This document shows positions 1-64,000 of a stretch of 64,000 nucleotides of DNA, piece after piece. How positions within the stretch are numbered: position 1 is the stretch's first letter; the number at the start of each line of letters is the position of its first letter. Source of the stretch: a virus. The notes under the pieces are model-generated. The model was not told where the DNA came from. It saw nothing but the letters and a program-made list of their open reading frames with translations, and ran no database searches. The position numbers and the translations under genes are program-made. The DNA lies in IMG/VR virus record IMGVR_UViG_3300007639_000002, positions 1-64,000 of that record, one strand, 5' to 3'.

Positions 1-887
1 ATGTACAGTGCCTTAACGTCAAGGGCCACACGGCACACGGTGGGCACATAGTTCTTTGTAAACTTCATAAACTGCACACTGCTCGCCGTGACAAACCCCT
101 CAACCATGAACAAAGAAGAGAACACGATGCGGATAGGTAATGGGCTTAAGAACGCAGAGTTGCCATAGTTAACTGATGCGTCTTTTTCAAAGGATGCAGC
201 GTCAAATTCAGTAGCAGAAGCACCTCCAGTCCTAGAGTTGTAAGAAGTTACTGCTTTGTCTACGTAGTTCCAATAGTCTTTTAAGAACGATGTCATATCC
301 GGAGTAATAGACTGCCCAATAATTGAGTCTAAGACATAGAGGTCAGCAAGTACACCTAGGTCAGAAACGTTTGATTGTTGCCAGTTGGCGCCATAGTTAT
401 CAAGGGACCCTGACAAGGTGGCTCCTGTAACTAGGTTTCCATCATTGTCACGGTATTCCGACATGACAACCTCTGCCTGCCTGTCAAACAACAATTCAAA
501 ACTAAACTGAGCATTACCGTTGATTGGTTGAAACATCTGAGCAGGGTCTTGAAGCAGTGGCATCATAGTTTCACCGTTCATTGCCACGCTACGGTCTATG
601 GTTGCAGGGTTAAACTGAAAGAAAAGACGACGTTGTTTTACTTTTGCTGCCGATGGGTTAGATGTCCCACCAAGTACGGCAGGATAGATGCCACGAATAA
701 ACCCTCGTTGGAACCGTGTGTCAACTGTATACCGTTTATTTGAGTTACCTGTAATAGGGTTATAGATGTCAGGTACACGAGAATCCGGATATATGAAGTT
801 AGGGTTATCGTCTACAGTACGTTTAAGGTCTTTAGTAGGACCTTCGTAGTTTGTAAAGTTTTCAAATTGGTTTGTTGCGTAACCCAT
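1..887 (-). CDS. Tail tube initiator/baseplate hub-like protein (3' end runs off the window)
   Basis: ATG overlaps the tape-measure stop; hand translation MGYATNQFEN...RRLFFQFNPATIDRSV; FQFNP motif typical of contractile-tail tube initiators; position after tape measure. Confidence 0.6.
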   Translation of the reverse strand, partial: MGYATNQFENFTNYEGPTKDLKRTVDDNPNFIYPDSRVPDIYNPITGNSNKRYTVDTRFQRGFIRGIYPAVLGGTSNPSAAKVKQRRLFFQFNPATIDRSVAMNGETMMPLLQDPAQMFQPINGNAQFSFELLFDRQAEVVMSEYRDNDGNLVTGATLSGSLDNYGANWQQSNVSDLGVLADLYVLDSIIGQSITPDMTSFLKDYWNYVDKAVTSYNSRTGGASATEFDAASFEKDASVNYGNSAFLSPLPIRIVFSSLFMVEGFVTASSVQFMKFTKNYVPTVCRVALDVKALY

Positions 888-3643
888 TATGTAGTCCTTA
901 GCATAGTTAGGCGAATTTCACGTTCCATTAAAGTGGCTACATCTCGTGCAAGTTTTGGAAGATCATATGTTCCACCGGCTCCACCTTGTAAAGAAATGTT
1001 AGGCGCAACAGTAATATTATAAGAGGCTCCACCAACCATAGTGGTTCCACCACCCATAGCCATTGGAGCGCCTGCTCCAGCACTATTTACTTTTACAGGG
1101 TCACCTGTTGTGCTATACCCTGCCGATTTTACGTATTTAGCAGCAGCGGCTGAGTTTGTATGTGCAGATGAATCCATGCCCTTATACTCACCCCAAGCAT
1201 GGAATGACTTATTACTTGATTTGTAGATAGCGTAAGCAGCACGAGCGTTTACGTTAGGGTCAAGCAATTCTTCATCGGACTTAATGCCAAACTGCTTACG
1301 ACGTGCAGGTCCTAAGTTTCCAATCATGTTGATCTGCATTAAACCAAAAGACTTATCTTTTGTTGTAACGTCAGGGTTATAGGCTCCTGTGTTGAACCTA
1401 GACTCACGTTGTGCAATGGCAACTGCTTTTACAAGATCAGCCCCACGGAATCCTGCGTTATAAAAGATTCGGGCAACTTCAATGCCGCCCAATGTTTTGC
1501 CTTTTGTGGAACCAGTACCGGCCTTACCACCACGTGTAGAGCCTTTTCCACTTCCAGATGATGTTCCAAAGGCAGTAACATGTCCACTTGTACTTAAAAT
1601 CTCACTCATGCCCATTCCAGACCATTTAAAGCCACCACTGCTTCCACCTGCACCGGGGGCAGATTCAGAAAGTGTAGATGCGGCTCCTCCAATAATGACG
1701 GAGTTAGGGTCAAACTTCTCACCCATAGTTCCCCAAGGGGAGCCATTGGCTTCATACTCACGCCGACTTCCCGGAAGTTCTATAGGCTGAACGTGCCATG
1801 GCTCGTTGTTTACATCTGCAAAGTGGCGAAGTCCAAACCGTTCAGCGTTTTCTACAATCCAAGGGAATTCAGATTCTGGTCCTAAGTCTGCTGCAAGTCC
1901 AATTTCGTGCATAGACATTCCCGGAGGAGCAGCAGCAGCACCCTTAACGTGCTTCCAATAAGTACCGTTCCACTTTAAATCTGTCTGTTGATTAGTAGGT
2001 TTATAACGGTCAAGGAACATTGCTTTTTGTTGGGCAGATGAACGAAGCCCGTTACCAATATAAAGGCGAGGGTTTTCTTCTAGCATTGCCTGCACCTTTT
2101 GTGCAAAGCGAGAGTTCAGTTGGCTGAGTGCTCCTGCACTTTTTTTGACGTTAGATGCTTGTGAACCTGACGTAGTTACCTTGGAGTTATTAGGTCCACC
2201 CTTACCTCCACCTTCAGGAGGTCCGTCACCGCTTGCCATGAGTGATGCACCACCAACACCTAGTGCTAAAGAAGCACCACCAGTGGGAGCGGCACCTAGC
2301 GCAGCAGCAGCCATCATACCTGCGCCAGCAATCTTCTTACCCCACTTGGTAACACTGCCCAAGAAACTACGCCCCGGTTTAGTGGCAATGTTTGCACCAA
2401 TTAAACCAGAAGTAAGTTCTTCTATTTTAGTTGTCAGTTTTTCAATGGCTTGAGTATTACGTTCAGCAGCAGCAAAGTTATCATTTTGACGCTTGTAGAA
2501 GTTTTCTTCACGACCAACTTTTACACGTTCTGTTTCTTCAAATTGTGTAGCGTATTGGTTTTTTTCAACACCCATAAAAGAACGTTGTTCTTTGTTACCC
2601 GGGTCATAGAACCCTTTGCCACCCTTTTTTTGGTAGGCAACGTTTTGCTGTGCATATTGGAGAATTGAATCAATCTGGTCTTCAGGTACTCCTGATTGAC
2701 GCAAACGTTCACGGGTCATAGAACCTTGTTGGAACGCTCCCTTTAACATCTTGTCATTAGTTAAACCAGTACGTTTAATAACGTCTTGGTAAACTTCCTG
2801 TTGGGTACGTTGCTTACCACCAACCCCATACATGCCTGTGCCAAGCATCATGAACATTTGGTTGCTGGATTGCGCTGATCCCAATGCTCGTGTTTGTGCG
2901 GCTATGTCAGCGGTGCTGTATTGAAACCCAGAGGATGCTCGCATAGCCTCAACAGAACCTGCTTGACGTTGGGCATTTAGACCAGTAGTAGCCTGAAGAT
3001 TAAGGAGTTCATTAATACCACCCATACCAAGTTTGTACTTTTGAAGTGGCTCTCGGTACGTTTTGTATGTTTGGTTTTGAGACAAACCAGACATCTGCTG
3101 GTACATCATGTTCATGCGGTCAGCACTAAGGCTATAAGAAGCCCCACGTGCAGCACGCTCATCCATTGCGTTTATAGCGGAGCCTGCTAGGTCTTTAATA
3201 GCACCCCATGCTGCACCAGCCATTTGACCTTTAGTAGGAGGAAGTGCTTCGCCACCGCCCCCGCCACCGCCTTGGTAAACGTTTACAGTTTTGTTAGACG
3301 TGTAACTGTTGCCAGAGTTTACGTTGGTAGCAGACCCCGCATCGGGGAAGTAACTTCCACCACCGGCTCCACCTTTAGAAGCAGCAGACATGCCCTTAGC
3401 AACTTTGTTAAGTTCAGATGCCCATTTCTTGGTGCCTTCAATAAGTTTAGGAAGGTCTGCCTGAAACTTTGTTACAAAAGTATTTAACTTTTTAAACTCA
3501 GCGTTAAGTTCTTTAAAAGCAGAAGAGTCAATAGCAGTGCGTGAGTTTACGTTGACCGTGCCAATACCCGGCGACTTACCTACAGCAGCGGTTGCACCGG
3601 GGTCCATTGGACTCCCGCCTACTTGCTTTTCGTTTTCAGCCAT
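887..3643 (-). CDS. Tape measure protein with M15B-type peptidase and lytic transglycosylase domains
   Basis: 918 aa, Ala/Gly-rich, follows chaperone; SMHEIGLAADL...EPWH (M15) and AIAQRES...FGLMQIN (SLT) motifs. Confidence 0.85.
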   Translation of the reverse strand: MAENEKQVGGSPMDPGATAAVGKSPGIGTVNVNSRTAIDSSAFKELNAEFKKLNTFVTKFQADLPKLIEGTKKWASELNKVAKGMSAASKGGAGGGSYFPDAGSATNVNSGNSYTSNKTVNVYQGGGGGGGEALPPTKGQMAGAAWGAIKDLAGSAINAMDERAARGASYSLSADRMNMMYQQMSGLSQNQTYKTYREPLQKYKLGMGGINELLNLQATTGLNAQRQAGSVEAMRASSGFQYSTADIAAQTRALGSAQSSNQMFMMLGTGMYGVGGKQRTQQEVYQDVIKRTGLTNDKMLKGAFQQGSMTRERLRQSGVPEDQIDSILQYAQQNVAYQKKGGKGFYDPGNKEQRSFMGVEKNQYATQFEETERVKVGREENFYKRQNDNFAAAERNTQAIEKLTTKIEELTSGLIGANIATKPGRSFLGSVTKWGKKIAGAGMMAAAALGAAPTGGASLALGVGGASLMASGDGPPEGGGKGGPNNSKVTTSGSQASNVKKSAGALSQLNSRFAQKVQAMLEENPRLYIGNGLRSSAQQKAMFLDRYKPTNQQTDLKWNGTYWKHVKGAAAAPPGMSMHEIGLAADLGPESEFPWIVENAERFGLRHFADVNNEPWHVQPIELPGSRREYEANGSPWGTMGEKFDPNSVIIGGAASTLSESAPGAGGSSGGFKWSGMGMSEILSTSGHVTAFGTSSGSGKGSTRGGKAGTGSTKGKTLGGIEVARIFYNAGFRGADLVKAVAIAQRESRFNTGAYNPDVTTKDKSFGLMQINMIGNLGPARRKQFGIKSDEELLDPNVNARAAYAIYKSSNKSFHAWGEYKGMDSSAHTNSAAAAKYVKSAGYSTTGDPVKVNSAGAGAPMAMGGGTTMVGGASYNITVAPNISLQGGAGGTYDLPKLARDVATLMEREIRLTMLRTT

Positions 3644-3645
3644 AA

Positions 3646-3801
3646 CTAACCTCTACTGTTTGCTCGCCAATGAGCCATTGAATGCCAATATGCCCTTTGT
3701 CTAACGGACATGTTTTTCAAGTCGTTAAACCCAAAACCTTTATATATGGAAGCAATTGATTCGTATTCCCAGTAGGTAACTTGTAAATTAACCGAATAAA
3801 A
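3646..3801 (-). CDS. Probable frameshift extension of the tail assembly chaperone (G/GT-type)
   Basis: Open frame SVNLQVTYWEYESIASIYKGFGFNDLKNMSVRQRAYW... overlaps the chaperone end in the +1/-2 frame and has no start codon near its 5' end. Confidence 0.55.
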   Translation of the reverse strand, partial: FYSVNLQVTYWEYESIASIYKGFGFNDLKNMSVRQRAYWHSMAHWRANSRG

Positions 3802-4573
3802 GTGAAACCCAGTCCATCAAGATCAATAAGTCTCCGTCACATTTGGCGCACTGAGTTTTCACCTCTTCCATTTTTGGACCCGGTGTGTCAGTGGTTAGCG
3901 CCTTTACCAACTTGTTTCTGTCGCCTAAATTCAACTTCTTTGCCCATGCTTCCGTATTATCTGGAGGGCTACCGTTCCAAGTGGAACAGCGTGACAACAT
4001 AAGCGTATTTTGTTCTGCCGTGGTTTTAGCCTTTTTTGCAACGTACAAACTATCCGCACCTGTCGGATAGTTTAATTTTACCACTGACCCATCCTTGAGT
4101 GTTACCTCAATGGGGGTGCGTAAATCACGCTTAGGTGGCTCTACTTTAAAGTCATCATCTAGATTAAGGGTTACAAAGTTTGTAGCATTGCAGTTTCCGC
4201 AACTTACTTCTAAGTCACGCATTCTGCCGTAGGTGGCTTTTACCGTGCCAATGAAAAGCATGTCACGGTCCCCAATCATAAGGTTGTCAATCAACCCGGG
4301 GTTCTCAGATACCTTTAAGTTGCCAATGCTTTGAACAGACCGTTCCAAAAGGATGGACATGTGCTCGGCGTATGACAATTCTTTCTTAGAGGATGCTGAA
4401 GCAACAACCTCTTCGTCTTCTCCAGTAAGTTCCCGGATTGAAGCATTGGTTTGCCATGCCCCTTCTACAGGGTCAAAAACACCCCTAAGCAACTCTACTG
4501 AGGTGTTAGGGGCATCATTGATGCGTGGGGCTGGGTCGGCAATAGCAGCGTTAGCCGCATTTGTATCTGACAT
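3788..4573 (-). CDS. Tail assembly chaperone / T4 gp26-like baseplate hub protein
   Basis: Between tube and tape measure; IRELTGEDE, GDRDML and two CxxC motifs. Confidence 0.65.
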   Translation of the reverse strand: MSDTNAANAAIADPAPRINDAPNTSVELLRGVFDPVEGAWQTNASIRELTGEDEEVVASASSKKELSYAEHMSILLERSVQSIGNLKVSENPGLIDNLMIGDRDMLFIGTVKATYGRMRDLEVSCGNCNATNFVTLNLDDDFKVEPPKRDLRTPIEVTLKDGSVVKLNYPTGADSLYVAKKAKTTAEQNTLMLSRCSTWNGSPPDNTEAWAKKLNLGDRNKLVKALTTDTPGPKMEEVKTQCAKCDGDLLILMDWVSLLFG

Positions 4574-4598
4574 GTTGTACTCCTAATTGTTTAATTAT

Positions 4599-5219
4599 TT
4601 ATTTAGCGGATGGTAATGCGGCGATGTCTTCTGGAGTCCAAGCCAGAATCCAACCCTCATTGTGCAACACCAATTCTTGGATCATGATGTTGTTATCACC
4701 TGCGTTAAGACCACCCATTGCGTATGCGCCGGGCCAGCAGTTGAAGATTTTCATACCAAGTTTTGGTGTGCCTGAGAAAGTAGTTTTACTTCCTGCCTCT
4801 ACGCTGTCTGTATAAGAAGCGTTTGAGTGTGGGTGGTCATATACACGAACTACAACGTCACAACGGTAGTCAGAGCCACCGGTGCTACCGGGAACGCCGC
4901 TCTGCCAGTTGTGAATAAAGCGTTGCCACTTCCACAGTTGGTCTTGTTTTTCAATGACACCACGTGAGAATGTCACGGGATCAAAGTCAGACTGTCCAAC
5001 CATTTTGTGTGGGTGCGTATTCATTCCACCTTCACGGTAAGGAATCATTTCGTTACGTACCGACAAACCTGACATGGCAGCAAATCCAAGTTTGTTGATG
5101 CCTTGAGCAAATTCGCCAAGTCCAATGGTGCTTGGAGCACCTTCATTATTTTGATTTAGCGGGATAAACGAAACTTCAAACTTAAAGTTACGAATTGGGT
5201 CAGTTCTTACAATTGGCAT
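4599..5219 (-). CDS. Tail tube protein (T4 gp19-like)
   Basis: RTDPIRNFKF, YREGG, VTFSRG and NCWP motifs; follows sheath. Confidence 0.9.
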   Translation of the reverse strand: MPIVRTDPIRNFKFEVSFIPLNQNNEGAPSTIGLGEFAQGINKLGFAAMSGLSVRNEMIPYREGGMNTHPHKMVGQSDFDPVTFSRGVIEKQDQLWKWQRFIHNWQSGVPGSTGGSDYRCDVVVRVYDHPHSNASYTDSVEAGSKTTFSGTPKLGMKIFNCWPGAYAMGGLNAGDNNIMIQELVLHNEGWILAWTPEDIAALPSAK

Positions 5220-5229
5220 GTATTACTCC

Positions 5230-6735
5230 TTAAAAGGTTTCTTTGACTTGGTTACCGCCAACAAACTGTGTGACGGAGATGACGATAAATTCAGCAGGTG
5301 CCTGAAGTGCAACGCCAATTTCTACGTGAACTTCACCAACTTCCATAGTGCCGTTTGTGTTGTTCGTGCTGTCACATGTGATGTAATAGGCTTCAGCCGC
5401 ACTACGCCCCTTCAAGCCACCCTGTGCCCAGAAGTTTGAAAGGAAGTTTGCAAGACGGGCTGAGATGTCAGACCACAAACGCTCACCGTTTGGCTCAAAT
5501 ACTGCAAATTGAGTTAATGCTTCCGCATTAGACTTAATGTAATTAAGGCTACGACGAACAGGTACATACTTTGTAATATCAGTCTTCTTAAGGGTGCGAG
5601 CACCATTTACAATAACGCCAGCGCCGGGAACACCCTTAAGGGTGTTGATATTGGAACTGTACAACGTGCCAATTTCTGCTTCGGTGAATGAGTTCACAAG
5701 ACCAAAACAGTTACGCACATCGTATGAATAACCAGCAGGTGCCTTAGCAACTCCACGCTCTGTGTCTACACGAGTGTAAAGACCAGCAAGTGCACCACCG
5801 GGGTAGGTGTCACGAAGTGCAGCAGTTCCTGATGTTGCAGGGTTTGACATCTTCAGCATTGGGTAATACACAGCGGCGTAAGATGAAACTGTGTAACCGG
5901 CAACGGCACTTAAAGCGCCTGCGCTAGTTGTAGCAGTTGCTAATGGATCAATAATTAAGAACGAGTTGCCACGTCCTTCAACATACGCAATTGCACCGTT
6001 GATAATCGTAGAGTTTGACTTACCTACAAGGTTGAAAAGGAGTTGACCCTGTACGGAATCAAAACCAGACAATGCGCTGGACCACGCAGTTTGCGTAGCA
6101 CCGGCGGTGTCGTCAGTCAAAGCAGCACCGGCAGCACCGGCGGTCAAAGTAGCGGTAGCACTAGTTACTGTGTAACTAGCACCAGCAAGGGAGGCTACGT
6201 TGAAAGTTCGGACATATGTAGAGTACGTATTGATAACGTTGTTAACAAAACGATTATTGTCAGGATCAAGACTAAGTTCACTCCAACGTTCTACTTCAGT
6301 ACCACTGTTTTTAACAACAATATTAAAAGTAGGTGTTGAACCTGTAACTAATCCACTTGAGATTTCGCTGGTTAAAGAGTTACCCCATGTACCAACGTTT
6401 GCTGCACGAACAGAAAACACAGTTCCAGAACTGTTACTGAAGGTTCCCGCAACGGTTGCTGCTGCGCTAGAAGCACCTGCACCTGCAACACGTGCAACAT
6501 AGGCAGTACGCCCACCATTTGCAAAGTAGTGGTAAACGGCATAACCTAAATCATATGAACTTGAAAGGTCACCAAAAAGTGATTTATAAGTACCCCAAGA
6601 ATCAACAAGGGTTGGTGTAGTTGGTCCACGGGAAGACGTGCCTAAAAAGGCAGTAGCAGTGGTGGTAGGACCGGTCACTACGGCGGTAGCAAAAGGTCCT
6701 TCGGTTACGTAAACACCGGGTGAGGTGTAAGCCAT
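5230..6735 (-). CDS. Tail sheath protein
   Basis: SPGVYVTE, YFANGG, KAPAG, GARTL, YVPVRR, VFEPN and PAEFI sheath motifs. Confidence 0.95.
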   Translation of the reverse strand: MAYTSPGVYVTEGPFATAVVTGPTTTATAFLGTSSRGPTTPTLVDSWGTYKSLFGDLSSSYDLGYAVYHYFANGGRTAYVARVAGAGASSAAATVAGTFSNSSGTVFSVRAANVGTWGNSLTSEISSGLVTGSTPTFNIVVKNSGTEVERWSELSLDPDNNRFVNNVINTYSTYVRTFNVASLAGASYTVTSATATLTAGAAGAALTDDTAGATQTAWSSALSGFDSVQGQLLFNLVGKSNSTIINGAIAYVEGRGNSFLIIDPLATATTSAGALSAVAGYTVSSYAAVYYPMLKMSNPATSGTAALRDTYPGGALAGLYTRVDTERGVAKAPAGYSYDVRNCFGLVNSFTEAEIGTLYSSNINTLKGVPGAGVIVNGARTLKKTDITKYVPVRRSLNYIKSNAEALTQFAVFEPNGERLWSDISARLANFLSNFWAQGGLKGRSAAEAYYITCDSTNNTNGTMEVGEVHVEIGVALQAPAEFIVISVTQFVGGNQVKETF

Positions 6736-6781
6736 TATAAACTCCTAAATATGTGGGTAGACAGAGAAAACATTTAAAACC

Positions 6782-7453
6782 TTAGTACTCAATATTAGCG
6801 ATTACTTTAGATACCTGCTTGGTTCCATATACATCAGTGGATGGCAACTCTGCCCCCATCTGCAACGTGTAGATTTTGCGGAAAATGCGCTTGCGGTATC
6901 CTGCTTCGGCATCCAGTAGGTCAGCCGTAGTCCAGTCCAAAAGTTCCAAACGACGGTCTGTGTTATCAGCGTCCACATGGATTGACCCCCGCCTAAACGG
7001 GAAAACCTTACGGAGCATCAAAGATGTCATTTGGCGGTCATGTAGAGCAGTACGGGTGTAGGTAGAAATCTGGTAAACAAGGTCTATAGGGACAAACTCG
7101 TTGGTAGACAAGATGGGGAAACTGTTTTTATTGGCAAACTGAGAGAAGTTAGAGGATTCACTAGGCCAATACGTAAGGGCATTGGGTGCTTTTTGCCAGT
7201 TAGCAGGAGCAGACGCACCACCCGCTGTGTTGTAATAATTTAATTCTGACTCCGAGTGCTGCCTATTGCGGGCATGGATAAGGTCAATCATTTCAATTGT
7301 AATGAACGGGTAGTGGCGTTCGGTTTCACCCTCTGGGTACCGAAAGAACACTTGAACGTCACGTGAGGCATCACGATCATCAGTCACAGTTAAACCCGTT
7401 AAACGCTTTTTAATAGCCTCGTCTTCGGCAAGAAGGAATCCAATCTTAGCCAT
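6782..7453 (-). CDS. Probable tail terminator/neck protein
   Basis: Position upstream of sheath; YPFITIE and PIDLVYQI motifs. Confidence 0.5.
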   Translation of the reverse strand: MAKIGFLLAEDEAIKKRLTGLTVTDDRDASRDVQVFFRYPEGETERHYPFITIEMIDLIHARNRQHSESELNYYNTAGGASAPANWQKAPNALTYWPSESSNFSQFANKNSFPILSTNEFVPIDLVYQISTYTRTALHDRQMTSLMLRKVFPFRRGSIHVDADNTDRRLELLDWTTADLLDAEAGYRKRIFRKIYTLQMGAELPSTDVYGTKQVSKVIANIEY

Positions 7454-7872
7454 TAAAGACCGCCCGACAGTCCGGTACGCAGAGTTTGGTTAATGTCAGT
7501 AGACATATCATGTTGGCTACCGATAGCACTTGTACGAAGTAGTGGATCAGGTGGGTTAGTACCATCACCGTATTCAAGGGTCATTGCGTGAGACTGGGTG
7601 GATTCATCGCCCTCAATAGAATAAGAAAACTGCCGACCCTCATGGTCATATGCAACTTTTATTTTATCGGATATATCTTTCCATCCTGATTCCCGTGTAT
7701 TGGCTTCTTTTTGAACACGGGCTTGTTCAGCCTTAGCGTTATCTTTAAACGCTTGCATAAGGATTTCGTCGTACTTTGACAGGATGTTTTGGGCGTAATC
7801 AATGACCCCAAATGACTTCGTAAATACGCCTTTAGAACTCGTGGATGTATAAGAAGAAGAAGAGCCAGTCAT
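7453..7872 (-). CDS. Virion morphogenesis protein (neck region)
   Basis: Position; LEYG motif reminiscent of tail-completion proteins. Confidence 0.4.
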   Translation of the reverse strand: MTGSSSSYTSTSSKGVFTKSFGVIDYAQNILSKYDEILMQAFKDNAKAEQARVQKEANTRESGWKDISDKIKVAYDHEGRQFSYSIEGDESTQSHAMTLEYGDGTNPPDPLLRTSAIGSQHDMSTDINQTLRTGLSGGL

Positions 7873-7934
7873 GGCACACTCCAGAGTTCTAGGCGTTGGA
7901 CCTCCTAGCGCACGCTAAGATTACTTTTAGTTTA

Positions 7935-8471
7935 TCAGGTATTGCCTAGGGTTGAAGGCCAAGGAAGGTTTTTCACAGTCATTGGCGCTGGTCCTGTATC
8001 AAAAGGAAACTCTTGGTCAATGTAAAGTTCCAAGCCTTCAACAACTACCAGTACGTCATCACGAGCACGCCCACGAACTTTGTAAGACTGTACCGCCATG
8101 TATCTACCGTCGTACATAAAGATGTCGTTGAGATGGGCTTGGTATTCAAACGGAGACTGTACCCCTGCTACTCGCATGTCTTCAATGGACGCTACAAGGT
8201 TTACAAGTTGTACAGGTTGGCGACCTTCAGGGATGGCTCGCTTTGTATCTTCTGATTCGGTAATAAGAAGAACGGGAATTGTTATTCCTGTTTTATATTT
8301 ACGACCACCTGTGCCAACGTTGCCTTCGTCATAGACATCATCGTAGGTAGAGCCTGCACTAGCAGCAGCGGCAAAAGGTGAATATTCAAACCACACAACC
8401 GTTTCCCCAACCTTGCGGTGGTATTCACGGTACTGCTTGCGGATTAACCCTAGTTCTCTACGAGCATCCAT
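7935..8471 (-). CDS. Probable head closure/neck protein
   Basis: Synteny after adaptor; YDDVYDE motif. Confidence 0.45.
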   Translation of the reverse strand: MDARRELGLIRKQYREYHRKVGETVVWFEYSPFAAAASAGSTYDDVYDEGNVGTGGRKYKTGITIPVLLITESEDTKRAIPEGRQPVQLVNLVASIEDMRVAGVQSPFEYQAHLNDIFMYDGRYMAVQSYKVRGRARDDVLVVVEGLELYIDQEFPFDTGPAPMTVKNLPWPSTLGNT

Positions 8472-9268
8472 TAGTAGAACGCATTGCTAGTGACCCCAGT
8501 TTCGGGGTCCATGTCAATAAATACGTCGGTACGCAAGTCTTCTTCAGTTTCAATAAGGATATGACCTTCAGACTCTTCAGCAAAAATACGCTCAATTGGT
8601 CCGTAGTCCCCAATTTCCTTGGACTTGTAAAGGGGCACAAGGCGGTTAGTAGTACGGGACATCCGACGAAGACTCAATTGTTCAATGCGTTCAGGACCAA
8701 TATTCAAGTTATTAGCGTGTTTACGGTATTCAACTTCCCAGTGTTGGCACAAACTTTGAAGCATCCGAAACCGCTGGGAGCCGGGGATATGGACAGATTC
8801 AGAAGTCATTACGTCAATGTCACGTGCATACTCCGTCATTAGGGCCTGTAGAGCCTCTAGAAGCGCTCCAAGACCCACAACGTTTAATACCGCCGGAGTA
8901 GCATTTTCTAATGGTGTGCGGATTGTGGGCAGGTGGTAGTTAATAGAATGTTGTGCGTAGTATTGAAGGTCCTCTGGAAGAATCCATTCGTAGTAATAAC
9001 CTTCAACCAAAAGTTGAGTATTAGCCGCTGGAGTGTTAGTTAACCGCAACACACCATTTCGGTGATCCAGTGTGTAGGCAGAAGAAGTTAGAGGAGTTGC
9101 ACTACCACCCACAGTTGTGGCAATCCATACAGTTGTAGGGTCAATGTTAGGCTGACCTACTTCAAAAGTGCGCCCAACAGCATCAAAAGAAACCTGAAAG
9201 AATTTAGGGAAGTCACGCAAATAGTTACGTGCAAGTTGGACTGTGTGCTCTAAAGGTGTTAAAGCCAT
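8471..9268 (-). CDS. Probable head-tail adaptor protein
   Basis: Synteny; ARNYLRD N-terminus. Confidence 0.45.
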   Translation of the reverse strand: MALTPLEHTVQLARNYLRDFPKFFQVSFDAVGRTFEVGQPNIDPTTVWIATTVGGSATPLTSSAYTLDHRNGVLRLTNTPAANTQLLVEGYYYEWILPEDLQYYAQHSINYHLPTIRTPLENATPAVLNVVGLGALLEALQALMTEYARDIDVMTSESVHIPGSQRFRMLQSLCQHWEVEYRKHANNLNIGPERIEQLSLRRMSRTTNRLVPLYKSKEIGDYGPIERIFAEESEGHILIETEEDLRTDVFIDMDPETGVTSNAFY

Positions 9269-9420
9269 TATTGATCTCCTGATCCAACTCCGGGAACGGT
9301 ATCCAGTAACGCCTGATTTAACTGTGGCTGTGTCTCACGATGGCGTGGAGTCATAACACTACGCACCCTTGTGGTGTCAGTAACAGTGCCCGTAGGCTCA
9401 GGAATAAGACGGTCTGTCAT
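9268..9420 (-). CDS. Hypothetical protein (50 aa)
   Basis: Hand-translated MTDRLIPEPTG...; fills the gap with a TAATG overlap. Confidence 0.5.
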   Translation of the reverse strand: MTDRLIPEPTGTVTDTTRVRSVMTPRHRETQPQLNQALLDTVPGVGSGDQ

Positions 9421-9424
9421 CTAA

Positions 9425-10744
9425 TTAAGAGAACGCAACCCAGTTACAACGAAGGGCACCACTAGTCCAGTTAATAACTTTTACGTAAAGGTAAGTAGTA
9501 TCTGTTGAATGTATAGAAAACACATGGTTATTGCCATAACTATTACCATCTCCGTTACAAACAATTGATGTAGAAGGGGTAACCCCCAATCCATGAGGCA
9601 CAGCAAAAAGACCGCCACCCGTTGTACCATAAAGATAGGCTTCTCCAGCACCGGGAGAACTTCTAGCAACAATGGTTCCCTTAGTCATAGTAGTTAAATT
9701 GGTGGCGTTGGTGGCGTTGGTGGCGTTGGTGGCAAAAGCAACGTTAAAGAGGCTTGGGTTGTACACGTAATGGTTTGTACCGTCATTACTTCCCCATAAC
9801 CAATTAGGTTGACCACCTTGACCGTTCCAGTTAAAGGTCATTGCAGGACCAGACCCACTTTGCAATAAACTAGATGCGCTAATACTGCCTAAAGACAAAG
9901 TAACGTTTGCTGATCCGTTAAGAGAAACAGAGCCTGATGCGTTCCCACTTACAGTAATTGTTCTGGCACTAGCCCAACTTCCTGCTGTACCAGAAACGTT
10001 ACCCGTCACGTTACCAGTGAGGTTACCAATAACGTTTCCTGTAAGAGTTCCCGTTACGTTTGCAATAACAGTTGAGGCGGTAATAGTTCCTGCTGCAAAG
10101 TTTCCACTGCCGTCACGACGCACAAGGGTGTTAGCAACTAGTAAATCAGTTTCAGGAACGGTGTATTCAGCAAGGTTTTCCCATAGCGCAGCAGCAGTCT
10201 TAAGCCATACTTGGGATTGACCACTGTTAGAAGAGATAGCGGTATTAACATAAGTATCACCGATTGTCCCTAAAGAGTTGGAAGGGGTTCCCGAACCGGT
10301 GCGTTTTGTATTGCTGGGCTGAGTAATGCTCTTGTCAATAATACGGGTAGACGTAACAACATCTGCTGTACCCGCCGCACGGTATACAGCGGCAAGAAGA
10401 ACATCGCCCGTTGTTAAGGCAGGAAAGGTAGGGTTACTGCCAGCGGTACCTTGGCGTTTAGCCACAGCACCTGCTGAAGTAACTACCACAAGGTCAAACC
10501 TAGGGCTAGTTGTATCCCCTTGACCTAAGGCTAAGGTAGTTCCGGTAACAGTAAAGTACGTACCATTAGATAGTACTTCTCCACTGGCAACAACTACGTT
10601 TTGATCGGCAACTCCTGAAGCGGTAACTGCACAACCGGAAACTACACCGCTAGAACGGTTACCAAGGGTTACAAAATCTACACTATCTGGCTCAGACTGG
10701 TCTGTTACGGATGCATCGGGAGCATTGGGAATTGTGTAACCCAT
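9425..10744 (-). CDS. Structural fibre protein (head/neck fibre-like)
   Basis: Thr/Gly/Asn-rich, GNVT repeats, HGLG C-terminal fibre-type motif, located in head-neck module. Confidence 0.6.
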   Translation of the reverse strand: MGYTIPNAPDASVTDQSEPDSVDFVTLGNRSSGVVSGCAVTASGVADQNVVVASGEVLSNGTYFTVTGTTLALGQGDTTSPRFDLVVVTSAGAVAKRQGTAGSNPTFPALTTGDVLLAAVYRAAGTADVVTSTRIIDKSITQPSNTKRTGSGTPSNSLGTIGDTYVNTAISSNSGQSQVWLKTAAALWENLAEYTVPETDLLVANTLVRRDGSGNFAAGTITASTVIANVTGTLTGNVIGNLTGNVTGNVSGTAGSWASARTITVSGNASGSVSLNGSANVTLSLGSISASSLLQSGSGPAMTFNWNGQGGQPNWLWGSNDGTNHYVYNPSLFNVAFATNATNATNATNLTTMTKGTIVARSSPGAGEAYLYGTTGGGLFAVPHGLGVTPSTSIVCNGDGNSYGNNHVFSIHSTDTTYLYVKVINWTSGALRCNWVAFS

Positions 10745-10752
10745 TAATTACC

Positions 10753-10986
10753 TCAGAGAGTGTCGTAGATGTTCCCGTGAGTCTTGAGGTGTGACCAAAG
10801 ATCCGACGGGATATTGTAAGTCTTGCCATCTTCAAAGTTAAAGATTGCACGACCCCAATACATGGTCCAAGTGCCTTTTATACGGGCACGGCGCAAACCA
10901 GAATCTGCTGGAGGAGCCGGGGTGACCACGACTTCCTCTTCAGAAGTTTCTTCTGCAAAAATGCTAGGTGTACGTTTTGTAGTCAT
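10753..10986 (-). CDS. Small capsid-associated protein
   Basis: Directly after capsid gene, AAGGAG SD. Confidence 0.5.
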   Translation of the reverse strand: MTTKRTPSIFAEETSEEEVVVTPAPPADSGLRRARIKGTWTMYWGRAIFNFEDGKTYNIPSDLWSHLKTHGNIYDTL

Positions 10987-11016
10987 TATTACTCCTTAGT
11001 TTGTGAATGTGTATGA

Positions 11017-11047
11017 GTGGAGCGGGGGTCCGAAGACCCCCCGCCAC
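11017..11047 (-). terminator. GC-rich hairpin with cUUCGg tetraloop after the major capsid gene (terminator or mRNA stabiliser)
   Basis: GGGGGTC-TTCG-GACCCCC on - strand; no clear U-tract. Confidence 0.6.
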
Positions 11048-11061
11048 AACTATCTCCAATA

Positions 11062-12147
11062 TTAGGAGATAGCACCACCCTTAGTGTTGATAAGCACACG
11101 GGATTCTGCGGTGATAACACCGAAGCCCCAGATTGCGTACCATGCCAAACCATGCTCACGACCAAAGTCAATGACACCGCCGTCACGGAGTTCCACTGGC
11201 AATGCAATGGCTTGTCCGAAGGCGTTGTCACCGATCATGATTGCAGAGTATGAGTCAGCGATTGGATCTGTGTAACCGGCAGATGCTGGGTTGAGGTCAA
11301 CAACATCTGTGCCAGCCTGACCCTTAAGAACCTGAGTGGTTTCAATGAATACTACGTCGTACAAGCGACCAATTTCACCGAGCATGAAGTTGCCGGGAGC
11401 GGCGTACTTCGTGACTTCAATGAATTCAGGCCAGTCACGGAGCGCACGGCTCTGTGATGGGTGTACGAAACAAACGTATGTGTCGCCAAGGCGTGGGATG
11501 TTCTGTCCAGCAAGTACTTCAACTGCGTCCTTAACGGCAGCAGGTGAGAGGTATCCCGGTGCAGAAGCCGTACCGAGGGTACCAGCATCGTATGGTGAGA
11601 TGGAACCACGGGTTGCAGCAGCGGTACGTCCGAAGATAACCGAAGGAGCAACAGCAGCGCCACCACCGAAAGGAACTCCGGGGCTGTAAAGGGTGTTGCG
11701 TGCTTGGATGTCCATAGACTGTGCCATGTGACGACCAAGAAGGCGTGAAGATGAGGCCATAACGTCATCAAATGATGCATTGAGCAACAATTCGGTAACG
11801 GCTACAGACTTACCTTGTTCCTTAACTGTAATTTGAATCTGGCTTGCAGAAAGTGCAACTGGGTCCATACGGACACCTTCAACCAATTCTGCTCCAGCGT
11901 AGTCATCAACCGAGAGGTTGTTGTAACGCATGAAGTTAACGGTGAGACCGGGCATAACGCCAAGTTCAGTTTTCTTAACAGCAAACTGCTCAAAGCGAAG
12001 AACTGGCATCGCTTGGAACAAGATTTCTTTTGACCAAATGGTCTGAATTGCGGGTGAAAGTGTTGCATCACTTGAGTAACCTGTAGTCGTAATTGAACTA
12101 AGGTTAGCACCTGTTACTGCACCACCAGCGGGGCCGGGAAAAGCCAT
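11062..12147 (-). CDS. Major capsid protein (N4-gp56 family, HK97 fold)
   Basis: WSKEILFQAMPVLRFEQFA, GEIGRLYDVVFIET and DFGREHGLAWY motifs; GGAGG SD. Confidence 0.92.
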   Translation of the reverse strand: MAFPGPAGGAVTGANLSSITTTGYSSDATLSPAIQTIWSKEILFQAMPVLRFEQFAVKKTELGVMPGLTVNFMRYNNLSVDDYAGAELVEGVRMDPVALSASQIQITVKEQGKSVAVTELLLNASFDDVMASSSRLLGRHMAQSMDIQARNTLYSPGVPFGGGAAVAPSVIFGRTAAATRGSISPYDAGTLGTASAPGYLSPAAVKDAVEVLAGQNIPRLGDTYVCFVHPSQSRALRDWPEFIEVTKYAAPGNFMLGEIGRLYDVVFIETTQVLKGQAGTDVVDLNPASAGYTDPIADSYSAIMIGDNAFGQAIALPVELRDGGVIDFGREHGLAWYAIWGFGVITAESRVLINTKGGAIS

Positions 12148-12184
12148 ATGTTTATCCTCCGTGGATAGTGGTTATGATTGGGTT

Positions 12185-12982
12185 TTAAAACCTGCCCCGT
12201 GAAGGGCGGGCTGACATGAGCCTGTCACGCATCTTTGCATACTGTTCCATCGGCATATTCCGAATATCTTCGGCAGTCAATGTTTGGTGTTCCGTTTGAG
12301 TTTCCATTGGCCCGTATGGGGGAGCCGTTACCGGCGCACCCCGCAACCGACCCTGAGATTGCTGGGTCGCTTGTTGGATTGATTCAATAATAGCATTACT
12401 TCTCTCACGAAGTACGGCAATTGAATTTTCTATCTCTTCCTCAGTGTTTCCTGATACAAGATCAATCAACTCAGGGATGATTCCTTCCGACTCGTCGTTT
12501 AGACGGCGATTACGGTAAGAGTTAAGTGCTTGAAGCGCACGCTCTTTTTCTAGCAGGGCTTCCTGCTGAGCACGTTGTTGTTCAATCTCTTCAAAACGGG
12601 TGCGATAGTCCTGTTCAATCTGGGAAATCTTGACATTGAACTCATCTTCACGTTTTGCAAGAAGTTCTTTAGCGCTTAATTCAGCCACTTCACGTTGGCG
12701 AATGAGTTCCTGCTCTTGCTTAGAACGTTCTTCTGCTTCCTTACGAGCAGATTCACGCTCTTGGGCAATGATAGTCATTTGCTCTTCCACCGTTTTTACA
12801 CGTGTGTCGGCATCTTCAATGCGCTTGTACATCTTGTCTTTTTCCTGCTTACGGATGGCTTCTACTTCATCCTCAGAAAAAACACGGGATTTCTTAGTTG
12901 CGTCCTCTACAAACTGCTCTACCATTGGAGCATCCATAGGAACTGAAATGATGTCCCCTTCGGGAACGTTACGGTTTGACAT
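12185..12982 (-). CDS. Capsid scaffolding protein
   Basis: E/Q/R-rich coiled coil between portal and capsid; C-terminal IRNMPMEQYAKMR. Confidence 0.8.
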   Translation of the reverse strand: MSNRNVPEGDIISVPMDAPMVEQFVEDATKKSRVFSEDEVEAIRKQEKDKMYKRIEDADTRVKTVEEQMTIIAQERESARKEAEERSKQEQELIRQREVAELSAKELLAKREDEFNVKISQIEQDYRTRFEEIEQQRAQQEALLEKERALQALNSYRNRRLNDESEGIIPELIDLVSGNTEEEIENSIAVLRERSNAIIESIQQATQQSQGRLRGAPVTAPPYGPMETQTEHQTLTAEDIRNMPMEQYAKMRDRLMSARPSRGRF

Positions 12983-13033
12983 AATTACTTAACCTCACTG
13001 GTTTGGCTATTAGGAACTTATTTAATAAAACGT

Positions 13034-14725
13034 TTAGTTGTCTTCGTCTGGGCTACGGCGTTGTGCAAAGCGCCCACCGTATGCCCGGGATACTATTTTA
13101 TTTACGAGTTCGCCTTCCATTGGAGCGGCTGCTCCAATACCCGGCAACGGTCCACCTTCGCTTCCCGCATTACTTACATTAGCACCTCCAGCAGATACAG
13201 GTTGTGAGCCACCATCTGGGGTAGGCACCATTCCTGTAGCGAGCATAATTGCTTGCTGGATTTGTGCTCTCATCATGTCAAGGGCACCTTGGTCTAACGC
13301 ATCGTCTTGCAATTCTTCAAAGATTTCCAACATCTTTTCATTTGGAAATTCTTCACCGAGAATGCGAAGAGCGCCTCGCTTAGATTCAAGACCAAGTTGC
13401 ATCTTGGCTTGTACCTCATTGAGTTTGATGAGAACATCTACTGGCAGTGGTTCAGGCCAGTGAACAGTTGTTTTATAAGTCAATTGATCCATTGGGTCCA
13501 ACTGTGTAAGTTGATCCGACTCTGGTTCAGCAGAAACAGCAGGGTTGTACTGCAATAGTTCTGGTCTAAAGATTGCGGCAGTACGGATAATCAATTCGTT
13601 AACACGCTCAAGACCCTTAGTAAAGTGGATCTTTTTCATGCTAAAACGGTTCATTAATGGCTGATACTGAATAGCCAAGGCAACACCTGAAGTGTTGGAT
13701 ACCGGCTGGAACTGACCAAGTGCGGTTTCAGGTACACCCGTAACTTCATGCATTGTGCGCTTAATTACTTGGATGTATTCCAAGGCACCAGACATCTCGC
13801 CACGTGATTCAAGGTTAAAGACACTGGCATCCTTAGGAAGACCAGCCCAAACCTTCTTAGGACCACGTTCTAACTGGGAAGCCTTGGCACCCGTGATGAT
13901 GGTTACCGGCGCTGCGTGGTAGTTGATGATGTCAGATACTTCCAACATCTTTTCGTTAAGTTCACGATTGAGAGGAATAATATCCCATATATCACTTTGC
14001 CCCCAAGGAGATGACGAAATGGTTACGTTCGGGATATGCACGATTGGAATAGTTCCAATTGCGTTGGGGTATTCGTCAATGAGTTCGTCGTTAATAAACT
14101 GCTGAACCATGTCATCAGAAAGGATTTCCGTAAAGGTGTATACCTGACGGGTACCTTCTGGAGATGTACCCCAGAAACGGTATTTAAGTTTGAACCGAGT
14201 AAGACGGTCACGGTCATGGGGGTGGTACTCAGGGAAGCAGTGCGCTGGGTTCAATGGGATAACCCGAATACGTCCTTCTTGTGGGATACCAATACCATCT
14301 ACGTAAGGCTCTTCATAAGCAATCTTTACAAAGCAGTCACCTGTTACTGAGGCAAGTTGCCCCATTTCCCAAAGGGCATAGTGCTTGTTGTTATGTACTT
14401 CCCATACTTGGTGCAGGAGGTTCGGGATGATTGCAGAGTTTTGCTCAGGGCAACGAAACTGGATACCCTTGCCAAAGCAGAAGTTGGTGATGTAGTCCGA
14501 CATAGTACGGACATAGTTCATGTAGAACTGGGATTCACCCATTTCACGACGGTATGAGTAGTGGTGACCCAAGTACCAAGCCCATGCTGCTGCATAACGG
14601 TTTAGTCGGGGACCGTGTACCTCAAACTCTTCGTCTGCAAGTTCTACAAGTCCAAGAGGAGAGATGGCAACGGTGAGGTCGCTAGATGACGCTCTATATG
14701 AGGGTGACCAGAAGTCAATTGCCAT
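13034..14725 (-). CDS. Portal protein (SPP1 gp6-like)
   Basis: 563 aa; IPIVHIPN, WGQSD and SGVAL motifs; upstream of scaffold. Confidence 0.9.
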   Translation of the reverse strand: MAIDFWSPSYRASSSDLTVAISPLGLVELADEEFEVHGPRLNRYAAAWAWYLGHHYSYRREMGESQFYMNYVRTMSDYITNFCFGKGIQFRCPEQNSAIIPNLLHQVWEVHNNKHYALWEMGQLASVTGDCFVKIAYEEPYVDGIGIPQEGRIRVIPLNPAHCFPEYHPHDRDRLTRFKLKYRFWGTSPEGTRQVYTFTEILSDDMVQQFINDELIDEYPNAIGTIPIVHIPNVTISSSPWGQSDIWDIIPLNRELNEKMLEVSDIINYHAAPVTIITGAKASQLERGPKKVWAGLPKDASVFNLESRGEMSGALEYIQVIKRTMHEVTGVPETALGQFQPVSNTSGVALAIQYQPLMNRFSMKKIHFTKGLERVNELIIRTAAIFRPELLQYNPAVSAEPESDQLTQLDPMDQLTYKTTVHWPEPLPVDVLIKLNEVQAKMQLGLESKRGALRILGEEFPNEKMLEIFEELQDDALDQGALDMMRAQIQQAIMLATGMVPTPDGGSQPVSAGGANVSNAGSEGGPLPGIGAAAPMEGELVNKIVSRAYGGRFAQRRSPDEDN

Positions 14726-14752
14726 GTTTAACCTTTTTTAGTTAGTAGTTGA

Positions 14753-15037
14753 TTATTTTTTAGGGGCTGCCTTTTTAGGGGCTGCCTTCTTTTTGGCTAC
14801 TTCTTGCTTAACTTCTTCTACAACAATAGGTGCTTCTTTAGCGGCTTTTGCAAGAAAAGAAGCAGTGGCAGGGTCACCAACTTTAGTACTAGCGTATGCT
14901 AAACCAGTGATTAGTAGTGGCATAATTGCTGCCTGCATCCCGGGGTCAAGGTTTGCCTTGGCAAGGAAGAAAGAAGCAGCGCCAACAATAGCACCCTTAA
15001 TAGTCTGGTCGGTAATTTGGGAATCTTTAACGCTCAT
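14753..15037 (-). CDS. Small membrane protein with basic KKAAPKK tail
   Basis: Two hydrophobic helices plus Lys/Ala repeats. Confidence 0.55.
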   Translation of the reverse strand: MSVKDSQITDQTIKGAIVGAASFFLAKANLDPGMQAAIMPLLITGLAYASTKVGDPATASFLAKAAKEAPIVVEEVKQEVAKKKAAPKKAAPKK

Positions 15038-15081
15038 TGAAACTCCTTAAGGTTCTTCACAATGATACTTTATTTACAAGG

Positions 15082-15687
15082 CTATTGTTCTTGTATATGC
15101 GTATAAAACGGAGAACCAGTATGGGGGTCATATTGGGCGGCAATATTAAGAGCCTTTATACACAGGGTTTTGGCAGAGGCTGGGGTTAACTTGCTCTTAC
15201 CCGTGAGCGCTTTTAATGCTCCTAGAGCATAAGATGCCCCAGTTCCCAATGCATATACACCGCTTTGGTCTGATGCCCATGCGTAACTACTGTCAATGAC
15301 ATAGATGGTGGCGTTAACAACCGCTATGATTTCTGAACTTTGTTCCGCCTTATGGTCAGACGATTCCTTTTCAGGAGAGGCATATCCAGTCTTGTCAAAG
15401 CATTCCCTGAGTTCAGGAATGAACTTGTTGGTAAAGAACTTGTCCAGTTGCAATCCAGACAGATTGGCTGTGGGAGTAGGCGGGATAAAGACATGGTGCA
15501 GAATATTGATAGCCCGCATGTCTCCTGCTGCACCTAGTAGGTACTTACCGTTCTTTGCAATCTTGTTAGCGTTTGACCTGATGGTCATTATCTGAGATAC
15601 AAAGCCACCGGAATCCATTTCGGACAAACGAGAATCATTACCAATTACGGCAAACCCGTCACCTTGAATTCCTACAATTGTGGTCAC
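15082..15687 (-). CDS. HslV/proteasome-beta-like Ntn threonine protease
   Basis: MTTIVG N-terminal nucleophile, DSR, KI, GAAG, ALGTGASYALG and DPHTG motifs. Confidence 0.85.
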   Translation of the reverse strand: MTTIVGIQGDGFAVIGNDSRLSEMDSGGFVSQIMTIRSNANKIAKNGKYLLGAAGDMRAINILHHVFIPPTPTANLSGLQLDKFFTNKFIPELRECFDKTGYASPEKESSDHKAEQSSEIIAVVNATIYVIDSSYAWASDQSGVYALGTGASYALGALKALTGKSKLTPASAKTLCIKALNIAAQYDPHTGSPFYTHIQEQ

Positions 15688-16832
15688 TCCCCGCCCAGCA
15701 ACTTTCCTTTATAGAACATTGTTCCGTCATGGATCGGCAACATCTCAGGATGGAAAGGTCCGTCACCTTCTTGGTAATGAATAATACCAAGACCTTGTTG
15801 CCAATCTTCTACGCAGGTAATTGGGCGACCATCTAAGTCCATACCACCCTTAGTTGATGGCACCATTCCATCTACACGTGCTAGACACCCAAAGGAAATA
15901 GCGGCAATGGTTTTTGGACCATCCCAATCACCACGGGTACGCTCAGCCCACTCACGGCGATGGATGTGCCCGTAGACTACAGATGATTTCTCTGTACCTA
16001 AGTACTTGTGTGCAGTAGAACCACCCGAAGCCACTTTGGTTCCATGAATAATCTTGATGCGGTTATTCAACCAAAACTGACTGGCTGGGTATCCAGCAAA
16101 GTACTCCACTCCAAAGTCTTCAAAGCGACACAGGAAGGGAATAGAAAGTACTGGAAAAGAGTCAGGTGTATTACCCTGCTTCAAACCAAATGCTGCTTTT
16201 GCGTTGTCAATAATGTAGTTGGTAAGACGAATTTCGTGGTTACCCTCCATCCAAACAATACGAGCATGTGGAGCAGCATCTCTAAGTTGTGCACAAAGAG
16301 TTGTCAAATAGTTAATGGTTGCCTGTGTAGTTAATGAGAACGCAGGACTCAAACGATACTTTGACATTTCAGGAAGGTCTGCGTTGTCACCGTTAAGTGC
16401 AATGATGTCAGGCTTCTCTTCTTTAATGACTGTAAGAGCGTAATCCATAGCAACTGGATCATGGGTACTAATTAATTCTCCATTAGCATCTCTAAAAAAA
16501 CCAGCCTGAATATCAGGAAGAACAACACACTTCTTCCAATTAGATATTGATTGCTTAACAGTAACCTTAGGCAACTTAATAGAAGGTCCTTGATATACAG
16601 GGTCCCATTCAGGTCCTTCAGCCCACTTAGGTGAAAACTGAATAGCAGCAAGGTCATGTACTTGTGCTTCACCATCTTGGTCTTTAGTTAAAGACTGGTA
16701 AAGAGATACACGTTTTACAGAACCAATTTCATTGATGTCAATGTTTTGACGATCAAGAATTTCAACAAGACGACCAAGCGCTTGTGCTTTTGATTCAGGT
16801 GGGTTACTCAGTTTATTTGCCAAATCGCTCAC
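15684..16832 (-). CDS. Calcineurin-like metallophosphoesterase
   Basis: PDIQ, GD, GNHE, HG and GHIH motifs. Confidence 0.85.
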   Translation of the reverse strand: MSDLANKLSNPPESKAQALGRLVEILDRQNIDINEIGSVKRVSLYQSLTKDQDGEAQVHDLAAIQFSPKWAEGPEWDPVYQGPSIKLPKVTVKQSISNWKKCVVLPDIQAGFFRDANGELISTHDPVAMDYALTVIKEEKPDIIALNGDNADLPEMSKYRLSPAFSLTTQATINYLTTLCAQLRDAAPHARIVWMEGNHEIRLTNYIIDNAKAAFGLKQGNTPDSFPVLSIPFLCRFEDFGVEYFAGYPASQFWLNNRIKIIHGTKVASGGSTAHKYLGTEKSSVVYGHIHRREWAERTRGDWDGPKTIAAISFGCLARVDGMVPSTKGGMDLDGRPITCVEDWQQGLGIIHYQEGDGPFHPEMLPIHDGTMFYKGKLLGGE

Positions 16833-17097
16833 AAGAACACTCCTTGTTTACGTGGCGTTGAGTGGTGCTTACACTAAGTGAATAACCAAAGTTTTTAAGA
16901 ACTTTAGTAAGCCAAGCAGTACTGTACGTTTTTGCTTTACCTACTCCGGCTTCATCACGAATACCGTTTACGGCTTTATCAAGTGCTGCTTTTTCAGCAT
17001 CGTTAAGGTTCTCACGTATCTGTGAAAACTTACAAGTAGCAGGGTAGTTGCCGTTGTCTGGCTTGTTTAAAGCCTCTAGCAAAGAATCGGGTGTCAT
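16813..17097 (-). CDS. Hypothetical protein (possible Zn/HTH-like)
   Basis: C...H...CxC pattern, coupled to the phosphoesterase. Confidence 0.55.
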   Translation of the reverse strand: MTPDSLLEALNKPDNGNYPATCKFSQIRENLNDAEKAALDKAVNGIRDEAGVGKAKTYSTAWLTKVLKNFGYSLSVSTTQRHVNKECSCERFGK

Positions 17098-17178
17098 GCG
17101 TAATCCTTTTGGTAGCCAAAGTGCCCCTCACGAACACTTTCACTATCATACTAGCACTCCACGCATGGACGCAACTAA

Positions 17179-17430
17179 TTATTTCTTCAGATGCCAATCA
17201 ATATGACCGTCTAAGCGGTCACCAACGTGGGTAACACTATCTTGTACCTTGGTCAACCTACGAATAATTATATTATTCTCATCTTGCACTTGATCTAGTT
17301 TATGCATAACTATGCCGTGATCTAGGCTATTTGATTTCTGCATGTGGCGAAACTCTTTAATTGCAAGCCCAACTAAACCCCCAAGTACGGGAATGGTAGC
17401 GGCAATGATAGTTGCCCATGCAGCGTTCAT
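17179..17430 (-). CDS. Single-TM membrane protein with coiled coil (lysis-associated-like)
   Basis: N-terminal TM helix, C-terminal RLDGHIDWH. Confidence 0.6.
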   Translation of the reverse strand: MNAAWATIIAATIPVLGGLVGLAIKEFRHMQKSNSLDHGIVMHKLDQVQDENNIIIRRLTKVQDSVTHVGDRLDGHIDWHLKK

Positions 17431-17433
17431 AAA

Positions 17434-18477
17434 TTACATCCCATGCCCAAGATCAAAATGAGCACGACGAATGGCAACAGGGACATCAGCCGCTGCACCT
17501 GCTCTATGTTCACGGACAAATCCAAACCTATTGGAATGGGGATTTAATGCATAAGCGCCAGTCCCAAAATTGCCTTGTAGTTTTTCAGTAAGGGCACCAA
17601 TGTGCCCTCTTTCAGGATCTGCCCAACGAGCATCGTCACGATCCATATTAAATGTAGGGGCAGTTATTGTTCTACCTGCTTTATCCTCAATAACCATAAA
17701 TGGATGAGGTTCTTCTTTTCTTGTTTTTATTACTGGAACTGCAACGTTTCTGCCACTTTCCAAAACTTGTTGAATACGTGGAGCAGTAGTAAGTTCACTT
17801 ACGCTTCCTGTAATATGAACACCTTTATAAGGAATTGTTTCTTCTTTATCTACAGCATCCCGCATAGTTTCTTTAGAATATTCAGAAGTTGTAGCCCCCG
17901 TAAGATGCTTCAACTCCTTTGGAATCATAATTCCACTTGGGTGCTTTTCAAAATCACCAATAATAGTTGGGGCAGTAGGTAATTTATGCCAAGGAATATC
18001 ACTTAGAGTGTTGCGGCGAAATACTGGGTGTAAACCATTCTGCCAAGCATCTTCAGCATGTGCTCGTTGGGAATCTCGTAAGTGCGCCAAAAACAAGTCT
18101 GGATGCAAATGGGCAAACTTGGTGCGAATTACCTGTGCTCTTTGTGCTGCATCTTGAGAAAAATGACCAGAATCACTGAGGCAATTTTCTCTACATCCCG
18201 GAGTAGAGCAAGACCCACAAGTGTCTGTAACTCCTGATGTAGCCGCTGGCGCTAAAGCCAGTGTTGCTTGTAGTGATAAACGTGCCATTGGGTTAGTAGA
18301 TGTTTCATTTTTCTTTGTTTTAGTATTAGATTTTTGACCAGTTAGCAACTGTAAATTTGGACTAGCACCCTCTGATTGGGCAAACTTCTTAAAAGCAGCA
18401 CCACCTCGTGCTGGTGGGATGGCTCCTAAGTCAGTATCAGATACTTCCTGAAGCGTTTTAAAAAGTGGTTTTACCAT
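17434..18477 (-). CDS. Mycobacteriophage gp88-like domain protein
   Basis: TCxxCxxxGCxxxCL cysteine cluster and RRNTLSDIPW motif. Confidence 0.55.
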   Translation of the reverse strand: MVKPLFKTLQEVSDTDLGAIPPARGGAAFKKFAQSEGASPNLQLLTGQKSNTKTKKNETSTNPMARLSLQATLALAPAATSGVTDTCGSCSTPGCRENCLSDSGHFSQDAAQRAQVIRTKFAHLHPDLFLAHLRDSQRAHAEDAWQNGLHPVFRRNTLSDIPWHKLPTAPTIIGDFEKHPSGIMIPKELKHLTGATTSEYSKETMRDAVDKEETIPYKGVHITGSVSELTTAPRIQQVLESGRNVAVPVIKTRKEEPHPFMVIEDKAGRTITAPTFNMDRDDARWADPERGHIGALTEKLQGNFGTGAYALNPHSNRFGFVREHRAGAAADVPVAIRRAHFDLGHGM

Positions 18478-18479
18478 AT

Positions 18480-18974
18480 TTAGTCTACCTTTATCGGGTT
18501 GTTACGGCGAGTTTCTGTGTTTCCCCTGTTTTCCGATTTGTAGGCACGGCGACCAGCGTTCTTGTATTCCTTTTTAGTGGCGTTCTCTTCTTGTGGAGTA
18601 ACGACTTCATCGGCAGAGGATTCTTTAAACTGTTGCGGAGCAAAGTTTTGCATAGGGTCAACCGGTGCAGGCCCTACCGCTTCCATGTTCTTTTCAACCC
18701 TTACAACGCCAGTAGAACCCCTGTGCTGGGCGCTGTAATCAGAACCATAGGCTATAGGGCGTGGCAAGGCAGGCTTTGATGCGTGTATACCATTACGGAA
18801 ATGGATGCTTCTAGAAGCGTTGTATTTATTAAATACAAATCCAGAACCGGCGTACACAGGGGATATGGGCATGCCAGATCCTGTAAAGGTGAGTTGGGGG
18901 GTATACCCCTGCCCAACTACTACCTCGTTTTGCCCTGCGTCAGCGGTCTGGGATATTTCCCCAGCCGCTTCCAC
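18480..18974 (-). CDS. Hypothetical protein
   Basis: Tightly packed ORF in terminase operon. Confidence 0.55.
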   Translation of the reverse strand: MEAAGEISQTADAGQNEVVVGQGYTPQLTFTGSGMPISPVYAGSGFVFNKYNASRSIHFRNGIHASKPALPRPIAYGSDYSAQHRGSTGVVRVEKNMEAVGPAPVDPMQNFAPQQFKESSADEVVTPQEENATKKEYKNAGRRAYKSENRGNTETRRNNPIKVD

Positions 18975-18976
18975 GA

Positions 18977-19390
18977 CTAATCGCTTACGACAGTTGGGTT
19001 TGGACGGTTCATTTTACCGCCCGTGTTGTATTCATACTCAAAAGATGGCATTCCATCGCCAGCCATTGCGCCCTGAACAAAGTCAGACAACACTGTAGGT
19101 GCTTCAATCCAAGATGCAGAACCTACGTGAGCACGCTCACGCATTGTGTCCATTGCATGCTTGTAGAACATCTCAGGGTTATTATGGTTGTCACGTCCGG
19201 GTGCAGACGTTGTGTCCATATATGCGCCTTGAGCAAAGTCATTAGGTACATCGGTGTCTGTGGCTACGCCTTCTTCAAAACGAAGTGGTCCCTTGTTACC
19301 GGGAATGCTAGGTGCAAAACTACGTTCAAATACGGGTGTGCCTTTTTCAGGGAACATCGGTGCTGGTGCTACGTTCACTAAATCCTCCAA
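18977..19390 (-). CDS. Hypothetical protein (possibly virion)
   Basis: GPLRFEEGVATDTDVP; downstream of terminase; start uncertain. Confidence 0.6.
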   Translation of the reverse strand: MEDLVNVAPAPMFPEKGTPVFERSFAPSIPGNKGPLRFEEGVATDTDVPNDFAQGAYMDTTSAPGRDNHNNPEMFYKHAMDTMRERAHVGSASWIEAPTVLSDFVQGAMAGDGMPSFEYEYNTGGKMNRPNPTVVSD

Positions 19391-19437
19391 ATAGGGGTGT
19401 GGTTACTTACTATTACTTTACACTATTTTGATAGTGC

Positions 19438-21000
19438 TTACCTAAAAAACGGGTTATCAGCCACCATGATCTGGGGCATCGTGTCCTGAACCGTCATATG
19501 GCAGGCAATAGCAAGACTGTCGGGGTAGTCGTCAAAGGCTCCCTTTTCGTCAGGAGCAGCGGCGAGCATGTACGGGCCACGGTAAACCTTTTCAAGATCA
19601 GACATTTGTTGGTTAAAACGCTTCCACATACGGTTACGTCGTGCCTTAGAGTGTCCCGGAATAATCAACTGATCACGCTGAATCAGTTCAGTTAAGTGAA
19701 CCCACCGCTCATGCTGTGCCTTGGAGTCAGAGGATACCGAAAGTACTTCAATGTCTGGTAGCAATACCTGTAGACGTTCGGCTACCGCACCACCAACACC
19801 CTGTGCGTCTACACCCATGCGTAGAACGTCATAGTTTCTGATGAAGTCAATAATCTGAAAGTATTGGCTTTCCCAGTCCTCGTTGTTAATTTCCATCCAG
19901 TTAAGAATACGGTGCTCGTAGAAGCCAAATGGGTCTGGGTGGTCCCAGTCAACCCATACGGCGGTTACTACCGTGGAGTCATTGGCACGGGCTACGTCCA
20001 CTCCGATAACAACAGGGGTACGCCACCACTGCTTGACCAGCCCCATAGACGGGTCATACATACGCTCCATGCGTTCTTCGGTGACAAACATACCCTTTTC
20101 CAGTACCCACTTGTTGCAGTAGGACATTTGGAATTCGTCAGAGTCTTCCCCAATGCGTAGTTTTTCTTTAGAAATAAACTTGGCATAGTTGTTGTTGTAC
20201 TTAGCGGCAGTGCGCCAGTCATATTCAAAGTGGGCTTGGCGTACCCTACGGCTGTTGATGGTACGTCGTTTGTTGTACTGAATCATTTTGTAGAAGTAGC
20301 ATTTGTTTCTACTAGCCGTACCAGTCAAACAAATAGAACCGTTGTTAAACGCCAACATTGGTTTGATTGACTTGGTAATCATAAACTCGTCGGCTTCTTG
20401 AGCCTCGTCAATAAGAACAAAGTGATAGGTCTTAGATTCAATCTTTGCTTTAGGGTTACAAGTCTGCATACGACAGATAGAGCCTGAGTGCTTGAGGGTA
20501 ATGATGCGACCACGACCACGTGTACCACCGGATGTGGCTTTGTCGTCAATCTCTGGGTCAAGCAGGAAGTCCATTGCATGATCGCTAGTTAACTTACTTA
20601 CAATACGCCCAAACACCGTTTCAGCCTGCTCTTCAACAGGTGCAAACACCCCTACCCAAAAGCCTTTGTCAAACTTACTAAGCCACGTTGGGTATATAGG
20701 TGCCAACTTTGGAAGGATGACCATCATTGAAGCGCATACATTAGAGAGCACTTCAGACTTACCCGACTGACGGGTAGCCACTACAGTTATTTCTTCACCG
20801 TCACCCAAGATGATTGATTCAATAAGACGGTACGCAATAGGTACTTGGTATGGAAAGAGTGTGATATTACAAAACTCTTCCATAAAGATAATCAATCGTT
20901 TTACGAGATTATCAATAAACTCAGCAGAGGTTTCGTCTAACTCTTCTGCTAAATCCGCTTCCGCCTCAGCGTTTTCTATTTGTTCTTCTTCTGTGAGCAC
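19438..21000 (-). CDS. terL: Terminase large subunit
   Basis: Walker A RQSGKS, Walker B LIDEAQ, nuclease GVDVA...DST and DDYPDSLA. Confidence 0.93.
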   Translation of the reverse strand: MLTEEEQIENAEAEADLAEELDETSAEFIDNLVKRLIIFMEEFCNITLFPYQVPIAYRLIESIILGDGEEITVVATRQSGKSEVLSNVCASMMVILPKLAPIYPTWLSKFDKGFWVGVFAPVEEQAETVFGRIVSKLTSDHAMDFLLDPEIDDKATSGGTRGRGRIITLKHSGSICRMQTCNPKAKIESKTYHFVLIDEAQEADEFMITKSIKPMLAFNNGSICLTGTASRNKCYFYKMIQYNKRRTINSRRVRQAHFEYDWRTAAKYNNNYAKFISKEKLRIGEDSDEFQMSYCNKWVLEKGMFVTEERMERMYDPSMGLVKQWWRTPVVIGVDVARANDSTVVTAVWVDWDHPDPFGFYEHRILNWMEINNEDWESQYFQIIDFIRNYDVLRMGVDAQGVGGAVAERLQVLLPDIEVLSVSSDSKAQHERWVHLTELIQRDQLIIPGHSKARRNRMWKRFNQQMSDLEKVYRGPYMLAAAPDEKGAFDDYPDSLAIACHMTVQDTMPQIMVADNPFFR

Positions 21001-21024
21001 GTACTAAGCATACTCCAATAGTAA

Positions 21025-21102
21025 GTGTGAGCACCCGGGAAGGAAAGGGGGACAACCCGGGTGCTCACGGGGCTGCTGGAAAAGAAGGGAAAACCAGCAG
21101 AC
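21025..21102 (-). ncRNA. Candidate two-hairpin sRNA with pyrimidine-rich (anti-SD-like) loops
   Basis: Own TATACT -10 at 21108-21113; perfect 7-bp and 13-bp stems; loops UUUUCCCUUCUUUU and UUGUCCCCCUUUCCUU. Confidence 0.55.
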
Positions 21103-21114
21103 GACTAAGTATAT

Positions 21115-21333
21115 CTAGTGGATGTCTCGCTGTGCAAGTTCATCCCAAACTGAATTAAGAACAGTCAGCGCTTCTGACACTTCTTCTTTAGGACCATCTT
21201 TAAACCGCCACTTATCAAATGACGCTGCAAAGTTCATGATGGTGGAATCCATCCAAGGGGTAAGCGCTGACGTTTCCATTTTTGCAATACGGTTATCCGC
21301 TTTTGCTTTTAACTCTTTGTTAAAAAACCTCAT
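21115..21333 (-). CDS. Hypothetical protein
   Basis: 72-aa ORF coupled by TAATG. Confidence 0.6.
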   Translation of the reverse strand: MRFFNKELKAKADNRIAKMETSALTPWMDSTIMNFAASFDKWRFKDGPKEEVSEALTVLNSVWDELAQRDIH

Positions 21334-21917
21334 TACCAGTTTCCAATTTCACTAGGGGTGTCATCAGTAAACCTACCCTGAATAGCGGCGAGTACGCCAG
21401 TCTCATCAGTCAACTGTTGCCTCTTACAAAAGCCAATTTGAAGGGTGTATTTGAAAGCCCGCACTTGGATACCTTTACCGTGCCTCCAAGGTGGGTTTAT
21501 TTCTTTCATAAACCCTGTAGCAATTAAAGGGGTATTAGCAGGAACGTAGTCTCGTACTATTAAATAAACTCTGCCTACAGCCTGCACGGTGTTTAATGTG
21601 TTTTTAAAAAGAAAATAAGAAAAAAACAAAACAAAATACGTAAAGTACAAACCTTTAAAGCCGTGTACAACGGTCAAGATTAAGGTGGTTAATACAGTTA
21701 AAACAAAACCAACTAAAGGTGTGTACGCTTTACTCAGGGAAAGCGTCTGCTCCACCCAGTTTCGTGTAGTTATACCTATCCAATGACTTATGAACATACG
21801 CTCCCTTTGAATTGCTTCTTGAGAAGTCGTGGTATATAGCGAGTGGGACGTTTTCATATTTGTAGACATCTGGTCCTTTTGGTCTTCCATTTTTTCTAGT
21901 TCCCTCAAATAGTACAT
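21333..21917 (-). CDS. Membrane protein (true start probably near 21730)
   Basis: Two TM segments; listed N-terminus overlaps the KTSC gene. Confidence 0.5.
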   Translation of the reverse strand: MYYLRELEKMEDQKDQMSTNMKTSHSLYTTTSQEAIQRERMFISHWIGITTRNWVEQTLSLSKAYTPLVGFVLTVLTTLILTVVHGFKGLYFTYFVLFFSYFLFKNTLNTVQAVGRVYLIVRDYVPANTPLIATGFMKEINPPWRHGKGIQVRAFKYTLQIGFCKRQQLTDETGVLAAIQGRFTDDTPSEIGNW

Positions 21918-22212
21918 AAACAGTACCCAAGTTATTTGAGGTAGGGATTAAAGTATTAATTCCACCTTTAGGAATAAATTTATGTTTAGTAAGGCGGGTG
22001 CTGAACTGAGGTCCTTTTCCATAGTTCTCAGGTACTTCTACTAAAGAATTTACGTCTTCTGTGTTTGTTTGGTAGAGGTCGGCAATTGTCTTAGTACGGC
22101 TGATAACTTTTTGAGTTACCTCATCCGGAATAGCCCAAGGGAAAGCAGCACCTTCATTGTAGTCTACGTTACCTTTACCCCTGTTGGGACCAAGCCCACC
22201 TTTTCTAGCCAT
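21730..22212 (-). CDS. KTSC-domain protein
   Basis: YKYENVP...Y..F..SNSKGAYV KTSC signature. Confidence 0.7.
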   Translation of the reverse strand: MARKGGLGPNRGKGNVDYNEGAAFPWAIPDEVTQKVISRTKTIADLYQTNTEDVNSLVEVPENYGKGPQFSTRLTKHKFIPKGGINTLIPTSNNLGTVYVLFEGTRKNGRPKGPDVYKYENVPLAIYHDFSRSNSKGAYVHKSLDRYNYTKLGGADAFPE

Positions 22213-22336
22213 TACCTACCTGTTGGGATTGCTGTGAGTTAAGTGCTTTTAAAACTGCCAACTCTACATTGAGTCGTGCAATTTCATTAGTAAGGTGCTG
22301 AATGACCTGTTGTAGGTCTACTTGCTGGTCTTCCAT
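22205..22336 (-). CDS. Small coiled-coil protein (43 aa)
   Basis: Hand-translated MEDQQVDLQQVIQHLTNEIARL..., AAAGGA SD. Confidence 0.5.
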   Translation of the reverse strand: MEDQQVDLQQVIQHLTNEIARLNVELAVLKALNSQQSQQVGNG

Positions 22337-22346
22337 TTGATGTCCT

Positions 22347-22904
22347 TTAGGCTGGTTTTAATGCTGGTGGCACTTTATCAGCAATGGCGTACTGCCAGTG
22401 CCATGCTTCAAACTCTGCTGACGTAGGGTCAGAGCCTTGAAGGTAGAAGCCGTATTTAGGACCATTGGTGCACATCCACTTAAGCATCTTAGGGTGTGCC
22501 GAAAGGCTTTCAATCTTGCCCTTGATCTCTACACCAAGGTCAATAGCAAGACCCCATCCGTGATTTGACTTGCCGGGAGTTGAGCAGGGGGCCATGCCGG
22601 GCTTGAGGTACCAAGTAGCACCTTCATAGGTACGGGTTACTTGTGGCTTGCGACCTTTGTCTTCTTTGGAGTAACGCTCAAGAAACAATTTTAATGCTGG
22701 CTCAAGTGGGCGGTAGTCACCAATGTTCTTAAGTTCAATACCAGCGGCTAAAGCAGCGTCGTACATGGCATTGAAAGACTTAGCGGCGGTAATCCACATT
22801 TGACCACCACATTTTACTTTTGCAAGTAAAGCGGCATCCATTTTACCGTTAGGCACTTTTGCAAGTGAGGGGGGCATGACCAGTTTGATGTAAGGATATT
22901 CCAT
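22347..22904 (-). CDS. Endolysin, M15B (VanY-like) peptidase
   Basis: YR, SNHGWGLAIDL and EAWHWQY motifs. Confidence 0.85.
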   Translation of the reverse strand: MEYPYIKLVMPPSLAKVPNGKMDAALLAKVKCGGQMWITAAKSFNAMYDAALAAGIELKNIGDYRPLEPALKLFLERYSKEDKGRKPQVTRTYEGATWYLKPGMAPCSTPGKSNHGWGLAIDLGVEIKGKIESLSAHPKMLKWMCTNGPKYGFYLQGSDPTSAEFEAWHWQYAIADKVPPALKPA

Positions 22905-22913
22905 GCACCCAGT

Positions 22914-23972
22914 TTAGCGCAGTTCGTACCAGCCAGCGCCCCACAAAGACAACAACCGATTGAAGTATTTGTCATACATCATGGCAACCGTATCTAAACC
23001 GTATCGTTCCTTGGCGTACTTACTAATGGCTTTACGGTCAAGGGTTTTGACGTTCTCAGCGGCATCCACAAACTCTTGCAGAGAATGGCACCTAAAACCC
23101 GTTACGCCGTCAATGACCGTTTCCGTGAATGCACCCCAGTCGGTAGATATAACTGGGGAGCCACATGCCATAGCCTCAATAGCAACAGTGCCAAAAGGCT
23201 CAACATAAAGAGTTGGGGTAAATGTGGCGATAGCACCACCCATTAACTTGGCCCGCTCCTCTGTACCCACCACACCGACGTATTCACCGTATTCTGGGGG
23301 AATGCCCTGCCCAGCGATGATTAGGCGCTTACCGAGCAATTTACATACGTCTACGGCAATCTGGTACCCCTTACGGTCAATCAGACGACCAATGTACAAA
23401 TAGTAGTCATCAGATGTTTCCTGTAGCGGGAAGTCTTTAACGTCAATGTAACTTGGGATTACGGTGTCAAAGAACTTGCCGTCAAGGGCGTGGGGGTCAG
23501 TTACCTTAGATCCATAGCAGGAGTGCATCCACGCATAAGACTCAAACACTTTGTAGTCTGCAAATGAACCACCATACCCAATACCAAACTCTACGCTGAG
23601 CGCTTGAGGGAATGCGTCTGCAATAGGTTTAGAAGCATAACCTGTAATTAGGCAAATAAAGTCTTGTTGTTCAAGGCGTTTGCCAATCTCCCTAATCGCA
23701 TTACCATTAAATGTCTGCCAGTGAGGAAGATTCCAGTCAAAAGAAGCCGCTGAGTAATGGTTACTACCAACTGCCTCTAAACGCTGTTCTTCAGTAATGC
23801 ACGTAATCCATTCGTCACATGGCGCTTCATTGGATGAGCCTGCGTACAAGTACACAGTGTGCCCAAGGCTCTTCATCATGATGCAGAACTTACGGACTTT
23901 CTCTGTGTAGGCACAGGCCGTGAATTCTTCTGTTGTATTTGTGTGGGGAAGGCTAACTACGTGAAAACGCAC
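22914..23972 (-). CDS. GT4-type (GT-B) glycosyltransferase
   Basis: GRL..RKG and EPFGTVAIEAMACGSPVI motifs. Confidence 0.9.
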   Translation of the reverse strand: MRFHVVSLPHTNTTEEFTACAYTEKVRKFCIMMKSLGHTVYLYAGSSNEAPCDEWITCITEEQRLEAVGSNHYSAASFDWNLPHWQTFNGNAIREIGKRLEQQDFICLITGYASKPIADAFPQALSVEFGIGYGGSFADYKVFESYAWMHSCYGSKVTDPHALDGKFFDTVIPSYIDVKDFPLQETSDDYYLYIGRLIDRKGYQIAVDVCKLLGKRLIIAGQGIPPEYGEYVGVVGTEERAKLMGGAIATFTPTLYVEPFGTVAIEAMACGSPVISTDWGAFTETVIDGVTGFRCHSLQEFVDAAENVKTLDRKAISKYAKERYGLDTVAMMYDKYFNRLLSLWGAGWYELR

Positions 23973-24317
23973 TTAGAACCACCAGAAGTGTTTAAGGATT
24001 GAAAGTGATGCAAGTACAACCCAAGCGCAGTTAAACAAAATGATTGTTGGAAGTGTTTTACGGGTTGAAGTCCAAATAAGAGCAACGCTTGAGATAATGG
24101 CAAAGATGTAGAGCCACCAGAATTGTTTGCCAAGAAGTAGACCGGGAAAGATAATTGCAATCTTGGTAGCAAATCCCCACGCCTCTACTGTGTTTACCTT
24201 GTTCCAGTACTTCTTGGAACTCATGGTCTTGACAGCGTTAAATACCTTGTTGTCCATTTTTGGTTTCTTAATAAACGGTTTGTAAGTTTCCCCAAGTAAG
24301 GGGGATAAGTCTTCCAT
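23973..24317 (-). CDS. Multi-pass membrane protein
   Basis: Three hydrophobic helices. Confidence 0.6.
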   Translation of the reverse strand: MEDLSPLLGETYKPFIKKPKMDNKVFNAVKTMSSKKYWNKVNTVEAWGFATKIAIIFPGLLLGKQFWWLYIFAIISSVALIWTSTRKTLPTIILFNCAWVVLASLSILKHFWWF

Positions 24318-24991
24318 TAAAAGCGTTCCTCAAGTTTTTTAAGTGGGTACTGGTCCATCTTTGCAGAGAACCATTCCTTCATAGCATTTGAAATGTTTGG
24401 AAACTCGGTAGGGCGTGTTCTAGCATTTAGGTCACCCTTGAGATATCTAAACACATGCATGTCTGGCATGTTCTCTATTTCTTGATACAACTCTGACGGC
24501 ATCTCCATGACTTCAAAGAAGCGTTTGGAGTGGGTTGCAATTGCTTGGGTATTGTTCCAAGGCTCTTCGGTAACTTTTGACCATTCATATGTCAAGCGGA
24601 GCCACTCTCCAAGGCTCTTTGCCAACCATGTCTGTGTCTCCATAGGTGGATTATGCGTTTCCATCTCTGGTGCAGGTGTACCTAAGTTGCCAAACACCCC
24701 GTCCTCTTTGTACAACTCAAAGTACATTACAAAGAAATCAGGAGCAGCGTCTATTAATTCTTTGTTATTGCCTACGTTTGGTAGGGCAAACCATGTTGCA
24801 CCAAAGTGTGTCTTTGTTTCTGGGTTCCATGCAAACCCTACTGGCGCATAGTTCAAGTTGTCACAACGACCAGCCTGAGCAGCAAACTTGCTTTCGTCTA
24901 CAAAAACAGCCCGTGCAAGAGCAAACAATCCATGATTGTTGACATCAAAAGGTTTAAAAACTTTAGTCTCTTTAAAAGAATCGCTTACCAT
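24317..24991 (-). CDS. Hypothetical protein
   Basis: Coupled ORF in modification cluster. Confidence 0.6.
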   Translation of the reverse strand: MVSDSFKETKVFKPFDVNNHGLFALARAVFVDESKFAAQAGRCDNLNYAPVGFAWNPETKTHFGATWFALPNVGNNKELIDAAPDFFVMYFELYKEDGVFGNLGTPAPEMETHNPPMETQTWLAKSLGEWLRLTYEWSKVTEEPWNNTQAIATHSKRFFEVMEMPSELYQEIENMPDMHVFRYLKGDLNARTRPTEFPNISNAMKEWFSAKMDQYPLKKLEERF

Positions 24992-25790
24992 TTTTTAATT
25001 TACTCCAAAAACTAGACTGTTCTTCCTCTTCAATTCTATCGTCAACAACTTTTACGTATCGCCTGTATGGGGCGGCAGTACCAATCGCAGGGATTGGTTG
25101 CAGCGGAGAATCCCCAAAACCTCTTCCAGATGAGAGTAAGTAATCATCCGTTGTACCCGTCACTATCTTTTCAAAATCTTTATTCCTTTTTATAGGAATA
25201 AGGTGAGCAATTGGCGTGCCGTACTTAATGTTAAAAGAGTTACCAGTAGTAATATTCAACACTACATTCATTGTGTGGTACACATCAGTATGCACAATGC
25301 TTGGGACTATCGTGTAGTTGGGATTTGGGTCAAATAGTGGAGGAAGTATCAAAGTAGACCATCCCGGAGCGGTACGCACCATGAACGGGTTTACTAATTT
25401 TGGGTAACCTGCGTCTTCTATTTCCCGAACGCTGGTCATAGGGCATTTACCAGTGGACTCAAAAGTAAATGGTTCATTTGAAAAGAAATTGCCAAAGGGC
25501 AGGTTTTCCATTTCAACACTCCACTTCAACTCTATATTTGGGTTGGGTGTGAAGTAAGCGTTTGACCAGAAGGGAAGCGTTGCCCCAAGAGACAAGTAGT
25601 CTAATGTCCCAGCACATCTGCGAATAGACCCTTGTTGTTTTGATGAGTTTTTAAACCAGTCCGGCAACGTCTTATGGGTATTTATGTAAGGGGATGCCTC
25701 TAGTAAACGCTCATCCCTTGGCATGATGAGTAGTTCACCTTCTTTTGGTTGATAAACATTTTTGTATAATCTGTGTTTTTTCTTAGTCAT
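24972..25790 (-). CDS. Hypothetical protein (possible beta-clip-like fold)
   Basis: PDWFK, RRC and KYGTPIAHLIP motifs. Confidence 0.5.
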   Translation of the reverse strand: MTKKKHRLYKNVYQPKEGELLIMPRDERLLEASPYINTHKTLPDWFKNSSKQQGSIRRCAGTLDYLSLGATLPFWSNAYFTPNPNIELKWSVEMENLPFGNFFSNEPFTFESTGKCPMTSVREIEDAGYPKLVNPFMVRTAPGWSTLILPPLFDPNPNYTIVPSIVHTDVYHTMNVVLNITTGNSFNIKYGTPIAHLIPIKRNKDFEKIVTGTTDDYLLSSGRGFGDSPLQPIPAIGTAAPYRRYVKVVDDRIEEEEQSSFWSKLKNGKRFF

Positions 25791-27270
25791 ACCTAGTTAA
25801 GTTTCTAAGAGATTCCGCATGATCTACCAATTCGTGGTTATTGCGTCCTGAGGATTTATCATACATATCTTTTTTAACAATATTACGAATACCTAGACGA
25901 TCTATTGCTCTAGTTGTAGATTGTATGTTAAGCACATTTTGTCCTTGTGCAACATGTATAAAATGACCAGACGAGAACAACCCGTAAAAACTACCAAAGT
26001 CGTCGTAACGCATAGGTGGTCTTTCAGACCACAAATCAAGCATTTCTTGTAGTGTGTCGTTTATTGGCATTTCCGATACTGCTTGCCAAAATGGTGTGTC
26101 TCGCCTATCACTGATGTAATGAAGACGAATCATTGTCAGCAAGTTATCCATAACACTGGACATCGCTTTGTTGTATTGCTTTTGTGAGTGCTTATAAGTA
26201 GGAGTATAACTTGCTAAATAAGGAATTAAAGCCTTTATTTGTTGGATAGTACTGCCAATGGATGTGGCCTCTAAAGGTTCCACAAATGACGAGGCAAGCC
26301 CCACAGCACAGCAGTTGTTAACCCAAGGTTTCTTTAAGTATCCGGGGTCAAACTTAAAGTGACGGTGTTTATCAAAAGAATAACCTGTTAGGTTAGATAA
26401 CTCTTCTGCTGCCTTATCCTCATCCATAAATTGTGAAGAGAATACATAGCCATTGCCACGTCGTTCCTGTGTAGGAATCTCCCACGCCCAACCTGAAGAC
26501 ATTGCCCGTGCTCTAGTGTATGGGCGTATTTGGTTAGAGGGGTCTGACTCTGTTGGGCCAGCAATAGCCGAGTCACAGAGTAAGTATTTACTAAACGACT
26601 CCCAATCGGTGTTTCCTATATGGGTCATTAGTACTTTGGAAAAACCGCTTGCATCAATCCAGAAGTCGCCAGATAAAGAGCCGTGAGTCTCCAGTACAAC
26701 AGATTCAATGTTTCCGGTCTCAGGGTTCTGCACCACGGACAGAACATCGTCGTCCATTAATTTTATGCCTCTCTCAAAGCATAAAGATTCAAAATAATTA
26801 TTTAATTTAAAAGTATCAAAATGAAATTGATTTGTATTTTCATGCAGGTTTACACGACGAATCTTATTTTCTGTCAAACCAGCAGACGTGGTTTGTATGG
26901 TTAATAGTTTTTCACGTTCTATAAACCCCATATAAGTTGGGTAAAGACCATAAGCAAAAATGGTCTCATCACCAGAAACGCTATGGAAGTAATCAGGGGT
27001 TTGACGTGTCCAATTTTCAAAACGAATCCCGTATTTGTGAGTAGCGTCTGTGCGTACTAATAATTCTTCAGTTGGTATCTCACAAATACGCATGAATTCA
27101 CGCCAGTGCTCAGTAGAGCCTTCGCCCACCCCTATTATCCCTACTTTTTTAGAAGAGACAACAGTAATGGATGAGTTTGAAAAGGCTTTTTGCAGAGATA
27201 ACGCAGAGATTAGACCAGCAGTTCCAGAACCAATTATGACAATATTTAAGTTGCTATTCATCTGTACCAC
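25783..27270 (-). CDS. Flavin-dependent tryptophan halogenase family protein (PrnA-like)
   Basis: GSGTAG, IGVGEGS, K in ATHKYGI, GWAWEIP and FVEPLEATSI motifs. Confidence 0.9.
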   Translation of the reverse strand: MVQMNSNLNIVIIGSGTAGLISALSLQKAFSNSSITVVSSKKVGIIGVGEGSTEHWREFMRICEIPTEELLVRTDATHKYGIRFENWTRQTPDYFHSVSGDETIFAYGLYPTYMGFIEREKLLTIQTTSAGLTENKIRRVNLHENTNQFHFDTFKLNNYFESLCFERGIKLMDDDVLSVVQNPETGNIESVVLETHGSLSGDFWIDASGFSKVLMTHIGNTDWESFSKYLLCDSAIAGPTESDPSNQIRPYTRARAMSSGWAWEIPTQERRGNGYVFSSQFMDEDKAAEELSNLTGYSFDKHRHFKFDPGYLKKPWVNNCCAVGLASSFVEPLEATSIGSTIQQIKALIPYLASYTPTYKHSQKQYNKAMSSVMDNLLTMIRLHYISDRRDTPFWQAVSEMPINDTLQEMLDLWSERPPMRYDDFGSFYGLFSSGHFIHVAQGQNVLNIQSTTRAIDRLGIRNIVKKDMYDKSSGRNNHELVDHAESLRNLTRYD

Positions 27271-27854
27271 GTTACTAAAGAGTATTTAACCCCGTCAACC
27301 ACGGGATTGGCGTAGTGGGTGTAGGGGTAAGAGGACGGAAATATAAGAACAGAGTTTTCTTCTGCCTTTATAGTTGTATTAAAGTACGGCAATTCTAAAT
27401 CTCCCCCAGTTGATGTGTTTTTAAGATACGCAACAATGCTAAACACCCTGTGCATGTCAGGACCATAATCGTAATGGCTTCTGTAGTGTGCACCTGCCGA
27501 ATACTTTAACAAATTAAAAGGTTCATGTAGCCCATGATGTACTGTGTACTGCTCGCAGTAATCATTGACACACTCATATATTTTATTTCTAATTTCCTGC
27601 GTAAATAAACTTTTTACAGGAGAGTCTTGTCTAGGGTCCATGAATAGATCAAGATGGCAGGCAAGAGATGACCTATAGTCGGAAAGACTGCCATTTCCAG
27701 TAAAAGAGTCATCCCAGTACAGACCCCCAGTGCTGTCGGAGCACTCTTGCTCTATGGCATCAATAAAAGTTGAAACGGCTTTTAGATTAAAAACGTCAGT
27801 ATATATATTTACAGCAGGAACTGGGGTACTAACTGTATTTGGTGCTGATGGCAT
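27258..27854 (-). CDS. 2OG-Fe(II) oxygenase (prolyl-4-hydroxylase-like)
   Basis: HYD, GGDLE, FPS..PYTH and KYSLVTW motifs. Confidence 0.88.
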   Translation of the reverse strand: MPSAPNTVSTPVPAVNIYTDVFNLKAVSTFIDAIEQECSDSTGGLYWDDSFTGNGSLSDYRSSLACHLDLFMDPRQDSPVKSLFTQEIRNKIYECVNDYCEQYTVHHGLHEPFNLLKYSAGAHYRSHYDYGPDMHRVFSIVAYLKNTSTGGDLELPYFNTTIKAEENSVLIFPSSYPYTHYANPVVDGVKYSLVTWYR

Positions 27855-28260
27855 TTATGTCTTCTTCTCCTACTACATTTTGTTTATTTTTTAAAACAAC
27901 ATGCCATCTTCCCAACAGCGGGAGCCTAGCAATATACTTTACATAGCGTTTTTCAACCAAAACAGGGGTACCCTCAACTACGGTACCATCTTCAGACGTA
28001 TATATACAAGACAAATTCTTTATATCAAAATCTTCAAAAAAGGTGCATGACACTGAGTGTGCTTTGTGGACAACTGCTTTTGTGTAAGTTTCAAATGCAA
28101 TAAGTAGGTTTGTATTGATAATTTGAACTTTTGTTCTATCAAAGTTTAAATTAACAGTTTGAGAAGAGTCCCCAACGAGAATGGGAAGTTTTAATTCCTT
28201 TGCTAGTTTTTCAGCCTCTTCTAAACAGTTTTCAGAAGGACAATAGACTAGGCGACTCAT
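27829..28260 (-). CDS. Hypothetical protein
   Basis: Packed ORF. Confidence 0.55.
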   Translation of the reverse strand: MSRLVYCPSENCLEEAEKLAKELKLPILVGDSSQTVNLNFDRTKVQIINTNLLIAFETYTKAVVHKAHSVSCTFFEDFDIKNLSCIYTSEDGTVVEGTPVLVEKRYVKYIARLPLLGRWHVVLKNKQNVVGEEDINAISTKYS

Positions 28261-28261
28261 T

Positions 28262-28531
28262 TTAACTATTTAATGTTTGTATCTGCTCAGTCAATGCTTT
28301 GTGTCTTTGGCACATATCATATAGGTTTTGCTTGTCACCATAATTAGAATGTATTGCAATTACTGTAGGATCAAAGGTTAATGACGGGTCTGGATACGTG
28401 TTGGGGTCAAAAGTCTCGGGGTCTATAGCAAGAATACTGCACAGTCTATAAAGTTCACGAGTTACGGAGTCCTTCATAGAAGTTGCAATAGTCAGTTTTT
28501 CTGCATTTGAAAGGTTTGCAAAAATGGTCAT
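28262..28531 (-). CDS. Hypothetical protein (possible fibre chaperone)
   Basis: Directly downstream of fibre gene, GGAG SD. Confidence 0.5.
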   Translation of the reverse strand: MTIFANLSNAEKLTIATSMKDSVTRELYRLCSILAIDPETFDPNTYPDPSLTFDPTVIAIHSNYGDKQNLYDMCQRHKALTEQIQTLNS

Positions 28532-28539
28532 TAAGTCTC

Positions 28540-30096
28540 CTAGGCGTTTAAAACGATATAAGTATATCCAGATGATCCTGAGTAATTATCTGAATCTGCT
28601 GTCTGTCCAGCAAGCGTATCATAGGAAATTCCAGATGGAGTTGTATCAGTTATAACAATTATACCTCCACCGCCTCCTGCTCCGCCTCGTTTACCAGCAG
28701 AACCGGTTACAGCAGGTGCACCTGCTCCACCAGCGCCACCGACACCACTTGCCCCTCCCGCACCACCTGCACCGCCTGCGTAATGAGTGTGATTTGGAGT
28801 ATGACTTAACGTATGGTGATTTGGGGTATGGTGCCAGCGTGCAGTGTTGTCCGAACCCGTGTTGTGCACGTATGGTTCATATTTTCTATACGACGGGTTT
28901 TGGTGGTGTATGTTTGCGGTTGAGTAAGTGTAATGGTTGTGTGCATATCCAGCACTATCATGATGTGTAGTGTCTATATAAGCAATATGCGGGTAACCAT
29001 GATGAAAGTTTCCAGCGTGCCACTGGTGGCTATTGTGTCCTTGGTGCGATCCATGATAATGCCCTGTATGGTCTCCACTTTTTCCGCTACCACCCGTAGA
29101 ATGGGAATGAAAGTTTCTGCCGACGTGGGCAGTGTTTGTGTGGTTTGGTGTATGAGGTCCGTTGTTATGTGCATGGTAGGTGTGCACTGGGCTGTGGCTC
29201 GTAATTACTGCAATTGATGGTGCCGTTGCGCCCGGAGTTCCAGTTGCACCGTTAGCCCCAGCACCACCGGGGGTTCCCGATGCGCCAGCAGAACCAGCAG
29301 AACCAGCGGCTCCACTTATACCTCTAGAGATAACTTTGCCAGTTCCTGTAATCGTTTTTGCTGCAAGTAAAACTATTCCACCTCCTACACCTCCTGAACC
29401 ACCAGCACCACCGGGTCCAGACGTATGGTTAGTTACAGTTCCCGGTGAACCACTTGCCCCAGCGGTGCCAGAAGCACCAGTTCCACCTTTACCTCCACCC
29501 GCACCTACCGTTGAGGCATTTGGTGGATAACCACCATTTGCTCCAGCAGCACCTGCGCCACCCGGAGAACCCGTTGCTCCTGCTTTACCGGGCCAACTAT
29601 CAGGAGCAGTGTAAGCCGTACCTGTTGCACCAGTAGAACCGCTTGATCCAGCAGATCCACCAGAAATAGTTGTTATGGTTCCATCATTTTGAATTACTTT
29701 TCCACTTATCAAAGAGTTAATATGTTGTCTATAACTCACTGGAAGTTGCGTAGCAGTAGTTGCCGTGCCACCTCCACCAGTGTTACCCACTGAGTAAGTA
29801 AGCGAAGTAGATGTAGAAGTACCGGCAACTGTTCCTGTAGAAACAGAAGATGTTGGTTCAGCGCCTGCCCCGGTGCCATGCCCGATGTAACCGTTTAAAG
29901 TTAATGTTCCCTGCACAAACACACGGAATCCGTTAGTTTTAAGGATAACCCCAGAGTTAATCGTGAGGTTTTTGTAGTTCATGTCTGTTGTCAGAGTGGT
30001 ATCCGCAGAGATAATAACTGTTCCGTCTGCTCCAGTGCCATAAACTGTGTCATTACCAAGACTTGAAACACTTTGTTCGTATCTAGATATAGCCAT
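28540..30096 (-). CDS. Gly-rich fibre protein with His-rich insert
   Basis: YGTGADG domain, GxxG repeats, about 30 His in about 140 aa. Confidence 0.7.
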   Translation of the reverse strand: MAISRYEQSVSSLGNDTVYGTGADGTVIISADTTLTTDMNYKNLTINSGVILKTNGFRVFVQGTLTLNGYIGHGTGAGAEPTSSVSTGTVAGTSTSTSLTYSVGNTGGGGTATTATQLPVSYRQHINSLISGKVIQNDGTITTISGGSAGSSGSTGATGTAYTAPDSWPGKAGATGSPGGAGAAGANGGYPPNASTVGAGGGKGGTGASGTAGASGSPGTVTNHTSGPGGAGGSGGVGGGIVLLAAKTITGTGKVISRGISGAAGSAGSAGASGTPGGAGANGATGTPGATAPSIAVITSHSPVHTYHAHNNGPHTPNHTNTAHVGRNFHSHSTGGSGKSGDHTGHYHGSHQGHNSHQWHAGNFHHGYPHIAYIDTTHHDSAGYAHNHYTYSTANIHHQNPSYRKYEPYVHNTGSDNTARWHHTPNHHTLSHTPNHTHYAGGAGGAGGASGVGGAGGAGAPAVTGSAGKRGGAGGGGGIIVITDTTPSGISYDTLAGQTADSDNYSGSSGYTYIVLNA

Positions 30097-30099
30097 TTT

Positions 30100-30890
30100 T
30101 TACACCTGTTGAATATAAATTGAGGTTCCTGCGTTTGCGCCCGTTACATCAGTAGAGATGGATGCAGGAAGTGCACTAGCAGAGGATACAACAATGATGA
30201 CACCACCGCCGCCGGGAGATGTTGCAGGGGCTTTGATATAACCAGTTCCAGAAGATGGTCCAGAAATGTAACGAGCAGCAACGATTACTACTCCTCCACC
30301 AGCCTGAGTAGTTCCTCCAGCACCCCCACGCAGGGGCGTAGGACCGCCAGAAGCGGTTATTGAATAACCAGTAACTGCTTGCTGTGCAACTCTAAAATAA
30401 CTTGTTCCACCCTGAGCGGCGGTTGGGGCAGTTGCCGTGTACGTGGCTGCTGCGTTTCCACCAAGACTGCATGTAACAGATGTTCCTACGCTTCCCGTAG
30501 TAGAACCGCCTTGGGCAATAGACCCAGCAGTAGAAAACCCAGCAGTAAACCCAATAATTGAGTTGTTGTTTAACTTTAATATATTTTTTACAAAAACACG
30601 GTAACCGTTGGGCGCTATTCGCACGCTTGCGTTAATGGTTAAGTCATTGAAGTAAACATCTCGTGTTAGGGAGTAAACGCTTGATGAGGGAACAATAGTT
30701 GTGGAGTCACCCAATGTAAGAGTGGTGGTTCCGTCTAGTGTCCTATCACCGTCGTAACCGTTTCCATAAACAATGTCTGGGCTTTCGTTGTAGTAGGAAA
30801 CCCAGTAGGAGCCATCCCACTGCCAACTTTTAGAGCCAACAGTGTAAACCTGATACTGGTAAGGAGAAGCAGGAAAAGTAATTGCTGGCA

Positions 30891-30891
<1 letters not shown>
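30100..30891 (-). CDS. Gly-rich fibre protein (paralogous YGxGxDG domain)
   Basis: MPAITFPASP...WQWDG N-terminal module; shares NGxRVFV and GGGGVII motifs with neighbour. Confidence 0.7.
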
Positions 30892-32255
<1,364 letters not shown>

Positions 32256-32288
32256 CTATGTTGTGACCCCTCAAGGTCTATTTAAGTA

Positions 32289-33623
32289 TTAGCCTACTAC
32301 AACGATTGTGTAATCGTTAGCGGAAATAGTACCGTAGAGAACAACGGAGAGAGCATCTGCGTTAGAACGGGTTACATCCCCAATAACGGTTGCACCGGTT
32401 GATACTTCGTAAATCTGTACGTTTACATCAGTAGTATTAAAGTTGTGAGTAACTACGGTAGTAGAAACACCTGTGCTAGAAGCAGCACATCCCTGTTTAG
32501 CAACACGGGCAAGAGCGGGCGTGCTAGTTGTACGACCTGTGGCTTCAGCGGCTGCCGATCCCAAGTTAGTACGAGCAGTTGCTGCCGTTGAAGCACCAGT
32601 ACCACCGCTTGCAACAGCAATATTTGTTGCGCCAGAACCCCAAACACCAGTGGTAATTGTGCCAAGTGTTGTGATTGAGGACTGACCAACATAGTTGGCT
32701 GAAATATCAATAGCATCAGACGTAATTGCTGTTCTGTTAGCGGTTACGTTGACATTGACTTGTGTGCCGGTCTTTGAGAGTCCGTCACCAGCCTCAAACG
32801 AGCCAGCACCAGAGAACTGCGTCCAAGTAATTCCTGTTGAGCCAACAGTTATTGTTCCGTCTGTGGAAATAACAAAACCCGAATCAAAGTTAACGGTTCC
32901 TTCTTCAACAAAAGCAAAAGTTCCTGATTTGAGTTCACCGGTATCGGCTGTTCCGTTAGCGTCAGAAGAACGAGAAGCGGCACCAGAAGCGACAGCAACG
33001 TAGATACCGTTTTCTGATGTAGTAGTTTGGTTTTTGAGAAGTACACGGTCACCAGCGACAAGTGTTACCCCGTCAATTATGTCTCCGGCTTCAAGTCCAG
33101 TTGAAATGGCTACGTTTGCAGTTGATGCCACTCTTACTGATTGTTTTACATCAAGCCCTTGGCGGGCCGAGTCAACATAGCCCTTGGTGGCAATATGTGC
33201 GGAATCTGTTGGGGTAGCGACTTTGGCCCGACCGCTTGCGTCACGAATTACTAGTTTACTAGCAGTAGCATCAGCAGTCGCATCAGCAAGTTTTGTGAAA
33301 TCGGCAGCGCTGAGGAGACCAGCGTTTGTTCCGTCGGCAAGATTTGGTGTGACGGTTATCTGACCATTATCTTCAGTGATTGTTAAAGCAACAGAATGTG
33401 TTCCACCAGAGATAACGCCTGCGGTTACACCATCGTAGCCAGCAACGATTTTTCGCCAACGAGATGCCGTGGAGTCGTAAACCTTGATAACGCCTTCTTC
33501 GCTATCAAAATACATCCGACCATCAAAAAGGTTCGTACTAGGGTTGGTTGCCAAAACCTCAAACTTAGCGTTAACCAGTTGGTTCTGGTTGAGGTCAATG
33601 TTAGTTAGAAATTTCTGAGCCAT
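32289..33623 (-). CDS. Tail fibre/minor virion protein
   Basis: ATKGYVD...KQSVRVAST...GDRVLLKNQ...ENGIY motif; THNFNT C-terminus. Confidence 0.8.
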   Translation of the reverse strand: MAQKFLTNIDLNQNQLVNAKFEVLATNPSTNLFDGRMYFDSEEGVIKVYDSTASRWRKIVAGYDGVTAGVISGGTHSVALTITEDNGQITVTPNLADGTNAGLLSAADFTKLADATADATASKLVIRDASGRAKVATPTDSAHIATKGYVDSARQGLDVKQSVRVASTANVAISTGLEAGDIIDGVTLVAGDRVLLKNQTTTSENGIYVAVASGAASRSSDANGTADTGELKSGTFAFVEEGTVNFDSGFVISTDGTITVGSTGITWTQFSGAGSFEAGDGLSKTGTQVNVNVTANRTAITSDAIDISANYVGQSSITTLGTITTGVWGSGATNIAVASGGTGASTAATARTNLGSAAAEATGRTTSTPALARVAKQGCAASSTGVSTTVVTHNFNTTDVNVQIYEVSTGATVIGDVTRSNADALSVVLYGTISANDYTIVVVG

Positions 33624-33632
33624 TAAGGTTCC

Positions 33633-34058
33633 TTACGTGAGATAGGCAAATCCGGAGAACGCTGATGTAAAGTTTACTACAACTTGTGTAGTACTTATGT
33701 AGTTAATTTCCCCAACAACCACTGTTTTAGCGCTATCTACAATGGTTACCGAAGGGTAGCCCCCTAAGGCGTGGTTAATCGTCCATGCCGTTGAAACAGT
33801 CCCTTGGGTATGGATATGGCGGGTAGAAGTAGGGTAAACAAGATTTAATACTTGGTTTGGAGCAACGCCAGTAATAGTGGCACTTGCGTCAGTTGCAGTT
33901 GTAACTGTTCCAATAGTAAGAACATTTGGAGGTCCGGCAACACCGGGATCGCTTACTTCCAACACCTGTTCCGCTGGTTCAATTACAGTGGATACGTTTT
34001 TTTGTTGAGTGACCGTTACATACCTGTTAGGGGTTCTTGTAACTTCTATAGTGCTCAT
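33633..34058 (-). CDS. Minor virion protein
   Basis: WTINHALGGYPSVT module. Confidence 0.65.
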   Translation of the reverse strand: MSTIEVTRTPNRYVTVTQQKNVSTVIEPAEQVLEVSDPGVAGPPNVLTIGTVTTATDASATITGVAPNQVLNLVYPTSTRHIHTQGTVSTAWTINHALGGYPSVTIVDSAKTVVVGEINYISTTQVVVNFTSAFSGFAYLT

Positions 34059-34765
34059 GTGGGCGGTGCTGAAACCGCTGCCTCAACTACAAGGGTTCCT
34101 GATGATAGGCAGTCCCAGTCACCTGCTGAGTCTTGTACAAAGAGGTCAAAGGAGTAAGAACCTGCGGCTACGTTGTTTGTGTTAGAAACGTGCAATTCTA
34201 GGGTGGCACCAGTTGCCGGAGCCAAATAACCACGCTTGTTGGCGGGTGTTAGGGCAATTACAGTGGCTTCAGATGGCGTGGCGGAATACCATCGCAAGTC
34301 TAGAACGGTAGTACCCGTGGATGTCTTAGCCTGCATAAAGGCACTTTGGACAGAGATAACAACCCCATCTGCGTCTTTCCAAGTGAAGGTACGGCGGTAA
34401 TCCGTGTATTGCTTGAATCGGATTTCCATAGCCTGTGCGTCCTCCAGTGGGGTGATGTTATCTAATGCAGTTACAGTAATTGTACCCTGAGTGATAGGGC
34501 GCTGAATCCCATTAACAGTAGCCAACACGTCGTACTGTAGGTCGCCCAAAGGCAAGTCTTGCGTTTCCTCAGCAGTCAACGACAAAAGAACACCGTTTTC
34601 AGTAGTAATGCTTGTAGTTATTTCAAATTTTGAGGTAGTTCCTGTTTTAATGTAAGAACGGGAATCTGTTGGCTTTAGCAATTTGTGGTTGTACTTATTT
34701 TTGATGATTACTAACCGACTCCACGGCAAGCCACGGGTAAGTGCGTAATTGATAGTACGAGTCAT
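34055..34765 (-). CDS. Structural protein with two BppU-like repeats
   Basis: LSLTAEET...YDV and YSFDL...SGTL repeats. Confidence 0.55.
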   Translation of the reverse strand: MTRTINYALTRGLPWSRLVIIKNKYNHKLLKPTDSRSYIKTGTTSKFEITTSITTENGVLLSLTAEETQDLPLGDLQYDVLATVNGIQRPITQGTITVTALDNITPLEDAQAMEIRFKQYTDYRRTFTWKDADGVVISVQSAFMQAKTSTGTTVLDLRWYSATPSEATVIALTPANKRGYLAPATGATLELHVSNTNNVAAGSYSFDLFVQDSAGDWDCLSSGTLVVEAAVSAPPT

Positions 34766-34785
34766 GTATCTATTCTACTTCAGAG

Positions 34786-34953
34786 TTAGCCGTCTTTTTT
34801 TACGAGCACTCCACCAATGTGGACAATAAGAGCAGAAACACTGATAGCGAGGGCATAAGACTGTACTTGACCAGATAAAGTGATTAAAACTAGACCTGTA
34901 CCAGCCAAAGTCCACGCTAAAGAATGTAGTTCTTTAATTAGTTTTTTAAACAT
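34786..34953 (-). CDS. Two-TM small membrane protein (55 aa)
   Basis: Hand-translated MFKKLIKELHSLAWTLAGTGLVLITLSG...; TAATG coupling. Confidence 0.55.
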   Translation of the reverse strand: MFKKLIKELHSLAWTLAGTGLVLITLSGQVQSYALAISVSALIVHIGGVLVKKDG

Positions 34954-36296
34954 TAATTCCTCATACCAAAACGGCGTTTACGAGACTCGGATGAACCGCT
35001 GGTATCACTTCCTCCCCCACCGCCACTTCCACCAGACGGGCTAGGAGCCGGTGCTGGGGGACTGGAAGAAGGTAAGGAAACAGTTGGTGCTACAAATAAT
35101 ACACCCGTTGCGGCTATCAGCGTTTTACGGGTTCTTACGTTGACTTTAGAGTCAACAGGAACGTATGTACCAAACTTCTCACCAAATACGTTAATCTCTG
35201 ATTCAAAGGCGTTACGGACCGATTCAGGGGCATCCTGTACCGCTGTGATGAGTTGGTCGGCTTGCGCTGTAGACAATTCACCCGTGTCAATGGCATCAAA
35301 GATTTCAGTTGCTTGACTCGTAGTTAGAACTGCAAGTACCTCGGAATTAGTAGCAAGAGCCACAGCCTCTTTATCATTCACTCCGCTAGAGATAATGTCC
35401 TCAACAGCAGATTGAATTTCATCTTGACTCTTGTCCATTAACGTAGTTATCAGGGCTGCTACGGCAGGATCTACTTGTTCAGGGGTTGGTGCAATTGTTG
35501 TAGTTGGAGTTGCTATAGTAGTGGGAGTTTCAACAACGCTGGAGGTAGTAGATGCGACACTTGTGGAAGGCTCTGGGAGCGTTGTTCTTGGTATTGTGCT
35601 GGTGGTTGTGGCGACAACAGTCGTTGTTGTGGCAACGGTTGTCAAAGGAACATAGGCTTGAGTAGTAGTTGTAGGGGGGACAGTTGACGACGTTGTTGTG
35701 GTCGTTGGTAATTCCGTTGTTGTTGTTTGCAACATGGTGGTTGGGACCACGAGAATAGTTGTTGTAGTTGGTTCCTGAGTTGTAGTCGTAGGTGGCACTG
35801 TTGTTGTAGTGGTCGTAGTTGTAGAAGTAGTTGTGGTTGTACTAGTTGTAGTTGTGGTCGTAACTTCTGGCTGAGTAGTGCTCGTAGTCGTCGTTGGCAC
35901 GTTTGTTGGGGCAGAGTCGGATTCCACCATGTAGAACTGGTTGTACCACCTATTAGGGTCGCCACAGCAAACACTTGTGCGTAGACGATAAATACCTGAT
36001 TCCTGAACATTATATGAAATGTACGAATCTAGACCAAACCAGTCGTCATTTACGGCTACAACGGTGTCGGCGCTGTTGTAAAGCCATAACTGACTGTCAA
36101 TGCCATATTGCTGGGCGTAAGTCCTTAGGGTAAAGGTTGTGCCGGACTCTAACTCAAAGTAGTAGTCATTGGCACCTTCAGTACGAAATGACTCTGCTTT
36201 GGCTGGAGATACGGGGTAAATAGCAATAATGCTAAGTAATACGGGAAGTAATGATATGGGGCGACTAATTATCCTACGAAAATTAAATCGTAACAA
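34953..36296 (-). CDS. Exported mucin-like Thr-rich surface protein
   Basis: Signal peptide ending AKA-E, PPC-like domain (DSQLWLY...NDD), long T/P/S stalk, C-terminal hydrophobic segment. Confidence 0.75.
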   Translation of the reverse strand: MLRFNFRRIISRPISLLPVLLSIIAIYPVSPAKAESFRTEGANDYYFELESGTTFTLRTYAQQYGIDSQLWLYNSADTVVAVNDDWFGLDSYISYNVQESGIYRLRTSVCCGDPNRWYNQFYMVESDSAPTNVPTTTTSTTQPEVTTTTTTSTTTTTSTTTTTTTTVPPTTTTQEPTTTTILVVPTTMLQTTTTELPTTTTTSSTVPPTTTTQAYVPLTTVATTTTVVATTTSTIPRTTLPEPSTSVASTTSSVVETPTTIATPTTTIAPTPEQVDPAVAALITTLMDKSQDEIQSAVEDIISSGVNDKEAVALATNSEVLAVLTTSQATEIFDAIDTGELSTAQADQLITAVQDAPESVRNAFESEINVFGEKFGTYVPVDSKVNVRTRKTLIAATGVLFVAPTVSLPSSSPPAPAPSPSGGSGGGGGSDTSGSSESRKRRFGMRN

Positions 36297-36419
36297 TCAT
36301 TCTCCTCTAGAGTATTTAAGGTTATTTAATTCTACCACTAGACACGAAGAGGGACCGCTCGCAAGCAGCCCCCCTCGGTGGGTTAGACCTCACTAATAAT
36401 TATACACGATTAGGTATAA

Positions 36420-36560
36420 TTAGTACACGCCCTCACAGCAGGCATCTCTTTGCCCGCATTGGTTACAACGATAATGGGCATGTTCCTGCCTCATGTCCCC
36501 ACCACACCATACACACTGCTCTGACGTGTCATCAGAGCAAACTACTTTGGGAATTTCCAT
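36420..36560 (-). CDS. Small Cys-rich zinc-ribbon protein (46 aa)
   Basis: Hand-translated CVWC...HAHYRCNQC...CCEG. Confidence 0.55.
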   Translation of the reverse strand: MEIPKVVCSDDTSEQCVWCGGDMRQEHAHYRCNQCGQRDACCEGVY

Positions 36561-36829
36561 TCAGGGTTAATAGATTGACGGATATTGCGCTGAATATCAC
36601 CTTGAATGTTTTTAATGGCACGGGAGTCGCTGGGGGTCTTAGACAAATGCACTAAACCATCTCCAACTATTTTAAGTTTAATGTGTTCACTACCAGCAGA
36701 CGCAACAAACTTAACGTCATTATCTACAAGTTTGCCAAGAGTTTCACGAACGCCTTTGTGTGACGTTAGGCTCTTAATATGAGCGTGATTCATGTGCTGG
36801 TCTGAGTTTAGAGCGTCAGAAGCAGACAT
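36542..36829 (-). CDS. HicA-like protein
   Basis: GSEHIKL...SKTPSDSRAIKN motif resembling phage HicA-like proteins. Confidence 0.5.
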   Translation of the reverse strand: MSASDALNSDQHMNHAHIKSLTSHKGVRETLGKLVDNDVKFVASAGSEHIKLKIVGDGLVHLSKTPSDSRAIKNIQGDIQRNIRQSINPEWKFPK

Positions 36830-36976
36830 TACTTACTCACGTCTAAGGTAATGAGCCATTCCGTTTCAGCAAGCCGTTGAACGCCCAAAGTAATAAAGTT
36901 TGTAAAGCCGTGCGACTTAGCCGTGTTTTTGGCAATGTCAATAGCAGAAGACTGGGAAACTACGTTAACTGGGTAT

Positions 36977-37219
36977 TTAACAATCATAGATATCCTTACG
37001 GCATTCCCATGTTTTTAGAGAGTCACGAGTGTTTTCTTCTGATGTAGTGTCATCCAGCAAACAAGGGCTGTCAAACAAAAAGGATAAGTCATAGGAGTGT
37101 GGAGACTTCTCCATAGCATTCATTGTCTGGTTAGCAACTGCCGACAAAAGTAAGTTTAAAATAAACTTAGTTGCGTCTATTGCCTTGATTAAAGCAATAA
37201 AACGAATACGTTTTATCAT
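36977..37219 (-). CDS. Hypothetical protein
   Basis: 80-aa ORF, weak support. Confidence 0.4.
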   Translation of the reverse strand: MIKRIRFIALIKAIDATKFILNLLLSAVANQTMNAMEKSPHSYDLSFLFDSPCLLDDTTSEENTRDSLKTWECRKDIYDC

Positions 37220-37231
37220 TTTAAATAGTCT

Positions 37232-38050
37232 TTACATATCCCAAGGAAGAGGGTACTTTTCAAAGTCCATGTCACCTGCTGGGTGATGGTGCTCTAAAAG
37301 ATCCTGAGGCTGGAAGAAGGATTCTCCTCCGGCTTTATCTTGAGCAAGCAACGCTTTCCATTCAGGATGTTTTGGGTCAGCAACTTTGTACTCACGCACC
37401 ATTTGGCCTTTACGAGATTGTTTTCCATCTATCATAGGATATACACGGGTGTCTGTAGGAATACTAGGAATTGGTGGTTGGCCCGATGTCCAAGAAGAGC
37501 CTGTACCGGTTTGGTAACGAGTATCGGCACCCATTAGTTCCATACCTTTAGCACGGATGGCTTGGCAACGAGGGTGTTCACAACGACCAGCAGTACGTAA
37601 CATAAATACACCAGTTTGGTATCCGGGGTTTTGTTTGTGAGTTTCGTAGTACCTAGATGGGGCACCACCAAATGCTCCTGCACCTGAACCAGCCATAGAA
37701 GGACGTAAAGACGCAGGGTCATCACCACTGGAGCCTTCGTCAAGTGACGGGTTCTTAACGTAGTCACCAGAACTTCCTGCTGCTTCTTCTGAAACTCTAG
37801 CGGCATCTATTTTATTAACAGAACCACCCAAGTTTACTGAGGTGCTCAGTCCAGCGCCACCACGTTGTGCAGAACGTGTACGTGCGTAAGCAGGATCAAC
37901 CCGTTCATTCATCCTACGAAGACCTTCTACTTGGTCAGCGGTAAAAGAACCATATGATTCTGCTTCAGGAGCGCCGGACTCAATACCGGCAAGTTCTGCG
38001 TCAGAAGGTCCACTTAGACCAGAAAACTGTGATGAGGAAAGATCAGGCAT
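37232..38050 (-). CDS. Hypothetical protein, leaderless-type start
   Basis: TAGAAT-N6-ATG; N-terminus MPDLSSSQF. Confidence 0.65.
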   Translation of the reverse strand: MPDLSSSQFSGLSGPSDAELAGIESGAPEAESYGSFTADQVEGLRRMNERVDPAYARTRSAQRGGAGLSTSVNLGGSVNKIDAARVSEEAAGSSGDYVKNPSLDEGSSGDDPASLRPSMAGSGAGAFGGAPSRYYETHKQNPGYQTGVFMLRTAGRCEHPRCQAIRAKGMELMGADTRYQTGTGSSWTSGQPPIPSIPTDTRVYPMIDGKQSRKGQMVREYKVADPKHPEWKALLAQDKAGGESFFQPQDLLEHHHPAGDMDFEKYPLPWDM

Positions 38051-38070
38051 GTATGTATTCTACCTTATAT

Positions 38071-38325
38071 TTAGAAGTTAGGATTACCAAGATTGTCAAA
38101 TAGTGTTGTAGGCATTTGGTCTTCTTTGCCGTGTGCTTCATGGAACTCTTGCGACCTATTGCCGTATTTGTTGGGTTCGGCACGCCCGTGCAGAATGTCC
38201 ATTTTGCGTTGCAAAGAGTCTGCATCTTGTTGTTTTCTTTTAGCACGCCACTCAGCCATTCTACGGTTTTTGTTTGGCGTAAAATCCCCTGAATAGCGGT
38301 CATAATCTTCGCCGGACATCCCCAT
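38071..38325 (-). CDS. Hypothetical protein
   Basis: TAATG-coupled ORF. Confidence 0.55.
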   Translation of the reverse strand: MGMSGEDYDRYSGDFTPNKNRRMAEWRAKRKQQDADSLQRKMDILHGRAEPNKYGNRSQEFHEAHGKEDQMPTTLFDNLGNPNF

Positions 38326-38483
38326 TAGTGGTCGTCCTCAGAGTAGTGGTACATCTGCTGGTATTCACGATCATTGTGATTAAACTTGCGAAGTCGCCCA
38401 CGCTTGTCGTAATATAGGATGTTACCCTCGTCATCAGCATAGGAATCGTCGTCTGGTTGGCTCCAGTTTTGGGAGGAAGGCAT
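38325..38483 (-). CDS. Hypothetical protein (52 aa), leaderless-type start
   Basis: TATACT-N6-ATG; hand-translated MPSSQNWSQPDDDSY... Confidence 0.5.
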   Translation of the reverse strand: MPSSQNWSQPDDDSYADDEGNILYYDKRGRLRKFNHNDREYQQMYHYSEDDH

Positions 38484-38497
38484 ATCTACAGTATAAA

Positions 38498-39085
38498 CTA
38501 ACTCTTAGGTATATTATTGAAGCGGTAGGCTAACTGCCAGTAGAACTTACCCACGACGGGCCAAGTAACATTCGTACTTCCTTCAAACCATGATGTACCA
38601 CTTGCGTCATTGGGAATTACATCAAATACGTTGGTAACATCGTTAAAATTCAAGGAATTCAACAACTTCTCAACCCTTGTCTCGTGGCAGTTCCAGTGAT
38701 GATGAGCGCCGTCCCACCATTCCAAGCCGGGAACGTGGGTATCAGGAACATCTAAATGCTCCATAACTGACTCTACTAACCACCAAGGCTGAGTGCCATC
38801 TTTCCATAATTTAATAGTTTTATGAACGTCTGGACCAACAACAAGCATCGGTGCATTGGGTTTAGCAATGCGTTGCATATCTTTAAGAAATGTGGATACT
38901 TCTAACCATGGAATGTGCTCCAATACGTGACCCATATACACGGCATCAAACGTATTGTCTTCAAAAGGGTATGGTTCACCGGGAGTTACTTTGACATCTG
39001 GTTTGGTGTCTTCTGTTTCCCACGTATCCGAATTTACCCAACCCTGTGCATAATGGGTTCCACAACCTACATTTAATAGTTTCAT
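38498..39085 (-). CDS. Class I SAM-dependent methyltransferase (type 11-like)
   Basis: LNVGCG, PFEDNTFD and HVLEHI motifs. Confidence 0.88.
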   Translation of the reverse strand: MKLLNVGCGTHYAQGWVNSDTWETEDTKPDVKVTPGEPYPFEDNTFDAVYMGHVLEHIPWLEVSTFLKDMQRIAKPNAPMLVVGPDVHKTIKLWKDGTQPWWLVESVMEHLDVPDTHVPGLEWWDGAHHHWNCHETRVEKLLNSLNFNDVTNVFDVIPNDASGTSWFEGSTNVTWPVVGKFYWQLAYRFNNIPKS

Positions 39086-39867
39086 TTGAGGGAACTACTT
39101 TCATCATCTACTGGAAAACAATAACCGTCACCGTGTGTGTATGCTTCAGGCATATCTTGTCGGTGGTTAATACCCGAATAATGGGCAATTAAAGATTTAC
39201 GTTCCATATCGGGAATGTTTGGTAAAGAACCACGGTGCAATAGTCGCCCATGCCATAAAAGCACATCTCCACGCTTTGGTAGGTGAGAAGTTATTTCTGC
39301 GTTTCTAGATTCAATCTCTTCAGTGAACAAAGGGGTAAGTAGGCGCTCTGAGTGTGTAGGCCACCTGTGGTCACGCTCTGAAGGGTCAAGAGCCTCAAGT
39401 ATCTTTTCACGAGTAACTAAAGGCCACTTATGGGACCCTTTAACGTATTGAAAAGGTCCTGAATCAGGATGAATAGTGTCTAAGGCAATCCAAGCAGCAA
39501 CATAATAGTCACCAACGTGTGGAGGGTTTAAATAGGAATCTTGGTGCCAATTACGGGTGGTTGACTTCCAACCCGTTAAGTTAAGGTGCACACCTGCCGG
39601 TTCCCCAATTAACTTCTGCATTTCCTCTTGTAATGGTCCATAACAAAGGATGTCACGTATTTCTTCATGCTGGCGATAAGGGGTGCAGTAATCCCATCCA
39701 CCTAATCTTGGGTTTACACCCTCTGGTCCATTTTGACGCAACCAGCATTCTTCGTAGGCAACCATTAACTCTTCAGGAATAAAGTTCTCTAGAACTACTA
39801 CTCCGTCTTCATTCCAGTCAATGGCACCATTTGGGCTGTACGGGATTGTTATATCGTCTAGTTTCAC
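39082..39867 (-). CDS. PhyH-family Fe(II)/2OG dioxygenase
   Basis: WHQD, AWIALD, GSHKW and GDVLLWHGRLLHRG motifs. Confidence 0.9.
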   Translation of the reverse strand: MKLDDITIPYSPNGAIDWNEDGVVVLENFIPEELMVAYEECWLRQNGPEGVNPRLGGWDYCTPYRQHEEIRDILCYGPLQEEMQKLIGEPAGVHLNLTGWKSTTRNWHQDSYLNPPHVGDYYVAAWIALDTIHPDSGPFQYVKGSHKWPLVTREKILEALDPSERDHRWPTHSERLLTPLFTEEIESRNAEITSHLPKRGDVLLWHGRLLHRGSLPNIPDMERKSLIAHYSGINHRQDMPEAYTHGDGYCFPVDDESSSLK

Positions 39868-39882
39868 AATTTAAATCCTAGT

Positions 39883-40107
39883 CTATTTTTTGTCTACCTT
39901 GTTAAACACATCATTAACTTCGTCGGCATCAAGTTTGCCGTCGTCCATGAAGGCTCTTGCAAGACCTTCAACTACAAATGCTACACCACCAATACCCGCC
40001 ATAAAACAGGCTTTAAGTGGGGAAACGCCTGCTAAGGCTCCGGCACCAATTACACCAAGGCCAGAAGCGGCAAATGCAGCCATAATTCTAAATAAAATGT
40101 TCTTCAT
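39883..40107 (-). CDS. Two-TM holin-like membrane protein
   Basis: Two TM helices plus DDGKLDADE tail. Confidence 0.55.
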   Translation of the reverse strand: MKNILFRIMAAFAASGLGVIGAGALAGVSPLKACFMAGIGGVAFVVEGLARAFMDDGKLDADEVNDVFNKVDKK

Positions 40108-40249
40108 TACATGCTTTCTCTATAAGGATATAAACATGTTATTCATCGTCTTTAGAAGTGGTTTCACGGATAAACGCCAAGGCTTGGCTAACTATTAAAC
40201 ATGAGACCACGAATATAGCAACAACTGTAAAACGCATTAACCTATTGTA

Positions 40250-40423
40250 CTACCCGCCGTTGCGATAGAATCCCCTACCAACAAGATTTACTGTTGGAGC
40301 GCTAAATACACGTTTTAGTTGTTCAGCGCATTCTGGGCAAAGCATAAGGGGTTCATCGTCATGGATTCCCCGTTCCTGCTCCCACTGGTGTTCATTTGGG
40401 CACTTATATTGGTACGTTGGCAT
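40250..40423 (-). CDS. FmdB-family zinc-ribbon protein (57 aa)
   Basis: Hand-translated MPTYQYKC..H...CPEC...KRVFSAP...GRGFY; TATACT-N7-ATG. Confidence 0.75.
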   Translation of the reverse strand: MPTYQYKCPNEHQWEQERGIHDDEPLMLCPECAEQLKRVFSAPTVNLVGRGFYRNGG

Positions 40424-40438
40424 GGCAAAGAGTATAGG

Positions 40439-41044
40439 CTAAAAAGTCTCCATGCCGGGCAAGGGAGTGTTTTCCGCTGGTGCAGGTGTTGCTTTTTGAC
40501 TTGTTTTTCCACGTAATTCTCTTAGATGCTTTTTTGCACGACGCATTGTGCCCGCTGGAATCTCATGCATTGTGGAATCTTGCCTAAAATCGTCAAGTTC
40601 ACCAGCGTTCATAGTGTTTTCCATTAAACTCATGCTGTTATGGTTTGAAATTGGCTCAGTAGTCACAGGCAATCCTAGTTTTTTAGCGTGTTCTACCAGT
40701 TGACTACTGTATTTAGACAAATCGTTACTAGGAACAATTGGTGCATTGTACTTTTGATGTAAATTTGCAACCATTGTTGGGGCATGAATACGCAAACTAG
40801 GGTCAAATACCATGTAATTTACGTGAATCCCAGCCGGGTTATGACTAAAAAGGGTACGATTGCCATTATCGTCCGTACTATGGTAGTAACTGTAGTAATC
40901 TGGCCTGTATTCACCAGTGATGTTACCGTAAGGTCTTTCAAGGTTGCCAGAAAAGGCTTTTACAGATTGAGAACCAAGCACAAAATGGTCAAAACGCTTT
41001 GTGCCGTCACCCCTAGCGAATTCGCTTTCGTGGAAAGTACTCAT
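40439..41044 (-). CDS. Hypothetical protein
   Basis: 201-aa ORF in singly promoted gene run. Confidence 0.65.
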   Translation of the reverse strand: MSTFHESEFARGDGTKRFDHFVLGSQSVKAFSGNLERPYGNITGEYRPDYYSYYHSTDDNGNRTLFSHNPAGIHVNYMVFDPSLRIHAPTMVANLHQKYNAPIVPSNDLSKYSSQLVEHAKKLGLPVTTEPISNHNSMSLMENTMNAGELDDFRQDSTMHEIPAGTMRRAKKHLRELRGKTSQKATPAPAENTPLPGMETF

Positions 41045-41049
41045 AACTA

Positions 41050-41739
41050 CTAGTATTCTTCTCTTTCGCCTACATGCTTAAGAAGTTGCTCTGTCTCTGG
41101 GTTATAAGTGTACCTTTGAAAACCATGCTCTTCGGTTGGGTGGCCCAAATTAGTGTAATGCTCAACATTAATAAGGTTAGAAAAAGGAGGTAATGGAGCA
41201 GTCAATATTTTCATGCTTTCACCAAGGTTTTTAAGTCTTCCCTCTGCATGCCAGTTACTGGTGTCAATTTTATTATGTGTTGCTAAATGTTCATGAATAT
41301 CTTTAACTGTTTTATTAGTCATGTCGGGGTGTGGTGCCCATACACCGTTTGTATTAAAAGCGCCACCGCCGTTTTTATAGTTTATTTCAAAAAACCTGTC
41401 ATGACCAGTGCCCTCTTCGTCATGTCTTTCATACCCAAGTTCTAGTGGAATCATTGCGTCAACCGCACGAGAGTGGTATCCAGTTTTAATATTACGACCA
41501 GTAGTAATACTGGAAACAAGTGGGCTTTCTGATTGCAATACGTTTGAGTCTAAATGTTCAGTACCCCAACCACCACCACCACCATGATAGTCTTTAAGGC
41601 TCAATGTATGTCCCAGCGCCATGCCATACTTTTTTCCATCAATGTGTGCTGTTTTAGGGTCTGTTAAAACATCATGACCCATATTGGAAGCATGGCGTAG
41701 TGCTTTTTGAACTCGGGTAATGTCAAGGTAATTGTCCAT
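41050..41739 (-). CDS. Hypothetical protein
   Basis: TAAACT-N7-ATG. Confidence 0.65.
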   Translation of the reverse strand: MDNYLDITRVQKALRHASNMGHDVLTDPKTAHIDGKKYGMALGHTLSLKDYHGGGGGWGTEHLDSNVLQSESPLVSSITTGRNIKTGYHSRAVDAMIPLELGYERHDEEGTGHDRFFEINYKNGGGAFNTNGVWAPHPDMTNKTVKDIHEHLATHNKIDTSNWHAEGRLKNLGESMKILTAPLPPFSNLINVEHYTNLGHPTEEHGFQRYTYNPETEQLLKHVGEREEY

Positions 41740-41744
41740 GTCTA

Positions 41745-42032
41745 CTAGTTTACGTTAAACCCACGTTGAATGCCCTGAGACTTTTGAAACTTTCCTAGGG
41801 CAAGGGACTGGCGCATTTTCTGTGTAGCAGGTGGGCAACCATGGCGACCAGAGCAGGTGCTGGACGCAGTATAAGGATTCCCTCTATCGTCAAAGTGCAG
41901 GTGCCCCGGCTTTAACTCAGGAGTTCCGTCTTTACGAGTGTACTCTTGGTCTAACTCAGGCTGTAGAGATACTTCCCAAGCCCAGTCATGGTGCTCTTGT
42001 GGAATGAACTGTGGACCATCAGGTGCGGGCAT
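41745..42032 (-). CDS. Hypothetical protein
   Basis: TAAACT-N7-ATG; N-terminus MPAPDGPQF. Confidence 0.6.
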   Translation of the reverse strand: MPAPDGPQFIPQEHHDWAWEVSLQPELDQEYTRKDGTPELKPGHLHFDDRGNPYTASSTCSGRHGCPPATQKMRQSLALGKFQKSQGIQRGFNVN

Positions 42033-42042
42033 ATCTACTAGT

Positions 42043-42681
42043 TTACTTTACATTTACAATCTTGTAGTCGTAAGCGTTGTCGTCAGAGGTAAGCCACTTG
42101 CTACCGTCCTCAACACCCCATACCTTATCGCTTACTAGTCGCTCAATGAGCGTTTCACCCTTTTTGGTTGTATGAGAGGGGTCCCATAGTTTTATTCTAT
42201 TGTTTGGCTGGATTGCAAAGTTGCCGTCTTCTCGCTCAATAACGTGCCCACACTTGTGGTTAGCGGAGTCTTCTGAGTAGTTTGTGTTCGGGATGTTGTT
42301 GTCGGGGTGGTGCCAGTCAAGAGTAAACAGGTAAGAGCCGTTTACGTCCTTCTTATGCCTGTCAATGTACGTGACAGACCTGCCACGCATGTGCTCAAAT
42401 GTCGTTACTGCTATATAAGGGGAGAAGCAGTTCCACATGACTAAATCATGGATATCCACTTCAGGGCTGTCTTCTCGCATGCAGAACGCATTTATTGGTG
42501 CTCTCCACCAAACTCCCCCGTCTTCCATCAAGAAGTGGAACACAGGCGCTCTATCCGTTACTGAGGCGACTCCAAAGATAACAACTGGGAACTTTAAGTC
42601 ATGACTGTCCTCTTGGTTCCGAAGGAAGTTGCCTCTAACAAAACAGTGAACTGGAGGAACATTGGCGTTAAGTTCAGGCAT
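42043..42681 (-). CDS. Hypothetical phage protein
   Basis: LNANVPP, WNCFS, HKCGH and GNFAIQPNNR motifs; TAAACT-N6-ATG. Confidence 0.7.
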   Translation of the reverse strand: MPELNANVPPVHCFVRGNFLRNQEDSHDLKFPVVIFGVASVTDRAPVFHFLMEDGGVWWRAPINAFCMREDSPEVDIHDLVMWNCFSPYIAVTTFEHMRGRSVTYIDRHKKDVNGSYLFTLDWHHPDNNIPNTNYSEDSANHKCGHVIEREDGNFAIQPNNRIKLWDPSHTTKKGETLIERLVSDKVWGVEDGSKWLTSDDNAYDYKIVNVK

Positions 42682-42690
42682 GCATGAAGT

Positions 42691-43005
42691 TTACTCTATA
42701 TGCTTTAGCATGTACGGGTGAATGTCGTGCGTGAGCACATTACCATGAGATTCTGTCCATCCCCAAGGCGCAGAGTCAGGAAGTTCTACGGAGAACACTT
42801 CGTCGCCGTATTCTTTAGCGGTATTAAGGTCTTCAGTAAGGTACACGCCTGTAGGATGCCCCGAGTCTTCATACCCCTCTGGAAACTGGTCACTATCAGC
42901 AGCAGGGTTATTTGCTTTTAAGCCGTGCTCTTTAATTGACTCCACGTTATGCGCCCCTGTACCGTGGTAATAAGTACGAAACTGATGTGGATTAAGGGAA
43001 GCCAT
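42691..43005 (-). CDS. ADP-ribosyltransferase-fold protein
   Basis: YYHGT...SIKEHGL...GVYLT...AKEY pattern. Confidence 0.65.
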   Translation of the reverse strand: MASLNPHQFRTYYHGTGAHNVESIKEHGLKANNPAADSDQFPEGYEDSGHPTGVYLTEDLNTAKEYGDEVFSVELPDSAPWGWTESHGNVLTHDIHPYMLKHIE

Positions 43006-43048
43006 CTATTTAGTTTACTCTACTACCGAAGATTTTTTAGCCGTCTAC

Positions 43049-43621
43049 TCAATCCCTGCCCCAAGGACCAGTTTCAACGTCCTTGTTCCTAAGCCCTAAG
43101 TAGTCCACTTGGTCGGGGTTAACCAGATGTTTAGGCAACATATAAGAAACAGAGCCTTTATCCTCAAACTGGTTAAGGTATGGCACTACTTTATTACCAC
43201 GCCCCACATCTTCAACGGGCTTTACGGTTGTCTCCCACAAACTTCTTTGCTGTGGTCCATGTATGTTTTCGTTGTCTTGGGGATTAAAGGAATAGGCAGA
43301 ATCTGAATCCATGTGTACTTCGTCAAGCATTGTTTTTGGAACCTTGTAGACATGGTGCCACGAACTTCTTCCAGCCCTAGTACGGGCTGCGCCCAGTGTG
43401 CCAAGGTGGATTACGTCGTTGGACTGGTTAGACGAGAAGGGACTAGAACCTAATTCTAGTAAATGCAAATCAGGATGGTCTTGAGTATGCGGGGGGACTG
43501 GGCTGCTACTTGCGTGGTACGCCAAGACATGTGTGCGTGGTCTTACCTGAACAGGTGTTTCTTGAGGTGTGGGGCGGGCAACGTTCCCAAATAAATCTAA
43601 ATTGAGATGGTCTGCTGACAT
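43049..43621 (-). CDS. Hypothetical protein (possible divergent ART fold)
   Basis: AYHASS...IHLGT..A...YLNQFED. Confidence 0.5.
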   Translation of the reverse strand: MSADHLNLDLFGNVARPTPQETPVQVRPRTHVLAYHASSSPVPPHTQDHPDLHLLELGSSPFSSNQSNDVIHLGTLGAARTRAGRSSWHHVYKVPKTMLDEVHMDSDSAYSFNPQDNENIHGPQQRSLWETTVKPVEDVGRGNKVVPYLNQFEDKGSVSYMLPKHLVNPDQVDYLGLRNKDVETGPWGRD

Positions 43622-43639
43622 CTAACTAGTTTACTATGC

Positions 43640-44623
43640 CTAATCAAAGAGATTGAGTTGTTCTGGTTGTTTTTTAGCAGGAGCAGGCTCATTTTCCATA
43701 TTTTCAAAATGGTGCCCCGTGGCTTTTTTAAAAGTATAATTGCGGGTTTGAACAAAAGTATCCCGTGCTTCAGGATCATTAAATAATTCTGGTTTATACC
43801 CATAACCGGGGCGAGTGCCTGCATCACTGCCTAAATTTCTTATAAGTCTTCCAAATTCCCCACCAGCAGCGTCTTGGTCACGCCTTTTCTGACCACGTGT
43901 AACACGGGCATGCGCCAAACGATAACCTTCTGCAACTCCTTCGGCACGTGGTAATACCAGTGAACCCATTGGATTAGTTGTAGTTGCGTTGTAGGTATGC
44001 CCTGCGGGGTCTTTTTGTGCTTTGATACGCTCACTATGGAATTTAAGTGGGTTTTGGTTAGCATCTAAAGCATGCCCAACTTCGTGCAATAAAGTAGTTT
44101 GGATGTTTGTAGACGTTGGACCCGTTTGAGACATGCCAATATGATAAGGCTCTTCGTCTGGAATAGTTAACTTAACTTCATGATTGATAGGAACATACGA
44201 TGGATTGTCGTCACCTTTAGATACAGAAACTTGTAATTGACCTTCTGGGCGGTGTAATTTCTTTAAATCTGAAATTGGTGCCGTAGAACGTGCAAGACCT
44301 TCTGTGACAAGAGATTTTGCTATTTTGTCACTTGCTGGGATTATTTTATCATGCAGCAGCATGGAATTACGAATGCCAGACGCAGGGTTTGACATGTCAC
44401 GCACATACTCTGGATGAAGGTTAGGAGAACCATTAACATCAAAATGCATGTTGTTAATGGCTTCAATACGCTTAGGATTGTAACCTTTAGGCCATACGTG
44501 CTCATGGAACAGTTTTAACTGCCCGCCCCTGCCTACAGGGTGTTGTTGACCCTCTTTAACCTCTGTGAACTTCTCTGCATGGGCAACTGGTACAGGGGGA
44601 GGTATTTTTCTAGAGGATGCCAT
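43640..44623 (-). CDS. HExxH zinc metallopeptidase-like protein with QLxLF motifs
   Basis: LLHEVGHALD...AEGVAE; QLKLF and C-terminal QLNLFD. Confidence 0.65.
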   Translation of the reverse strand: MASSRKIPPPVPVAHAEKFTEVKEGQQHPVGRGGQLKLFHEHVWPKGYNPKRIEAINNMHFDVNGSPNLHPEYVRDMSNPASGIRNSMLLHDKIIPASDKIAKSLVTEGLARSTAPISDLKKLHRPEGQLQVSVSKGDDNPSYVPINHEVKLTIPDEEPYHIGMSQTGPTSTNIQTTLLHEVGHALDANQNPLKFHSERIKAQKDPAGHTYNATTTNPMGSLVLPRAEGVAEGYRLAHARVTRGQKRRDQDAAGGEFGRLIRNLGSDAGTRPGYGYKPELFNDPEARDTFVQTRNYTFKKATGHHFENMENEPAPAKKQPEQLNLFD

Positions 44624-44667
44624 ACGTCTAGTTTACATGTATACAACAGGTATACAAGTTCAATACA

Positions 44668-44683
44668 TGTTCCACGTGGAACA
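44668..44683. promoter_or_regulatory. parS: parS site 1
   Basis: Perfect palindrome TGTTCCACGTGGAACA. Confidence 0.75.
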
Positions 44684-44685
44684 AT

Positions 44686-44985
44686 TTAGTCTTCTTCATG
44701 AACCATAATTGGTATTTTTTCAATACCTAAATCACGAGCCACAATTGCTCTATGGTGACCATCTATTAATAGGTTTTTTTTAAGAGACACACTAAGTGGA
44801 ACTTTAATACCTTCATTTTTAATGGAATCATGGAGTGAGTTATATCGTTCACTATCGTGTTGAAAGATATTTTCAACGTCTAATTCCCCAATTGTGTAAT
44901 CTTTGCCAGAAGGGTCATCAATTTGCATATCCCTAGAAATGAGACCACGCAGTTGCTCTTGATTAATGTGTTCGTGTGCTGCCAT
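44686..44985 (-). CDS. Stand-alone ParB/Srx N-terminal-domain protein
   Basis: SIKNEGIKVPL...LIDGHHR...ARDLGIEKIP; 99 aa, no room for an HTH. Confidence 0.8.
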   Translation of the reverse strand: MAAHEHINQEQLRGLISRDMQIDDPSGKDYTIGELDVENIFQHDSERYNSLHDSIKNEGIKVPLSVSLKKNLLIDGHHRAIVARDLGIEKIPIMVHEED

Positions 44986-45163
44986 ATACCTAGTATAGGG
45001 CTATCTAGGCGTTGTTTTTTGGTTAGCGGATTTTTGGAATAGGGCTATTGGGCCACTGGGCTGCTAGAGGGGGGTGGGTCCTGCCGGGCCACCCAGTAGT
45101 AGCGGCGACTTAACCATGGGGGGTATCCACAGTATAGCACCGCTACCTTACTGGTCACGAATC

Positions 45164-45358
45164 CTAGGCGAGTAACAACTCCCTGTGCTTCCGAGCCACT
45201 TCCATGTCTAACAGGTTCACCAGTGCATGAGCCAGTACGTCGTACTCGGCTTCACGCCCTGCTAAGACTGCGCCAATATCATCCACCATTGTCTGCATCA
45301 CATCTACCAATGCGACTGCTGTAACCATTTGCTTGCTGAGTTGTTTTGTTGTTGTCAT
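45164..45358 (-). CDS. Cassette protein (MTTTK), leaderless
   Basis: ATG at predicted +1; stop is the repeat TAG. Confidence 0.75.
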   Translation of the reverse strand: MTTTKQLSKQMVTAVALVDVMQTMVDDIGAVLAGREAEYDVLAHALVNLLDMEVARKHRELLLA

Positions 45359-45397
45359 ACTGCCACCTTACCATGTCCCTGCTGGGAGTCACGATTC

Positions 45398-45589
45398 CTA
45401 GATTTCCTCTTCCCAGTCTGAGTTCAGGCGCTCCAATGCCCGCAGTTCCTCCGCCACATCAAATGCAGTAGCGCATGGTGTGCAGAAGTATAACTCAGTG
45501 AGCCACCTGTCCGAGTACATAGGCTCGTGCGTTGGGCTAGGTATTGGAGCGTTGCATTCAACGCAGGTGTTTTGTGTTGTCGTTGTCAT
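45398..45589 (-). CDS. Cassette protein with CxxC...CxxC, leaderless
   Basis: CVEC and CTPC; ATG at +1; repeat TAG stop. Confidence 0.75.
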   Translation of the reverse strand: MTTTTQNTCVECNAPIPSPTHEPMYSDRWLTELYFCTPCATAFDVAEELRALERLNSDWEEEI

Positions 45590-45631
45590 GCTTCCAACCT
45601 ATCACATGACCCTCTCAGGTCACGATTCCTA

Positions 45632-45651
45632 CATAATGAGAATGATTCTCA
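45632..45651. promoter_or_regulatory. Fur/Zur-like box
   Basis: 7-1-7 palindrome TGAGAATgATTCTCA; 15/19 match to GATAATGATAATCATTATC. Confidence 0.5.
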
Positions 45652-45656
45652 ACTAA

Positions 45657-45672
45657 TGTTCCACGTGGAACA
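45657..45672. promoter_or_regulatory. parS: parS site 2
   Basis: TGTTCCACGTGGAACA within a 20-bp palindrome. Confidence 0.75.
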
Positions 45673-45692
45673 TTCCTAGAGTTGGGGCTATA

Positions 45693-45708
45693 TGTTCCAC
45701 GTGGAACA
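45693..45708. promoter_or_regulatory. parS: parS site 3
   Basis: TGTTCCACGTGGAACA. Confidence 0.75.
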
Positions 45709-45766
45709 TTGGTGCGGAGCGTAGGCAGGTATCCACCTACCCACACCCACCCAGCCATTGCTGGCA

Positions 45767-45928
45767 CTACTTGGGAGCACATGATGCCCAGTGCTCCAAT
45801 GCCCACTCTGCCCATGCGTTATGATCCAATGCCCACATATCCAGCGTGACAGTCTCGTCACAATAAACGCAGTGAGCGTTCAAGTACTGTGGGCATTCCA
45901 TGTCGTTGATGTTCTGTGTTGTTGTCAT
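45767..45928 (-). CDS. Cassette protein (53 aa, Cys/His/Trp-rich), leaderless
   Basis: Hand-translated MTTTQNINDMECPQYLNAHCVYC...EHWASCAPK. Confidence 0.7.
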   Translation of the reverse strand: MTTTQNINDMECPQYLNAHCVYCDETVTLDMWALDHNAWAEWALEHWASCAPK

Positions 45929-45967
45929 GTAACCAACCTATCATCTAGTGGCTCTGAGTCACGATTC

Positions 45968-46135
45968 CTAGTCCCTGTATTCTTGGGCGTTGTTGTAGTG
46001 ATATAGAGCCATGGCGTACTGTTGCTTTTTCAGGTCTGCGTATTTGCAAACCTCTGCCCTGTCTGCGTATTTCTTGGACAATCCCATGTAGTAGTCGTAT
46101 TGCTCTTTATTGGTAAATTGTTTTGTTGTTGTCAT
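45968..46135 (-). CDS. Cassette protein (55 aa), leaderless
   Basis: Hand-translated MTTTKQFTNKEQYDYY...; repeat TAG stop. Confidence 0.7.
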   Translation of the reverse strand: MTTTKQFTNKEQYDYYMGLSKKYADRAEVCKYADLKKQQYAMALYHYNNAQEYRD

Positions 46136-46174
46136 GTCTCCAACCTATCACGCCACCCACGTGAGTGACGAATC

Positions 46175-46369
46175 CTAGATAAATATATTCTGATACTCAT
46201 TTTGCGCATAGTACTCAGTGCGTAACCTTTCAGCACTGTTCATGAACCTACCCTCAGCCCGTGTTAGACCATAGGTGTACTCATGTGCCTTTAATGCATT
46301 CATCAGGTCTTCCAAAGCCTGCATTATTTTGATCTCAGTATCTGATAGTTGCTGTTGCGTTGTTGTCAT
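46175..46369 (-). CDS. Cassette protein, leaderless
   Basis: MTTTQ; repeat TAG stop. Confidence 0.75.
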   Translation of the reverse strand: MTTTQQQLSDTEIKIMQALEDLMNALKAHEYTYGLTRAEGRFMNSAERLRTEYYAQNEYQNIFI

Positions 46370-46408
46370 GCTTCCACCTTACCCTAGGGTCACCTTTGGT
46401 GACGATTC

Positions 46409-46576
46409 CTAGAACCTTGTATCTGTCACTGGGCGAACCTGCATATCCCTATGGCTGAGCCAATAGACGTTGCAGGCTTGGCGACTGCCGACCATGACTA
46501 CACACTTACGTGAAGAGTCATAGACTTCATGTGCTTTAGTGCTGGGCTTTACCTTTTTCATTTGCGTTGTTGTCAT
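46409..46576 (-). CDS. Cassette protein (55 aa), leaderless
   Basis: Hand-translated MTTTQMKKVKPS...; repeat TAG stop. Confidence 0.7.
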   Translation of the reverse strand: MTTTQMKKVKPSTKAHEVYDSSRKCVVMVGSRQACNVYWLSHRDMQVRPVTDTRF

Positions 46577-46615
46577 ATCCACACCTTATCAGGTCACCCT
46601 GCTGGGTCACGAATC

Positions 46616-46864
46616 CTACTTCAGCATTGCTTTCAGTTCAGCCTTCACCACACGTGCCGTGTCTCCACGCCATGCAGATGCATTGCTGAGGAAATAGGCG
46701 ACGATATCCCTAGCGGAGTCGTACCCATATGAGCCACTGATAGAGTCCAGCGAACGCATAGCGTCTAGGTACGGCACAGCACCAAAGTATGGCTTTTTCC
46801 AGTCTGCACTAATGTCACGTGCAATGGTTGATATTGGGCGATGTTGTTGTTTTGTTGTTGTCAT
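46616..46864 (-). CDS. Cassette protein, leaderless
   Basis: RPISTIARDI...AVPYLDAM...YFLSNA..WRG; repeat TAG stop. Confidence 0.8.
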   Translation of the reverse strand: MTTTKQQHRPISTIARDISADWKKPYFGAVPYLDAMRSLDSISGSYGYDSARDIVAYFLSNASAWRGDTARVVKAELKAMLK

Positions 46865-46903
46865 GTAATTACCTTATCAGTTAGTCGGGTTAGGTCACGA
46901 ATC

Positions 46904-47113
46904 CTAGATGTTATGTCCATCTAGTTCAGTTATTTTGGCGATTGCCAAAGATAGTACAGGCTTCAGCCCTAAGAGGAACATCCACACGCCGATCATCTCA
47001 GTGCGTAGTTCATCATCCTTTAGGGCATCTTCCACGGCAGTGTTCCATTCACCGAGCCTGCCCAGTACTTCTAATGTTGATGGTAGTGGTTTGGTTGTTG
47101 TTGTCGTTGTCAT
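46904..47113 (-). CDS. Cassette protein (MTTTTTTK), leaderless
   Basis: ATG 47113 fits the +1 spacing; repeat TAG stop. Confidence 0.75.
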   Translation of the reverse strand: MTTTTTTKPLPSTLEVLGRLGEWNTAVEDALKDDELRTEMIGVWMFLLGLKPVLSLAIAKITELDGHNI

Positions 47114-47122
47114 GTTCACACC

Positions 47123-47314
47123 TTACCAGCCTGCTGGCTCTAGTGACGATTCCTGATGCTCTTCTACTAGGTTGTCGTAGCACCATGTGCATACGTCAGT
47201 TCCCCAGTCTTCAGGGTCAAATCCATTATGCCCATCCACGATAGGGATCAGCATAGAAGATGCTCCACACCGTTCGCAGGCTCCGATATAAATGTTGTTG
47301 TTGTTGTCGTTCAT
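47123..47314 (-). CDS. Cassette protein with CxxC...CxxC, leaderless
   Basis: CERC and CTWC; reads through a TAG-to-CAG repeat variant to the TAA of the next -10 box. Confidence 0.7.
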   Translation of the reverse strand: MNDNNNNIYIGACERCGASSMLIPIVDGHNGFDPEDWGTDVCTWCYDNLVEEHQESSLEPAGW

Positions 47315-47353
47315 GTAATCACCTTACCACCTAGGAGCGTTAGGTCACGAATC

Positions 47354-47587
47354 CTAGATACCTTTCATATCGCAGATGTAATTGTGGCGAGCGTCAAAGT
47401 ACCAGTCAGACTCTTGAAAGGCTTGCTCGTCGCTGGGCGTTCCATCCTGTGCATATGCCATGAACTCTGCCCAGTTATCTAGGTAGTCGTCAGAGCCAAT
47501 GTAGGACTCTTCCCATTCTTCTATATCTTCAGGTGTTACGACTAATTTAGCCGATTCCATGTCTTCCACAGATGTGTATGTGAACAC
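47354..47587 (-). CDS. Acidic cassette protein (leadered, GGAGG SD)
   Basis: CA-rich 5' UTR, SD and GTG; repeat TAG stop. Confidence 0.75.
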   Translation of the reverse strand: MFTYTSVEDMESAKLVVTPEDIEEWEESYIGSDDYLDNWAEFMAYAQDGTPSDEQAFQESDWYFDARHNYICDMKGI

Positions 47588-47646
47588 TATGTGCCTCCGT
47601 TGTTGTCGTTGTTGATAGTTCTAACTTAGCACGTCACCCTGCTGGG

Positions 47647-47826
47647 TCACGAATCCTGCCGTGTGTCCATGTTCCACAGAATGCACTTAGCATCTTTTAA
47701 GATGTTGTATAGATTCATCTCTTCCCATGTCATGCCATAGTACCCATCACGCTGGGTCAAATCAGCCATGAACATAGTAAGCGTTTCATACATTTCAGTG
47801 TTGGTTATTTTCTTTGCTGTTTTCAT
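47647..47826 (-). CDS. Cassette protein (59 aa), leaderless
   Basis: Hand-translated MKTAKKITNTEMY...; stops at the in-frame TGA inside the repeat. Confidence 0.7.
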   Translation of the reverse strand: MKTAKKITNTEMYETLTMFMADLTQRDGYYGMTWEEMNLYNILKDAKCILWNMDTRQDS

Positions 47827-47865
47827 ATCTTCACCTTACCATGTAGTCGGGTTGAGTCACGATTC

Positions 47866-47942
47866 CTAGTGGGTATATTTGGTTAGATTAGCCTCAATAT
47901 ACCAGTGAGGTGCTTTCCCCGCTAACCATGCGGGTTTTCGTT
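47866..47942 (-). ncRNA. Candidate double-pseudoknot small RNA cassette
   Basis: Own repeat promoter, no credible ORF; two hairpins whose loops (UGGUUA, GGUAUAU) pair with adjacent 3' tail segments (UAACCA, AUAUACC). Confidence 0.65.
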
Positions 47943-47981
47943 AATCCCAACTTACCATGATGGAGTGTTGGGTTACGATTC

Positions 47982-48050
47982 CTAATAAAGGATGGCATTC
48001 AATGCCTTAGGAGGTGTCATGAATGCCACCCTCTATTAGTTGTCGTCGTT
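47982..48050 (-). ncRNA. Candidate hairpin sRNA displaying anti-Shine-Dalgarno CACCUCCU
   Basis: Own repeat promoter; 20-bp stem with two G-U pairs on - strand; 18-nt loop. Confidence 0.6.
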
Positions 48051-48089
48051 AATCCCAACCTACCACGTGGGTAGGCTGGGTCACGATTC

Positions 48090-48296
48090 CTAGAGGCTGA
48101 TATGCGCTCCTGAGAGCAAGTCTTCAACCTCATTGCGGATGGTGTCGCTGATGCTGTCACTGAAAGATGAGTTATCAGTGAAATCGTATTCATGGAGGAT
48201 GTCGTTAATGCGATCCTCCAAAGCATCTACTACTTGGTTCATTACCTTGTCACTGATTGCATTGACAAGTTGATTAAGCAATTCTTCCATGGTCAT
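48090..48296 (-). CDS. Acidic cassette protein (leadered; also the C-terminal part of a 141-aa fusion)
   Basis: Own promoter at 48354, CA-rich leader, GAAAGG SD; repeat TAG stop. Confidence 0.7.
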   Translation of the reverse strand: MTMEELLNQLVNAISDKVMNQVVDALEDRINDILHEYDFTDNSSFSDSISDTIRNEVEDLLSGAHISL

Positions 48297-48515
48297 GTTG
48301 TTAGTGCCTTTCGTTGTTGTTGATGAGTTCACTTTATCAGGTGGTTGTACTGAGTCACGATTCCTAGACTCCATGGCGATTTGCTCTTCATGATACTCAC
48401 GTAATAACTCTACGGTATAGTTCATGTAGATACCCTTTGCCATGGCATCTTCTACTTCAGTCTTTGCCATTAGTAAATGGAACACTTTAAGTTGTTGTTG
48501 CGTTTCGTTGTTCAT
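48090..48515 (-). CDS. Leaderless cassette protein fused in frame through the 48354 repeat
   Basis: ATG 48515 at +1; repeat read as SRNRDS. Confidence 0.55.
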   Translation of the reverse strand: MNNETQQQLKVFHLLMAKTEVEDAMAKGIYMNYTVELLREYHEEQIAMESRNRDSVQPPDKVNSSTTTKGTNNMTMEELLNQLVNAISDKVMNQVVDALEDRINDILHEYDFTDNSSFSDSISDTIRNEVEDLLSGAHISL

Positions 48516-48554
48516 GTAAGCACCTTATCAGGTGACATTGTTAGGTCACGATTC

Positions 48555-48782
48555 CTAGCGAATCTCTACAACCCTGCCTAAGCAAGTGAGTAAGTTGCCT
48601 ACGCTCGTAGTGGTTTCCCCTGCCGTGGTGGTGATAACTGCATCATCACCCACTACTTCTACAGAGATAACCCTTGTAATGATTGGGCGTGAGACAGGTG
48701 TCCATGATGGAATGACGATAAACTCGCCTTCTATAATTTGGTCAGCCCGTACTGTGAATGCTGGTTGTTGTTTCGTTGTCAT
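48555..48782 (-). CDS. Cassette protein (small beta-rich), leaderless
   Basis: ATG at +1; repeat TAG stop. Confidence 0.75.
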   Translation of the reverse strand: MTTKQQPAFTVRADQIIEGEFIVIPSWTPVSRPIITRVISVEVVGDDAVITTTAGETTTSVGNLLTCLGRVVEIR

Positions 48783-48821
48783 GGTTTCACCTTATCATGT
48801 TGAGTTGGTAGGTCACGAATC

Positions 48822-49133
48822 CTAGTATGACCTGAACACGTAACCATCAAGTTCCCACACGTCACCACCTAGTTCTAGGTCACGTGCGAATGACTCATAG
48901 TCAAAGTATCCAGTTTTGACTGCTTCAGAAAAGATATCGTCTGCCAACTCTTCAGCGTACTCACGTACTGATGTGACTGCTACGTAGGCATCCTCAAATG
49001 CTGATACTTCGCTGTCGTAGTCTTTGGTTATGCCAAGGTTCCAGCAGTAGATGGCAAAGGCTTGCTCGTCTATGTTGTTGTCTTCTGCTACCTGTGCAAT
49101 TTCTGCGTTGCTGTATTTATGTGTTGTTTCCAT
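48822..49133 (-). CDS. ardA: ArdA-like antirestriction (DNA mimic) protein, leaderless
   Basis: Acidic; FEDAY, EYAEEL, YFDYESFARDL and GYVFR match the ArdA C-terminal signature. Confidence 0.78.
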   Translation of the reverse strand: METTHKYSNAEIAQVAEDNNIDEQAFAIYCWNLGITKDYDSEVSAFEDAYVAVTSVREYAEELADDIFSEAVKTGYFDYESFARDLELGGDVWELDGYVFRSY

Positions 49134-49172
49134 ACCTGTACCTTACCCTCTAGTAGTTGTTAGTCACGAATC

Positions 49173-49358
49173 CTAGAACGATGTTCCTACCAGCGCATTA
49201 TCAAATGTGCGATAGATTACAATGCTCCTAGTTTGGTCTATAGATTCCCACATGGATGCCAACCACGTTGGCAGGTGTGCATCATGCAGTGTGCGTATGT
49301 ACGTTTGGGGGTCACCCTCTAGTTGATATTGTACTTCTACTTTTTTCGTTGTTGTCAT
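49173..49358 (-). CDS. Cassette protein, leaderless
   Basis: MTTTKK; repeat TAG stop. Confidence 0.75.
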   Translation of the reverse strand: MTTTKKVEVQYQLEGDPQTYIRTLHDAHLPTWLASMWESIDQTRSIVIYRTFDNALVGTSF

Positions 49359-49397
49359 GGTTTCACCTTAGCATTCTGAGTTAGTGGGTCACGAATC

Positions 49398-49652
49398 CTA
49401 CAACTCAAAAGAATGCAGTATCTTAGACGTTTCGTCTTGTGAATGTTTATTGGATGTCCAAAAGTGAACCTCTGTACGTGTGTAGATACCACCATGGCAC
49501 ACCATGCCTAGGCGATTACGTGCTTCTTTTTCTGCACGTTCTTCATTGTCGTAGTCTGCACCACCTACGTAGTCTTCGTTGTTGTCCCAAAAGTGTACTG
49601 TGTACCCTGAAGCAATATCTTGATTCATGTTGTTGCCTTTCGTTGTTGTCAT
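49398..49652 (-). CDS. Cassette protein (leaderless ATG plus in-frame SD-led ATG at 49628)
   Basis: ATGACAACAACGAAAGGCAACAACATG. Confidence 0.75.
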   Translation of the reverse strand: MTTTKGNNMNQDIASGYTVHFWDNNEDYVGGADYDNEERAEKEARNRLGMVCHGGIYTRTEVHFWTSNKHSQDETSKILHSFEL

Positions 49653-49682
49653 GTAATCAACTTACCACGTGGTGGTGTTAGG

Positions 49683-50048
49683 TCACGAATGCAGTTCCCG
49701 CATTTTGACCAACCCAACCTGATAATTGGCGGTATTGGTCAAGTTAAGCCACCAGCCAGTGACGAATCCATTTTCGTATTCGTCACAGATATGCTCGTTG
49801 TATTCGCCATGCTCGGTGAGAAGATCACCCAGTAGTTCGTTGATGGATTCCCCTGCCCATTCACCTGATAGTGGTGATGGTGGCATGAAATCGTCGGGGA
49901 GATCACACTCGTCATATAGGCGAAGGAACTCTACATATGTTTCCTGCGTAGTGTTACCGTCAAAGATCCATGATGATGCATTCTTGCCAGCAACTAATCC
50001 ACGAATGTATGCATCATATGCATCAGTTGTTTTGGTTGTTGTGTCCAT
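49683..50048 (-). CDS. Acidic cassette protein, leaderless
   Basis: PSPLSGEWAGES; ends at the TGA in the repeat. Confidence 0.75.
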   Translation of the reverse strand: MDTTTKTTDAYDAYIRGLVAGKNASSWIFDGNTTQETYVEFLRLYDECDLPDDFMPPSPLSGEWAGESINELLGDLLTEHGEYNEHICDEYENGFVTGWWLNLTNTANYQVGLVKMRELHS

Positions 50049-50057
50049 GTGAGTACC

Positions 50058-50282
50058 TTACCCTGCCTTGATGTCCAGTGACGAATCCTGCCATACTTCT
50101 TTGTCTTCTTTAAGTTTGTATGCCCATTTGTATGCTGTGTTCATTGCTGTCCACATTTGGCTGTATGGGGAATTGAATGAGTCTTCTTGATGAGCGTGTA
50201 AGTTGTAGCACACTGATTCCAGTGCATCTATCGCATTAAATAGTTCTTCAAGTGTCATGTCTTCGTTGATGTCGTGTTTCAT
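50058..50282 (-). CDS. Cassette protein, leaderless
   Basis: ATG at +1; reads through a CAG repeat variant. Confidence 0.7.
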   Translation of the reverse strand: MKHDINEDMTLEELFNAIDALESVCYNLHAHQEDSFNSPYSQMWTAMNTAYKWAYKLKEDKEVWQDSSLDIKAG

Positions 50283-50321
50283 GTTGTCACCTTATCATTT
50301 TGTTGTTGGTAGTCACGAATC

Positions 50322-50831
50322 CTATCCATACACCACCTCACCAAAGAGAATGAATTGCAGAATGGAGTCTGCTGTGAGAGCGTCGTACCAACCATCAAAG
50401 GCATCATCATCGTTGAAATAGATGGCACGTAAGCATTGCAACGCAGTCTTACCCAGTTGTCCATGGTCAGGTACGTTCTCCTGTGAGAACTCACCTGTGC
50501 CTACCTTGACGATAAAATCTATAACCATTTGCTCGTTGATAGGGTAAGCCTTGCCATAGGTGAACCATTCATCCCAGTCGTTTATTCCTTCTTGAAAACC
50601 ATGTTCTTTGTTGGCATACAGTGGGTGGGTTTTGTCCACCTCTGTTACTTCTTCTTCTACGTAGATGGTTGCGCTACAGTACTGATCAGTGTTACCCAAT
50701 TCGTACTCTCCGTTTGCACTTCCCCATTTGTAGTTCTTGCGAATCGCCCAGTACCCACATCCTAGTTCCAAAGCATCTGTAAGAATTGTGCAGGCTCCGT
50801 ATGTCATTTGTTGTTTATTTGCTGTTGTCAT
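50322..50831 (-). CDS. Acidic cassette protein, leaderless
   Basis: GCGYWA and DALTADSILQFILFGEVVYG motifs; repeat TAG stop. Confidence 0.8.
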   Translation of the reverse strand: MTTANKQQMTYGACTILTDALELGCGYWAIRKNYKWGSANGEYELGNTDQYCSATIYVEEEVTEVDKTHPLYANKEHGFQEGINDWDEWFTYGKAYPINEQMVIDFIVKVGTGEFSQENVPDHGQLGKTALQCLRAIYFNDDDAFDGWYDALTADSILQFILFGEVVYG

Positions 50832-50870
50832 GTCATCAACTTATCAGGTGAGTGTGCTGAGTCACGAATC

Positions 50871-51329
50871 CTACCAACTACTTTGATAGGAGAACTGGTA
50901 CTCTTCGTCAAGAGACAGCGCATTTTTAATGATGGAAATTGAGTACTCTAGGCTCTCAAAGTACCACTCGTCGTACTCAATGTTGCCAAAGAAGAAACCA
51001 CTAGCGGTGGGTAACAGGTCATCGGCAAGGCTATGGTCACCTAGAACCTGTTCGCAGACGTTCATTAACTCCGCAAGTTTCTCACGTGACACGTATGCAT
51101 CTTGGCATTCATCTACGCCATCCTGTACGTTGTCCACGAACCACTGGTGGATGGCGTTGGCTTTACGCCAGTAGCCCACCATGCACCGTACTGTGATAGA
51201 TGGATAGTCAGTGTCTAGTTCAATGTCTAATACTTTCCTGACTGCATGGTACGCTTCATTAACGTCGTCACCGTAGTGTGATGCTGGTGAGAGGTAGCGT
51301 TCTGCTTTGAGGTACTGATCTAATCCCAT
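50871..51329 (-). CDS. Phage protein of MGLDQY...YWRKAN...YQSSW type, leadered
   Basis: Recognisable recurring phage motif set; CA-rich leader with AAAGGA SD. Confidence 0.8.
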   Translation of the reverse strand: MGLDQYLKAERYLSPASHYGDDVNEAYHAVRKVLDIELDTDYPSITVRCMVGYWRKANAIHQWFVDNVQDGVDECQDAYVSREKLAELMNVCEQVLGDHSLADDLLPTASGFFFGNIEYDEWYFESLEYSISIIKNALSLDEEYQFSYQSSW

Positions 51330-51402
51330 GTTGTTATCCTTTTGTTGTTGGTTGTTGTTACTGAAGTTACTTTATCATGTTGTTGTTATGAGTGGCGAAT
51401 CC

Positions 51403-51475
51403 TGTGGAATACACCGATTTCTACGACTAGGGGAAACAACAACGAAACCCTAGGAGCAAACCGATGTACTCCACA
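51403..51475 (-). ncRNA. Candidate hairpin RNA with loop antisense to the cassette (ACA)n starts
   Basis: 18-bp stem with three G-U pairs, inner 6-bp stem, loop UUUCGUUGUUGUUUC. Confidence 0.55.
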
Positions 51476-51479
51476 TGAC

Positions 51480-51674
51480 TCACCACTCATGTTCTTGTAT
51501 AGATAATATCAGCACTAATGCGTTAAACATCAACAATATGCTAAGAAAACCTAAGAGCAAATTACCTGTATTTTCCATACCACCCATGAACCCAATGCTC
51601 AGGATGATAAGAGGCAGAATACAGCGTTTCTTTGTACGTGTCCAGCGATACCAGTTGGTCACCCTGATCCTCAT
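51480..51674 (-). CDS. Two-TM membrane protein
   Basis: Hydrophobic helices; ATGA coupling. Confidence 0.65.
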   Translation of the reverse strand: MRIRVTNWYRWTRTKKRCILPLIILSIGFMGGMENTGNLLLGFLSILLMFNALVLILSIQEHEW

Positions 51675-51919
51675 AACTCTTCCCCGTTTTCGTCAGTGAA
51701 GATCAGGTCAGAGATATCTGTCTGATGACCCCAGCCACATGAAAAATCATCAGTCTTGGCAAGATGTTCAATGTGCTGAACAACATCGTCTAACGTGATG
51801 TCCATGTCTTCATCTATGTCACTATTGAGAGTCCTGATGTCTTTGATTACGTCGTACACGTCATAAGTTATTACTTTTGTAACGTTGATGTACTTGGGTA
51901 GTTCTGTTGTTTCGTTCAT
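51671..51919 (-). CDS. Acidic cassette protein, leaderless
   Basis: ATG 51919 fits the +1 spacing. Confidence 0.75.
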   Translation of the reverse strand: MNETTELPKYINVTKVITYDVYDVIKDIRTLNSDIDEDMDITLDDVVQHIEHLAKTDDFSCGWGHQTDISDLIFTDENGEEL

Positions 51920-51958
51920 ATCCATACCTTATCTTGTTGTTAGTGTTAGTCACGAATC

Positions 51959-52360
51959 CTAGATATTGGCTTCCCAGTCAATATCAGAGTCATAAATGTC
52001 AATGCCAAAACGTGAGTCCCAACGCCATACTTCCTCAAAGGCAACGGTATCTGCACGAACCATTACCCTGCCACGAATGAAACCCTCTTCAGGATTAGTC
52101 TCGTCTGCGTTCCATTGTTTCACGTACTCACCTACACACTCGTACACGTAGCCCTGTAGGGCATCTACGTGCTGTGGGTTATCTAAACACCATGTGTTTT
52201 CTATCACGTCTACGAGCATCCCCATGACCATTAGTTTTGGGTTGCTTTCGCACATATTTATGATGCGATTGAGCATACGCTCTATTTCGCTTGCTGGTAA
52301 TACACCATCCCAGTACGCCATGGTTTCTTGCTCGTAGTACAAGCCTTCACAGCCATCCAT
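51959..52360 (-). CDS. Acidic hypothetical protein
   Basis: TAATG coupling; repeat TAG stop. Confidence 0.7.
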   Translation of the reverse strand: MDGCEGLYYEQETMAYWDGVLPASEIERMLNRIINMCESNPKLMVMGMLVDVIENTWCLDNPQHVDALQGYVYECVGEYVKQWNADETNPEEGFIRGRVMVRADTVAFEEVWRWDSRFGIDIYDSDIDWEANI

Positions 52361-52809
52361 TATGCTTCCAAATCTTCTAGTGGGTACAACACCTTACGTG
52401 CGTACACTTCTTCAATAGCGTCAAGAAGAACCTCATGGTAGTTGCTCCATGCTTTTTCATTGGAAATAGCAAACGCTGAAATAATCTCTAGTGTTTCTTT
52501 ATCAACATCAAAAGCCCATACAACAGAGTCTTTGATATCGGGATCGGGAGTACCCCAATGAACTTCTAATTCTTCACGAATAGAGGCAGGTGAGTAACAA
52601 ACGCTGTTGCTGTAGTTCACGTCACCCCATCCTGTATGGTCACCCATAAACTTCAATGAGATGCCATGCTTACGTGCAATGTTAGATATTTCTTCGTCAG
52701 AAAATGCTTCTAAGGCTGACTCTTCTGATGTAAGGTCATCAGTATCAACGATATAGCAGTTGTCTGCATTAACAATAGTTCCTGATTGTGCGTCAATAAG
52801 TAATTTCAT
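52360..52809 (-). CDS. Acidic cassette protein, leaderless
   Basis: TAAGGT-N6-ATG. Confidence 0.75.
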   Translation of the reverse strand: MKLLIDAQSGTIVNADNCYIVDTDDLTSEESALEAFSDEEISNIARKHGISLKFMGDHTGWGDVNYSNSVCYSPASIREELEVHWGTPDPDIKDSVVWAFDVDKETLEIISAFAISNEKAWSNYHEVLLDAIEEVYARKVLYPLEDLEA

Positions 52810-52825
52810 AGTTGTACCTTAGCCT

Positions 52826-53068
52826 TCAGAGGCTGTTACTCACGAATCCTAGTTTGTCAAGGATAGCGTCACGTACCCATTCAATATCAGGACAAATCTC
52901 ACATACATCGTACTGATTGCATATTTCTGCCCATGCATCTTTGGTAAGTACTTCATAATCATCATCGTCATAAAGGCTTGATGCCCATTCGTATGAGTAG
53001 ATGTCACAACAGATGTCGTCGTCATCTTTTAAGTTTGCGATAATCTCTTTTAAGGTTGATACCTTCAT
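52826..53068 (-). CDS. Acidic hypothetical protein
   Basis: AGAGGA SD; reads through a repeat. Confidence 0.7.
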   Translation of the reverse strand: MKVSTLKEIIANLKDDDDICCDIYSYEWASSLYDDDDYEVLTKDAWAEICNQYDVCEICPDIEWVRDAILDKLGFVSNSL

Positions 53069-53205
53069 GTTGTTTCCTCTATTAGTTTTTCTAGTTTGTT
53101 AATGAGTTCTAGCATTTCATCTGTCAATGGACTGCACCACGTTGTCTTAACGTTACGTAGTTCTGTCAATAGCAGGTGTAAGCCAAAATCTAATTGCTGT
53201 GTCAT
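53065..53205 (-). CDS. Cassette protein (46 aa)
   Basis: Hand-translated MTQQLDFGLHLLLTELRNVK...; short AGAGG leader from promoter 53247. Confidence 0.6.
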   Translation of the reverse strand: MTQQLDFGLHLLLTELRNVKTTWCSPLTDEMLELINKLEKLIEETT

Positions 53206-53483
53206 TGTGTTACCTCTACATTCACTATATTATGAACAGAGCCTGAGTCACGAATCCTAGAGAACGTGCTACCTTTTGTCGGGTCTGTGCGGATGAAATA
53301 GAATGAGTCTGCCCACTGATGGATATCGTCGGCAATGTCTTCATTCATGGCGACTACCTGCCCATGCTCATGGTCAATATAGACTGCCAGTTCACCGTCT
53401 TCTGTTATATACAATCCGATATACCAATCGCCCATCATTATCTGTGCGGAGTTATCGGTTTGCTCAATGTAGTTGTTACTCAT
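53202..53483 (-). CDS. Hypothetical protein
   Basis: ATGA coupling; reads through repeat 53247. Confidence 0.65.
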   Translation of the reverse strand: MSNNYIEQTDNSAQIMMGDWYIGLYITEDGELAVYIDHEHGQVVAMNEDIADDIHQWADSFYFIRTDPTKGSTFSRIRDSGSVHNIVNVEVTQ

Positions 53484-53725
53484 AAACAGAACCCATTACA
53501 ACGTGGGAATCCGCAGGCTGGGCAGTAAGACTCTTCTTCTTCTTCTTCTTCGTCTTTTGTGATGCCAAAGATGGTATAACCAGCCTCAACCAAAAGGTCA
53601 GCAACTAGGTCTAATGACTCACCATCGGTGTACTCGTACTCTAGGTCTTTGGGATTAGAACCTTCAACACGCTTTTCTAAGATGTTGATGATTTCTTGAA
53701 TGAGTTCGTCGTTTGCTGTTGTCAT
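53480..53725 (-). CDS. Acidic cassette protein with C-terminal Cys cluster, leaderless
   Basis: MTTAN; CPACGFPRCNGFC. Confidence 0.75.
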   Translation of the reverse strand: MTTANDELIQEIINILEKRVEGSNPKDLEYEYTDGESLDLVADLLVEAGYTIFGITKDEEEEEEESYCPACGFPRCNGFCL

Positions 53726-53734
53726 ATCATCAAC

Positions 53735-54016
53735 TTACCATACTGGTGGTGCTAGGTCAGGATTCCTGAGAGAAGAGGTATTTGGGATTACGTCACAGTT
53801 CATTAAATAAATGGCGTTGCTGAGTAGTGATGAAAGTTCATCTTCATTGTCAATGTACTCCCCGTCACCAAGATAAGCAACAGACCATTCATGTGTGTCG
53901 TTGTGCTGTACTGTGCCGTCAGAGAAATGCTCTTCCTCAGCGTTAGTATCCCATTCCCACTTGTTGGTGGATGAATCGTATGAGACTATGAAATAGTGTG
54001 TATGGTTTCCGTTCAT
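53735..54016 (-). CDS. Acidic hypothetical protein
   Basis: Start re-assigned to the SD-led ATG 54016. Confidence 0.65.
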   Translation of the reverse strand: MNGNHTHYFIVSYDSSTNKWEWDTNAEEEHFSDGTVQHNDTHEWSVAYLGDGEYIDNEDELSSLLSNAIYLMNCDVIPNTSSLRNPDLAPPVW

Positions 54017-54174
54017 TGTGTTACTTCCTCTATGTCTGTTGTGTTCCATGTTTCTTGCTCGTCTACACACCATGACTCGTTGCTGTCAAAGAGTTGTTTA
54101 GCCTGTTCAATGCTGTCGGCATCTACTTCGTGGCGGTAGTGAGTTACTTTTTCGTATGTGAGTGTGTACTTCAT
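54013..54174 (-). CDS. Small acidic protein (EVDADSIEQA type)
   Basis: Start re-assigned to ATG 54174; similar to neighbour 54171-54365. Confidence 0.6.
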   Translation of the reverse strand: MKYTLTYEKVTHYRHEVDADSIEQAKQLFDSNESWCVDEQETWNTTDIEEVTQ

Positions 54175-54365
54175 GCTGGTTCTTCCTCTTCTACATCTTC
54201 TACATCCCATGGAGTGTTCCACTCACGAAAGCCCCACATATCTTTTGACTCTAAATCGTCATCTGTGAACTTATCGTAAGCCTCTAGCGCACCCTCTTCT
54301 GAGTCTGCTTTAATTTCGTAGCAGTGGCTAATTACTTCATCTACACGTACTAAATAAGTTTTCAT
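54171..54365 (-). CDS. Small acidic protein (EIKADSEEGA type)
   Basis: GAAAGGA SD after CA-rich leader. Confidence 0.7.
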   Translation of the reverse strand: MKTYLVRVDEVISHCYEIKADSEEGALEAYDKFTDDDLESKDMWGFREWNTPWDVEDVEEEEPA

Positions 54366-54425
54366 GTTGTTCCTTTCGTTGTCGTTATTTACAACTTACC
54401 ATTAGAAGTGTGTTGGTCACGAATC

Positions 54426-54845
54426 CTACGTAGCGTCACTCATGACGAATGCCGATACACAAGCCTGCTCGTACTCTTCTGCATTGCGTACCCCATAGAA
54501 GAAATGGTCACCAGCACCTGTAGTAATCTCTGCCCACGTCATCAGTGAGTCTGTTGTGATGTCTCCATTGTCTAGGATCACTGTTCCCCACATAGCGTCG
54601 GCAACAGACATGACGTACTCTTTAATGTTTTCAGCCATATCAAAATGATCTACGTAGTCAATACGCCACCTGCCTTCACAGGGGAACCCACTCTCTAGGT
54701 CTACTGGCTCATTCTCATTGGCAGGTATAAACCCCACAAGTGTAATGTCATCTACATTCTCCACCAGCATTGCTAGGCGGTCATACTTTTGGTTAGAGTC
54801 CGATGGCACTACGCACCTCTTCTTCGCAGGCTTCACGTGCTTCAA
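54426..54845 (-). CDS. Acidic hypothetical protein (start uncertain, possibly 54770)
   Basis: Repeat TAG stop. Confidence 0.6.
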   Translation of the reverse strand: MKHVKPAKKRCVVPSDSNQKYDRLAMLVENVDDITLVGFIPANENEPVDLESGFPCEGRWRIDYVDHFDMAENIKEYVMSVADAMWGTVILDNGDITTDSLMTWAEITTGAGDHFFYGVRNAEEYEQACVSAFVMSDAT

Positions 54846-55392
54846 TGTATGCGTTGTCTACACGCTCCCACATGGTGTCCATGTCAGTATCCTCAAAACT
54901 ACCCTCTACCGTGATGTTCTCTGTGAACGAAGAATGCCATTGACCGTCATGGTATGAACTAGCACCTGCAAAGCCCATGCCCTGCTCGTCATAAGACAAA
55001 ACAAACTTAAAGTTTGGATACAACGTAGAGATATGCTCAAAAGCCTTTTCGGGTGGTGCCCATGCTGAGTTGAAGTAAAACGAACGGTAGCCGATGTCTT
55101 CGCCACCCATCTCAGTATCGTAATCACCCCACTTGGTTCCCCAGTTGTCACAACACCAGTCGTACCAATCCTTGTGACCGTACTTGGCGATGTTCGCCTC
55201 TTGTTGTATGCGATGCTCTTCTGCTTTATCTGCACCCATGAAGCCTGCCACTGTCTCGTATAGTTCTGTAGGGCAAGGGTAAAGAGAACGTATGATCTTT
55301 ATACGCCCGTCTACTGTGATGTCTTCTACAAACTTCTGTAGTGCTAATTCGTTACCCCATACGTAGAGGTTATTACTGCAATCGTTAGGCAT
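54793..55392 (-). CDS. DUF1281/YubB ferredoxin-like domain protein
   Basis: MPNxCxN, WYDWC.DNWGTKW, F.SAWAPP and YDEQGMGFAG motifs. Confidence 0.75.
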   Translation of the reverse strand: MPNDCSNNLYVWGNELALQKFVEDITVDGRIKIIRSLYPCPTELYETVAGFMGADKAEEHRIQQEANIAKYGHKDWYDWCCDNWGTKWGDYDTEMGGEDIGYRSFYFNSAWAPPEKAFEHISTLYPNFKFVLSYDEQGMGFAGASSYHDGQWHSSFTENITVEGSFEDTDMDTMWERVDNAYIEAREACEEEVRSAIGL

Positions 55393-55726
55393 TTACTTTC
55401 CAATCTTCTATGATGCGGTTATTTTTCATGTCTTTTACAAGTAGGCGTACCCACTCAGACGTATTTGCAAATCCAACTTCTTCGCCGTCGTCGTACTCAA
55501 CTGGGTACACGGTGACCATGATGTTTTCATCACCGAACTCATCGTTATAGTCCCATGCAAAAGTGTTGAAATCAAAAGCCAAATCCCCGATGATGATAGA
55601 TTCCCATGCATCTTCGTCGCCAGTGAACTTACGGCGAGAACGGTGATTCTTCTTAAGTATCTTGTAAGCGTGTTTCATTAACGCTTTTTTATTTTGTTTA
55701 ATGTCTTGAAGAGTTGATGTTTTCAT
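55385..55726 (-). CDS. Cassette protein, leaderless
   Basis: ATG at +1 of repeat 55756. Confidence 0.75.
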   Translation of the reverse strand: MKTSTLQDIKQNKKALMKHAYKILKKNHRSRRKFTGDEDAWESIIIGDLAFDFNTFAWDYNDEFGDENIMVTVYPVEYDDGEEVGFANTSEWVRLLVKDMKNNRIIEDWKVNA

Positions 55727-55765
55727 ATATGCACCTTATCATTGAGAGTGGTTGAGTCACGAATC

Positions 55766-55972
55766 CTATTGCTGTTCAATAAGAAAAGATGGGCGTTCAA
55801 TAGTTGAGTGAGTACCCTCTACGACTGTGATGCCGTAGTGAACTTCACCCCAACCTAAAATGTCTGTAGGGTCATTGCCTAACAATGCTTCGTACACAAG
55901 GTCTTGTGCCTGCATTTCGTTCTTGGCTTTGACAAAGTATGTTCCTGTTGCTGTTACTGTGTAGTAGTTCAT
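55766..55972 (-). CDS. Cassette protein, leaderless
   Basis: ATG at +1 of repeat 56002; repeat TAG stop. Confidence 0.75.
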   Translation of the reverse strand: MNYYTVTATGTYFVKAKNEMQAQDLVYEALLGNDPTDILGWGEVHYGITVVEGTHSTIERPSFLIEQQ

Positions 55973-56000
55973 ACCGCCACTTTAACTCACGTGATGGCTG

Positions 56001-56026
56001 AGTCACGAATCCTAGGAATCGTGACT
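56001..56026. promoter_or_regulatory. Back-to-back pair of repeat promoters sharing a central CTAG (divergence point)
   Basis: AGTCACGAATC-CTAG-GAATCGTGACT. Confidence 0.85.
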
Positions 56027-56071
56027 GAAGCAGGTAGAGTGCTAAGTTGTGTTTATGGAAAGGGACAACAC

Positions 56072-57961
56072 ATGAATGGTCTTACACCACGACAACAACG
56101 TGAAATACGTGAAGAACTAGACAAACGTCTTACGCCATTAGAAATGGTGAACTGCGTTGATGACTGGATTACGTTGAACGAACTTGACAGGCTTACCTTT
56201 AGGGGAGCCTCTGAGTTACTTGACTATATCGCACGGTTGCCTGTAGAGAGGACTCCTGCGTTAGCGCACGTTCCATCTACCGCCACCAAGATCATCGTCA
56301 ATAGCGCACGAGGGGTTTGTGCGTTATGTGACGAAATGGTAACGGCTGGGCAGGGGCATAAAGCCTTTGTCAATGGGGCATGGAGTGTTTATCATGCCGT
56401 AGACGTTTGCCCTGCCGTTACCGTGACTCCTGTCGTTACATATTCGTCGGGCTTGCGTAAGCAACTTGATGATTTTGTACAAACGTTAGACAAGACAGAG
56501 CCACCGATTCTCCCTGATGAATCATTATTTAATCTTTCTAATGCACACCAATTTGACATAGATTTTGATCTTGAATTACCGCTATTGGGGTACCAAAAGG
56601 CGGCGATTGAATATGCACGTCGTACTCACCGTACCCTTGTATGTCAAGACATGGGGTTGGGTAAAACGCCTATCGGCATTGCCCTGACTCATATTGCTCT
56701 TAATGAGGGTCACAAGGTGTTAGTGGTTGTACCGCCAAACCTTGTCTACCAATGGACATCGGAGTTCAAGAAGTTTGCTCCATGGATTAAGGTGGGCAGT
56801 GTACGTGGGCGTAAGGTCGGCAAGTTGCCCAAGACGGATGTACTCATTATCGGGGACTCCATCGTTGAGGCATGGCAGAATGTCCTTGCGGAAAAGTACA
56901 CCAGCATCATTGTTGATGAGGCACACCGCTTTAAGACTGAATCCAGCGGGCGTTCTAAGGCTCTGACTCGTATTGCATCGTTTGTTCCCAAGGATGGATA
57001 CTGCGTTCTGCTATCGGGAACCATCATTCCTAACCGCCCATCGGAGTTCATATCGCCACTGCGTATCATTGGCAGGCTTGAGCCTGTATTCGGTACTAAG
57101 AAGCAGTTTCAGATTAGGTACTGCGATTATCAGATGGTCAATGGGTTTCCTGTGACGGGTGGAGCCAGCAACGTGACAGAGTTAAATACTTTGTTGCGTA
57201 GCACGTGCTACACACGTACCAAGAAAGTAGATGTACTAGATGACCTGCCACCTAAGCGCAGGGCACAACTAGACGTAGAACTAACTGAGACATCCATGCG
57301 TAAGTACCGTAAGGCTGAGGAGGATTTCCTTGCCTTTGTGTACGAGAACTATGGGAACGATGCTTTTCTCGCTGCATCCAAAGCACCTGTGATTACACAG
57401 ATAAATAAACTCAGGCAACTACTGGGTGAGGCAAAGATAGATTCTGCAAAGGAGCACATACAGTCCTTACTGGACTCAGGTGAGCAGGTCATTGCCTTTG
57501 CGTACCACACCAATGTCCTGAAGACTCTCAAAGAGCATTTTGAGGATCAGGGCGTAGTGATGGTTGCCGGTGGTATGACCGCTGAGGCTAAAGACAAGGC
57601 TGTGCAGAAGTTCACTAGCGGTGAGGCACGACTGTTCTTAGGTCAGTACGAAGCAGCCTCAGTAGGTCTTAACCTACAGGTCGCCAGTCACGTGGTCATG
57701 GTTGAGATGCCATGGTCACCTGCTACTGGTTCACAGGCAGAAGACAGGGCATGGCGTTACGGCAACAAGAATGCTGTAGTGGCATGGTGGCTCACTGCCA
57801 TTGACCCCAATGCCCCCACCATTGACTCACGTATGTGGAGTCTCCTGAACGCAAAGGCAGAGACCATCTCAGCCTGTTTAGACGGGTGGGGAGAAGACAT
57901 GAAGGCTGAAGCAGGTAGCATTACCGCCCTGCTACTTCAAGACATGATGAGTGCTTCGTAG
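56072..57961 (+). CDS. SNF2-family (HARP/SMARCAL1-like) helicase
   Basis: YQ, DMGLGKT, DEAH, SGT, GLNL and QAEDRAWRYG motifs; start re-assigned to SD-led ATG 56072; stop is the repeat TAG. Confidence 0.9.
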   Translation: MNGLTPRQQREIREELDKRLTPLEMVNCVDDWITLNELDRLTFRGASELLDYIARLPVERTPALAHVPSTATKIIVNSARGVCALCDEMVTAGQGHKAFVNGAWSVYHAVDVCPAVTVTPVVTYSSGLRKQLDDFVQTLDKTEPPILPDESLFNLSNAHQFDIDFDLELPLLGYQKAAIEYARRTHRTLVCQDMGLGKTPIGIALTHIALNEGHKVLVVVPPNLVYQWTSEFKKFAPWIKVGSVRGRKVGKLPKTDVLIIGDSIVEAWQNVLAEKYTSIIVDEAHRFKTESSGRSKALTRIASFVPKDGYCVLLSGTIIPNRPSEFISPLRIIGRLEPVFGTKKQFQIRYCDYQMVNGFPVTGGASNVTELNTLLRSTCYTRTKKVDVLDDLPPKRRAQLDVELTETSMRKYRKAEEDFLAFVYENYGNDAFLAASKAPVITQINKLRQLLGEAKIDSAKEHIQSLLDSGEQVIAFAYHTNVLKTLKEHFEDQGVVMVAGGMTAEAKDKAVQKFTSGEARLFLGQYEAASVGLNLQVASHVVMVEMPWSPATGSQAEDRAWRYGNKNAVVAWWLTAIDPNAPTIDSRMWSLLNAKAETISACLDGWGEDMKAEAGSITALLLQDMMSAS

Positions 57962-58036
57962 GATTCGTGACTACGTACACCCCTGAGATAAAGTAACAAT
58001 AAGAAAGAGGCAAAGCCTCTCAACCAAAGGAAACAC

Positions 58037-59068
58037 ATGAGCAAAGAAACGTTCAAGACATTAAACACAATGACGTTGATCGGCAACACCGACAAGCGCA
58101 ACTCAAAGGCATGGCACTATCGTGCAGACCTACAAGGTGATGAGCCAAACCACTATGCAGGAGCAATCCCCGTAGAGGAAGTACGCCGTCGCTTGTTCAA
58201 CTGGCAGGCTATTGAAGCACCAGTGTTCGTGGGCATCACAGATGGAGACAATAAAGTAGTGCGCTACGTACAACAAAATGATCGCAAGGCAATTATGCGT
58301 AACGACAACAACCATGTAATGGGTGTGTTCAAGGACTCATACGCCATCCACCAATACGACGAATGGCTCATTGAGAACGTCAGCACCATCATTGACGATC
58401 ACCAACTGGTCATTGACTCAGCCGGTGCTTTACGTGAGGGTGCTATTGCATGGGTAACCATTTCTATGCCCGACAACGTAGAAACGTCTGCTGGGTTCCC
58501 TGTTCGCCCATATCTCCTTGCCACCACCTCACATAACGGCACTATTGCCACCACCTACAAGCAGGTGTACAACGCTCCAGTATGTGACAACACGCTGTTC
58601 GCAGGGTTGGCTGAAGACGGGGCACAGCACAAGACACGCCACAGTAAGCACAGCGTCAATCGCATCCAGTCAATCCGTGATGCTTTAGACATTGTGTTCA
58701 CCATGACAGAAGACATCGTTGCTGAGATTGAGCGCCTGTCAAGTATTACGGTCAGTGACCGTGAGTGGGATGCCATTGTGAATCGCATTGTGCCAGTGGG
58801 TATCAGTGGTGAAGTAGCACAGTCTGCTATCTCTAAGATGGAGAATAAGCAAGAGGTAATTCGTAACATGTACCGCAACGACGCAATGGTGTCACCTTGG
58901 GCAGGCACTGCGCTGGGTGTGCTTCAGGCATTCAACACCTTCAACCACCACGTGTCGGGTAACGACAAGACACGCTCTGAGCGCAACGCACTGAACGCCA
59001 TCAACGGCAAGATTCAGCAGTCAGACATCAAAGTAATCCAAGCCATCAACGAATTGGTGTTGGTGTGA
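58037..59068 (+). CDS. DUF932 (phage/plasmid TIGR03299-like) protein
   Basis: AWH, SAGALREG, LLATTSHNGT, VCDNT and RHS motifs. Confidence 0.8.
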   Translation: MSKETFKTLNTMTLIGNTDKRNSKAWHYRADLQGDEPNHYAGAIPVEEVRRRLFNWQAIEAPVFVGITDGDNKVVRYVQQNDRKAIMRNDNNHVMGVFKDSYAIHQYDEWLIENVSTIIDDHQLVIDSAGALREGAIAWVTISMPDNVETSAGFPVRPYLLATTSHNGTIATTYKQVYNAPVCDNTLFAGLAEDGAQHKTRHSKHSVNRIQSIRDALDIVFTMTEDIVAEIERLSSITVSDREWDAIVNRIVPVGISGEVAQSAISKMENKQEVIRNMYRNDAMVSPWAGTALGVLQAFNTFNHHVSGNDKTRSERNALNAINGKIQQSDIKVIQAINELVLV

Positions 59069-59412
59069 CAGGTGCTGTAAAGGATGGGGGGTTCAGTCCT
59101 ATGATTGAACTCCCCAGCCTTAAGCACGTAATGGATTTGGACTGGCGTGAGCATTCTGCCTGTTCCACGGTATCTAAGAATGTGTTCTTTGACTACAACT
59201 CAGTGAGTCTCCTTAAGGTACAGAAGAAGGCATACGAGCGGGAGGCATTAGATACTTGTGCCAGTTGCCCTGTACACACCCAGTGTTACGAGTTCGCTGT
59301 TAAGAACAACGAGAAGTACGGAATATGGGCAGGCACATTCCCTGACCAACGCAAGGCACTGTACAAGATTTATAAAACTACAGGTGTTCTAGAAACTCTA
59401 CAAGTTGTTTAG
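59065..59412 (+). CDS. whiB: WhiB-family transcription factor (start probably 59101 or 59131)
   Basis: W...AC...FF...CxxCPV...C...GIWAG. Confidence 0.88.
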   Translation: MTGAVKDGGFSPMIELPSLKHVMDLDWREHSACSTVSKNVFFDYNSVSLLKVQKKAYEREALDTCASCPVHTQCYEFAVKNNEKYGIWAGTFPDQRKALYKIYKTTGVLETLQVV

Positions 59413-60454
59413 TACCAACCCCGATATCCCTTTGCCATACTGCTTCTCTTAATGCAGAACCTTCAGCAGAACGGGTGTCGGGGTTTTTTAATGCCTTTAA
59501 ATGCTTAATCCACTGGGTAGGTTTCTTTGCAATACGCCCCATGCCCCAGTCACTAGCCAGTTTTGAGTACGCAGAGAGATTTGAAGCAATCCATGGGATG
59601 CCCGCTGCGGAGTATTCAAGTAATTTAATATCACTCTTGGCGTGGTTAAAAGGAGCATCACGTAAAGGTGCAATGCCCACATCCATTGTCAATAATGCTG
59701 GATACAACTCAGGGTCTGAAGCAGGAATACGTAATACAGCGTCTTCAGGTAACAGCCATGCATCAGATACCAATGCATTGCCGTCATGGTAACCGCTGTG
59801 TTGTAGGCGAATGTCCCCGTTGTCATACAACGGTTTTATAATACCCCTAAGTTGCTCTAGGTCATTAGAACGGTGACTGGTAGACCCAACCCAACCGACT
59901 ATTGGAGTAGTGGTGTCTGAATGCTCTAACGGTGTGAACCTGCCAACGTCCACCGTGTTGGGGATGACCTCAATAGGGCAACGAACAAAGTTCTTGATGC
60001 GGTCTGCTAAATACTGTGTTGATACTGTGACTACATCACTAGCGTTTAATACCGACTTGTAGTGGTTGATATTTTCAGTCGGGTTGCTTTTAGGGTGTGA
60101 CGACATGAAGGCGTGGTTGCTGGGGTCTAACCCCCAATACCAATCGTCTAGGTCATTGACAACAATTTGCCCTGTTGCACGTGCTTTGTAGATATGGTCG
60201 GCAAGACCTTGGTGCATAAGACGTTGAATATAAACAACATCTACGTCTACGTAGTACTGTTTATCATCCGTGATGTCAATAGAAAAATGATCCCTGTTCC
60301 ACACCAGTGCGCCTGTGTAGGTCTCAAAGCCATGTTCAGACAGGCGATTTTGATATTGTCCTAGACGAACCCATCCTGCACCACCCCAATGGTTTTTACC
60401 ATCGGTTGCTTTGCTAGGTGAGATCCTATCTCCGCTTGCTATCCCTACTATCAC
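59378..60454 (-). CDS. GT-B glycosyltransferase
   Basis: DLDD, VGWVGS and DVGIAPL...FNHAKSDIKLLEY; start re-assigned to GTG 60454. Confidence 0.85.
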   Translation of the reverse strand: MIVGIASGDRISPSKATDGKNHWGGAGWVRLGQYQNRLSEHGFETYTGALVWNRDHFSIDITDDKQYYVDVDVVYIQRLMHQGLADHIYKARATGQIVVNDLDDWYWGLDPSNHAFMSSHPKSNPTENINHYKSVLNASDVVTVSTQYLADRIKNFVRCPIEVIPNTVDVGRFTPLEHSDTTTPIVGWVGSTSHRSNDLEQLRGIIKPLYDNGDIRLQHSGYHDGNALVSDAWLLPEDAVLRIPASDPELYPALLTMDVGIAPLRDAPFNHAKSDIKLLEYSAAGIPWIASNLSAYSKLASDWGMGRIAKKPTQWIKHLKALKNPDTRSAEGSALREAVWQRDIGVGTKQLVEFLEHL

Positions 60455-60581
60455 GTTTCTCCAGTTCGTAAACCTTGTTGAGTCTCTTCTTACATTCGTG
60501 TGTTGGTGGCTCAGGAATCGTAACACCGATACCTACAGATACCCCACATACTGAACATTCATATTGTGTTATCTGTGTCAT
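60426..60581 (-). CDS. Small zinc-finger protein (51 aa)
   Basis: Hand-translated YECSVCG...PPTHEC; AGGA SD. Confidence 0.55.
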   Translation of the reverse strand: MTQITQYECSVCGVSVGIGVTIPEPPTHECKKRLNKVYELEKRDSRDSKRR

Positions 60582-60593
60582 TGTTTTATCCTA

Positions 60594-61343
60594 CTAAAAT
60601 CCCCAGTTACGCATAGGGTGAGAGTTACTGTCTATCATAAACTTACTAACCTTTAGGTTACAGTCTAGTGTCCGTAGTATGCCCGACTGTGGAGTTGCTC
60701 CACATAGTTCCTTTGTAACGCTGTACCAACTGCTATTGACCTGAAGTAACCCACTATCAAAGGTGTCCCACGCTTTGCAGGATACTAAGTACTTTTTAAA
60801 CTCTTGTCGTTTGCAGTCCCATGCTGATTTACCATGCTTGTAGTTCCAGCCCACTGCTTTTACATCGCAACGGCTTTCACGCCAACTGACATATGACATG
60901 ATGTCCACGGGTAATCCATACTTGCGGAAAGCGCTTTCATACTTAATGCACCTTTTGCTCTTGTCTAATGGCAGGCTAATCTTCTGTTTTTTATAGTGGA
61001 CTGTGTACCACTTGTTGATGTATTTGGTGGGCACATCAGGCAATATGGCGGTGCTAAGGCTGTTGGCAATAAGGTAGGCACGATGTGCTGACCACGTGCT
61101 TGTCCCATAGATACCATCAGTGGTTGTCTTAATGACCTGCTGCAAACGTCGTACTGAAGACCCACGATCATCAAAGTCATAAGACCGTTGAGCAATTTCA
61201 GTGGGGGTTGGGATGGTCTGAGGAGCCACTACAACGAGTGGTGCTCTACTCACACTCCTTACGGGCTGGGGTTCCCTTGTAGGTGTTACTCCTAAGAATG
61301 TTGTAACTGTCAAAACTCCGGCTGTAAGAGTGCGTAATATCAT
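60594..61343 (-). CDS. Exported lytic transglycosylase with peptidoglycan-binding domain
   Basis: N-terminal hydrophobic segment; GSSVRRLQ...DGIYG; WRESRC...DSGLLQVN. Confidence 0.8.
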   Translation of the reverse strand: MILRTLTAGVLTVTTFLGVTPTREPQPVRSVSRAPLVVVAPQTIPTPTEIAQRSYDFDDRGSSVRRLQQVIKTTTDGIYGTSTWSAHRAYLIANSLSTAILPDVPTKYINKWYTVHYKKQKISLPLDKSKRCIKYESAFRKYGLPVDIMSYVSWRESRCDVKAVGWNYKHGKSAWDCKRQEFKKYLVSCKAWDTFDSGLLQVNSSWYSVTKELCGATPQSGILRTLDCNLKVSKFMIDSNSHPMRNWGF

Positions 61344-61364
61344 CAGTCTCCAATGTCCGTACAA

Positions 61365-61402
61365 TAAAAAAGCCTTCATAGGCTCATGGTGAGGTATGAA
61401 GG
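61365..61402 (-). terminator. Intrinsic terminator-like hairpin immediately after a TACACT -10 box
   Basis: CCTTCATA-N14-TATGAAGG followed by CTTTTTT. Confidence 0.55.
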
Positions 61403-61417
61403 AGTTACCCTAGTGTA

Positions 61418-61834
61418 CTAGTCTTTGCTTGACAAGAGACTGAAATGGATCATTTCCAAATCTTTAACTGGTTCTTCCCAAGATGGAATTGCATTCATGT
61501 TGATGTTTTCGTGTTGTTTCTCATGTGCCTCAAGGCACGAACGACATTGGCACCCTTGTCGGTACCTTATCCATGAACCATGTGGCTTATGGGCTGATGC
61601 CGATGGCTTAAGCGCACTAAACACGGTACGTTCAAGTGGCGTAAGACCACCCCACATACCCCAGCGTTCGTCAATACCCGCATCTAAACAGTCTTGCCAC
61701 ACAGGGCATCGGTGACAAAGTTCACGACCCACGGAATAGTATTGTTCGGGTACTTTTGCTTCTAGTGGGGGGTACCAAAAGATGTTGTTACGTTTCTTAC
61801 ATAGGGCATCAGACATCCATTCATGTAACTGCAT
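61418..61834 (-). CDS. whiB: WhiB-family transcription factor with extra C-terminal H...CxCxxC module
   Basis: WMSDALC...CHRCPV...C...GMWGG; HGSW..Y..GCQCRSC. Confidence 0.88.
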   Translation of the reverse strand: MQLHEWMSDALCKKRNNIFWYPPLEAKVPEQYYSVGRELCHRCPVWQDCLDAGIDERWGMWGGLTPLERTVFSALKPSASAHKPHGSWIRYRQGCQCRSCLEAHEKQHENINMNAIPSWEEPVKDLEMIHFSLLSSKD

Positions 61835-62031
61835 TAGTTGTCTGCTTTTCCTTCTCTTGCTACACGTAAAACAGTTTCAATGCTGTCTTGTAGTGTGCTT
61901 AGCATGCGGTCATAACGTTCGTTTAAAGCATTTAATTCTTTTTTAAGTTGAAAGTTCTCTTCTGTAAGAACCTCAACAAGGTCTAGTGAGGTGGCGTTGA
62001 TGTACGCCTTGCTCATCTCCTCAAAATCCAT
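61834..62031 (-). CDS. Coiled-coil hypothetical protein
   Basis: Start re-assigned to the TAATG-coupled ATG. Confidence 0.6.
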   Translation of the reverse strand: MDFEEMSKAYINATSLDLVEVLTEENFQLKKELNALNERYDRMLSTLQDSIETVLRVAREGKADN

Positions 62032-62390
62032 TAAAGATATGTACTCTCTATGCATTCCCAGCCACAACCTGCGTAACCAACAATGTCAAGCCAGTGGTCA
62101 CGTTTAGCAGGAGTCCATGACAGACGTGAAATCTTAAGGAGCATCATCATTACCGCAACGTCATGTGGGTCAAGATAGATCTCTTCCAATGAACGTGCTT
62201 CCATTGCTCGTCGTAGGTACACCTGCCACAACTGAGCAGTCATAGCAAAGTCGTCTACTGGGTCACCGTAATCATTGTTACGGTCACCGTTGATTAGTCG
62301 GGCTGCCTCATGAAGAAGTTTGGTTCTTGGGGGTAATTCTGATTCCTGAATATCAGGTCTTTGTTCTTCTTCTTGTCGGGGTAAATCCAC
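62031..62390 (-). CDS. DUF6378-like (all-alpha NTP pyrophosphohydrolase-like) protein
   Basis: GDRNNDYGDP, DVAVMMMLLKISR and D.WLDIVGYA motifs. Confidence 0.75.
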   Translation of the reverse strand: MDLPRQEEEQRPDIQESELPPRTKLLHEAARLINGDRNNDYGDPVDDFAMTAQLWQVYLRRAMEARSLEEIYLDPHDVAVMMMLLKISRLSWTPAKRDHWLDIVGYAGCGWECIESTYL

Positions 62391-63010
62391 GGTGGTGTCT
62401 CCTGTTTTACGGGGGTTACTGCTGACGGCTTAATAACTACTGAAGAGTTATATCCTTTAATGAATCCAATAAACTCAGTAAGTGTATTTACCCTGTTGAG
62501 ACTATCTTCCGTTTGGTTCCACGGGCGGTTTAAAAGACAAGGGATGATACTGGATGACTTGGCTTCTTTGTAGTATTGCACGTGGTCATCAATCATTACT
62601 GCTTTGCCCTTGGCAATGTTAAATAAGAATTTCTTAGAAGGGTGAAAGTGCAGGCTGTCAGCATACAATTTATGAGCGAATAACCATTCAGCGGTTTGTG
62701 CCCATGCCGACTGAGGGCGAGCGGTCATTACGTGGATACCTAAACCCATGTCCTTCATCTGTTGCCAAGCCTCTATTACCTCTTTGTCAGGGGCATAGGT
62801 AGAAAACACTTTGTGGGTAGTAGCAGCCTCGGAAATCCACTCTTGAAAGGTGTCGTGGTTAATGCCCCAGTCCTCATAGAAGTTCCACTTTGTGGCATCA
62901 GGAAGGTAACTGACGTTGAGGCGTTCTTTGCAATAGATTTTAAAGGCATCAATGAAGGGGTAAATAACACCATCTAGGTCAATACCTACGTCTGTAATTA
63001 AATCGTTCAT
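62294..63010 (-). CDS. HAD-family 5'(3')-deoxyribonucleotidase-like protein
   Basis: IDLDGV, TAR, MIDD and PWN motifs. Confidence 0.8.
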   Translation of the reverse strand: MNDLITDVGIDLDGVIYPFIDAFKIYCKERLNVSYLPDATKWNFYEDWGINHDTFQEWISEAATTHKVFSTYAPDKEVIEAWQQMKDMGLGIHVMTARPQSAWAQTAEWLFAHKLYADSLHFHPSKKFLFNIAKGKAVMIDDHVQYYKEAKSSSIIPCLLNRPWNQTEDSLNRVNTLTEFIGFIKGYNSSVVIKPSAVTPVKQETPPWIYPDKKKNKDLIFRNQNYPQEPNFFMRQPD

Positions 63011-63023
63011 TTAAGGAACCCTA

Positions 63024-64000
63024 TCATGTTTCTTCTGAGAGGTCAATGATCTCCGCATACATAGCGTTGGTAGCATCAGGACCCATTCCACCGCCGGGAA
63101 GCATTCGTGCCTGTTCTCCTGCCTTGTTGCCAAAGAGTCGGGAGAGTACTCCCGAACTACCACGTGCCTCTACCTCAAAACGAACGGTGTCACGGGTATC
63201 GGAAATGTTCTTGAACTTGTCTACAAGGTTAAACAGTCTGTCCATCTCTTGTGACAGGGCGGGGTCAAGACCTTGCCCCTCTAGTTCTTCAGCGAACCTA
63301 GCGAACATCACACGACCTACTTGCATCTCCATAATGGCTCGCATCGCAGCCTGAAGTTGGTCTTTTGTGCGGATCTCAATGGGCAAAGAAAACGCACACT
63401 CAGAATGTTCCTTAAAACTGGGGCAACGTGAGGAGAGATAGCAACTATCACACTGCCTTAAAGGGTTCGCATTGTACTTAATTACAGGGGTAGATTCAGG
63501 GGCAATTTCAATAGATTCCCCTTCATTATCATAGGTTTGGCTACCTATAGACACCACGTTTTCAATGCCCATAACTGGTAGCAATAGACGTTCACTCTCG
63601 TGCCGCTTCTCAGGGGCATTGATAGCAATAGATGACCCCCTCTGTGCCACGTTTGGCAAAGTAGGGTTAGGGGGGGAGATAGCAACTATGTCCCCTGTTT
63701 TAGGGTCAATAAACTCATGCTCATCATCATCACTTACAGGGTCATAGCCCCCAAAAGTTCGGGTCTCCCACTGCTTCCAAGACTCAACTGCTAACGCACC
63801 AACTACGGCAACTTCATCCTCAATCACGGCATCGTAGTCAATACCCAAGCGCATGATGTCGGCACGGTGCTTACGACGAGCAGAGTCTTTTTGCTGTGCA
63901 GGATATCTTCTTAGTCCGTGCCCATCCCACACCTGTGTCTCGCCATAACGCAATACACTCGTCCACGAGACCACGACTACAGACTCCCAAGGGATGCCCT
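63024..64000 (-). CDS. Hypothetical protein with CxxC...C...C cluster (5' end outside the window)
   Basis: Frame open to the window edge (GIPWESVVVVSWTSVLRYG...). Confidence 0.65.
   Translation of the reverse strand, partial: GIPWESVVVVSWTSVLRYGETQVWDGHGLRRYPAQQKDSARRKHRADIMRLGIDYDAVIEDEVAVVGALAVESWKQWETRTFGGYDPVSDDDEHEFIDPKTGDIVAISPPNPTLPNVAQRGSSIAINAPEKRHESERLLLPVMGIENVVSIGSQTYDNEGESIEIAPESTPVIKYNANPLRQCDSCYLSSRCPSFKEHSECAFSLPIEIRTKDQLQAAMRAIMEMQVGRVMFARFAEELEGQGLDPALSQEMDRLFNLVDKFKNISDTRDTVRFEVEARGSSGVLSRLFGNKAGEQARMLPGGGMGPDATNAMYAEIIDLSEET

Follow-up and report, generated by a model that had tools for sequence, protein, structure and literature searches.

Leaderless early and middle genes and hairpin RNAs as candidate riboregulators in an uncultured actinophage

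The window analyzed here, the first 64,000 nucleotides of IMG/VR record IMGVR_UViG_3300007639_000002, quite possibly carries an expression module of an uncultured actinophage with embedded structured RNAs that serve as riboregulators or as a terminator, although we put this explanation as a whole forward tentatively. Most early and middle messages are predicted to begin directly on the start codon, and the hairpin RNA elements are real and conserved, two of the three with their loop design kept in relatives, and are probably riboregulators. An actinobacterial host is indicated by two WhiB-family genes (59143..59361, plus strand; 61625-61819, minus strand) and by a terminase that is nearest to those of Streptomyces phages.

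A search for AGGAWTCGTRAC with at most one mismatch returned 32 occurrences against 0.66 expected, and inclusion of two degenerate copies brought the total to 33 promoters (consensus AGGAWTCGTGAC-N17-TAAGGT), with 31 on the minus strand (45165..56013) and two on the plus strand (56014 and 57960). The array of 31 copies (AGGAWTCGTGAC-N17-TANNNT) spans 45154..56013 on the minus strand, and the geometry is constant: the box, 17 nt, TAAGGT, TAGGTT or TAAGTT, and 6 nt. With 6-7 nt between the end of the -10 hexamer (TANNNT) and the start codon, +1 is expected to be the A of AUG, and the ATG of an ORF of at least 53 codons lies exactly at the predicted +1 in 23/33 copies, the remainder being leadered (seven) or having no ORF (three). 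The same layout was kept in the relative G001 (28 of its 35 copies), and the claim of the initial annotation that cassette genes mostly have no leader is confirmed; no comparable array was found in two complete relatives of ~95 kb each. Positions +4 to +24 of the leaderless early ORFs are 85% A+C, against 50%, and CA repeats are an enhancer of leaderless translation (PMC9031893). The label “early” is supported by an ArdA-like antirestriction gene within the cassette (48822..49133, minus strand).

Middle genes (40250..44985, minus strand) appear to have leaderless promoters of another kind (gTAAACT or TATACT, N6-7, ATG), with gTAAACT-N6/7-ATG at 40-45 kb. The large terminase gene (19438..21000, minus strand) follows TATGCT-N6-GTG and heads the Shine-Dalgarno (SD)-led late block; these genes look leaderless too, which corrects the earlier description. 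Late structural genes (887..19390, minus strand) have canonical SDs, mostly AAGGAG, AGGAG, GGAGG and GAGG, much as first described (AGGAG/GGAGG/GAGG). Leadered early genes often carry (G/C)AAAGG, which was seen at all five sites where it had been reported (48296, 51329, 54365, 56072 and 58037), and others have GGAGG (47587, a recognized exception) or GAGG (~53205). However, AAAGG and AGGAG do not hold up as distinct signals: AAAGG complements the terminal CCUUU of the 16S rRNA tail and G001 early leaders read AAAGGAG, so the two types are sub-segments of one SD.

The genome's four strongest sense-strand hairpins include all three elements (z -6.45 at 48.0 kb, 47984-48050; -8.0 at 51.4 kb; -9.45 at 21.0 kb, 21025-21113; all on the minus strand), along with a 19-bp perfect palindrome at 45655-45710. 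The genome hairpin scan lists 47982-48039 and 21027-21068, while the interrupted 51.4 kb stem is of a kind that it cannot list. Computation confirmed the strong folds and the loops, described in the initial annotation as complementary to initiation signals. In homologues, loops are conserved relative to stems at 21.0 kb and, in the one relative available, at 51.4 kb, but not in the anti-AGGAGG hairpin at 48.0 kb. An Rfam search of the window gave no hit anywhere, including no GcvB match.

The 21.0 kb element consists of two adjacent hairpins of 7 bp and 13 bp upstream of the terminase gene (21027..21100, minus strand; loops UUUUCCCUUCUUUU and UUGUCCCCCUUUCCUU), and a sigma-70-like promoter, TGCACA-N17-TATACT (21108..21136, minus strand), lies immediately upstream of the pair. 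The element was found in this phage and in L034-L038, L040, L076 and L097-L105 with differing stems that form about five lineages; it is missing from most of the 80 terminase relatives, and a hairpin scan of two complete ~95 kb relatives gave no clear counterpart. Its loops are at least 85% pyrimidine across lineages, yet C/U-mixed, and often match the 16S rRNA 3' tail: lineages carry UUUCCUCCUUUC, CACCUCCUU (both tail matches) or CCCUCCUGU, and this phage has CCCUUC/CCCCCUUUCC; its own 21 kb loops are not anti-GGAGG. Across 414 kb of terminase loci, long-stem pyrimidine-loop hairpins were confined to this site. Hairpin 2 shows compensatory changes at 7/11 pairs and is followed by a U-rich tract in L034-L040 and by a weak tail in this phage (ACUUACUAUU). 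When targets of the CU-rich loops were sought in an unbiased duplex scan, the best predicted duplexes lay within coding regions and ribosome-binding sites were not on top. One partial complement of loop 2 is the leader AUGGAAAGGGACAACAC (56055..56074, plus strand; ATG at 56072) of an SNF2-type helicase gene, whose divergent promoter box (56014..56025, plus strand) forms a 24-bp palindrome with 56002-56013; this leader was outside the top predicted targets.

All three hairpin stems contain G-U pairs, which on the opposite strand would become A-C mismatches; in the pre-terminase element they fix the sense strand. They also argue against elements acting as DNA, such as a packaging site near the terminase gene or operator palindromes, as does the compensatory change of stems around conserved loops. 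Although the site adjoins the terminase gene and the genome has perfect DNA palindromes (45655-45710 and 56002-56025), we regard a DNA-level role as extremely improbable.

At 51.4 kb, the hairpin (51403..51478, minus strand; outer stem of 17 bp with three G-U pairs) lies in the 3' UTR of a gene for a 64-aa membrane protein (51480..51674, minus strand), the homologues of which (P0001-P0015) mark its place in relatives. Its apical loop UUUCGUUGUUGUUUC complements the ACAACAACGAAA motif of early 5' ends. It is the highest-ranking antisense site on the sense strand, and duplexes of -10 kcal/mol or lower are predicted with 26/28 5' ends. In G001 a homologous hairpin follows the homologous gene; its stem is unrelated, while its G/U-rich apex retains GUUCGUUGCC and CGUUGUUGU and is still complementary to CA-rich 5' ends. 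A multi-target match for a loop of that size has P ~6e-4 in this phage and ~3.5e-4 in G001. Genome-wide, complementarity at 9-10 nt was not unusual (P 0.2-0.6) and the 12-mer with three targets was marginal (P 0.045). The loops of the two phages pair about equally well with each other's 5' ends, which indicates no specific co-variation of the loop with its targets. No U tract follows this hairpin.

The 48.0 kb hairpin is part of a putative non-coding transcript (47982..48050, minus strand) composed of AACGACGACAA, a 20-bp hairpin with two G-U pairs (loop UGACACCUCCUAAGGCAU) and an CCUUUAUU tail. Upstream is a promoter box without an ORF behind it (48080..48091, minus strand), and the TAG in this box terminates the gene that precedes it. 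The G+C-rich stem and following U tract (tail AUCCUUUAUU) have the form of an intrinsic terminator, and this is the only strong terminator-like sense-strand site in the 44.5-56.5 kb cassette. Its CACCUCCU loop was not seen in four related lineages, including L021, G001/L029 and L031, and CACCTCCT has a frequency of one per 56 kb, where 0.73 would be expected. An adjoining promoter box (47972..47983, minus strand) is placed to drive a conserved double-pseudoknot RNA of four helices (47869..47936, minus strand), which keeps 23/23 pairs in five sequences with compensatory changes at seven pairs and matched no Rfam family. The hairpin looks like a terminator ahead of this RNA.

Extending this role to all three hairpins gives a purely structural reading, in which they are intrinsic terminators, insulators or 3'-end stabilizers that shield leaderless promoters from read-through, and loop composition stems from a different constraint, for instance RNase E sites or the binding of a protein, or from chance. 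Mycobacterial RNase E favours cleavage before C. The position of the sole terminator-like cassette site beside the pseudoknot RNA promoter, the U-rich tracts after pre-terminase hairpin 2 in relatives, the need of a leaderless terminase gene for insulation against upstream transcription and the absence of any preference for ribosome-binding sites in the target scan are all consistent with it. Terminator loops normally vary freely, however, and here the loops hold to a pyrimidine-rich or 16S-tail-like composition on no fewer than five unrelated stems; moreover, the hairpin at 51.4 kb lacks a U tract and yet keeps its G/U-rich apex in G001. We consider the structural reading somewhat unlikely.

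The hairpins might alternatively be decoys for host factors recognizing the 16S rRNA 3' tail, for instance MazF-type abortive-infection toxins with cleavage sites at or ahead of the anti-SD. In mycobacterial 16S rRNA, MazF-mt11 cleaves C^ACCU directly ahead of the anti-SD (PMC12274833), and several loops carry CACCU (the 48.0 kb loop and hairpin 2 of L034, L035, L038 and L040) or UCCUU. These motifs are not universal, since the 21 kb loops of this phage and the L097 group have no CACCU, and an enzyme with turnover would be poorly inhibited by a decoy that it can cleave. We know of no toxin partner, and we rate the decoy idea as very improbable.

Built on directly read sequences, folds, promoter geometry and conservation with covariation, the riboregulator-and-terminator explanation that we prefer predicts transcription, pairing, targets and timing as follows. 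Host-type promoters would transcribe early and middle genes from positions at which the mRNA begins on AUG, the CA-rich first ~20 coding bases would act as an enhancer of leaderless translation, and late genes would be SD-led. The pre-terminase RNA, which has a promoter-like site to itself and a second hairpin that resembles a terminator, carries loops that are similar to the 16S rRNA 3' tail and would most likely pair with purine-rich ribosome-binding sites, damping SD-led translation of the phage's own leadered messages, those of the host, or both. The G/U-rich 51.4 kb loop most likely pairs with CA-rich 5' ends of leaderless early mRNAs, which may provide feedback on early translation or its shut-off. 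The 48.0 kb hairpin would be chiefly an intrinsic terminator insulating the pseudoknot RNA promoter, with its anti-SD loop possibly secondary.

The initial annotation had gone further and joined the RNAs into a possible takeover circuit, in which an early anti-AGGAGG RNA from 48.0 kb would silence host mRNAs that have an SD and spare the leaderless mRNAs of the phage, and the RNAs from 51.4 and 21.0 kb would switch off early phage messages at a later stage. The division between leaderless early and middle genes and SD-led late genes, the early-type promoter ahead of the CACCUCCU hairpin, the recurrence of 16S-tail-like loops in the phage group and an actinobacterial host context that tolerates leaderless translation (PMC9031893) would suit such a scheme. 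However, the 48.0 kb anti-SD loop on which the takeover idea is based is not conserved, the phage's own late genes with strong SDs would be hit too, the 21 kb loops of this phage do not target GGAGG, unbiased duplex scans put no ribosome-binding sites at the top, and on a genome-wide scale the complementarity at 51.4 kb stands out only slightly. The 51.4 kb RNA would also be made alongside its supposed targets because its hairpin lies within the early region. The circuit remains speculative, and we find it improbable. We give a similarly low probability to an RNA-only translation programme in which early and middle messages are leaderless with a CA-rich enhancer, abundant 16S-tail mimics soak up host SD sites and the RNA with the G/U loop subsequently turns off early messages of the phage itself, so that three riboregulators would control takeover and timing without any protein.

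To our knowledge, phage translation control is protein-based, as with T4 RegA/RegB and the T7 kinase, and each of the few phage sRNAs examined so far acts on one target. In this lytic-type actinophage, a systematic layout for leaderless expression is found together with conserved hairpins, the loops of which reproduce either the mRNA-docking tail of the ribosome or the complement of the phage's own 5' enhancer. Should these RNAs act as predicted, 6C/cuckoo-type and GcvB-type regulators would for the first time have counterparts in phages, and a phage would have a simple route to favour one initiation mode over another.

As an array, the cassette resembles the PeSL cassettes of T4-type phages, modular arrays of small early genes each with a copy of one strong promoter (PMC2839356). 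In PeSLs, however, a terminator stem-loop accompanies each promoter and the mRNAs have leaders, whereas here promoters abut the start codon and 11 kb contain a single terminator-like hairpin. The cuckoo (alpha-r14/CcsR) RNAs of Alphaproteobacteria consist of 2-4 adjacent hairpins whose stems vary strongly and whose loops all bear a pyrimidine motif resembling an anti-SD (PMC4615179). The pre-terminase element is alike across relatives in having two adjacent hairpins with stems unrelated between lineages, but its loops have UUUCCUCCUUUC, CACCUCCUU, CCCUCCUGU or, in this phage, CCCUUC/CCCCCUUUCC in place of the cuckoo motif CCUCCUCCC, and the element is encoded by an actinobacterial phage at the head of the late operon. 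The 6C/B11 sRNA (RF01066), from the same phylum as this phage's probable host, uses C-rich loops to pair chaperone-free with G-rich ribosome-binding sites (panD, dnaB) and represses translation (PMC6486639). Its loops have C-runs, unlike the C/U-rich loops of the phage-borne element, and the RF01066 model gave no hit at the gathering score in the window and none at E<=10 on 20950-21200. GcvB silences CA/ACA-rich translation enhancers of many mRNAs through a G/U-rich single-stranded seed (PMC3879156), a design like that of the 51.4 kb loop against ACAACAAC 5' ends; it has no sequence or Rfam relationship to that hairpin, and it is enterobacterial and Hfq-dependent with targets upstream of SDs, whereas the targets predicted here are the first codons of leaderless mRNAs. 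The c4 antisense RNA of phages P1/P7 is likewise phage-encoded and blocks translation of a phage mRNA through loops that pair with the ribosome-binding region of this message (PMC12197685), although it has one dedicated target (ant) in an immunity circuit and is not a generic mimic of an SD or 5' end. With 6C, cuckoo, GcvB and c4 RNAs as good precedents, pairing of loops with initiation signals is a reasonable working model.

The early-gene cassette is built around a repeated promoter, AGGAWTCGTRAC, which at one mismatch or fewer occurs in 32 copies against 0.66 expected, and 33 promoters are obtained when two degenerate copies are counted. Its parts are rigidly spaced (box, 17 nt, TAAGGT/TAGGTT/TAAGTT, 6 nt), with an ORF-opening ATG located exactly at that point in 23 copies; of the remainder, seven have a leader and three lack an ORF. 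Leaderless ORFs have an A+C content of 85% at +4 to +24 as compared to 50% further in, and because the ACAACAACGAAA motif is also present in the untranslated leaders of leadered copies, it represents an RNA signal and not a peptide signal. CA repeats 3' of the start codon are a known enhancer of leaderless translation (PMC9031893, citing Martin-Farmer and Janssen 1999). In the related genome G001 (helicase 82% identical), the box differs slightly and is present 35 times, with ATG at +1 in 28 of the copies. An early role for the cassette fits with the ArdA-like gene that lies within it.

At 40-45 kb, the middle genes are served by a second type of leaderless promoter, gTAAACT (or TATACT/TAGAAT)-N6/7-ATG, which was found for about a dozen genes in all (40250-44985, minus strand; 38050, 34765 and 22904). 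The terminase gene starts with TATGCT-N6-GTG, and the late genes downstream are preceded by AAGGAG, AGGAG, GGAGG or GAGG. The description of the initial annotation, in which cassette genes are leaderless and structural genes SD-led, is borne out. AAAGG, which had been set apart as an SD type of its own, is instead just the distal portion of one common SD; the early leaders of G001 read AAAGGAG. Leadered cassette copies (47657 and 48365, minus strand; 286, 1088 and 7080 in G001) start AUC where leaderless ones start AUG, which suggests that leadered genes were derived from leaderless genes via a third-base change.

Two cassette genes have more than one candidate start. The 141-aa ORF at 48090-48515 (minus strand), which adjoins the 48.0 kb hairpin RNA and for which a search for relatives found none, has a promoter copy within it (48354-48365) as well as an SD-led ATG in frame at 48296, and the cassette at 49693 (gene 49398-49652, minus strand) combines a leaderless AUG with an in-frame, GAAAGG-led AUG eight codons on; two protein isoforms are possible for each. 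Between the last promoter copy (45165) and the next gene there are ~130 nt of C-rich, non-coding DNA (44986-45125, minus strand), whose structure is not significant (z -1.5). At 56002-56025, where the early units diverge to left and right, back-to-back promoter boxes form a perfect 24-bp palindrome (GTCACGAATCCTAGGATTCGTGAC) that may be an operator; TAGGATT is kept in relatives and the -35 part altered.

The source record is a 79-kb IMG/VR virus (bases 1-64000 analyzed; G+C about 45%). Since its large terminase (19438-21000, minus strand) has its closest counterparts in Streptomyces phages (BRock, for example, at 47% identity) and two genes of the WhiB family in the genome score above the Pfam cut-off, the host is very probably an actinobacterium. 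The cassette had no megablast match among cultured phages, and the window contains no tRNA or tmRNA. On the minus strand, genes for a tryptophan-halogenase-like protein (25783-27270), a PhyH-type dioxygenase (39082-39867) and a methyltransferase (38498-39085) are found among tail-fibre-like collagen-repeat genes.

Three hairpin RNAs had been proposed to act on initiation signals: an early anti-AGGAGG RNA would silence SD-led host mRNAs and let leaderless phage mRNAs escape, and the others would later shut off early phage messages. The hairpins themselves are real, with z-scores against shuffled sequence of -6.45 (48.0 kb), -8.0 (51.4 kb) and -9.45 (21.0 kb), and G-U pairs in each of the three stems identify the minus strand as the one that folds. 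Along with a perfect DNA palindrome (45655-45710), these three rank as the strongest hairpins on the sense strand genome-wide; the 51.4 kb stem, being interrupted, falls outside the loop limit of the scan. This DNA-type palindrome, a 19-bp perfect inverted repeat without G-U pairs, is located near a ParB_N-like gene (44686-44985). No Rfam family was matched in the whole window at gathering score, nor at E<=10 around the 21.0 kb and 48.0 kb elements and three related loci, where the sole match was a weak tRNA adjoining the pseudoknot RNA of locus L031.

The 21.0 kb element, located just after a sigma-70-like site (TGCACA-N17-TATACT), was compared across 80 terminase relatives (79-90% identity). 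Two hairpins were found at the same place in our phage and loci L034-L038, L040, L076 and L097-L105; the element is missing from most of the 80, in which the terminase gene directly adjoins or overlaps its upstream neighbour, and no comparable element precedes the terminase gene of BRock. Its stems are unrelated from lineage to lineage (with compensatory changes in 7/11 pairs of hairpin 2), and its loops remain pyrimidine-rich (UUUCCUCCUUUC, CACCUCCUU, CCCCACCUCCCC, UUUCUUCCCUCCUGU, UUCCUCCUA). Across the 414 kb of terminase loci scanned, long-stem hairpins with pyrimidine loops occur only at this site. Several of the loops share a nine-base identity with the 16S rRNA 3' tail. A U-rich tract lies 3' of hairpin 2 in relatives. 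Rival readings take the hairpins as terminators with constrained loops or, less probably, as decoys for toxins that cut the anti-SD, one example being MazF-mt11 with its C^ACCU cleavage site (PMC12274833). Only our phage has the helicase leader GGAAAGGG and only it has CCCUUUCC as loop 2, a co-occurrence that is suggestive as a lead only, being a single coincidence; the leader was rejected as a dedicated target of this loop, since the highest-ranking predicted duplexes do not include it and the event is single.

The 51.4 kb hairpin is flanked by a degenerate promoter copy and by the stop codon of a gene for a 64-aa membrane protein, for which fifteen further homologous proteins were found. Its G/U-rich, CGUUGUUG-type loop is the top site antisense to predicted 5' ends on the 56-kb sense strand: GUUGUUGU matches 16/28 of these ends, a 12-mer matches three, and duplexes of <= -10 kcal/mol are predicted with 26/28. 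Such complementarity does not stand out genome-wide, with P 0.2-0.6 at 9-10 nt and P 0.045 for the 12-mer; for a loop of its size the match is unusual (P about 6e-4). In the one relative compared, G001, a hairpin with a wholly different stem comes after the homologous gene (..IQDHEW); the apex of this hairpin retains GUUCGUUGCC and CGUUGUUGU, with P about 3.5e-4 when matched to the 5' ends of G001 itself. Tuning of each loop to the 5' motif of its own phage was rejected: neither loop pairs better with one set of 5' ends than with the other, and there is therefore no specific co-variation.

At 48.0 kb, a full promoter copy is followed by AACGACGACAA, a 20-bp hairpin with the motif CACCUCCU and a 12-codon ORF (MTPPKALNAILY), and CCUUUAUU. 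It is the sole strong terminator-like site on the sense strand of the cassette. A second promoter copy directly after it drives a compact double-pseudoknot RNA of ~68 nt (47869-47936, minus strand), the best-conserved element here, with counterparts at L021:4598-4666, L031:439-507, L022:279-343 and L029:2934-2998. Across these five lineages 23/23 pairs are kept, seven with compensatory changes, and the loop 1-tail pairing was checked; the RNA matches no Rfam family and was not found in five long terminase relatives. Its origin as a copy of a host RNA was dismissed after one chance partial match in 596 Gb of genomes. In L021 and L031, a tRNA-like domain (acceptor stem and GGTTCGAnTCC T arm), which ARAGORN does not call, lies directly 3' of it, whereas our phage and G001 have the next promoter there. 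None of the hairpins upstream of this RNA in related lineages exposes CCUCC (the motif is missing from L021 and G001/L029, and a stem half buries it in L031), and CACCTCCT has a single sense-strand occurrence, 0.73 being expected. For these reasons we read the 48.0 kb hairpin first of all as a putative terminator that would insulate the promoter of the pseudoknot RNA. Its loop may also have an anti-SD role, as ACACCUCCU is common to it and hairpin 2 of L038.

Loop conservation thus holds for the 21.0 kb and 51.4 kb RNAs and fails for the 48.0 kb RNA, on which the translation-takeover circuit hinges, and the circuit lacks support. The late genes of the phage itself have strong SDs, its 21 kb loops are not anti-GGAGG, and the strongest duplexes predicted for the CU-rich loops fall in coding regions. 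The same circuit was also sought in the complete ~95 kb relatives G005 and G008, neither of which has a repeated promoter array or any clear equivalent of the pre-terminase element; the leaderless signal is modest in G005 and absent from G008. The full translation circuit is accordingly put forward as a hypothesis, open to test.

In a 2025 review of phage sRNAs (PMC12197685), leaderless mRNAs and actinobacteria are not mentioned, and the nearest case is P1 c4. We rate the RNA elements as probable new phage-borne variants of known riboregulator designs. Adjacent hairpins with free stems and anti-SD loops, the design of the cuckoo RNAs, are also that of the 21.0 kb element (PMC4615179). In design the 21.0 kb element also resembles actinobacterial 6C, an RNA with C-rich loops that repress panD and dnaB at their G-rich ribosome-binding sites (PMC6486639). 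By the Rfam 6C model it is no member of that family. The 51.4 kb hairpin is of like design to GcvB, in which a G/U-rich seed silences ACA enhancers (PMC3879156).

Follow-up and report, generated by a model that had tools for sequence, protein, structure and literature searches.

A short sequence recurs about 33 times between 45 and 58 kb of a 79-kb myovirus record (IMGVR_UViG_3300007639_000002; 79,143 bp, 86% complete), raising the question of whether it serves as a promoter, as the site of a dedicated regulator or as a joint at which genes are exchanged. The stretch analyzed here, positions 1 to 64,000 of the record, is termed the window; the part of the array at 46.7-48.5 kb lies outside the region confirmed by an independent contig. 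Because the record encodes two WhiB genes, also conserved in relatives, the host is, judged by gene content, an actinobacterium. Leaderless mRNAs are common in actinobacteria. The nearest match of the terminase is Streptomyces phage BRock (47%), mycobacteriophages are the sole source of homologues for one array cassette, and the phage encodes its own RecA.

Number and geometry of the repeat

The 13-mer TAGGAWTCGTSAC was found 30 times in the window with at most one mismatch, compared to 0.13 times in shuffled sequences, with 28 copies on the - strand (45154-56014) and 2 on the + strand (56013 and 57959). Allowing two mismatches and requiring a TANNNT hexamer 17 nt downstream (18 nt was accepted for copy 53768) gave 33 copies, matching the roughly 33 proposed in an earlier note on this DNA, and a scan of the 79,143-bp record detected no copies outside the 45-58 kb region. 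All copies are oriented along the direction of the genes and share one layout, in which 17 nt separate the motif from a TAAGGT-like hexamer and another 6 nt separate the hexamer from an A. The single copy that is 1 nt longer (53756-53768) had been noticed before, as had the spacing. The 32 aligned copies all carry the same T, A, and last T in the hexamer and the same A at +1. The conserved block is asymmetric and 13 bp long, 10 of its positions reach near 2 bits, the spacer terminates in TGN, and the per-position conservation fits a -35/17 nt/extended -10/+1 arrangement. Canonical TTGACA/TATAAT sites are fewer in the array than in shuffles, and intrinsic terminators were not found within it. 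In Actinobacteria, leaderless genes are marked by TANNNT about 12 nt before the start codon (PMC3160421). The repeat has the anatomy of a promoter fused to a leaderless start and also serves as the stop codon of the gene before it; the promoter and stop-codon roles are those proposed in the earlier note. The units, numbered by predicted promoter (ORFs starting at the +1 A are listed as leaderless), are as follows.

Leftward array, 45124..56014, - strand: 31 promoter copies, ~45 small ORFs, 2-3 non-coding units
Promoter 1, 55972..56014, - strand: leaderless 68-aa ORF (55766-55972); palindrome with the rightward promoter at 56013
Promoter 2, 55726..55768, - strand: leaderless 113-aa ORF, 199-aa ORF (DUF1281_C), then an ORF of ~120-139 aa that stops on the TAG of motif 54428
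Promoter 3, 54386..54428, - strand: 21-nt A/C-rich Shine-Dalgarno (SD) leader; ORFs 54171-54365 and 53735-54073
Promoter 4, 53725..53768, - strand: CAGGAATCCTGAC, 18-nt spacer; leaderless 81-aa ORF, then a 93-aa ORF reading through promoter 5
Promoter 5, 53217..53259, - strand: 12-nt SD leader; ORFs 53065-53205 and 52826-53068
Promoter 6, 52809..52851, - strand: leaderless 149-aa ORF and coupled 133-aa ORF, whose stop is the TAG of motif 51961
Promoter 7, 51919..51961, - strand: leaderless 82-aa ORF, 64-aa ORF, hairpin 51392-51480
Promoter 8, 51362..51404, - strand: CAGGATTCGCCAC; 33-nt SD leader; 152-aa ORF (50871-51329)
Promoter 9, 50831..50873, - strand: leaderless 169-aa ORF; stop is the TAG of the next motif
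Promoter 10, 50282..50324, - strand: leaderless 74-aa ORF; stop is the TAA of the next -10 hexamer
Promoter 11, 50048..50090, - strand: CAG variant; leaderless 121-aa ORF; stop is the TGA inside the next motif
Promoter 12, 49652..49694, - strand: degenerate CTGCATTCGTGAC; leaderless 84-aa ORF
Promoter 13, 49358..49400, - strand: leaderless 61-aa ORF
Promoter 14, 49133..49175, - strand: leaderless 103-aa ArdA-like anti-restriction ORF (48822-49133)
Promoter 15, 48782..48824, - strand: leaderless 75-aa ORF
Promoter 16, 48515..48557, - strand: leaderless 141-aa ORF reading through promoter 17; site of a 299-bp indel versus the related phage L031
Promoter 17, 48324..48366, - strand: within the 141-aa ORF; SD leader to an in-frame ATG at 48296
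Promoter 18, 48050..48092, - strand: no ORF; 17-bp hairpin 47985-48036 with CACCUCCU in the loop
Promoter 19, 47942..47984, - strand: ~74-nt predicted transcript without an ORF
Promoter 20, 47826..47868, - strand: leaderless 59-aa ORF; stop is the TGA in the next motif
Promoter 21, 47616..47658, - strand: CAG variant; SD leader, GTG start at 47587, 77-aa ORF
Promoter 22, 47314..47356, - strand: leaderless 63-aa ORF; stop is the TAA of the next -10 hexamer
Promoter 23, 47113..47155, - strand: CAG variant; leaderless 69-aa ORF
Promoter 24, 46864..46906, - strand: leaderless 82-aa ORF
Promoter 25, 46576..46618, - strand: leaderless 55-aa ORF
Promoter 26, 46369..46411, - strand: leaderless 64-aa ORF
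Promoter 27, 46135..46177, - strand: leaderless 55-aa ORF
Promoter 28, 45928..45970, - strand: leaderless 53-aa ORF, then two parS-like palindromes (45657, 45693)
Promoter 29, 45589..45631, - strand: leaderless 63-aa ORF
Promoter 30, 45358..45400, - strand: leaderless 64-aa ORF
Promoter 31, 45124..45166, - strand: last of the array; 139-nt non-coding stretch conserved in relatives, then a ParB-like gene (44686-44985)
Promoter 32, 56013..56055, + strand: 17-nt SD leader to the SNF2 helicase (56072-57961)
Promoter 33, 57959..58001, + strand: TAG is the helicase stop; lies before DUF932 (58037-59068) and WhiB (59065-59412)

Starts, stops, and cargo of the units

An ATG begins exactly at +1 in 24 copies. 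In 23 of them, all on the - strand, it opens an ORF of 53-169 aa, the same number as had been counted before; the 24th (+ strand, 56055) runs into a stop after 6 codons and is part of the helicase leader. First genes lacking a +1 ATG have short A/C-rich leaders with an SD sequence, and the non-first genes of units have an SD sequence or a stop-start overlap. When an upstream frame was counted as stopped in the repeat only if open for at least 30 codons, the TAG of the repeat was its stop in 19 copies and the TGA at +9 in 2, which reproduces both earlier figures; 2 further ORFs, missed at the first reading, terminate at +30, where the next -10 hexamer supplies a TAA. These stops (0, +9, and +30 relative to the next motif) are all in frame with the next ATG, and 23 of the 29 upstream ORFs share that frame (binomial P = 5e-7), a bias also present in the related phage L026 (P = 1e-5). 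Repeat spacings are multiples of 3 in 22 of 30 cases.

The array ORFs are coding, with differences from L031 distributed 105/77/237 over the three codon positions (a third-position excess). The description of the cargo as unrelated proteins with ncRNAs, a helicase, and DUF932 agrees with our findings: no paralogues were found within the array, two cassettes without an ORF are predicted to give transcripts folding into hairpin RNAs, the helicase is of the SNF2 type, and DUF932 was confirmed. Apart from the ArdA-like anti-restriction cassette, the cargo consists of ORFans that are nonetheless coding, and its appearance is early or anti-defence, in line with the suggested early, host-takeover library. 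The array adjoins helicase and replication genes. The ParB-like gene and the genes downstream of it have a different leaderless class (TAAACT or TATACT) without the 13-mer.

A probable promoter class and the factors that may read it

The same geometry was found in four related phage lineages, with 37 copies of the layout in L026, 12 in L018, and 7 in L020, and a divergent promoter pair of this layout in L016/L017. The upstream half, YAGGAWT, is common to all, while the hexamer at the -35 position varies by lineage (CGTGAC in the window phage, CGYCAC, TGGACA, and TGRATG), this 3' half of the 13-mer being almost invariant within a genome. We consider it likely that the copies form a single class of strong phage promoters under common control, most probably early and read by the host RNA polymerase. 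Such a promoter would consist of the YAGGAWT element at -42 to -36, probably bound by a factor, the lineage-specific hexamer, and the -10 hexamer TAAGGT, followed after 6 nt by the A as the predicted transcription start. Since the 13-bp block exceeds the -35 contact of sigma and its 3' half differs between lineages, an additional protein may bind it.

Where the A is that of an ATG, as in the 23 copies, the mRNA would be leaderless and translated from its 5' end, with the A/C-rich first codons (ACAACAAC...) as a possible RNA-level aid to initiation; downstream of the AUG, CA repeats boost the translation of leaderless mRNAs (PMC9031893). A leaderless ORF would be translatable only at the 5' end of a transcript, so that each gene or short coupled group would need its own promoter, hence the array. 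With neither terminators nor spare DNA, the upstream ORF would run into the next promoter and stop there on its in-frame TAG at -42, TGA at -33, or TAA at -12. As cargo, the array would carry a few small RNAs and a fast-evolving set of early genes of small size, including at least one ArdA-like gene.

Another possibility, tentative and clearly the less probable one, is that the 13-mer chiefly serves a dedicated regulator as its binding site, the units still being promoters and the motif their switch. This regulator might be an activator on sigma-A region 4, such as a phage WhiB bound just upstream of the -35 as WhiB7 is, or a monomeric repressor that silences the whole class, as at the stoperators of Cluster A mycobacteriophages. 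The length and asymmetry of the highly conserved block would suit such a site, and so would the WhiB gene kept in all lineages in the rightward operon under the same promoter and the TTCGTCAC-containing palindromes of a distant relative (G003). However, sequence-specific recognition is not known for any Wbl protein apart from WhiB7, T4 early promoters have a long conserved consensus without a dedicated factor, the TGGACA of L018 and L020 (5/6 matches to TTGACA at 17-nt spacing) fits plain sigma-A, and no such regulator was identified. Stoperators, the sites of L5 gp71-type repressors (PMC9283540, PMC6550527), resemble the repeat in several ways: they are asymmetric, 13-14 bp long, and number ~25-35 per genome; they share one orientation with respect to transcription and sit where genes meet, close to stop and start codons; and their phages infect actinobacteria. 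Their consensus is lineage-dependent, co-evolving with the repressor, as the 3' half of our motif might be. In contrast to the array copies, all of which have promoter geometry, they are spread genome-wide with no fixed link to a -10 hexamer and start codon, and, once occupied by a temperate phage's immunity repressor, they halt elongation, whereas neither repressor nor integrase was seen in the array phage.

It is improbable that the units are read by a phage sigma factor or phage RNA polymerase and so form a middle or late class instead of a host-recognized early one. The -35-position hexamer of the window phage is unlike TTGACA and the record is only 86% complete, but a six-frame search found no sigma region 4, the -10 hexamer, TG extension, and +1 spacing are standard for sigma-A, the ArdA-like gene, the ORFans, and the helicase/replication neighbourhood suit early expression, and the ParB-like and downstream genes use the other leaderless class.

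Possible recombination at the repeat and comparison with known systems

The repeat had also been proposed to be a recombination joint, a claim that is partly supported and rests on three clear events. Between 90%-identical phages, a 299-bp cassette indel at the promoter 16 site is flanked by two copies of one promoter, and the copy duplicated in L031 is the whole promoter including its specific spacer. In place of the 152-aa ORF of promoter 8, L031 has an allele that differs by 33% at the nucleotide level, the boundary lying exactly at the next motif, and cassette order is permuted, not identical, between lineages, with orientation kept and no inversions. Similar spacer pairs also outnumber those in the null (35 versus 11.7). 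At the promoter 12 site, the window is 119 nt shorter than L031 (a deletion); the second deletion is bounded by ACAAC repeats and not by the 13-mer. Against a general role as a joint, divergence change-points are not enriched at promoters (5 of 21 versus 5.2 expected; P = 0.61), and the helicase and DUF932, immobile core genes, are joined by the same stop-in-promoter junction in all lineages.

A site-specific mechanism that cuts out and inserts units at the 13-mer, in the way integron cassettes move at attC, is very unlikely: the unit-sized indel with its duplicated boundary, the permuted order with retained orientation, and the stop codons inside the boundary would suit it, but the record, 86% complete, holds no tyrosine or serine recombinase (the earlier note had seen no integrase in the window), the units have no attC-like or conserved single-strand hairpin (z-scores of -1.4 to +1.6), the L031 duplication spans promoter and spacer as in homologous exchange and not a short core site, and the second deletion, the core-gene junction, and the change-points all speak against it. 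Because neither integrase nor attC-like hairpin was found, the array is not an integron, and the integron analogy is not supported as a mechanism. The array shares with integron cassettes a one-directional order, unrelated small genes, and a repeated boundary element; it differs in that its boundaries are promoters and its units self-promoted, whereas integron units are driven from one Pc promoter.

The exchanges seen are compatible with ordinary homologous recombination. In the promoter array that we favor, the 45-60 nt common to all units would be an occasional substrate for general homologous recombination, possibly by the phage's own RecA, and such exchange would delete, insert, replace, or reorder whole units, making the array a hyperplastic region.

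The terminal-redundancy module of SPO1 and the early regions of T4 and T5 are host-takeover early modules with many strong promoters. Like the array, they combine dense small early genes, several strong similar promoters, and anti-host and anti-defence cargo; they differ in SD-led translation and multi-gene operons, and we know of none with one promoter per gene and a stop inside the promoter. T4-type phages carry mobile cassettes with a regulatory role, the PeSLs (promoter-early stem-loops; Arbiol et al. 2010, PMC2839356; Comeau et al. 2014, PMC4122927). PeSLs too repeat a strong early promoter ahead of numerous small ORFans within a hyperplastic region, with repeat-flanked indels and replacements between close relatives that involve homologous recombination and no integrase. 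Unlike PeSLs, the array has no stem-loop terminator, its leaderless units have an ATG at +1 without an SD leader, the promoter contains the preceding gene's stop codon and leaves no intergenic DNA, the 13-bp motif of the -35 region is half common to the lineages, the host is an actinobacterium, and by its terminase (nearest to Streptomyces phage BRock) the phage is not evidently T4-type. The array would be a compact, leaderless form of the promoter cassettes that shuffle genes in T4-type phages.

A repeated promoter-like element joined to gene starts

The 13-mer TAGGAWTCGTSAC occurs 30 times in the window with ≤1 mismatch, compared to 0.13 times in dinucleotide-preserving shuffles; 28 copies are on the minus strand (45154 to 56014) and 2 on the plus strand (56013 and 57959), and the rest of the 79,143-bp IMG/VR record, of which the window is bases 1-64000, contains no further copy. 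When two mismatches were allowed and a TANNNT hexamer was demanded at fixed spacing, 33 copies were found, in agreement with the approximately 33 copies of fixed layout described in the earlier note. In the aligned copies, the 13-mer is followed by a spacer of 17 nt with low information content, usually ending in TGN, then by TAAGGT or a close variant (the T, the A, and the final T are invariant), and, 6 nt further on, by an invariant A preceded by a pyrimidine. The single longer copy noticed earlier is that at 53756-53768, with a spacer of 18 nt rather than 17 nt. An ATG begins at the invariant A in 24 copies. Twenty-three of these, all on the minus strand and equal in number to those counted before, open ORFs of 53 to 169 amino acids and have the first T of the hexamer exactly 12 nt upstream of the ATG; the 24th (plus strand) is a 6-codon frame within the helicase leader. 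First codons are rich in A and C (ATGACAACAAC and similar), as are the short leaders of units with no ATG at +1, whose first genes have A/C-rich leaders of 12 to 33 nt with a Shine-Dalgarno (SD) sequence. Genes that are not the first of their unit have an SD sequence or a stop-start overlap.

Two back-to-back copies form a perfect palindrome (56002-56025), with the array reading leftwards from it and, in the opposite direction, the helicase, DUF932, and WhiB genes. No intrinsic terminators or terminator-like hairpins were found at the unit boundaries of the array, canonical TTGACA/TATAAT sites were rarer in the array region than in shuffles, no sigma-factor region 4 is encoded in the record, Rfam gave nothing above noise over 43.5-59.5 kb, and ARAGORN found no tRNA. 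A pattern scan of 185,579 species genomes returned isolated chance matches only, indicating that the element belongs to no host promoter family and has no prophage copy.

The window encodes a tail sheath, a portal, and a large terminase, which identifies the phage as a myovirus; the terminase is nearest to those of BRock-group Streptomyces phages (47% identity), and RecA is also encoded. Two WhiB-family genes in the record score above the Pfam cut-off and are kept in relatives, and one cassette has homologues in mycobacteriophages only, which together indicate an actinobacterial host; the WhiB family is described as restricted to Actinobacteria and their phages (PMC13013590). A G+C content of 45% and the presumed lake and estuary sources of related contigs suggest that the host is probably a low-GC freshwater lineage. 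Three auxiliary genes were observed.

Auxiliary genes
25783-27270 (-): tryptophan-halogenase-like protein (PHROG 2928, E = 3e-109)
39082-39867 (-): PhyH-family dioxygenase
38498-39085 (-): methyltransferase

Actinobacteria are one of two bacterial phyla with frequent leaderless genes, whose signature is a TANNNT box ∼12 nt ahead of the start codon (PMC3160421); 23 array units have TANNNT at this distance from the start and no SD sequence. CA repeats directly after the AUG enhance leaderless translation (PMC9031893). Judging from this layout, the repeat is likely to be a promoter joined to a leaderless start, and the earlier claim that every cassette is self-promoted holds in that a promoter-like element is present in every unit. 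An RNA-processing site that makes leaderless ends was rejected, because a TANNNT that invariably stands exactly 6 nt from the A has the geometry of a promoter and because the motif is located ahead of the transcript rather than inside it.

A second leaderless class, also found in the distant relative G003, consists of TAAACT, TATACT, or TAGAAT, then 6 nt and an ATG, and lacks both the 13-mer and a clear −35 element. It is probably a middle or late promoter class, and its lack of the 13-mer indicates that the 13-mer marks one separately regulated class.

Starts of the second leaderless class, before larger genes (-)
44623, 43621, 43005, 42681, 38483, 38050, 34765, 22904

Relatives, recovered by helicase searches and DNA patterns, all had the same architecture.

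Related phage contigs
L010 and L014: 99% over the right arm
L037: 99.8% over 43305-46665
L031: ∼90% over 48507-55734
G002 and G001 (L026 and L027): helicase 81% at the amino acid level
L018 and L019, L020: helicase 75-77% at the amino acid level
L016 and L017: helicase 72% at the amino acid level

G002 carries 37 copies of YAGGAWTCGYCAC, with an ATG at +1 in 28; the motif is TAGGATTTGGACA in L018 and L020, and TAGGATTTGRATG, with a divergent pair at the helicase, in L016 and L017. The 5′ half, YAGGAWT, is common to all lineages, and the last six bases, which occupy the −35 position (17-nt spacing), are lineage dependent; in L018 and L020, they read TGGACA (5/6 matches to TTGACA). A megablast search with the array gave no match to isolated phages. 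No such array is present in G003 (L071; complete, 94.9 kb; 66% identity in a flanking gene), and in Streptomyces phage BRock, whose terminase is the closest from a cultured phage, the block of small genes is SD-led and has no 13-mer in common. A 900-nt noncoding stretch of G003 (L071 4633-5411) contains four GTGACGTTCGTCACA palindromes 200 to 300 nt apart, whose half-site TTCGTCAC corresponds to the 3′ portion of the promoter motif of the G002 type.

The long conserved block and its lineage-specific 3′ half would suit a dedicated factor on the 13-mer, either a complex of WhiB and sigma-A region 4 just upstream of −35 or a monomeric repressor of the kind known from the Cluster A mycobacteriophage stoperator system (PMC9283540, PMC6550527). 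Like the stoperators, the copies are asymmetric sites of 13 to 14 bp, numerous in one genome and oriented with transcription; unlike the stoperators, which are genome-wide and promoter independent, they are confined to 45-58 kb, and each is followed by a −10 hexamer after 17 nt (18 nt for a single copy). We regard such a factor as a tentative proposal, rather unlikely on present grounds, and it would supplement the promoter reading with a switch rather than displace it.

Stop codons within the element

For each motif copy, the longest open frame entering it was determined and its end position recorded. In the window, 23 of the 29 entering frames are in phase with the first triplet of the motif (binomial P = 5e−7). 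Nineteen of these ORFs stop on the TAG of the motif and two on the TGA of CGTGAC, exactly as the earlier note had counted; two more stop on the TAA of the next −10 hexamer, where the motifs begin with CAG, and this third stop is new. All three stop types share the reading frame of the following ATG (+42), 22 of 30 repeat spacings are divisible by three, and there is no untranslated gap between an in-frame gene and the next promoter. Out-of-frame ORFs continue into the promoter, and some continue beyond it. The T at −42 showed no significant dependence on the frame of the upstream ORF (P = 0.16 and 1.0), so the choice of T or C at this position is not assignable to the stop function alone.

G002 shows the same frame bias (25/36, P = 1e−5) and likewise uses the TAG or TAA stops. 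The helicase stops on the TAG of the following promoter in every lineage, which shows the junction to be a general packing habit of these phages and not a mark of mobile units. At 48090-48557 (-), the 141-amino-acid ORF of promoter 16 (48515-48557) runs through promoter 17 (48324-48366), in frame with an SD-led start at 48296; this is either a fusion of two units or a pair of long and short forms from nested promoters.

Exchange at the repeats and comparison to known systems

The window and L031 have only two structural differences over 7.2 kb. One is an extra 299-bp unit in L031 at the position of window promoter 48515-48557, flanked by two copies of one promoter with identical 17-nt spacers; the single promoter of the window is a hybrid of the two, as expected from homologous exchange between two promoter copies. 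The other is the loss from the window of 119 nt that encode a 48-amino-acid zinc-ribbon-like ORF in L031; this deletion is bordered by two ACAAC-type repeats and joins the leaderless start, in frame, to the gene that follows. Individual units diverge by 1.8% to 33%, and the 152-amino-acid gene 50871-51329 is swapped for the 33%-divergent allele, with the downstream edge exactly at the TAGGA of the next motif and the upstream edge ∼30 nt inside the ORF. Spacers of different copies were alike in 35 pairs, compared to 11.7 in a column-shuffled null (maximum, 23). Between lineages, the only common units are those nearest the helicase, in permuted order and constant orientation, and the nucleotide sequences of L018 and L020 are 68% identical across the core and show no identity in the array. 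The promoter and first 20 to 40 codons are frequently conserved and followed by a variable gene body, a pattern that constraint alone could yield.

The earlier note took the repeat for a probable recombination joint. The 299-bp indel, the allele edge at the motif, and the permuted order speak for this, and recombination at the repeats does occur. A general excess of breakpoints at the repeat was not significant: in a blind change-point search between the window and L031, a single relative at 90% identity, 5 of 21 change-points fell within −30 to +100 of a motif, which is the chance level (P = 0.61). On the comparison to this one close relative, recombination at the repeats is at most a candidate for the dominant process.

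The closest described system is that of the promoter-early stem-loop (PeSL) cassettes of T4-type phages, in which early promoters, repeated across hyperplastic regions, bring about the shuffling of modules (PMC2839356, PMC4122927). The 33 putative promoters here likewise have a sigma-70-family-type layout and are repeated in a hyperplastic region. Unlike PeSL cassettes, the array comes from an actinophage, has neither a stem-loop terminator nor a leader, places the stop of the upstream ORF inside the motif, and has a long motif in the −35 region. PeSL indels and replacements are bounded by the repeats; here, three clear events were seen, along with change-points at chance level, in the comparison to one relative at 90% identity. 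Full-text literature searches, of incomplete coverage, found no such array described in actinophages.

The array is not an integron, the comparison drawn before. The 79-kb record, which is 86% complete, contains no tyrosine or serine recombinase (PF00589 and PF00239; control genomes were positive), extending the previous observation of no integrase in the window; in that record, there is no IntI-type tyrosine recombinase by the array. Nor are there attC-type imperfect inverted repeats folding in single-stranded DNA: eight units folded as such gave minimum free energies (MFE) of −0.8 to −6.1 kcal/mol and z-scores of −1.4 to +1.6. Integron cassettes are promoterless and share a common Pc, whereas each unit here has a promoter-like element.

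Cargo, neighbouring elements, and implications

The cargo consists of ORFans that vary among relatives, and no paralogues were found within the array. Pfam and PHROGs recognised almost nothing apart from a DUF1281_C domain and, in the 103-amino-acid cassette 48822-49133, an ArdA anti-restriction domain that scored 38.5 bits against a cut-off of 27. The ArdA-like cassette is the best conserved one between lineages; a single-protein locus search with it gave no match, and an anti-restriction gene fits immediate-early expression. Across 17 ORFs orthologous between the window and L031, differences at codon positions 1, 2, and 3 number 105, 77, and 237, indicating purifying selection overall, and a few ORFs have more nonsynonymous than synonymous changes. 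Two units contain no ORF.

Noncoding and repeated elements in and beside the array
47985-48050 (-): unit without an ORF; 66-nt transcript with a ∼17-bp hairpin (MFE, −26.2 kcal/mol; z = −6.4)
51392-51480 (-): 89-nt hairpin between a stop codon and promoter 8 (MFE, −36.9 kcal/mol; z = −6.3)
44668-44683, 45657-45672, 45693-45708: parS-like palindromes TGTTCCACGTGGAACA, two within an array unit
44986-45130 (-): noncoding stretch after the last array promoter, conserved in three lineages (also L027 19325-19460 (-) and L071 5376-5522 (+))

The loop of the hairpin at 47985-48050, a region covered by no relative, carries CACCUCCU, which is the 3′-end sequence of 16S rRNA; the hairpin might act as an SD decoy, or it might be no more than a terminator-like structure ahead of the next promoter. 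The hairpin at 51392-51480 differs from L031 by one base, and carries the loop sequence UUUCGUUGUUGUUUC, which is complementary to the predicted GAAACAACAACGAAA-type 5′ ends of array mRNAs. The noncoding units of L026 and the conserved terminal leader gave no significant fold (z ∼ −1), with a covariation set of three sequences only. The palindrome TGTTCCACGTGGAACA has three perfect copies (0 expected by chance), one of them following a 99-amino-acid ParB N-terminal-domain gene (44686-44985). The terminal stretch has common blocks CCCCCCATGGTTA and two ATAGCCCYAT copies, the second of which overlaps the −10 hexamer (TATACT) of the ParB-like gene; possible identities of the stretch are an RNA, an origin, or the motif of a second promoter class.

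A further reading, which we consider doubtful, is that the array is an integrase-free library for gene capture and expression and also a coupled polycistron, with YAGGAWT read by a phage WhiB-sigma-A complex. If so, any in-frame insert between promoter copies would acquire its promoter, leaderless start, and stop codon from them; with an in-frame stop 42 nt ahead of the following AUG, terminating 70S ribosomes would also be able to reinitiate on read-through transcripts, and the same DNA would serve as ∼30 monocistronic leaderless units and one long coupled polycistron. With YAGGAWT read by WhiB-sigma-A, a phage Wbl protein would for the first time have a defined sequence-specific promoter class. 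The lineage-specific −35 half beside the conserved upstream half, together with the WhiB genes, poses a testable question of promoter selection by Wbl proteins or other factors.

The likely promoter with its leaderless start also provides ∼100 natural variants, from four lineages, of a compact 42-nt promoter and start element, which are candidate expression parts for Actinobacteria and a natural data set on determinants of leaderless initiation, such as A/C-rich first codons. The array points to a pool of rapidly evolving, probably early genes, including an ArdA-like one, in which anti-defence functions are likely, and with it the promoter-mediated modular shuffling of T4-type phages has a counterpart in actinophages. 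It illustrates how phage genes may be organised where leaderless translation by the host is efficient: in place of operons, each gene has a promoter of its own, and with stop codons sitting inside the promoter no intergenic DNA is left.

What the first reader, a model, noticed from the sequence alone, without database searches (positions are those of the whole stretch)
47866..47942. Non-coding cassette with a compact double pseudoknot
Seen: about 77 nt from its own repeat promoter: AACGAAAA CCCGC AUGGUUA GCGGG GAAAGCA CCUCA CUGGUAUAU UGAGG CUAAUC UAACCA A AUAUACC CACUAG. Loop 1 (UGGUUA) is complementary to tail UAACCA and loop 2 (GGUAUAU) to the adjacent AUAUACC, so nearly every segment has a partner. 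It shares GTTGGGATTAACGA around +1 with the neighbouring RNA cassette. Established: pseudoknotted RNAs serve as type III antitoxins (ToxI, mimicked by some phages), small ribozymes and nuclease blocks. I cannot match it to a known family. Inference: a novel structured RNA, possibly an anti-defence decoy.
Basis: partly seen in the sequence, partly recalled or inferred. Interest (0 to 1): 0.8.

Follow-up and report, generated by a model that had tools for sequence, protein, structure and literature searches.

The report
New double-pseudoknot RNA module of phages
A 63-base stretch of this phage folds into two interlocked RNA pseudoknots and belongs to an uncatalogued RNA family shared by about a dozen lineages of uncultured phages, often a few bases ahead of a tRNA or tRNA-like gene, where it most likely caps and protects RNA ends.

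Summary
On the minus strand, 47934..47872 has two 5-bp hairpins. Their loops pair with one contiguous 3' tail (6 bp and 7 bp). A copy of the phage's repeated promoter lies just upstream.

It is a real, conserved RNA. I found about 17 distinct copies in about 12 uncultured phage lineages. On a 9-sequence alignment, 97% of cells pair. 12 of 23 pairs show compensatory changes, spread over all four helices; slid controls give 2 or fewer. No Rfam family matches, and there is no conserved ORF.

Context points to a role. In about seven copies the fold ends 4-7 nt before the 5' end of a genuine tRNA or a tRNA/tmRNA-like element. Others lie just before the next gene's promoter-like region. My best reading (about 0.4) is a non-terminating 3'-end cap: it shields the upstream RNA from 3' exonucleases after RNase P or other cleavage. 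This resembles the MALAT1 triple helix plus mascRNA. Function is untested.

The "anti-defence decoy" idea has no support: no ToxI-like repeats and no ToxN. An RNA-library contig spans the element, which is weak evidence of transcription.

It was not followed up.

The parts
47949..47983 (-). Copy of the array's repeated promoter: -35-like motif 47983..47972, 17-nt spacer, -10 hexamer 47954..47949. Predicted +1 at 47942.
   Evidence: One of about 30 copies with fixed spacing on this strand. The motif gives 34 matches against 3.4 expected. Aligned; coordinates checked. Promoter activity is inferred, not shown.
47935..47942 (-). 8-nt single-stranded leader from the predicted +1 to the first helix.
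   Evidence: It shares 14 nt around +1 with the neighbouring non-coding cassette.
47918..47934 (-). Hairpin P1: 5-bp stem (47934..47930 with 47922..47918) and a 7-nt loop. The last 6 loop bases (47928..47923) are the 5' strand of PK1.
   Evidence: 3 of 5 P1 pairs have compensatory changes, and 97.8% of cells pair.
47911..47917 (-). A-rich linker 1. It is placed where loop 3 of an H-type pseudoknot runs along the minor groove of P1.
   Evidence: A GAAA-like start is kept in most close homologues (alignment A5) but not in distant ones. The tertiary role is inferred.
47892..47910 (-). Hairpin P2: 5-bp stem (47910..47906 with 47896..47892) and a 9-nt loop. The last 7 loop bases (47903..47897) are the 5' strand of PK2.
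   Evidence: 3 of 5 P2 pairs have compensatory changes, and 100% of cells pair.
47886..47891 (-). Linker 2.
   Evidence: An AAUG-like motif is common here in homologues but absent in the window copy.
47872..47885 (-). Contiguous 3' tail: PK1 3' strand 47885..47880, one A at 47879, then PK2 3' strand 47878..47872.
   Evidence: PK1: 2 of 6 pairs compensatory, 100% paired. PK2: 4 of 7 pairs compensatory, 92% paired. About nine different PK1 helices and eleven different PK2 helices occur across the family, all complementary. The spacer is an A in every copy with a one-base spacer; it is absent or longer in a few.
47856..47871 (-). 3-nt tail (47871..47869), then the next promoter repeat (47868..47856). 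That repeat drives the 59-aa ORF 47826..47647.
   Evidence: No terminator-like site on this strand between the fold and the next gene.
47984..48050 (-). Neighbouring non-coding cassette upstream: a long hairpin whose loop carries an anti-Shine-Dalgarno-like sequence. It is probably co-transcribed with the fold.
   Evidence: One RNA-library contig covers 47813..48041 without a mismatch.

Best explanation
The element is one copy of a modular, self-contained RNA fold (DPK). It consists of two classical H-type pseudoknots interlaced on one 14-nt 3' tail.

I propose that it works as a non-terminating 3'-end cap. Transcription runs through it. When the transcript is later cut just downstream, the compact fold with only a 4-7-nt overhang stops 3'-to-5' exonucleases, so the RNA upstream survives. 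The cut is made by RNase P where a tRNA or tRNA-like element follows, or by another endonuclease elsewhere.

In this window the protected RNA would be the fold's own short transcript and the anti-Shine-Dalgarno hairpin RNA made from the promoter upstream. Both would be insulated from decay of the downstream mRNA in an array that has no terminators.

Shown: the fold, its conservation, and its recurrent position. Inferred: RNase P cleavage, exonuclease blocking, and the role in this window.
For: 1. The fold is real.
- 97.1% of cells pair, and 12 of 23 pairs have compensatory changes, spread over all four helices. With partners slid by 1-3 columns, 2 or fewer pairs do.
- G-U pairs appear in several copies. 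They would be A-C mismatches on the other strand, which fixes the strand.

2. Few unpaired bases are conserved in distant copies. This fits a role that depends on shape rather than a catalytic or ligand-binding core.

3. Position.
- In about 7 of about 17 distinct copies the last pseudoknot pair lies 4-7 nt before the first base of a tRNA-type element.
- One case is a genuine tRNA-Arg: L147, fold 6721..6656, tRNA 6650..6577.
- The others are tRNA/tmRNA-like elements in L006, L028, L090, L112, L117 and L105.
- One such element type reaches the Rfam tmRNA gathering score (47.3 against 47 bits).
- Established knowledge: RNase P makes the 5' ends of tRNA and tmRNA.

4. In L147 the order is gene, fold, tRNA, terminator. 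RNase P cleavage would separate the mRNA from its terminator hairpin, and the fold sits exactly where a substitute 3' protector is needed.

5. Other copies lie at the 3' end of non-coding units, just before the next gene's promoter-like region (window; L092; third copy in L090), or in tandem (L090).

6. No U-tract follows the fold, and one RNA-library contig reads through it (47813..48041). This is consistent with 'protects but does not terminate'.

7. Precedent: the MALAT1 3' end is made by RNase P at a tRNA-like element and is protected by an adjacent triple helix (PMC8457004).
Against: - No RNA 3' or 5' ends were mapped. Contigs cannot show ends.
- The window copy has no tRNA-like element after it. 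Its own promoter would place it 8 nt from a transcript's 5' end, which suits a 5' protector equally well.
- Several copies are internal to non-coding islands with no obvious cleavage site after them (L017, L102, L104, L006 second copy).
- PK2 is AU-rich and of modest stability.
- The tRNA-like elements were not called by ARAGORN, so RNase P cleavage there is an inference.
- Copies found with my four-helix descriptor were selected for pairing. They count only for breadth and context, not for the covariation evidence.
Confidence: 0.4

Rival explanations
1. A trans-acting decoy or sponge. The fold, released by promoter start and processing, binds and blocks a host or phage protein such as a defence nuclease, an RNA chaperone or a tRNA-directed toxin.
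For: - It has its own promoter in an early-gene array, next to another non-coding cassette.
- It is a compact fold with few conserved unpaired bases, as expected for a shape-recognised ligand.
- It travels with tRNA-like elements that could themselves be decoys.
Against: - No partner gene travels with it; the neighbours differ in every lineage.
- No ToxI-like repeats and no ToxN.
- The strict 4-7-nt spacing to tRNA 5' ends, and its placement after genes, are not explained by a decoy role.
Confidence: 0.17
2. A 5'-end protector or leader. It sits 8 nt from the predicted start and shields the transcript that continues into the downstream genes from 5'-end-dependent decay (RNase J or RNase E). 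Alternatively it tunes translation of the downstream gene.
For: - The predicted +1 is 8 nt before P1.
- There is no terminator before the next gene, and an RNA-library contig runs from the upstream cassette through the fold into the next ORF.
- The portal protein is 52-53% identical to that of Streptomyces phage BRock. This suggests an actinobacterial host. Established knowledge: actinobacteria have RNase J.
Against: - In about 7 homologues the fold would be cut away from the downstream tRNA-type RNA by RNase P, so it cannot protect that RNA.
- The downstream gene has its own promoter and a leaderless start.
- None of the other roughly 30 cassettes has such a leader.
Confidence: 0.12
3. A helper for tRNA or tmRNA-like maturation. 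As a structured 5' leader it guides, times or blocks RNase P processing or folding of the element that follows. Under this reading the window copy is an orphan.
For: Tight 4-7-nt spacing to the 5' end of tRNA-type elements in about 7 copies, including a genuine tRNA-Arg.
Against: - Most copies, the window's included, have no tRNA-type element after them.
- Other tRNAs in the same contigs lack the fold.
- The window copy is kept with a full promoter.
Confidence: 0.1
4. A real RNA family, but the window copy is a passenger. It would be a fragment of a non-coding island captured between two promoter repeats, with no role in this phage.
For: - The window has no tRNA-like partner and no homologue of the ~340-aa gene that precedes the fold elsewhere.
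- The 3' flank keeps the short motif that precedes tRNA-like elements in L006 and L028.
Against: - All 23 base pairs are intact.
- It carries a complete promoter copy.
- The region is present in an RNA library.
Confidence: 0.1
5. A ligand-sensing riboswitch or a small self-cleaving ribozyme.
For: Many riboswitch aptamers and ribozymes are pseudoknotted. The topology of PK1 (the loop of the first hairpin pairs with the tail after a second hairpin) recalls the fluoride and preQ1-II aptamers. This comparison is from my own knowledge.
Against: - No Rfam riboswitch or ribozyme family matches, even at E<=10.
- The linkers vary freely in distant copies and almost no unpaired base is invariant.
- No regulated gene consistently lies downstream.
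- The helix order differs from HDV-like ribozymes.
Confidence: 0.05

Closest known systems
MALAT1 / MEN-beta 3'-end module (ENE triple helix followed by the tRNA-like mascRNA, cut by RNase P; PMC8457004)
   Same: A compact tertiary structure lies immediately upstream of a tRNA-like RNase P substrate. The upstream RNA therefore gets a defined 3' end without a terminator or poly(A), and that end is tucked into the structure. About 7 of about 17 copies of this family have that arrangement, with a 4-7-nt spacer.
   Different: - The structure here is a pair of interlaced H-type pseudoknots, not a U-rich/A-rich triple helix.
- It occurs in phages, not in vertebrate nuclei.
- The window copy lacks the tRNA-like partner.
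- Protection is not shown.
Exoribonuclease-resistant RNAs (xrRNA) of flaviviruses and plant viruses
   Same: Small pseudoknotted viral folds in which a hairpin loop pairs with a downstream tail. Both are sometimes duplicated in tandem, and both are proposed to stop an exonuclease mechanically.
   Different: xrRNAs block 5'-to-3' Xrn1 with a ring around the 5' end. Here there is no three-way junction and no Rfam match, and the context suggests protection from the 3' side.
Upstream pseudoknot domain plus tRNA-like structure at the 3' end of tobamovirus and tymovirus RNAs
   Same: A row of H-type pseudoknots directly upstream of a tRNA-like structure, downstream of a coding region.
   Different: Those are 3'-terminal elements of RNA virus genomes with an aminoacylatable end, and their pseudoknots are consecutive, not interlaced. 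Here the elements are DNA-phage transcripts, and the tRNA-like part lies after the knots as a separate processing unit.
HDV-like ribozymes, including the theta ribozymes next to phage tRNAs (PMC10879173)
   Same: A double pseudoknot of similar size, in phages, adjacent to tRNA genes.
   Different: - The helix order is different: here a-b-a'-c-d-c'-b'-d'. In HDV-like ribozymes (order from my own knowledge) it is P1, P2, P3, P3', P1', P4, P4', P2'.
- There is no P3/L3/P1.1 core and no conserved catalytic C.
- Theta ribozymes are linked to tRNA 3'-trailer processing. This fold lies 5' of tRNAs.
- No Rfam match.
ToxI and other type III antitoxin RNAs
   Same: Small pseudoknotted RNAs with a role in phage-host conflict, which phages can mimic.
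   Different: ToxI-type RNAs are tandem arrays of identical 34-45-nt units next to a ToxN-type toxin gene. Here there is a single 63-nt unit, no array and no ToxN.
tmRNA pseudoknots (PK1-PK4)
   Same: H-type pseudoknots associated with a tRNA-like domain of the tmRNA type. One partner element reaches the Rfam tmRNA score.
   Different: tmRNA knots lie between the two halves of the tRNA-like domain and are not interlaced. This fold lies outside, 5' of the acceptor stem. No tmRNA is called in the window.

Membership tests
Classical H-type pseudoknot (two of them, interlaced) | A hairpin whose loop pairs with a downstream strand. Loop 1 of 1-2 nt spans a 6-7-bp second stem, there is no spacer before the stem's 3' strand, and a longer loop 3 follows. 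| tested here: met
   Coordinates: loop 1 is 1 nt for PK1 (6 bp) and 2 nt for PK2 (7 bp). Pairing is kept by covariation. The three-dimensional stacking is inferred.
ToxI / type III antitoxin RNA | Tandem array of near-identical 34-45-nt repeats. | tested here: not met
   Tandem Repeats Finder on 47000-49000 finds no such array. The two tandem copies in L090 are diverged full-length folds.
ToxI / type III antitoxin RNA | Adjacent ToxN-family endoribonuclease gene. A phage mimic may lack it. | tested here: not met
   PF13958 has no match in the 79-kb record at E<=1.
Any Rfam 15 family (riboswitches, ribozymes, xrRNA, ToxI, tmRNA, dinG RNA) | Covariance-model score at or above the family's gathering threshold. 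| tested here: not met
   - 0 matches in the window at gathering.
- Nothing relevant on the minus strand at E<=10 over 47780-48120.
- The best hit on a homologue is dinG RNA (RF03082) at 16.8 bits against a threshold of 46.9, E = 2.6.
HDV-like / theta ribozymes | Nested double pseudoknot with helix order P1, P2, P3, P3', P1', P4, P4', P2', plus P1.1 and a catalytic C. Theta ribozymes are linked to tRNA 3'-trailer processing. | tested here: not met
   The helix order here is a-b-a'-c-d-c'-b'-d'. The fold lies 5' of tRNAs. The 3'-trailer role of theta ribozymes is from PMC10879173.
Exoribonuclease-resistant RNA (xrRNA) | Stalls a processive exonuclease in vitro through a ring-like fold around the entering end. 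| not testable with these tools
   Needs an enzyme assay or a 3D structure. Only the loop-tail pseudoknot topology is shared.
MALAT1-type 3'-end module | A tRNA-like RNase P substrate immediately downstream of the protective structure. | tested here: inconclusive
   Met in about 7 homologues, with a 4-7-nt spacer to a genuine tRNA-Arg or to tRNA/tmRNA-like elements. Not met in the window, where a promoter repeat follows.
MALAT1-type 3'-end module | Triple helix formed by a U-rich internal loop (ENE) with a genomically encoded A-rich tract. | tested here: not met
   The sequence has no U-rich or A-rich tracts of that kind. The structure is two pseudoknots.
Protein-coding micro-ORF | An open frame conserved among homologues. 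| tested here: not met
   The AUG in loop 1 opens 11 codons in the window and 15 in L006 and L028, in another frame after an indel. It opens only 4 in L017 and L112, and is ACG in L090a (alignment A5).
Intrinsic terminator on the + strand | GC-rich hairpin followed by a T-run, kept in relatives. | tested here: not met
   The scan calls P1 plus TTTTCG on the + strand. The run is absent in L006, L017, L090, L112 and L117, and no + strand gene ends there.

The most novel reading that the evidence does not exclude
Phages have an RNA module that creates protected, terminator-free RNA 3' ends. It is an interlaced double pseudoknot that stalls 3'-to-5' exonucleases, placed 4-7 nt ahead of a tRNA or tRNA-like RNase P site. 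This would be a bacterial-virus counterpart of the MALAT1 triple helix plus mascRNA. In this phage it is re-used as a stand-alone, promoter-driven cassette that stabilises an anti-Shine-Dalgarno RNA. It would also be the first described compact fold that resists exonucleases from the 3' side.
Probability: 0.3. Interest if true: 0.85.

Novelty: categorically new. Interest (0 to 1): 0.72.

Why it matters
- **A new RNA fold.** It adds an uncatalogued, covariation-supported RNA fold to the small set of known compact viral RNA structures: two H-type pseudoknots sharing one tail. It also shows that the fold is a mobile module used by unrelated phages.
- **A testable rule.** If the end-cap model holds, genes and small RNAs can be co-transcribed with tRNAs or in terminator-free arrays and still keep stable 3' ends, because a knot sits 4-7 nt before an RNase P site.
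- **A possible tool.** A 63-nt non-terminating RNA stabiliser would be useful for synthetic operons.
- **A pointer to more.** It flags a rich, unexplored island of structured RNAs in 200-kb lake phages.

Tried and rejected
- **Rfam.** No family at gathering in the window or in homologous loci. Sub-threshold hits were chance: dinG RNA at 16.8 bits; microRNA models on the neighbouring hairpin; a 'Pistol' fragment in L006 that vanished when the full region was searched.
- **ARAGORN.** No tRNA or tmRNA in the window.
- **Nested MFE folding.** z = -0.69, uninformative for pseudoknots.
- **Cultured phages.** No DNA similarity. The ~340-aa gene that precedes the fold in lake phages has no cultured relative and no homologue in this phage.
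- **Bacterial genomes.** A strict pattern found nothing in 185,579 species genomes. This is no proof of absence.
- **Relatives of this phage.** A promoter-pattern scan found only one short relative contig (L119), and it does not reach the cassette. Streptomyces phage BRock shares the portal but not the promoter array.
- **Covariance model R1.** It finds only close copies and misses L092 and L102 even with filters off. A weak hit elsewhere in one 202-kb genome lies in ordinary AT-rich sequence and is not a fold.
- **Generalised descriptor.** It is too permissive for counting.
- **csRNA catalogue.** The supplement of the IMG/VR catalogue paper (PMC10690425) is not held, so I could not check whether the nested part of this motif is listed there.
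- **Metatranscriptome contigs.** They cover 47487-48041 but nothing else between 45000 and 49900 in four runs. Contigs cannot rank expression or show ends.

Full report
**Setting**

The window is the first 64 kb of a 79-kb IMG/VR virus record, estimated 86% complete. It encodes a tail sheath, an SPP1-type portal, a capsid protein and a terminase. The portal is 52-53% identical to that of Streptomyces phage BRock, so an actinobacterial host is likely. The DNA recurs in marine and riverine metagenomes.

Between 45 and 56 kb the minus strand carries about 30 copies of a 12-nt motif. Each is followed by a 17-nt spacer, a TAAGGT-like hexamer and, 6-7 nt later, usually an ATG (34 motif matches against 3.4 expected). 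Two adjacent cassettes have the promoter but no ORF:
- 48050..47984, a long hairpin with an anti-Shine-Dalgarno-like loop;
- 47942..47869, the finding.

**The observation**

- P1 is a 5-bp hairpin. Six of its seven loop bases pair with 47885..47880.
- P2 is a 5-bp hairpin. Seven of its nine loop bases pair with 47878..47872.
- The two tail segments are separated by a single A.

Each half is a classical H-type pseudoknot: a 1-2-nt first loop, no second loop, and an A-rich strand after the stem. The two are interlaced. The third loop of the first knot contains hairpin P2, and the third loop of the second knot contains the 3' strand of the first.

A strict descriptor for this architecture hits once in the window and never in 40 dinucleotide shuffles. 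Ordinary folding cannot see the structure (z = -0.69).

**Homologues**

- A 17-mer scan of IMG/VR gave true relatives in L006 and L017/L026 among chance terminator hairpins. Looser patterns added L028/L029.
- All of these lie downstream of a ~340-aa gene with an SSB-like acidic C-terminus. Fetching 27 loci around relatives of that gene showed two tandem, diverged copies in L090.
- A metagenome scan added L112, L117 and L115.
- A four-helix descriptor found diverged copies in the same islands (L092, L102). Its false-positive rate is about 4 per Mb.
- Inspection and a parser found a second copy in L017. They also found a variant with a 12-nt first loop in L006, L090, L104 and L105.
- A PK2-based scan found a copy in an unrelated 81-kb contig, L147.

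In all there are about 17 distinct copies in about 12 lineages. None turned up in cultured phages (DNA searches with window segments), and a strict pattern found none in 185,579 bacterial species genomes.

**Covariation**

The 9 sequences in this test were found by sequence or synteny, not by the descriptor.
- 97.1% of 204 cells form standard pairs.
- 12 of 23 pairs carry compensatory changes: P1 3, PK1 2, P2 3, PK2 4.
- No shuffle out of 500 reaches this, and sliding the partners by 1-3 columns leaves 0-2 such pairs.

Across the wider set there are about nine different PK1 helices and eleven different PK2 helices, all complementary. G-U pairs fix the strand.

The AUG in loop 1 does not open a conserved frame. 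The + strand terminator-like call at P1 is not conserved.

**What it is not**

- No Rfam 15 family matches.
- It is not ToxI-like: no repeat array and no ToxN.
- Its helix order differs from HDV-like and theta ribozymes, and those are linked to tRNA 3'-trailer processing, i.e. the 3' side of tRNAs (PMC10879173).
- It lies outside, not inside, the tmRNA-like elements.
- Distant copies share almost no unpaired bases, which argues against a catalytic or ligand-binding core.

**Context**

In the ~200-kb lake phages the fold is one module of a mosaic non-coding island after the SSB-like gene. The other modules are a small hairpin with a CCUCCU loop, a single H-type pseudoknot, a conserved 50-nt element, and tRNA-like elements with an acceptor stem and a T-arm. 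One type of these tRNA-like elements reaches the Rfam tmRNA threshold as a bare tRNA-like domain (47.3 bits).

- In L006, L028, L090 (second copy), L112, L117 and L105 the fold ends 4-7 nt before the first G of such an element.
- In L147 it ends 5 nt before a genuine tRNA-Arg. There the order is gene, fold, tRNA, strong terminator.
- In the window, in L092 and in the third L090 copy it lies just before the next gene's promoter-like region.
- Whole-record searches find close copies only in these islands.

**Mechanism**

RNase P cuts at the 5' end of tRNA and tmRNA (established knowledge). That cut would leave the upstream RNA ending in the fold plus 4-7 nt. It would also detach the upstream RNA from any terminator hairpin further down.

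From my own knowledge, 3' exonucleases need a longer single-stranded 3' tail to engage structured RNA. A compact knot that buries the 3' strand is therefore a plausible protector. The fold has no U-tract, and an RNA-library contig runs through it (47813..48041), so it would protect without terminating. That suits co-transcribed units and this phage's terminator-free array.

The closest precedent is the MALAT1 triple helix next to the RNase P-cleaved mascRNA (PMC8457004). I put this model at about 0.4.

For the window copy the cleavage that would create the end is unknown. A 5'-protective role (0.12), a decoy role (0.17), a tRNA-maturation role (0.10), a passenger copy (0.10) and a riboswitch or ribozyme (0.05) remain open.

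**Relation to earlier notes**

First readers of this genome noted the promoter array and the anti-Shine-Dalgarno hairpin. I confirmed the sequences but did not test their readings.

I confirmed that pairing in L028 and L090, and it was not followed up at the time.

Other follow-ups in this scan describe uncatalogued double-pseudoknot RNAs near phage tRNA genes or after genes. I could not compare sequences, so I cannot say whether any is the same family.

**Verdict**

This is a new, covariation-supported RNA family with a distinctive fold and a recurrent position that suggests RNA-end protection. Its function is untested.

Noticed in passing
window 47984-48050 (-); L028 6160-6185, L090 3492-3512: The upstream non-coding cassette is a long hairpin with an anti-Shine-Dalgarno-like loop. 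In the lake-phage islands a small hairpin with a CCUCCU-containing loop sits directly after the stop codon of the SSB-like gene, upstream of the fold, in the same order as in the window. The two window cassettes may have been acquired together from such an island.
   Followed up: partly
window 45150-56010 (-): The -10 region of the repeated promoter (GGTAAGGTG, 5-6 nt before the ATG) also looks like a Shine-Dalgarno site. A gene could then be translated leaderless from its own promoter and in the leadered mode from read-through transcripts. No terminators are seen between cassettes.
   Followed up: no
L006 4545-4592; L017 10600-10645; L094 about 3725-3775; L092 about 4060-4110: A separate conserved ~50-nt element. 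It has an outer stem that covaries (UAGGG/CCCUA against AAGGG/CCCUU), a small GCGU/ACGC hairpin and an ACAC-UGUG-GUGU hairpin. It recurs in different positions of the islands and matches no Rfam family.
   Followed up: partly
L028 6175-6215; L090 3505-3536; L099 and L100 just after the stop codon: A single H-type pseudoknot right after the SSB-like gene: a hairpin whose loop pairs with a strand after an AAAC-ending linker. It covaries between phages, for example UGAGCA/UGCUCA against UGGUCA/UGACCA against UGGACA/UGUCCA.
   Followed up: partly
L094 3644-3716; L100, L105, L117 and L006/L028/L090 downstream of the fold: tRNA-like elements with an acceptor stem and a T-arm but no anticodon arm, not called by ARAGORN. 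One type scores 47.3 bits on Rfam tmRNA as a bare tRNA-like domain and has a G3-U70 pair. They may be mini-tmRNA-like decoys or mere RNase P signals.
   Followed up: partly
L102 882-948 (+): A clear Pistol self-cleaving ribozyme (RF02679, 65.5 bits) lies upstream of the SSB-like gene in one lake-phage contig.
   Followed up: no
L006 about 4760-4995; L090 about 3870-3985; L092 about 3660-3830: A larger conserved non-coding RNA (about 200 nt) contains a GGGAAAGUC motif that recalls the RNase P RNA core, but has no Rfam match. In L006, L090, L104 and L105 the long-loop variant of the fold forms its 3' end.
   Followed up: no
window 25783-27270 (-): The phage encodes a full-length flavin-dependent tryptophan halogenase (PF04820, E = 3e-105), which is unusual cargo for a phage.
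   Followed up: no
window 47487-48041: In four riverine metatranscriptome runs from four studies, the only assembled contigs matching 45000-49900 fall in this 550-nt stretch: the two non-coding cassettes and the two small genes after them. All match at 100% identity. This is a weak hint of high expression; the runs were selected with this region.
   Followed up: partly
L119 900-1200: A 13-kb IMG/VR contig carries the same promoter motif, including the back-to-back divergent pair seen at window 56002/56014. It is the only relative of this phage's regulatory system that I found.
   Followed up: partly
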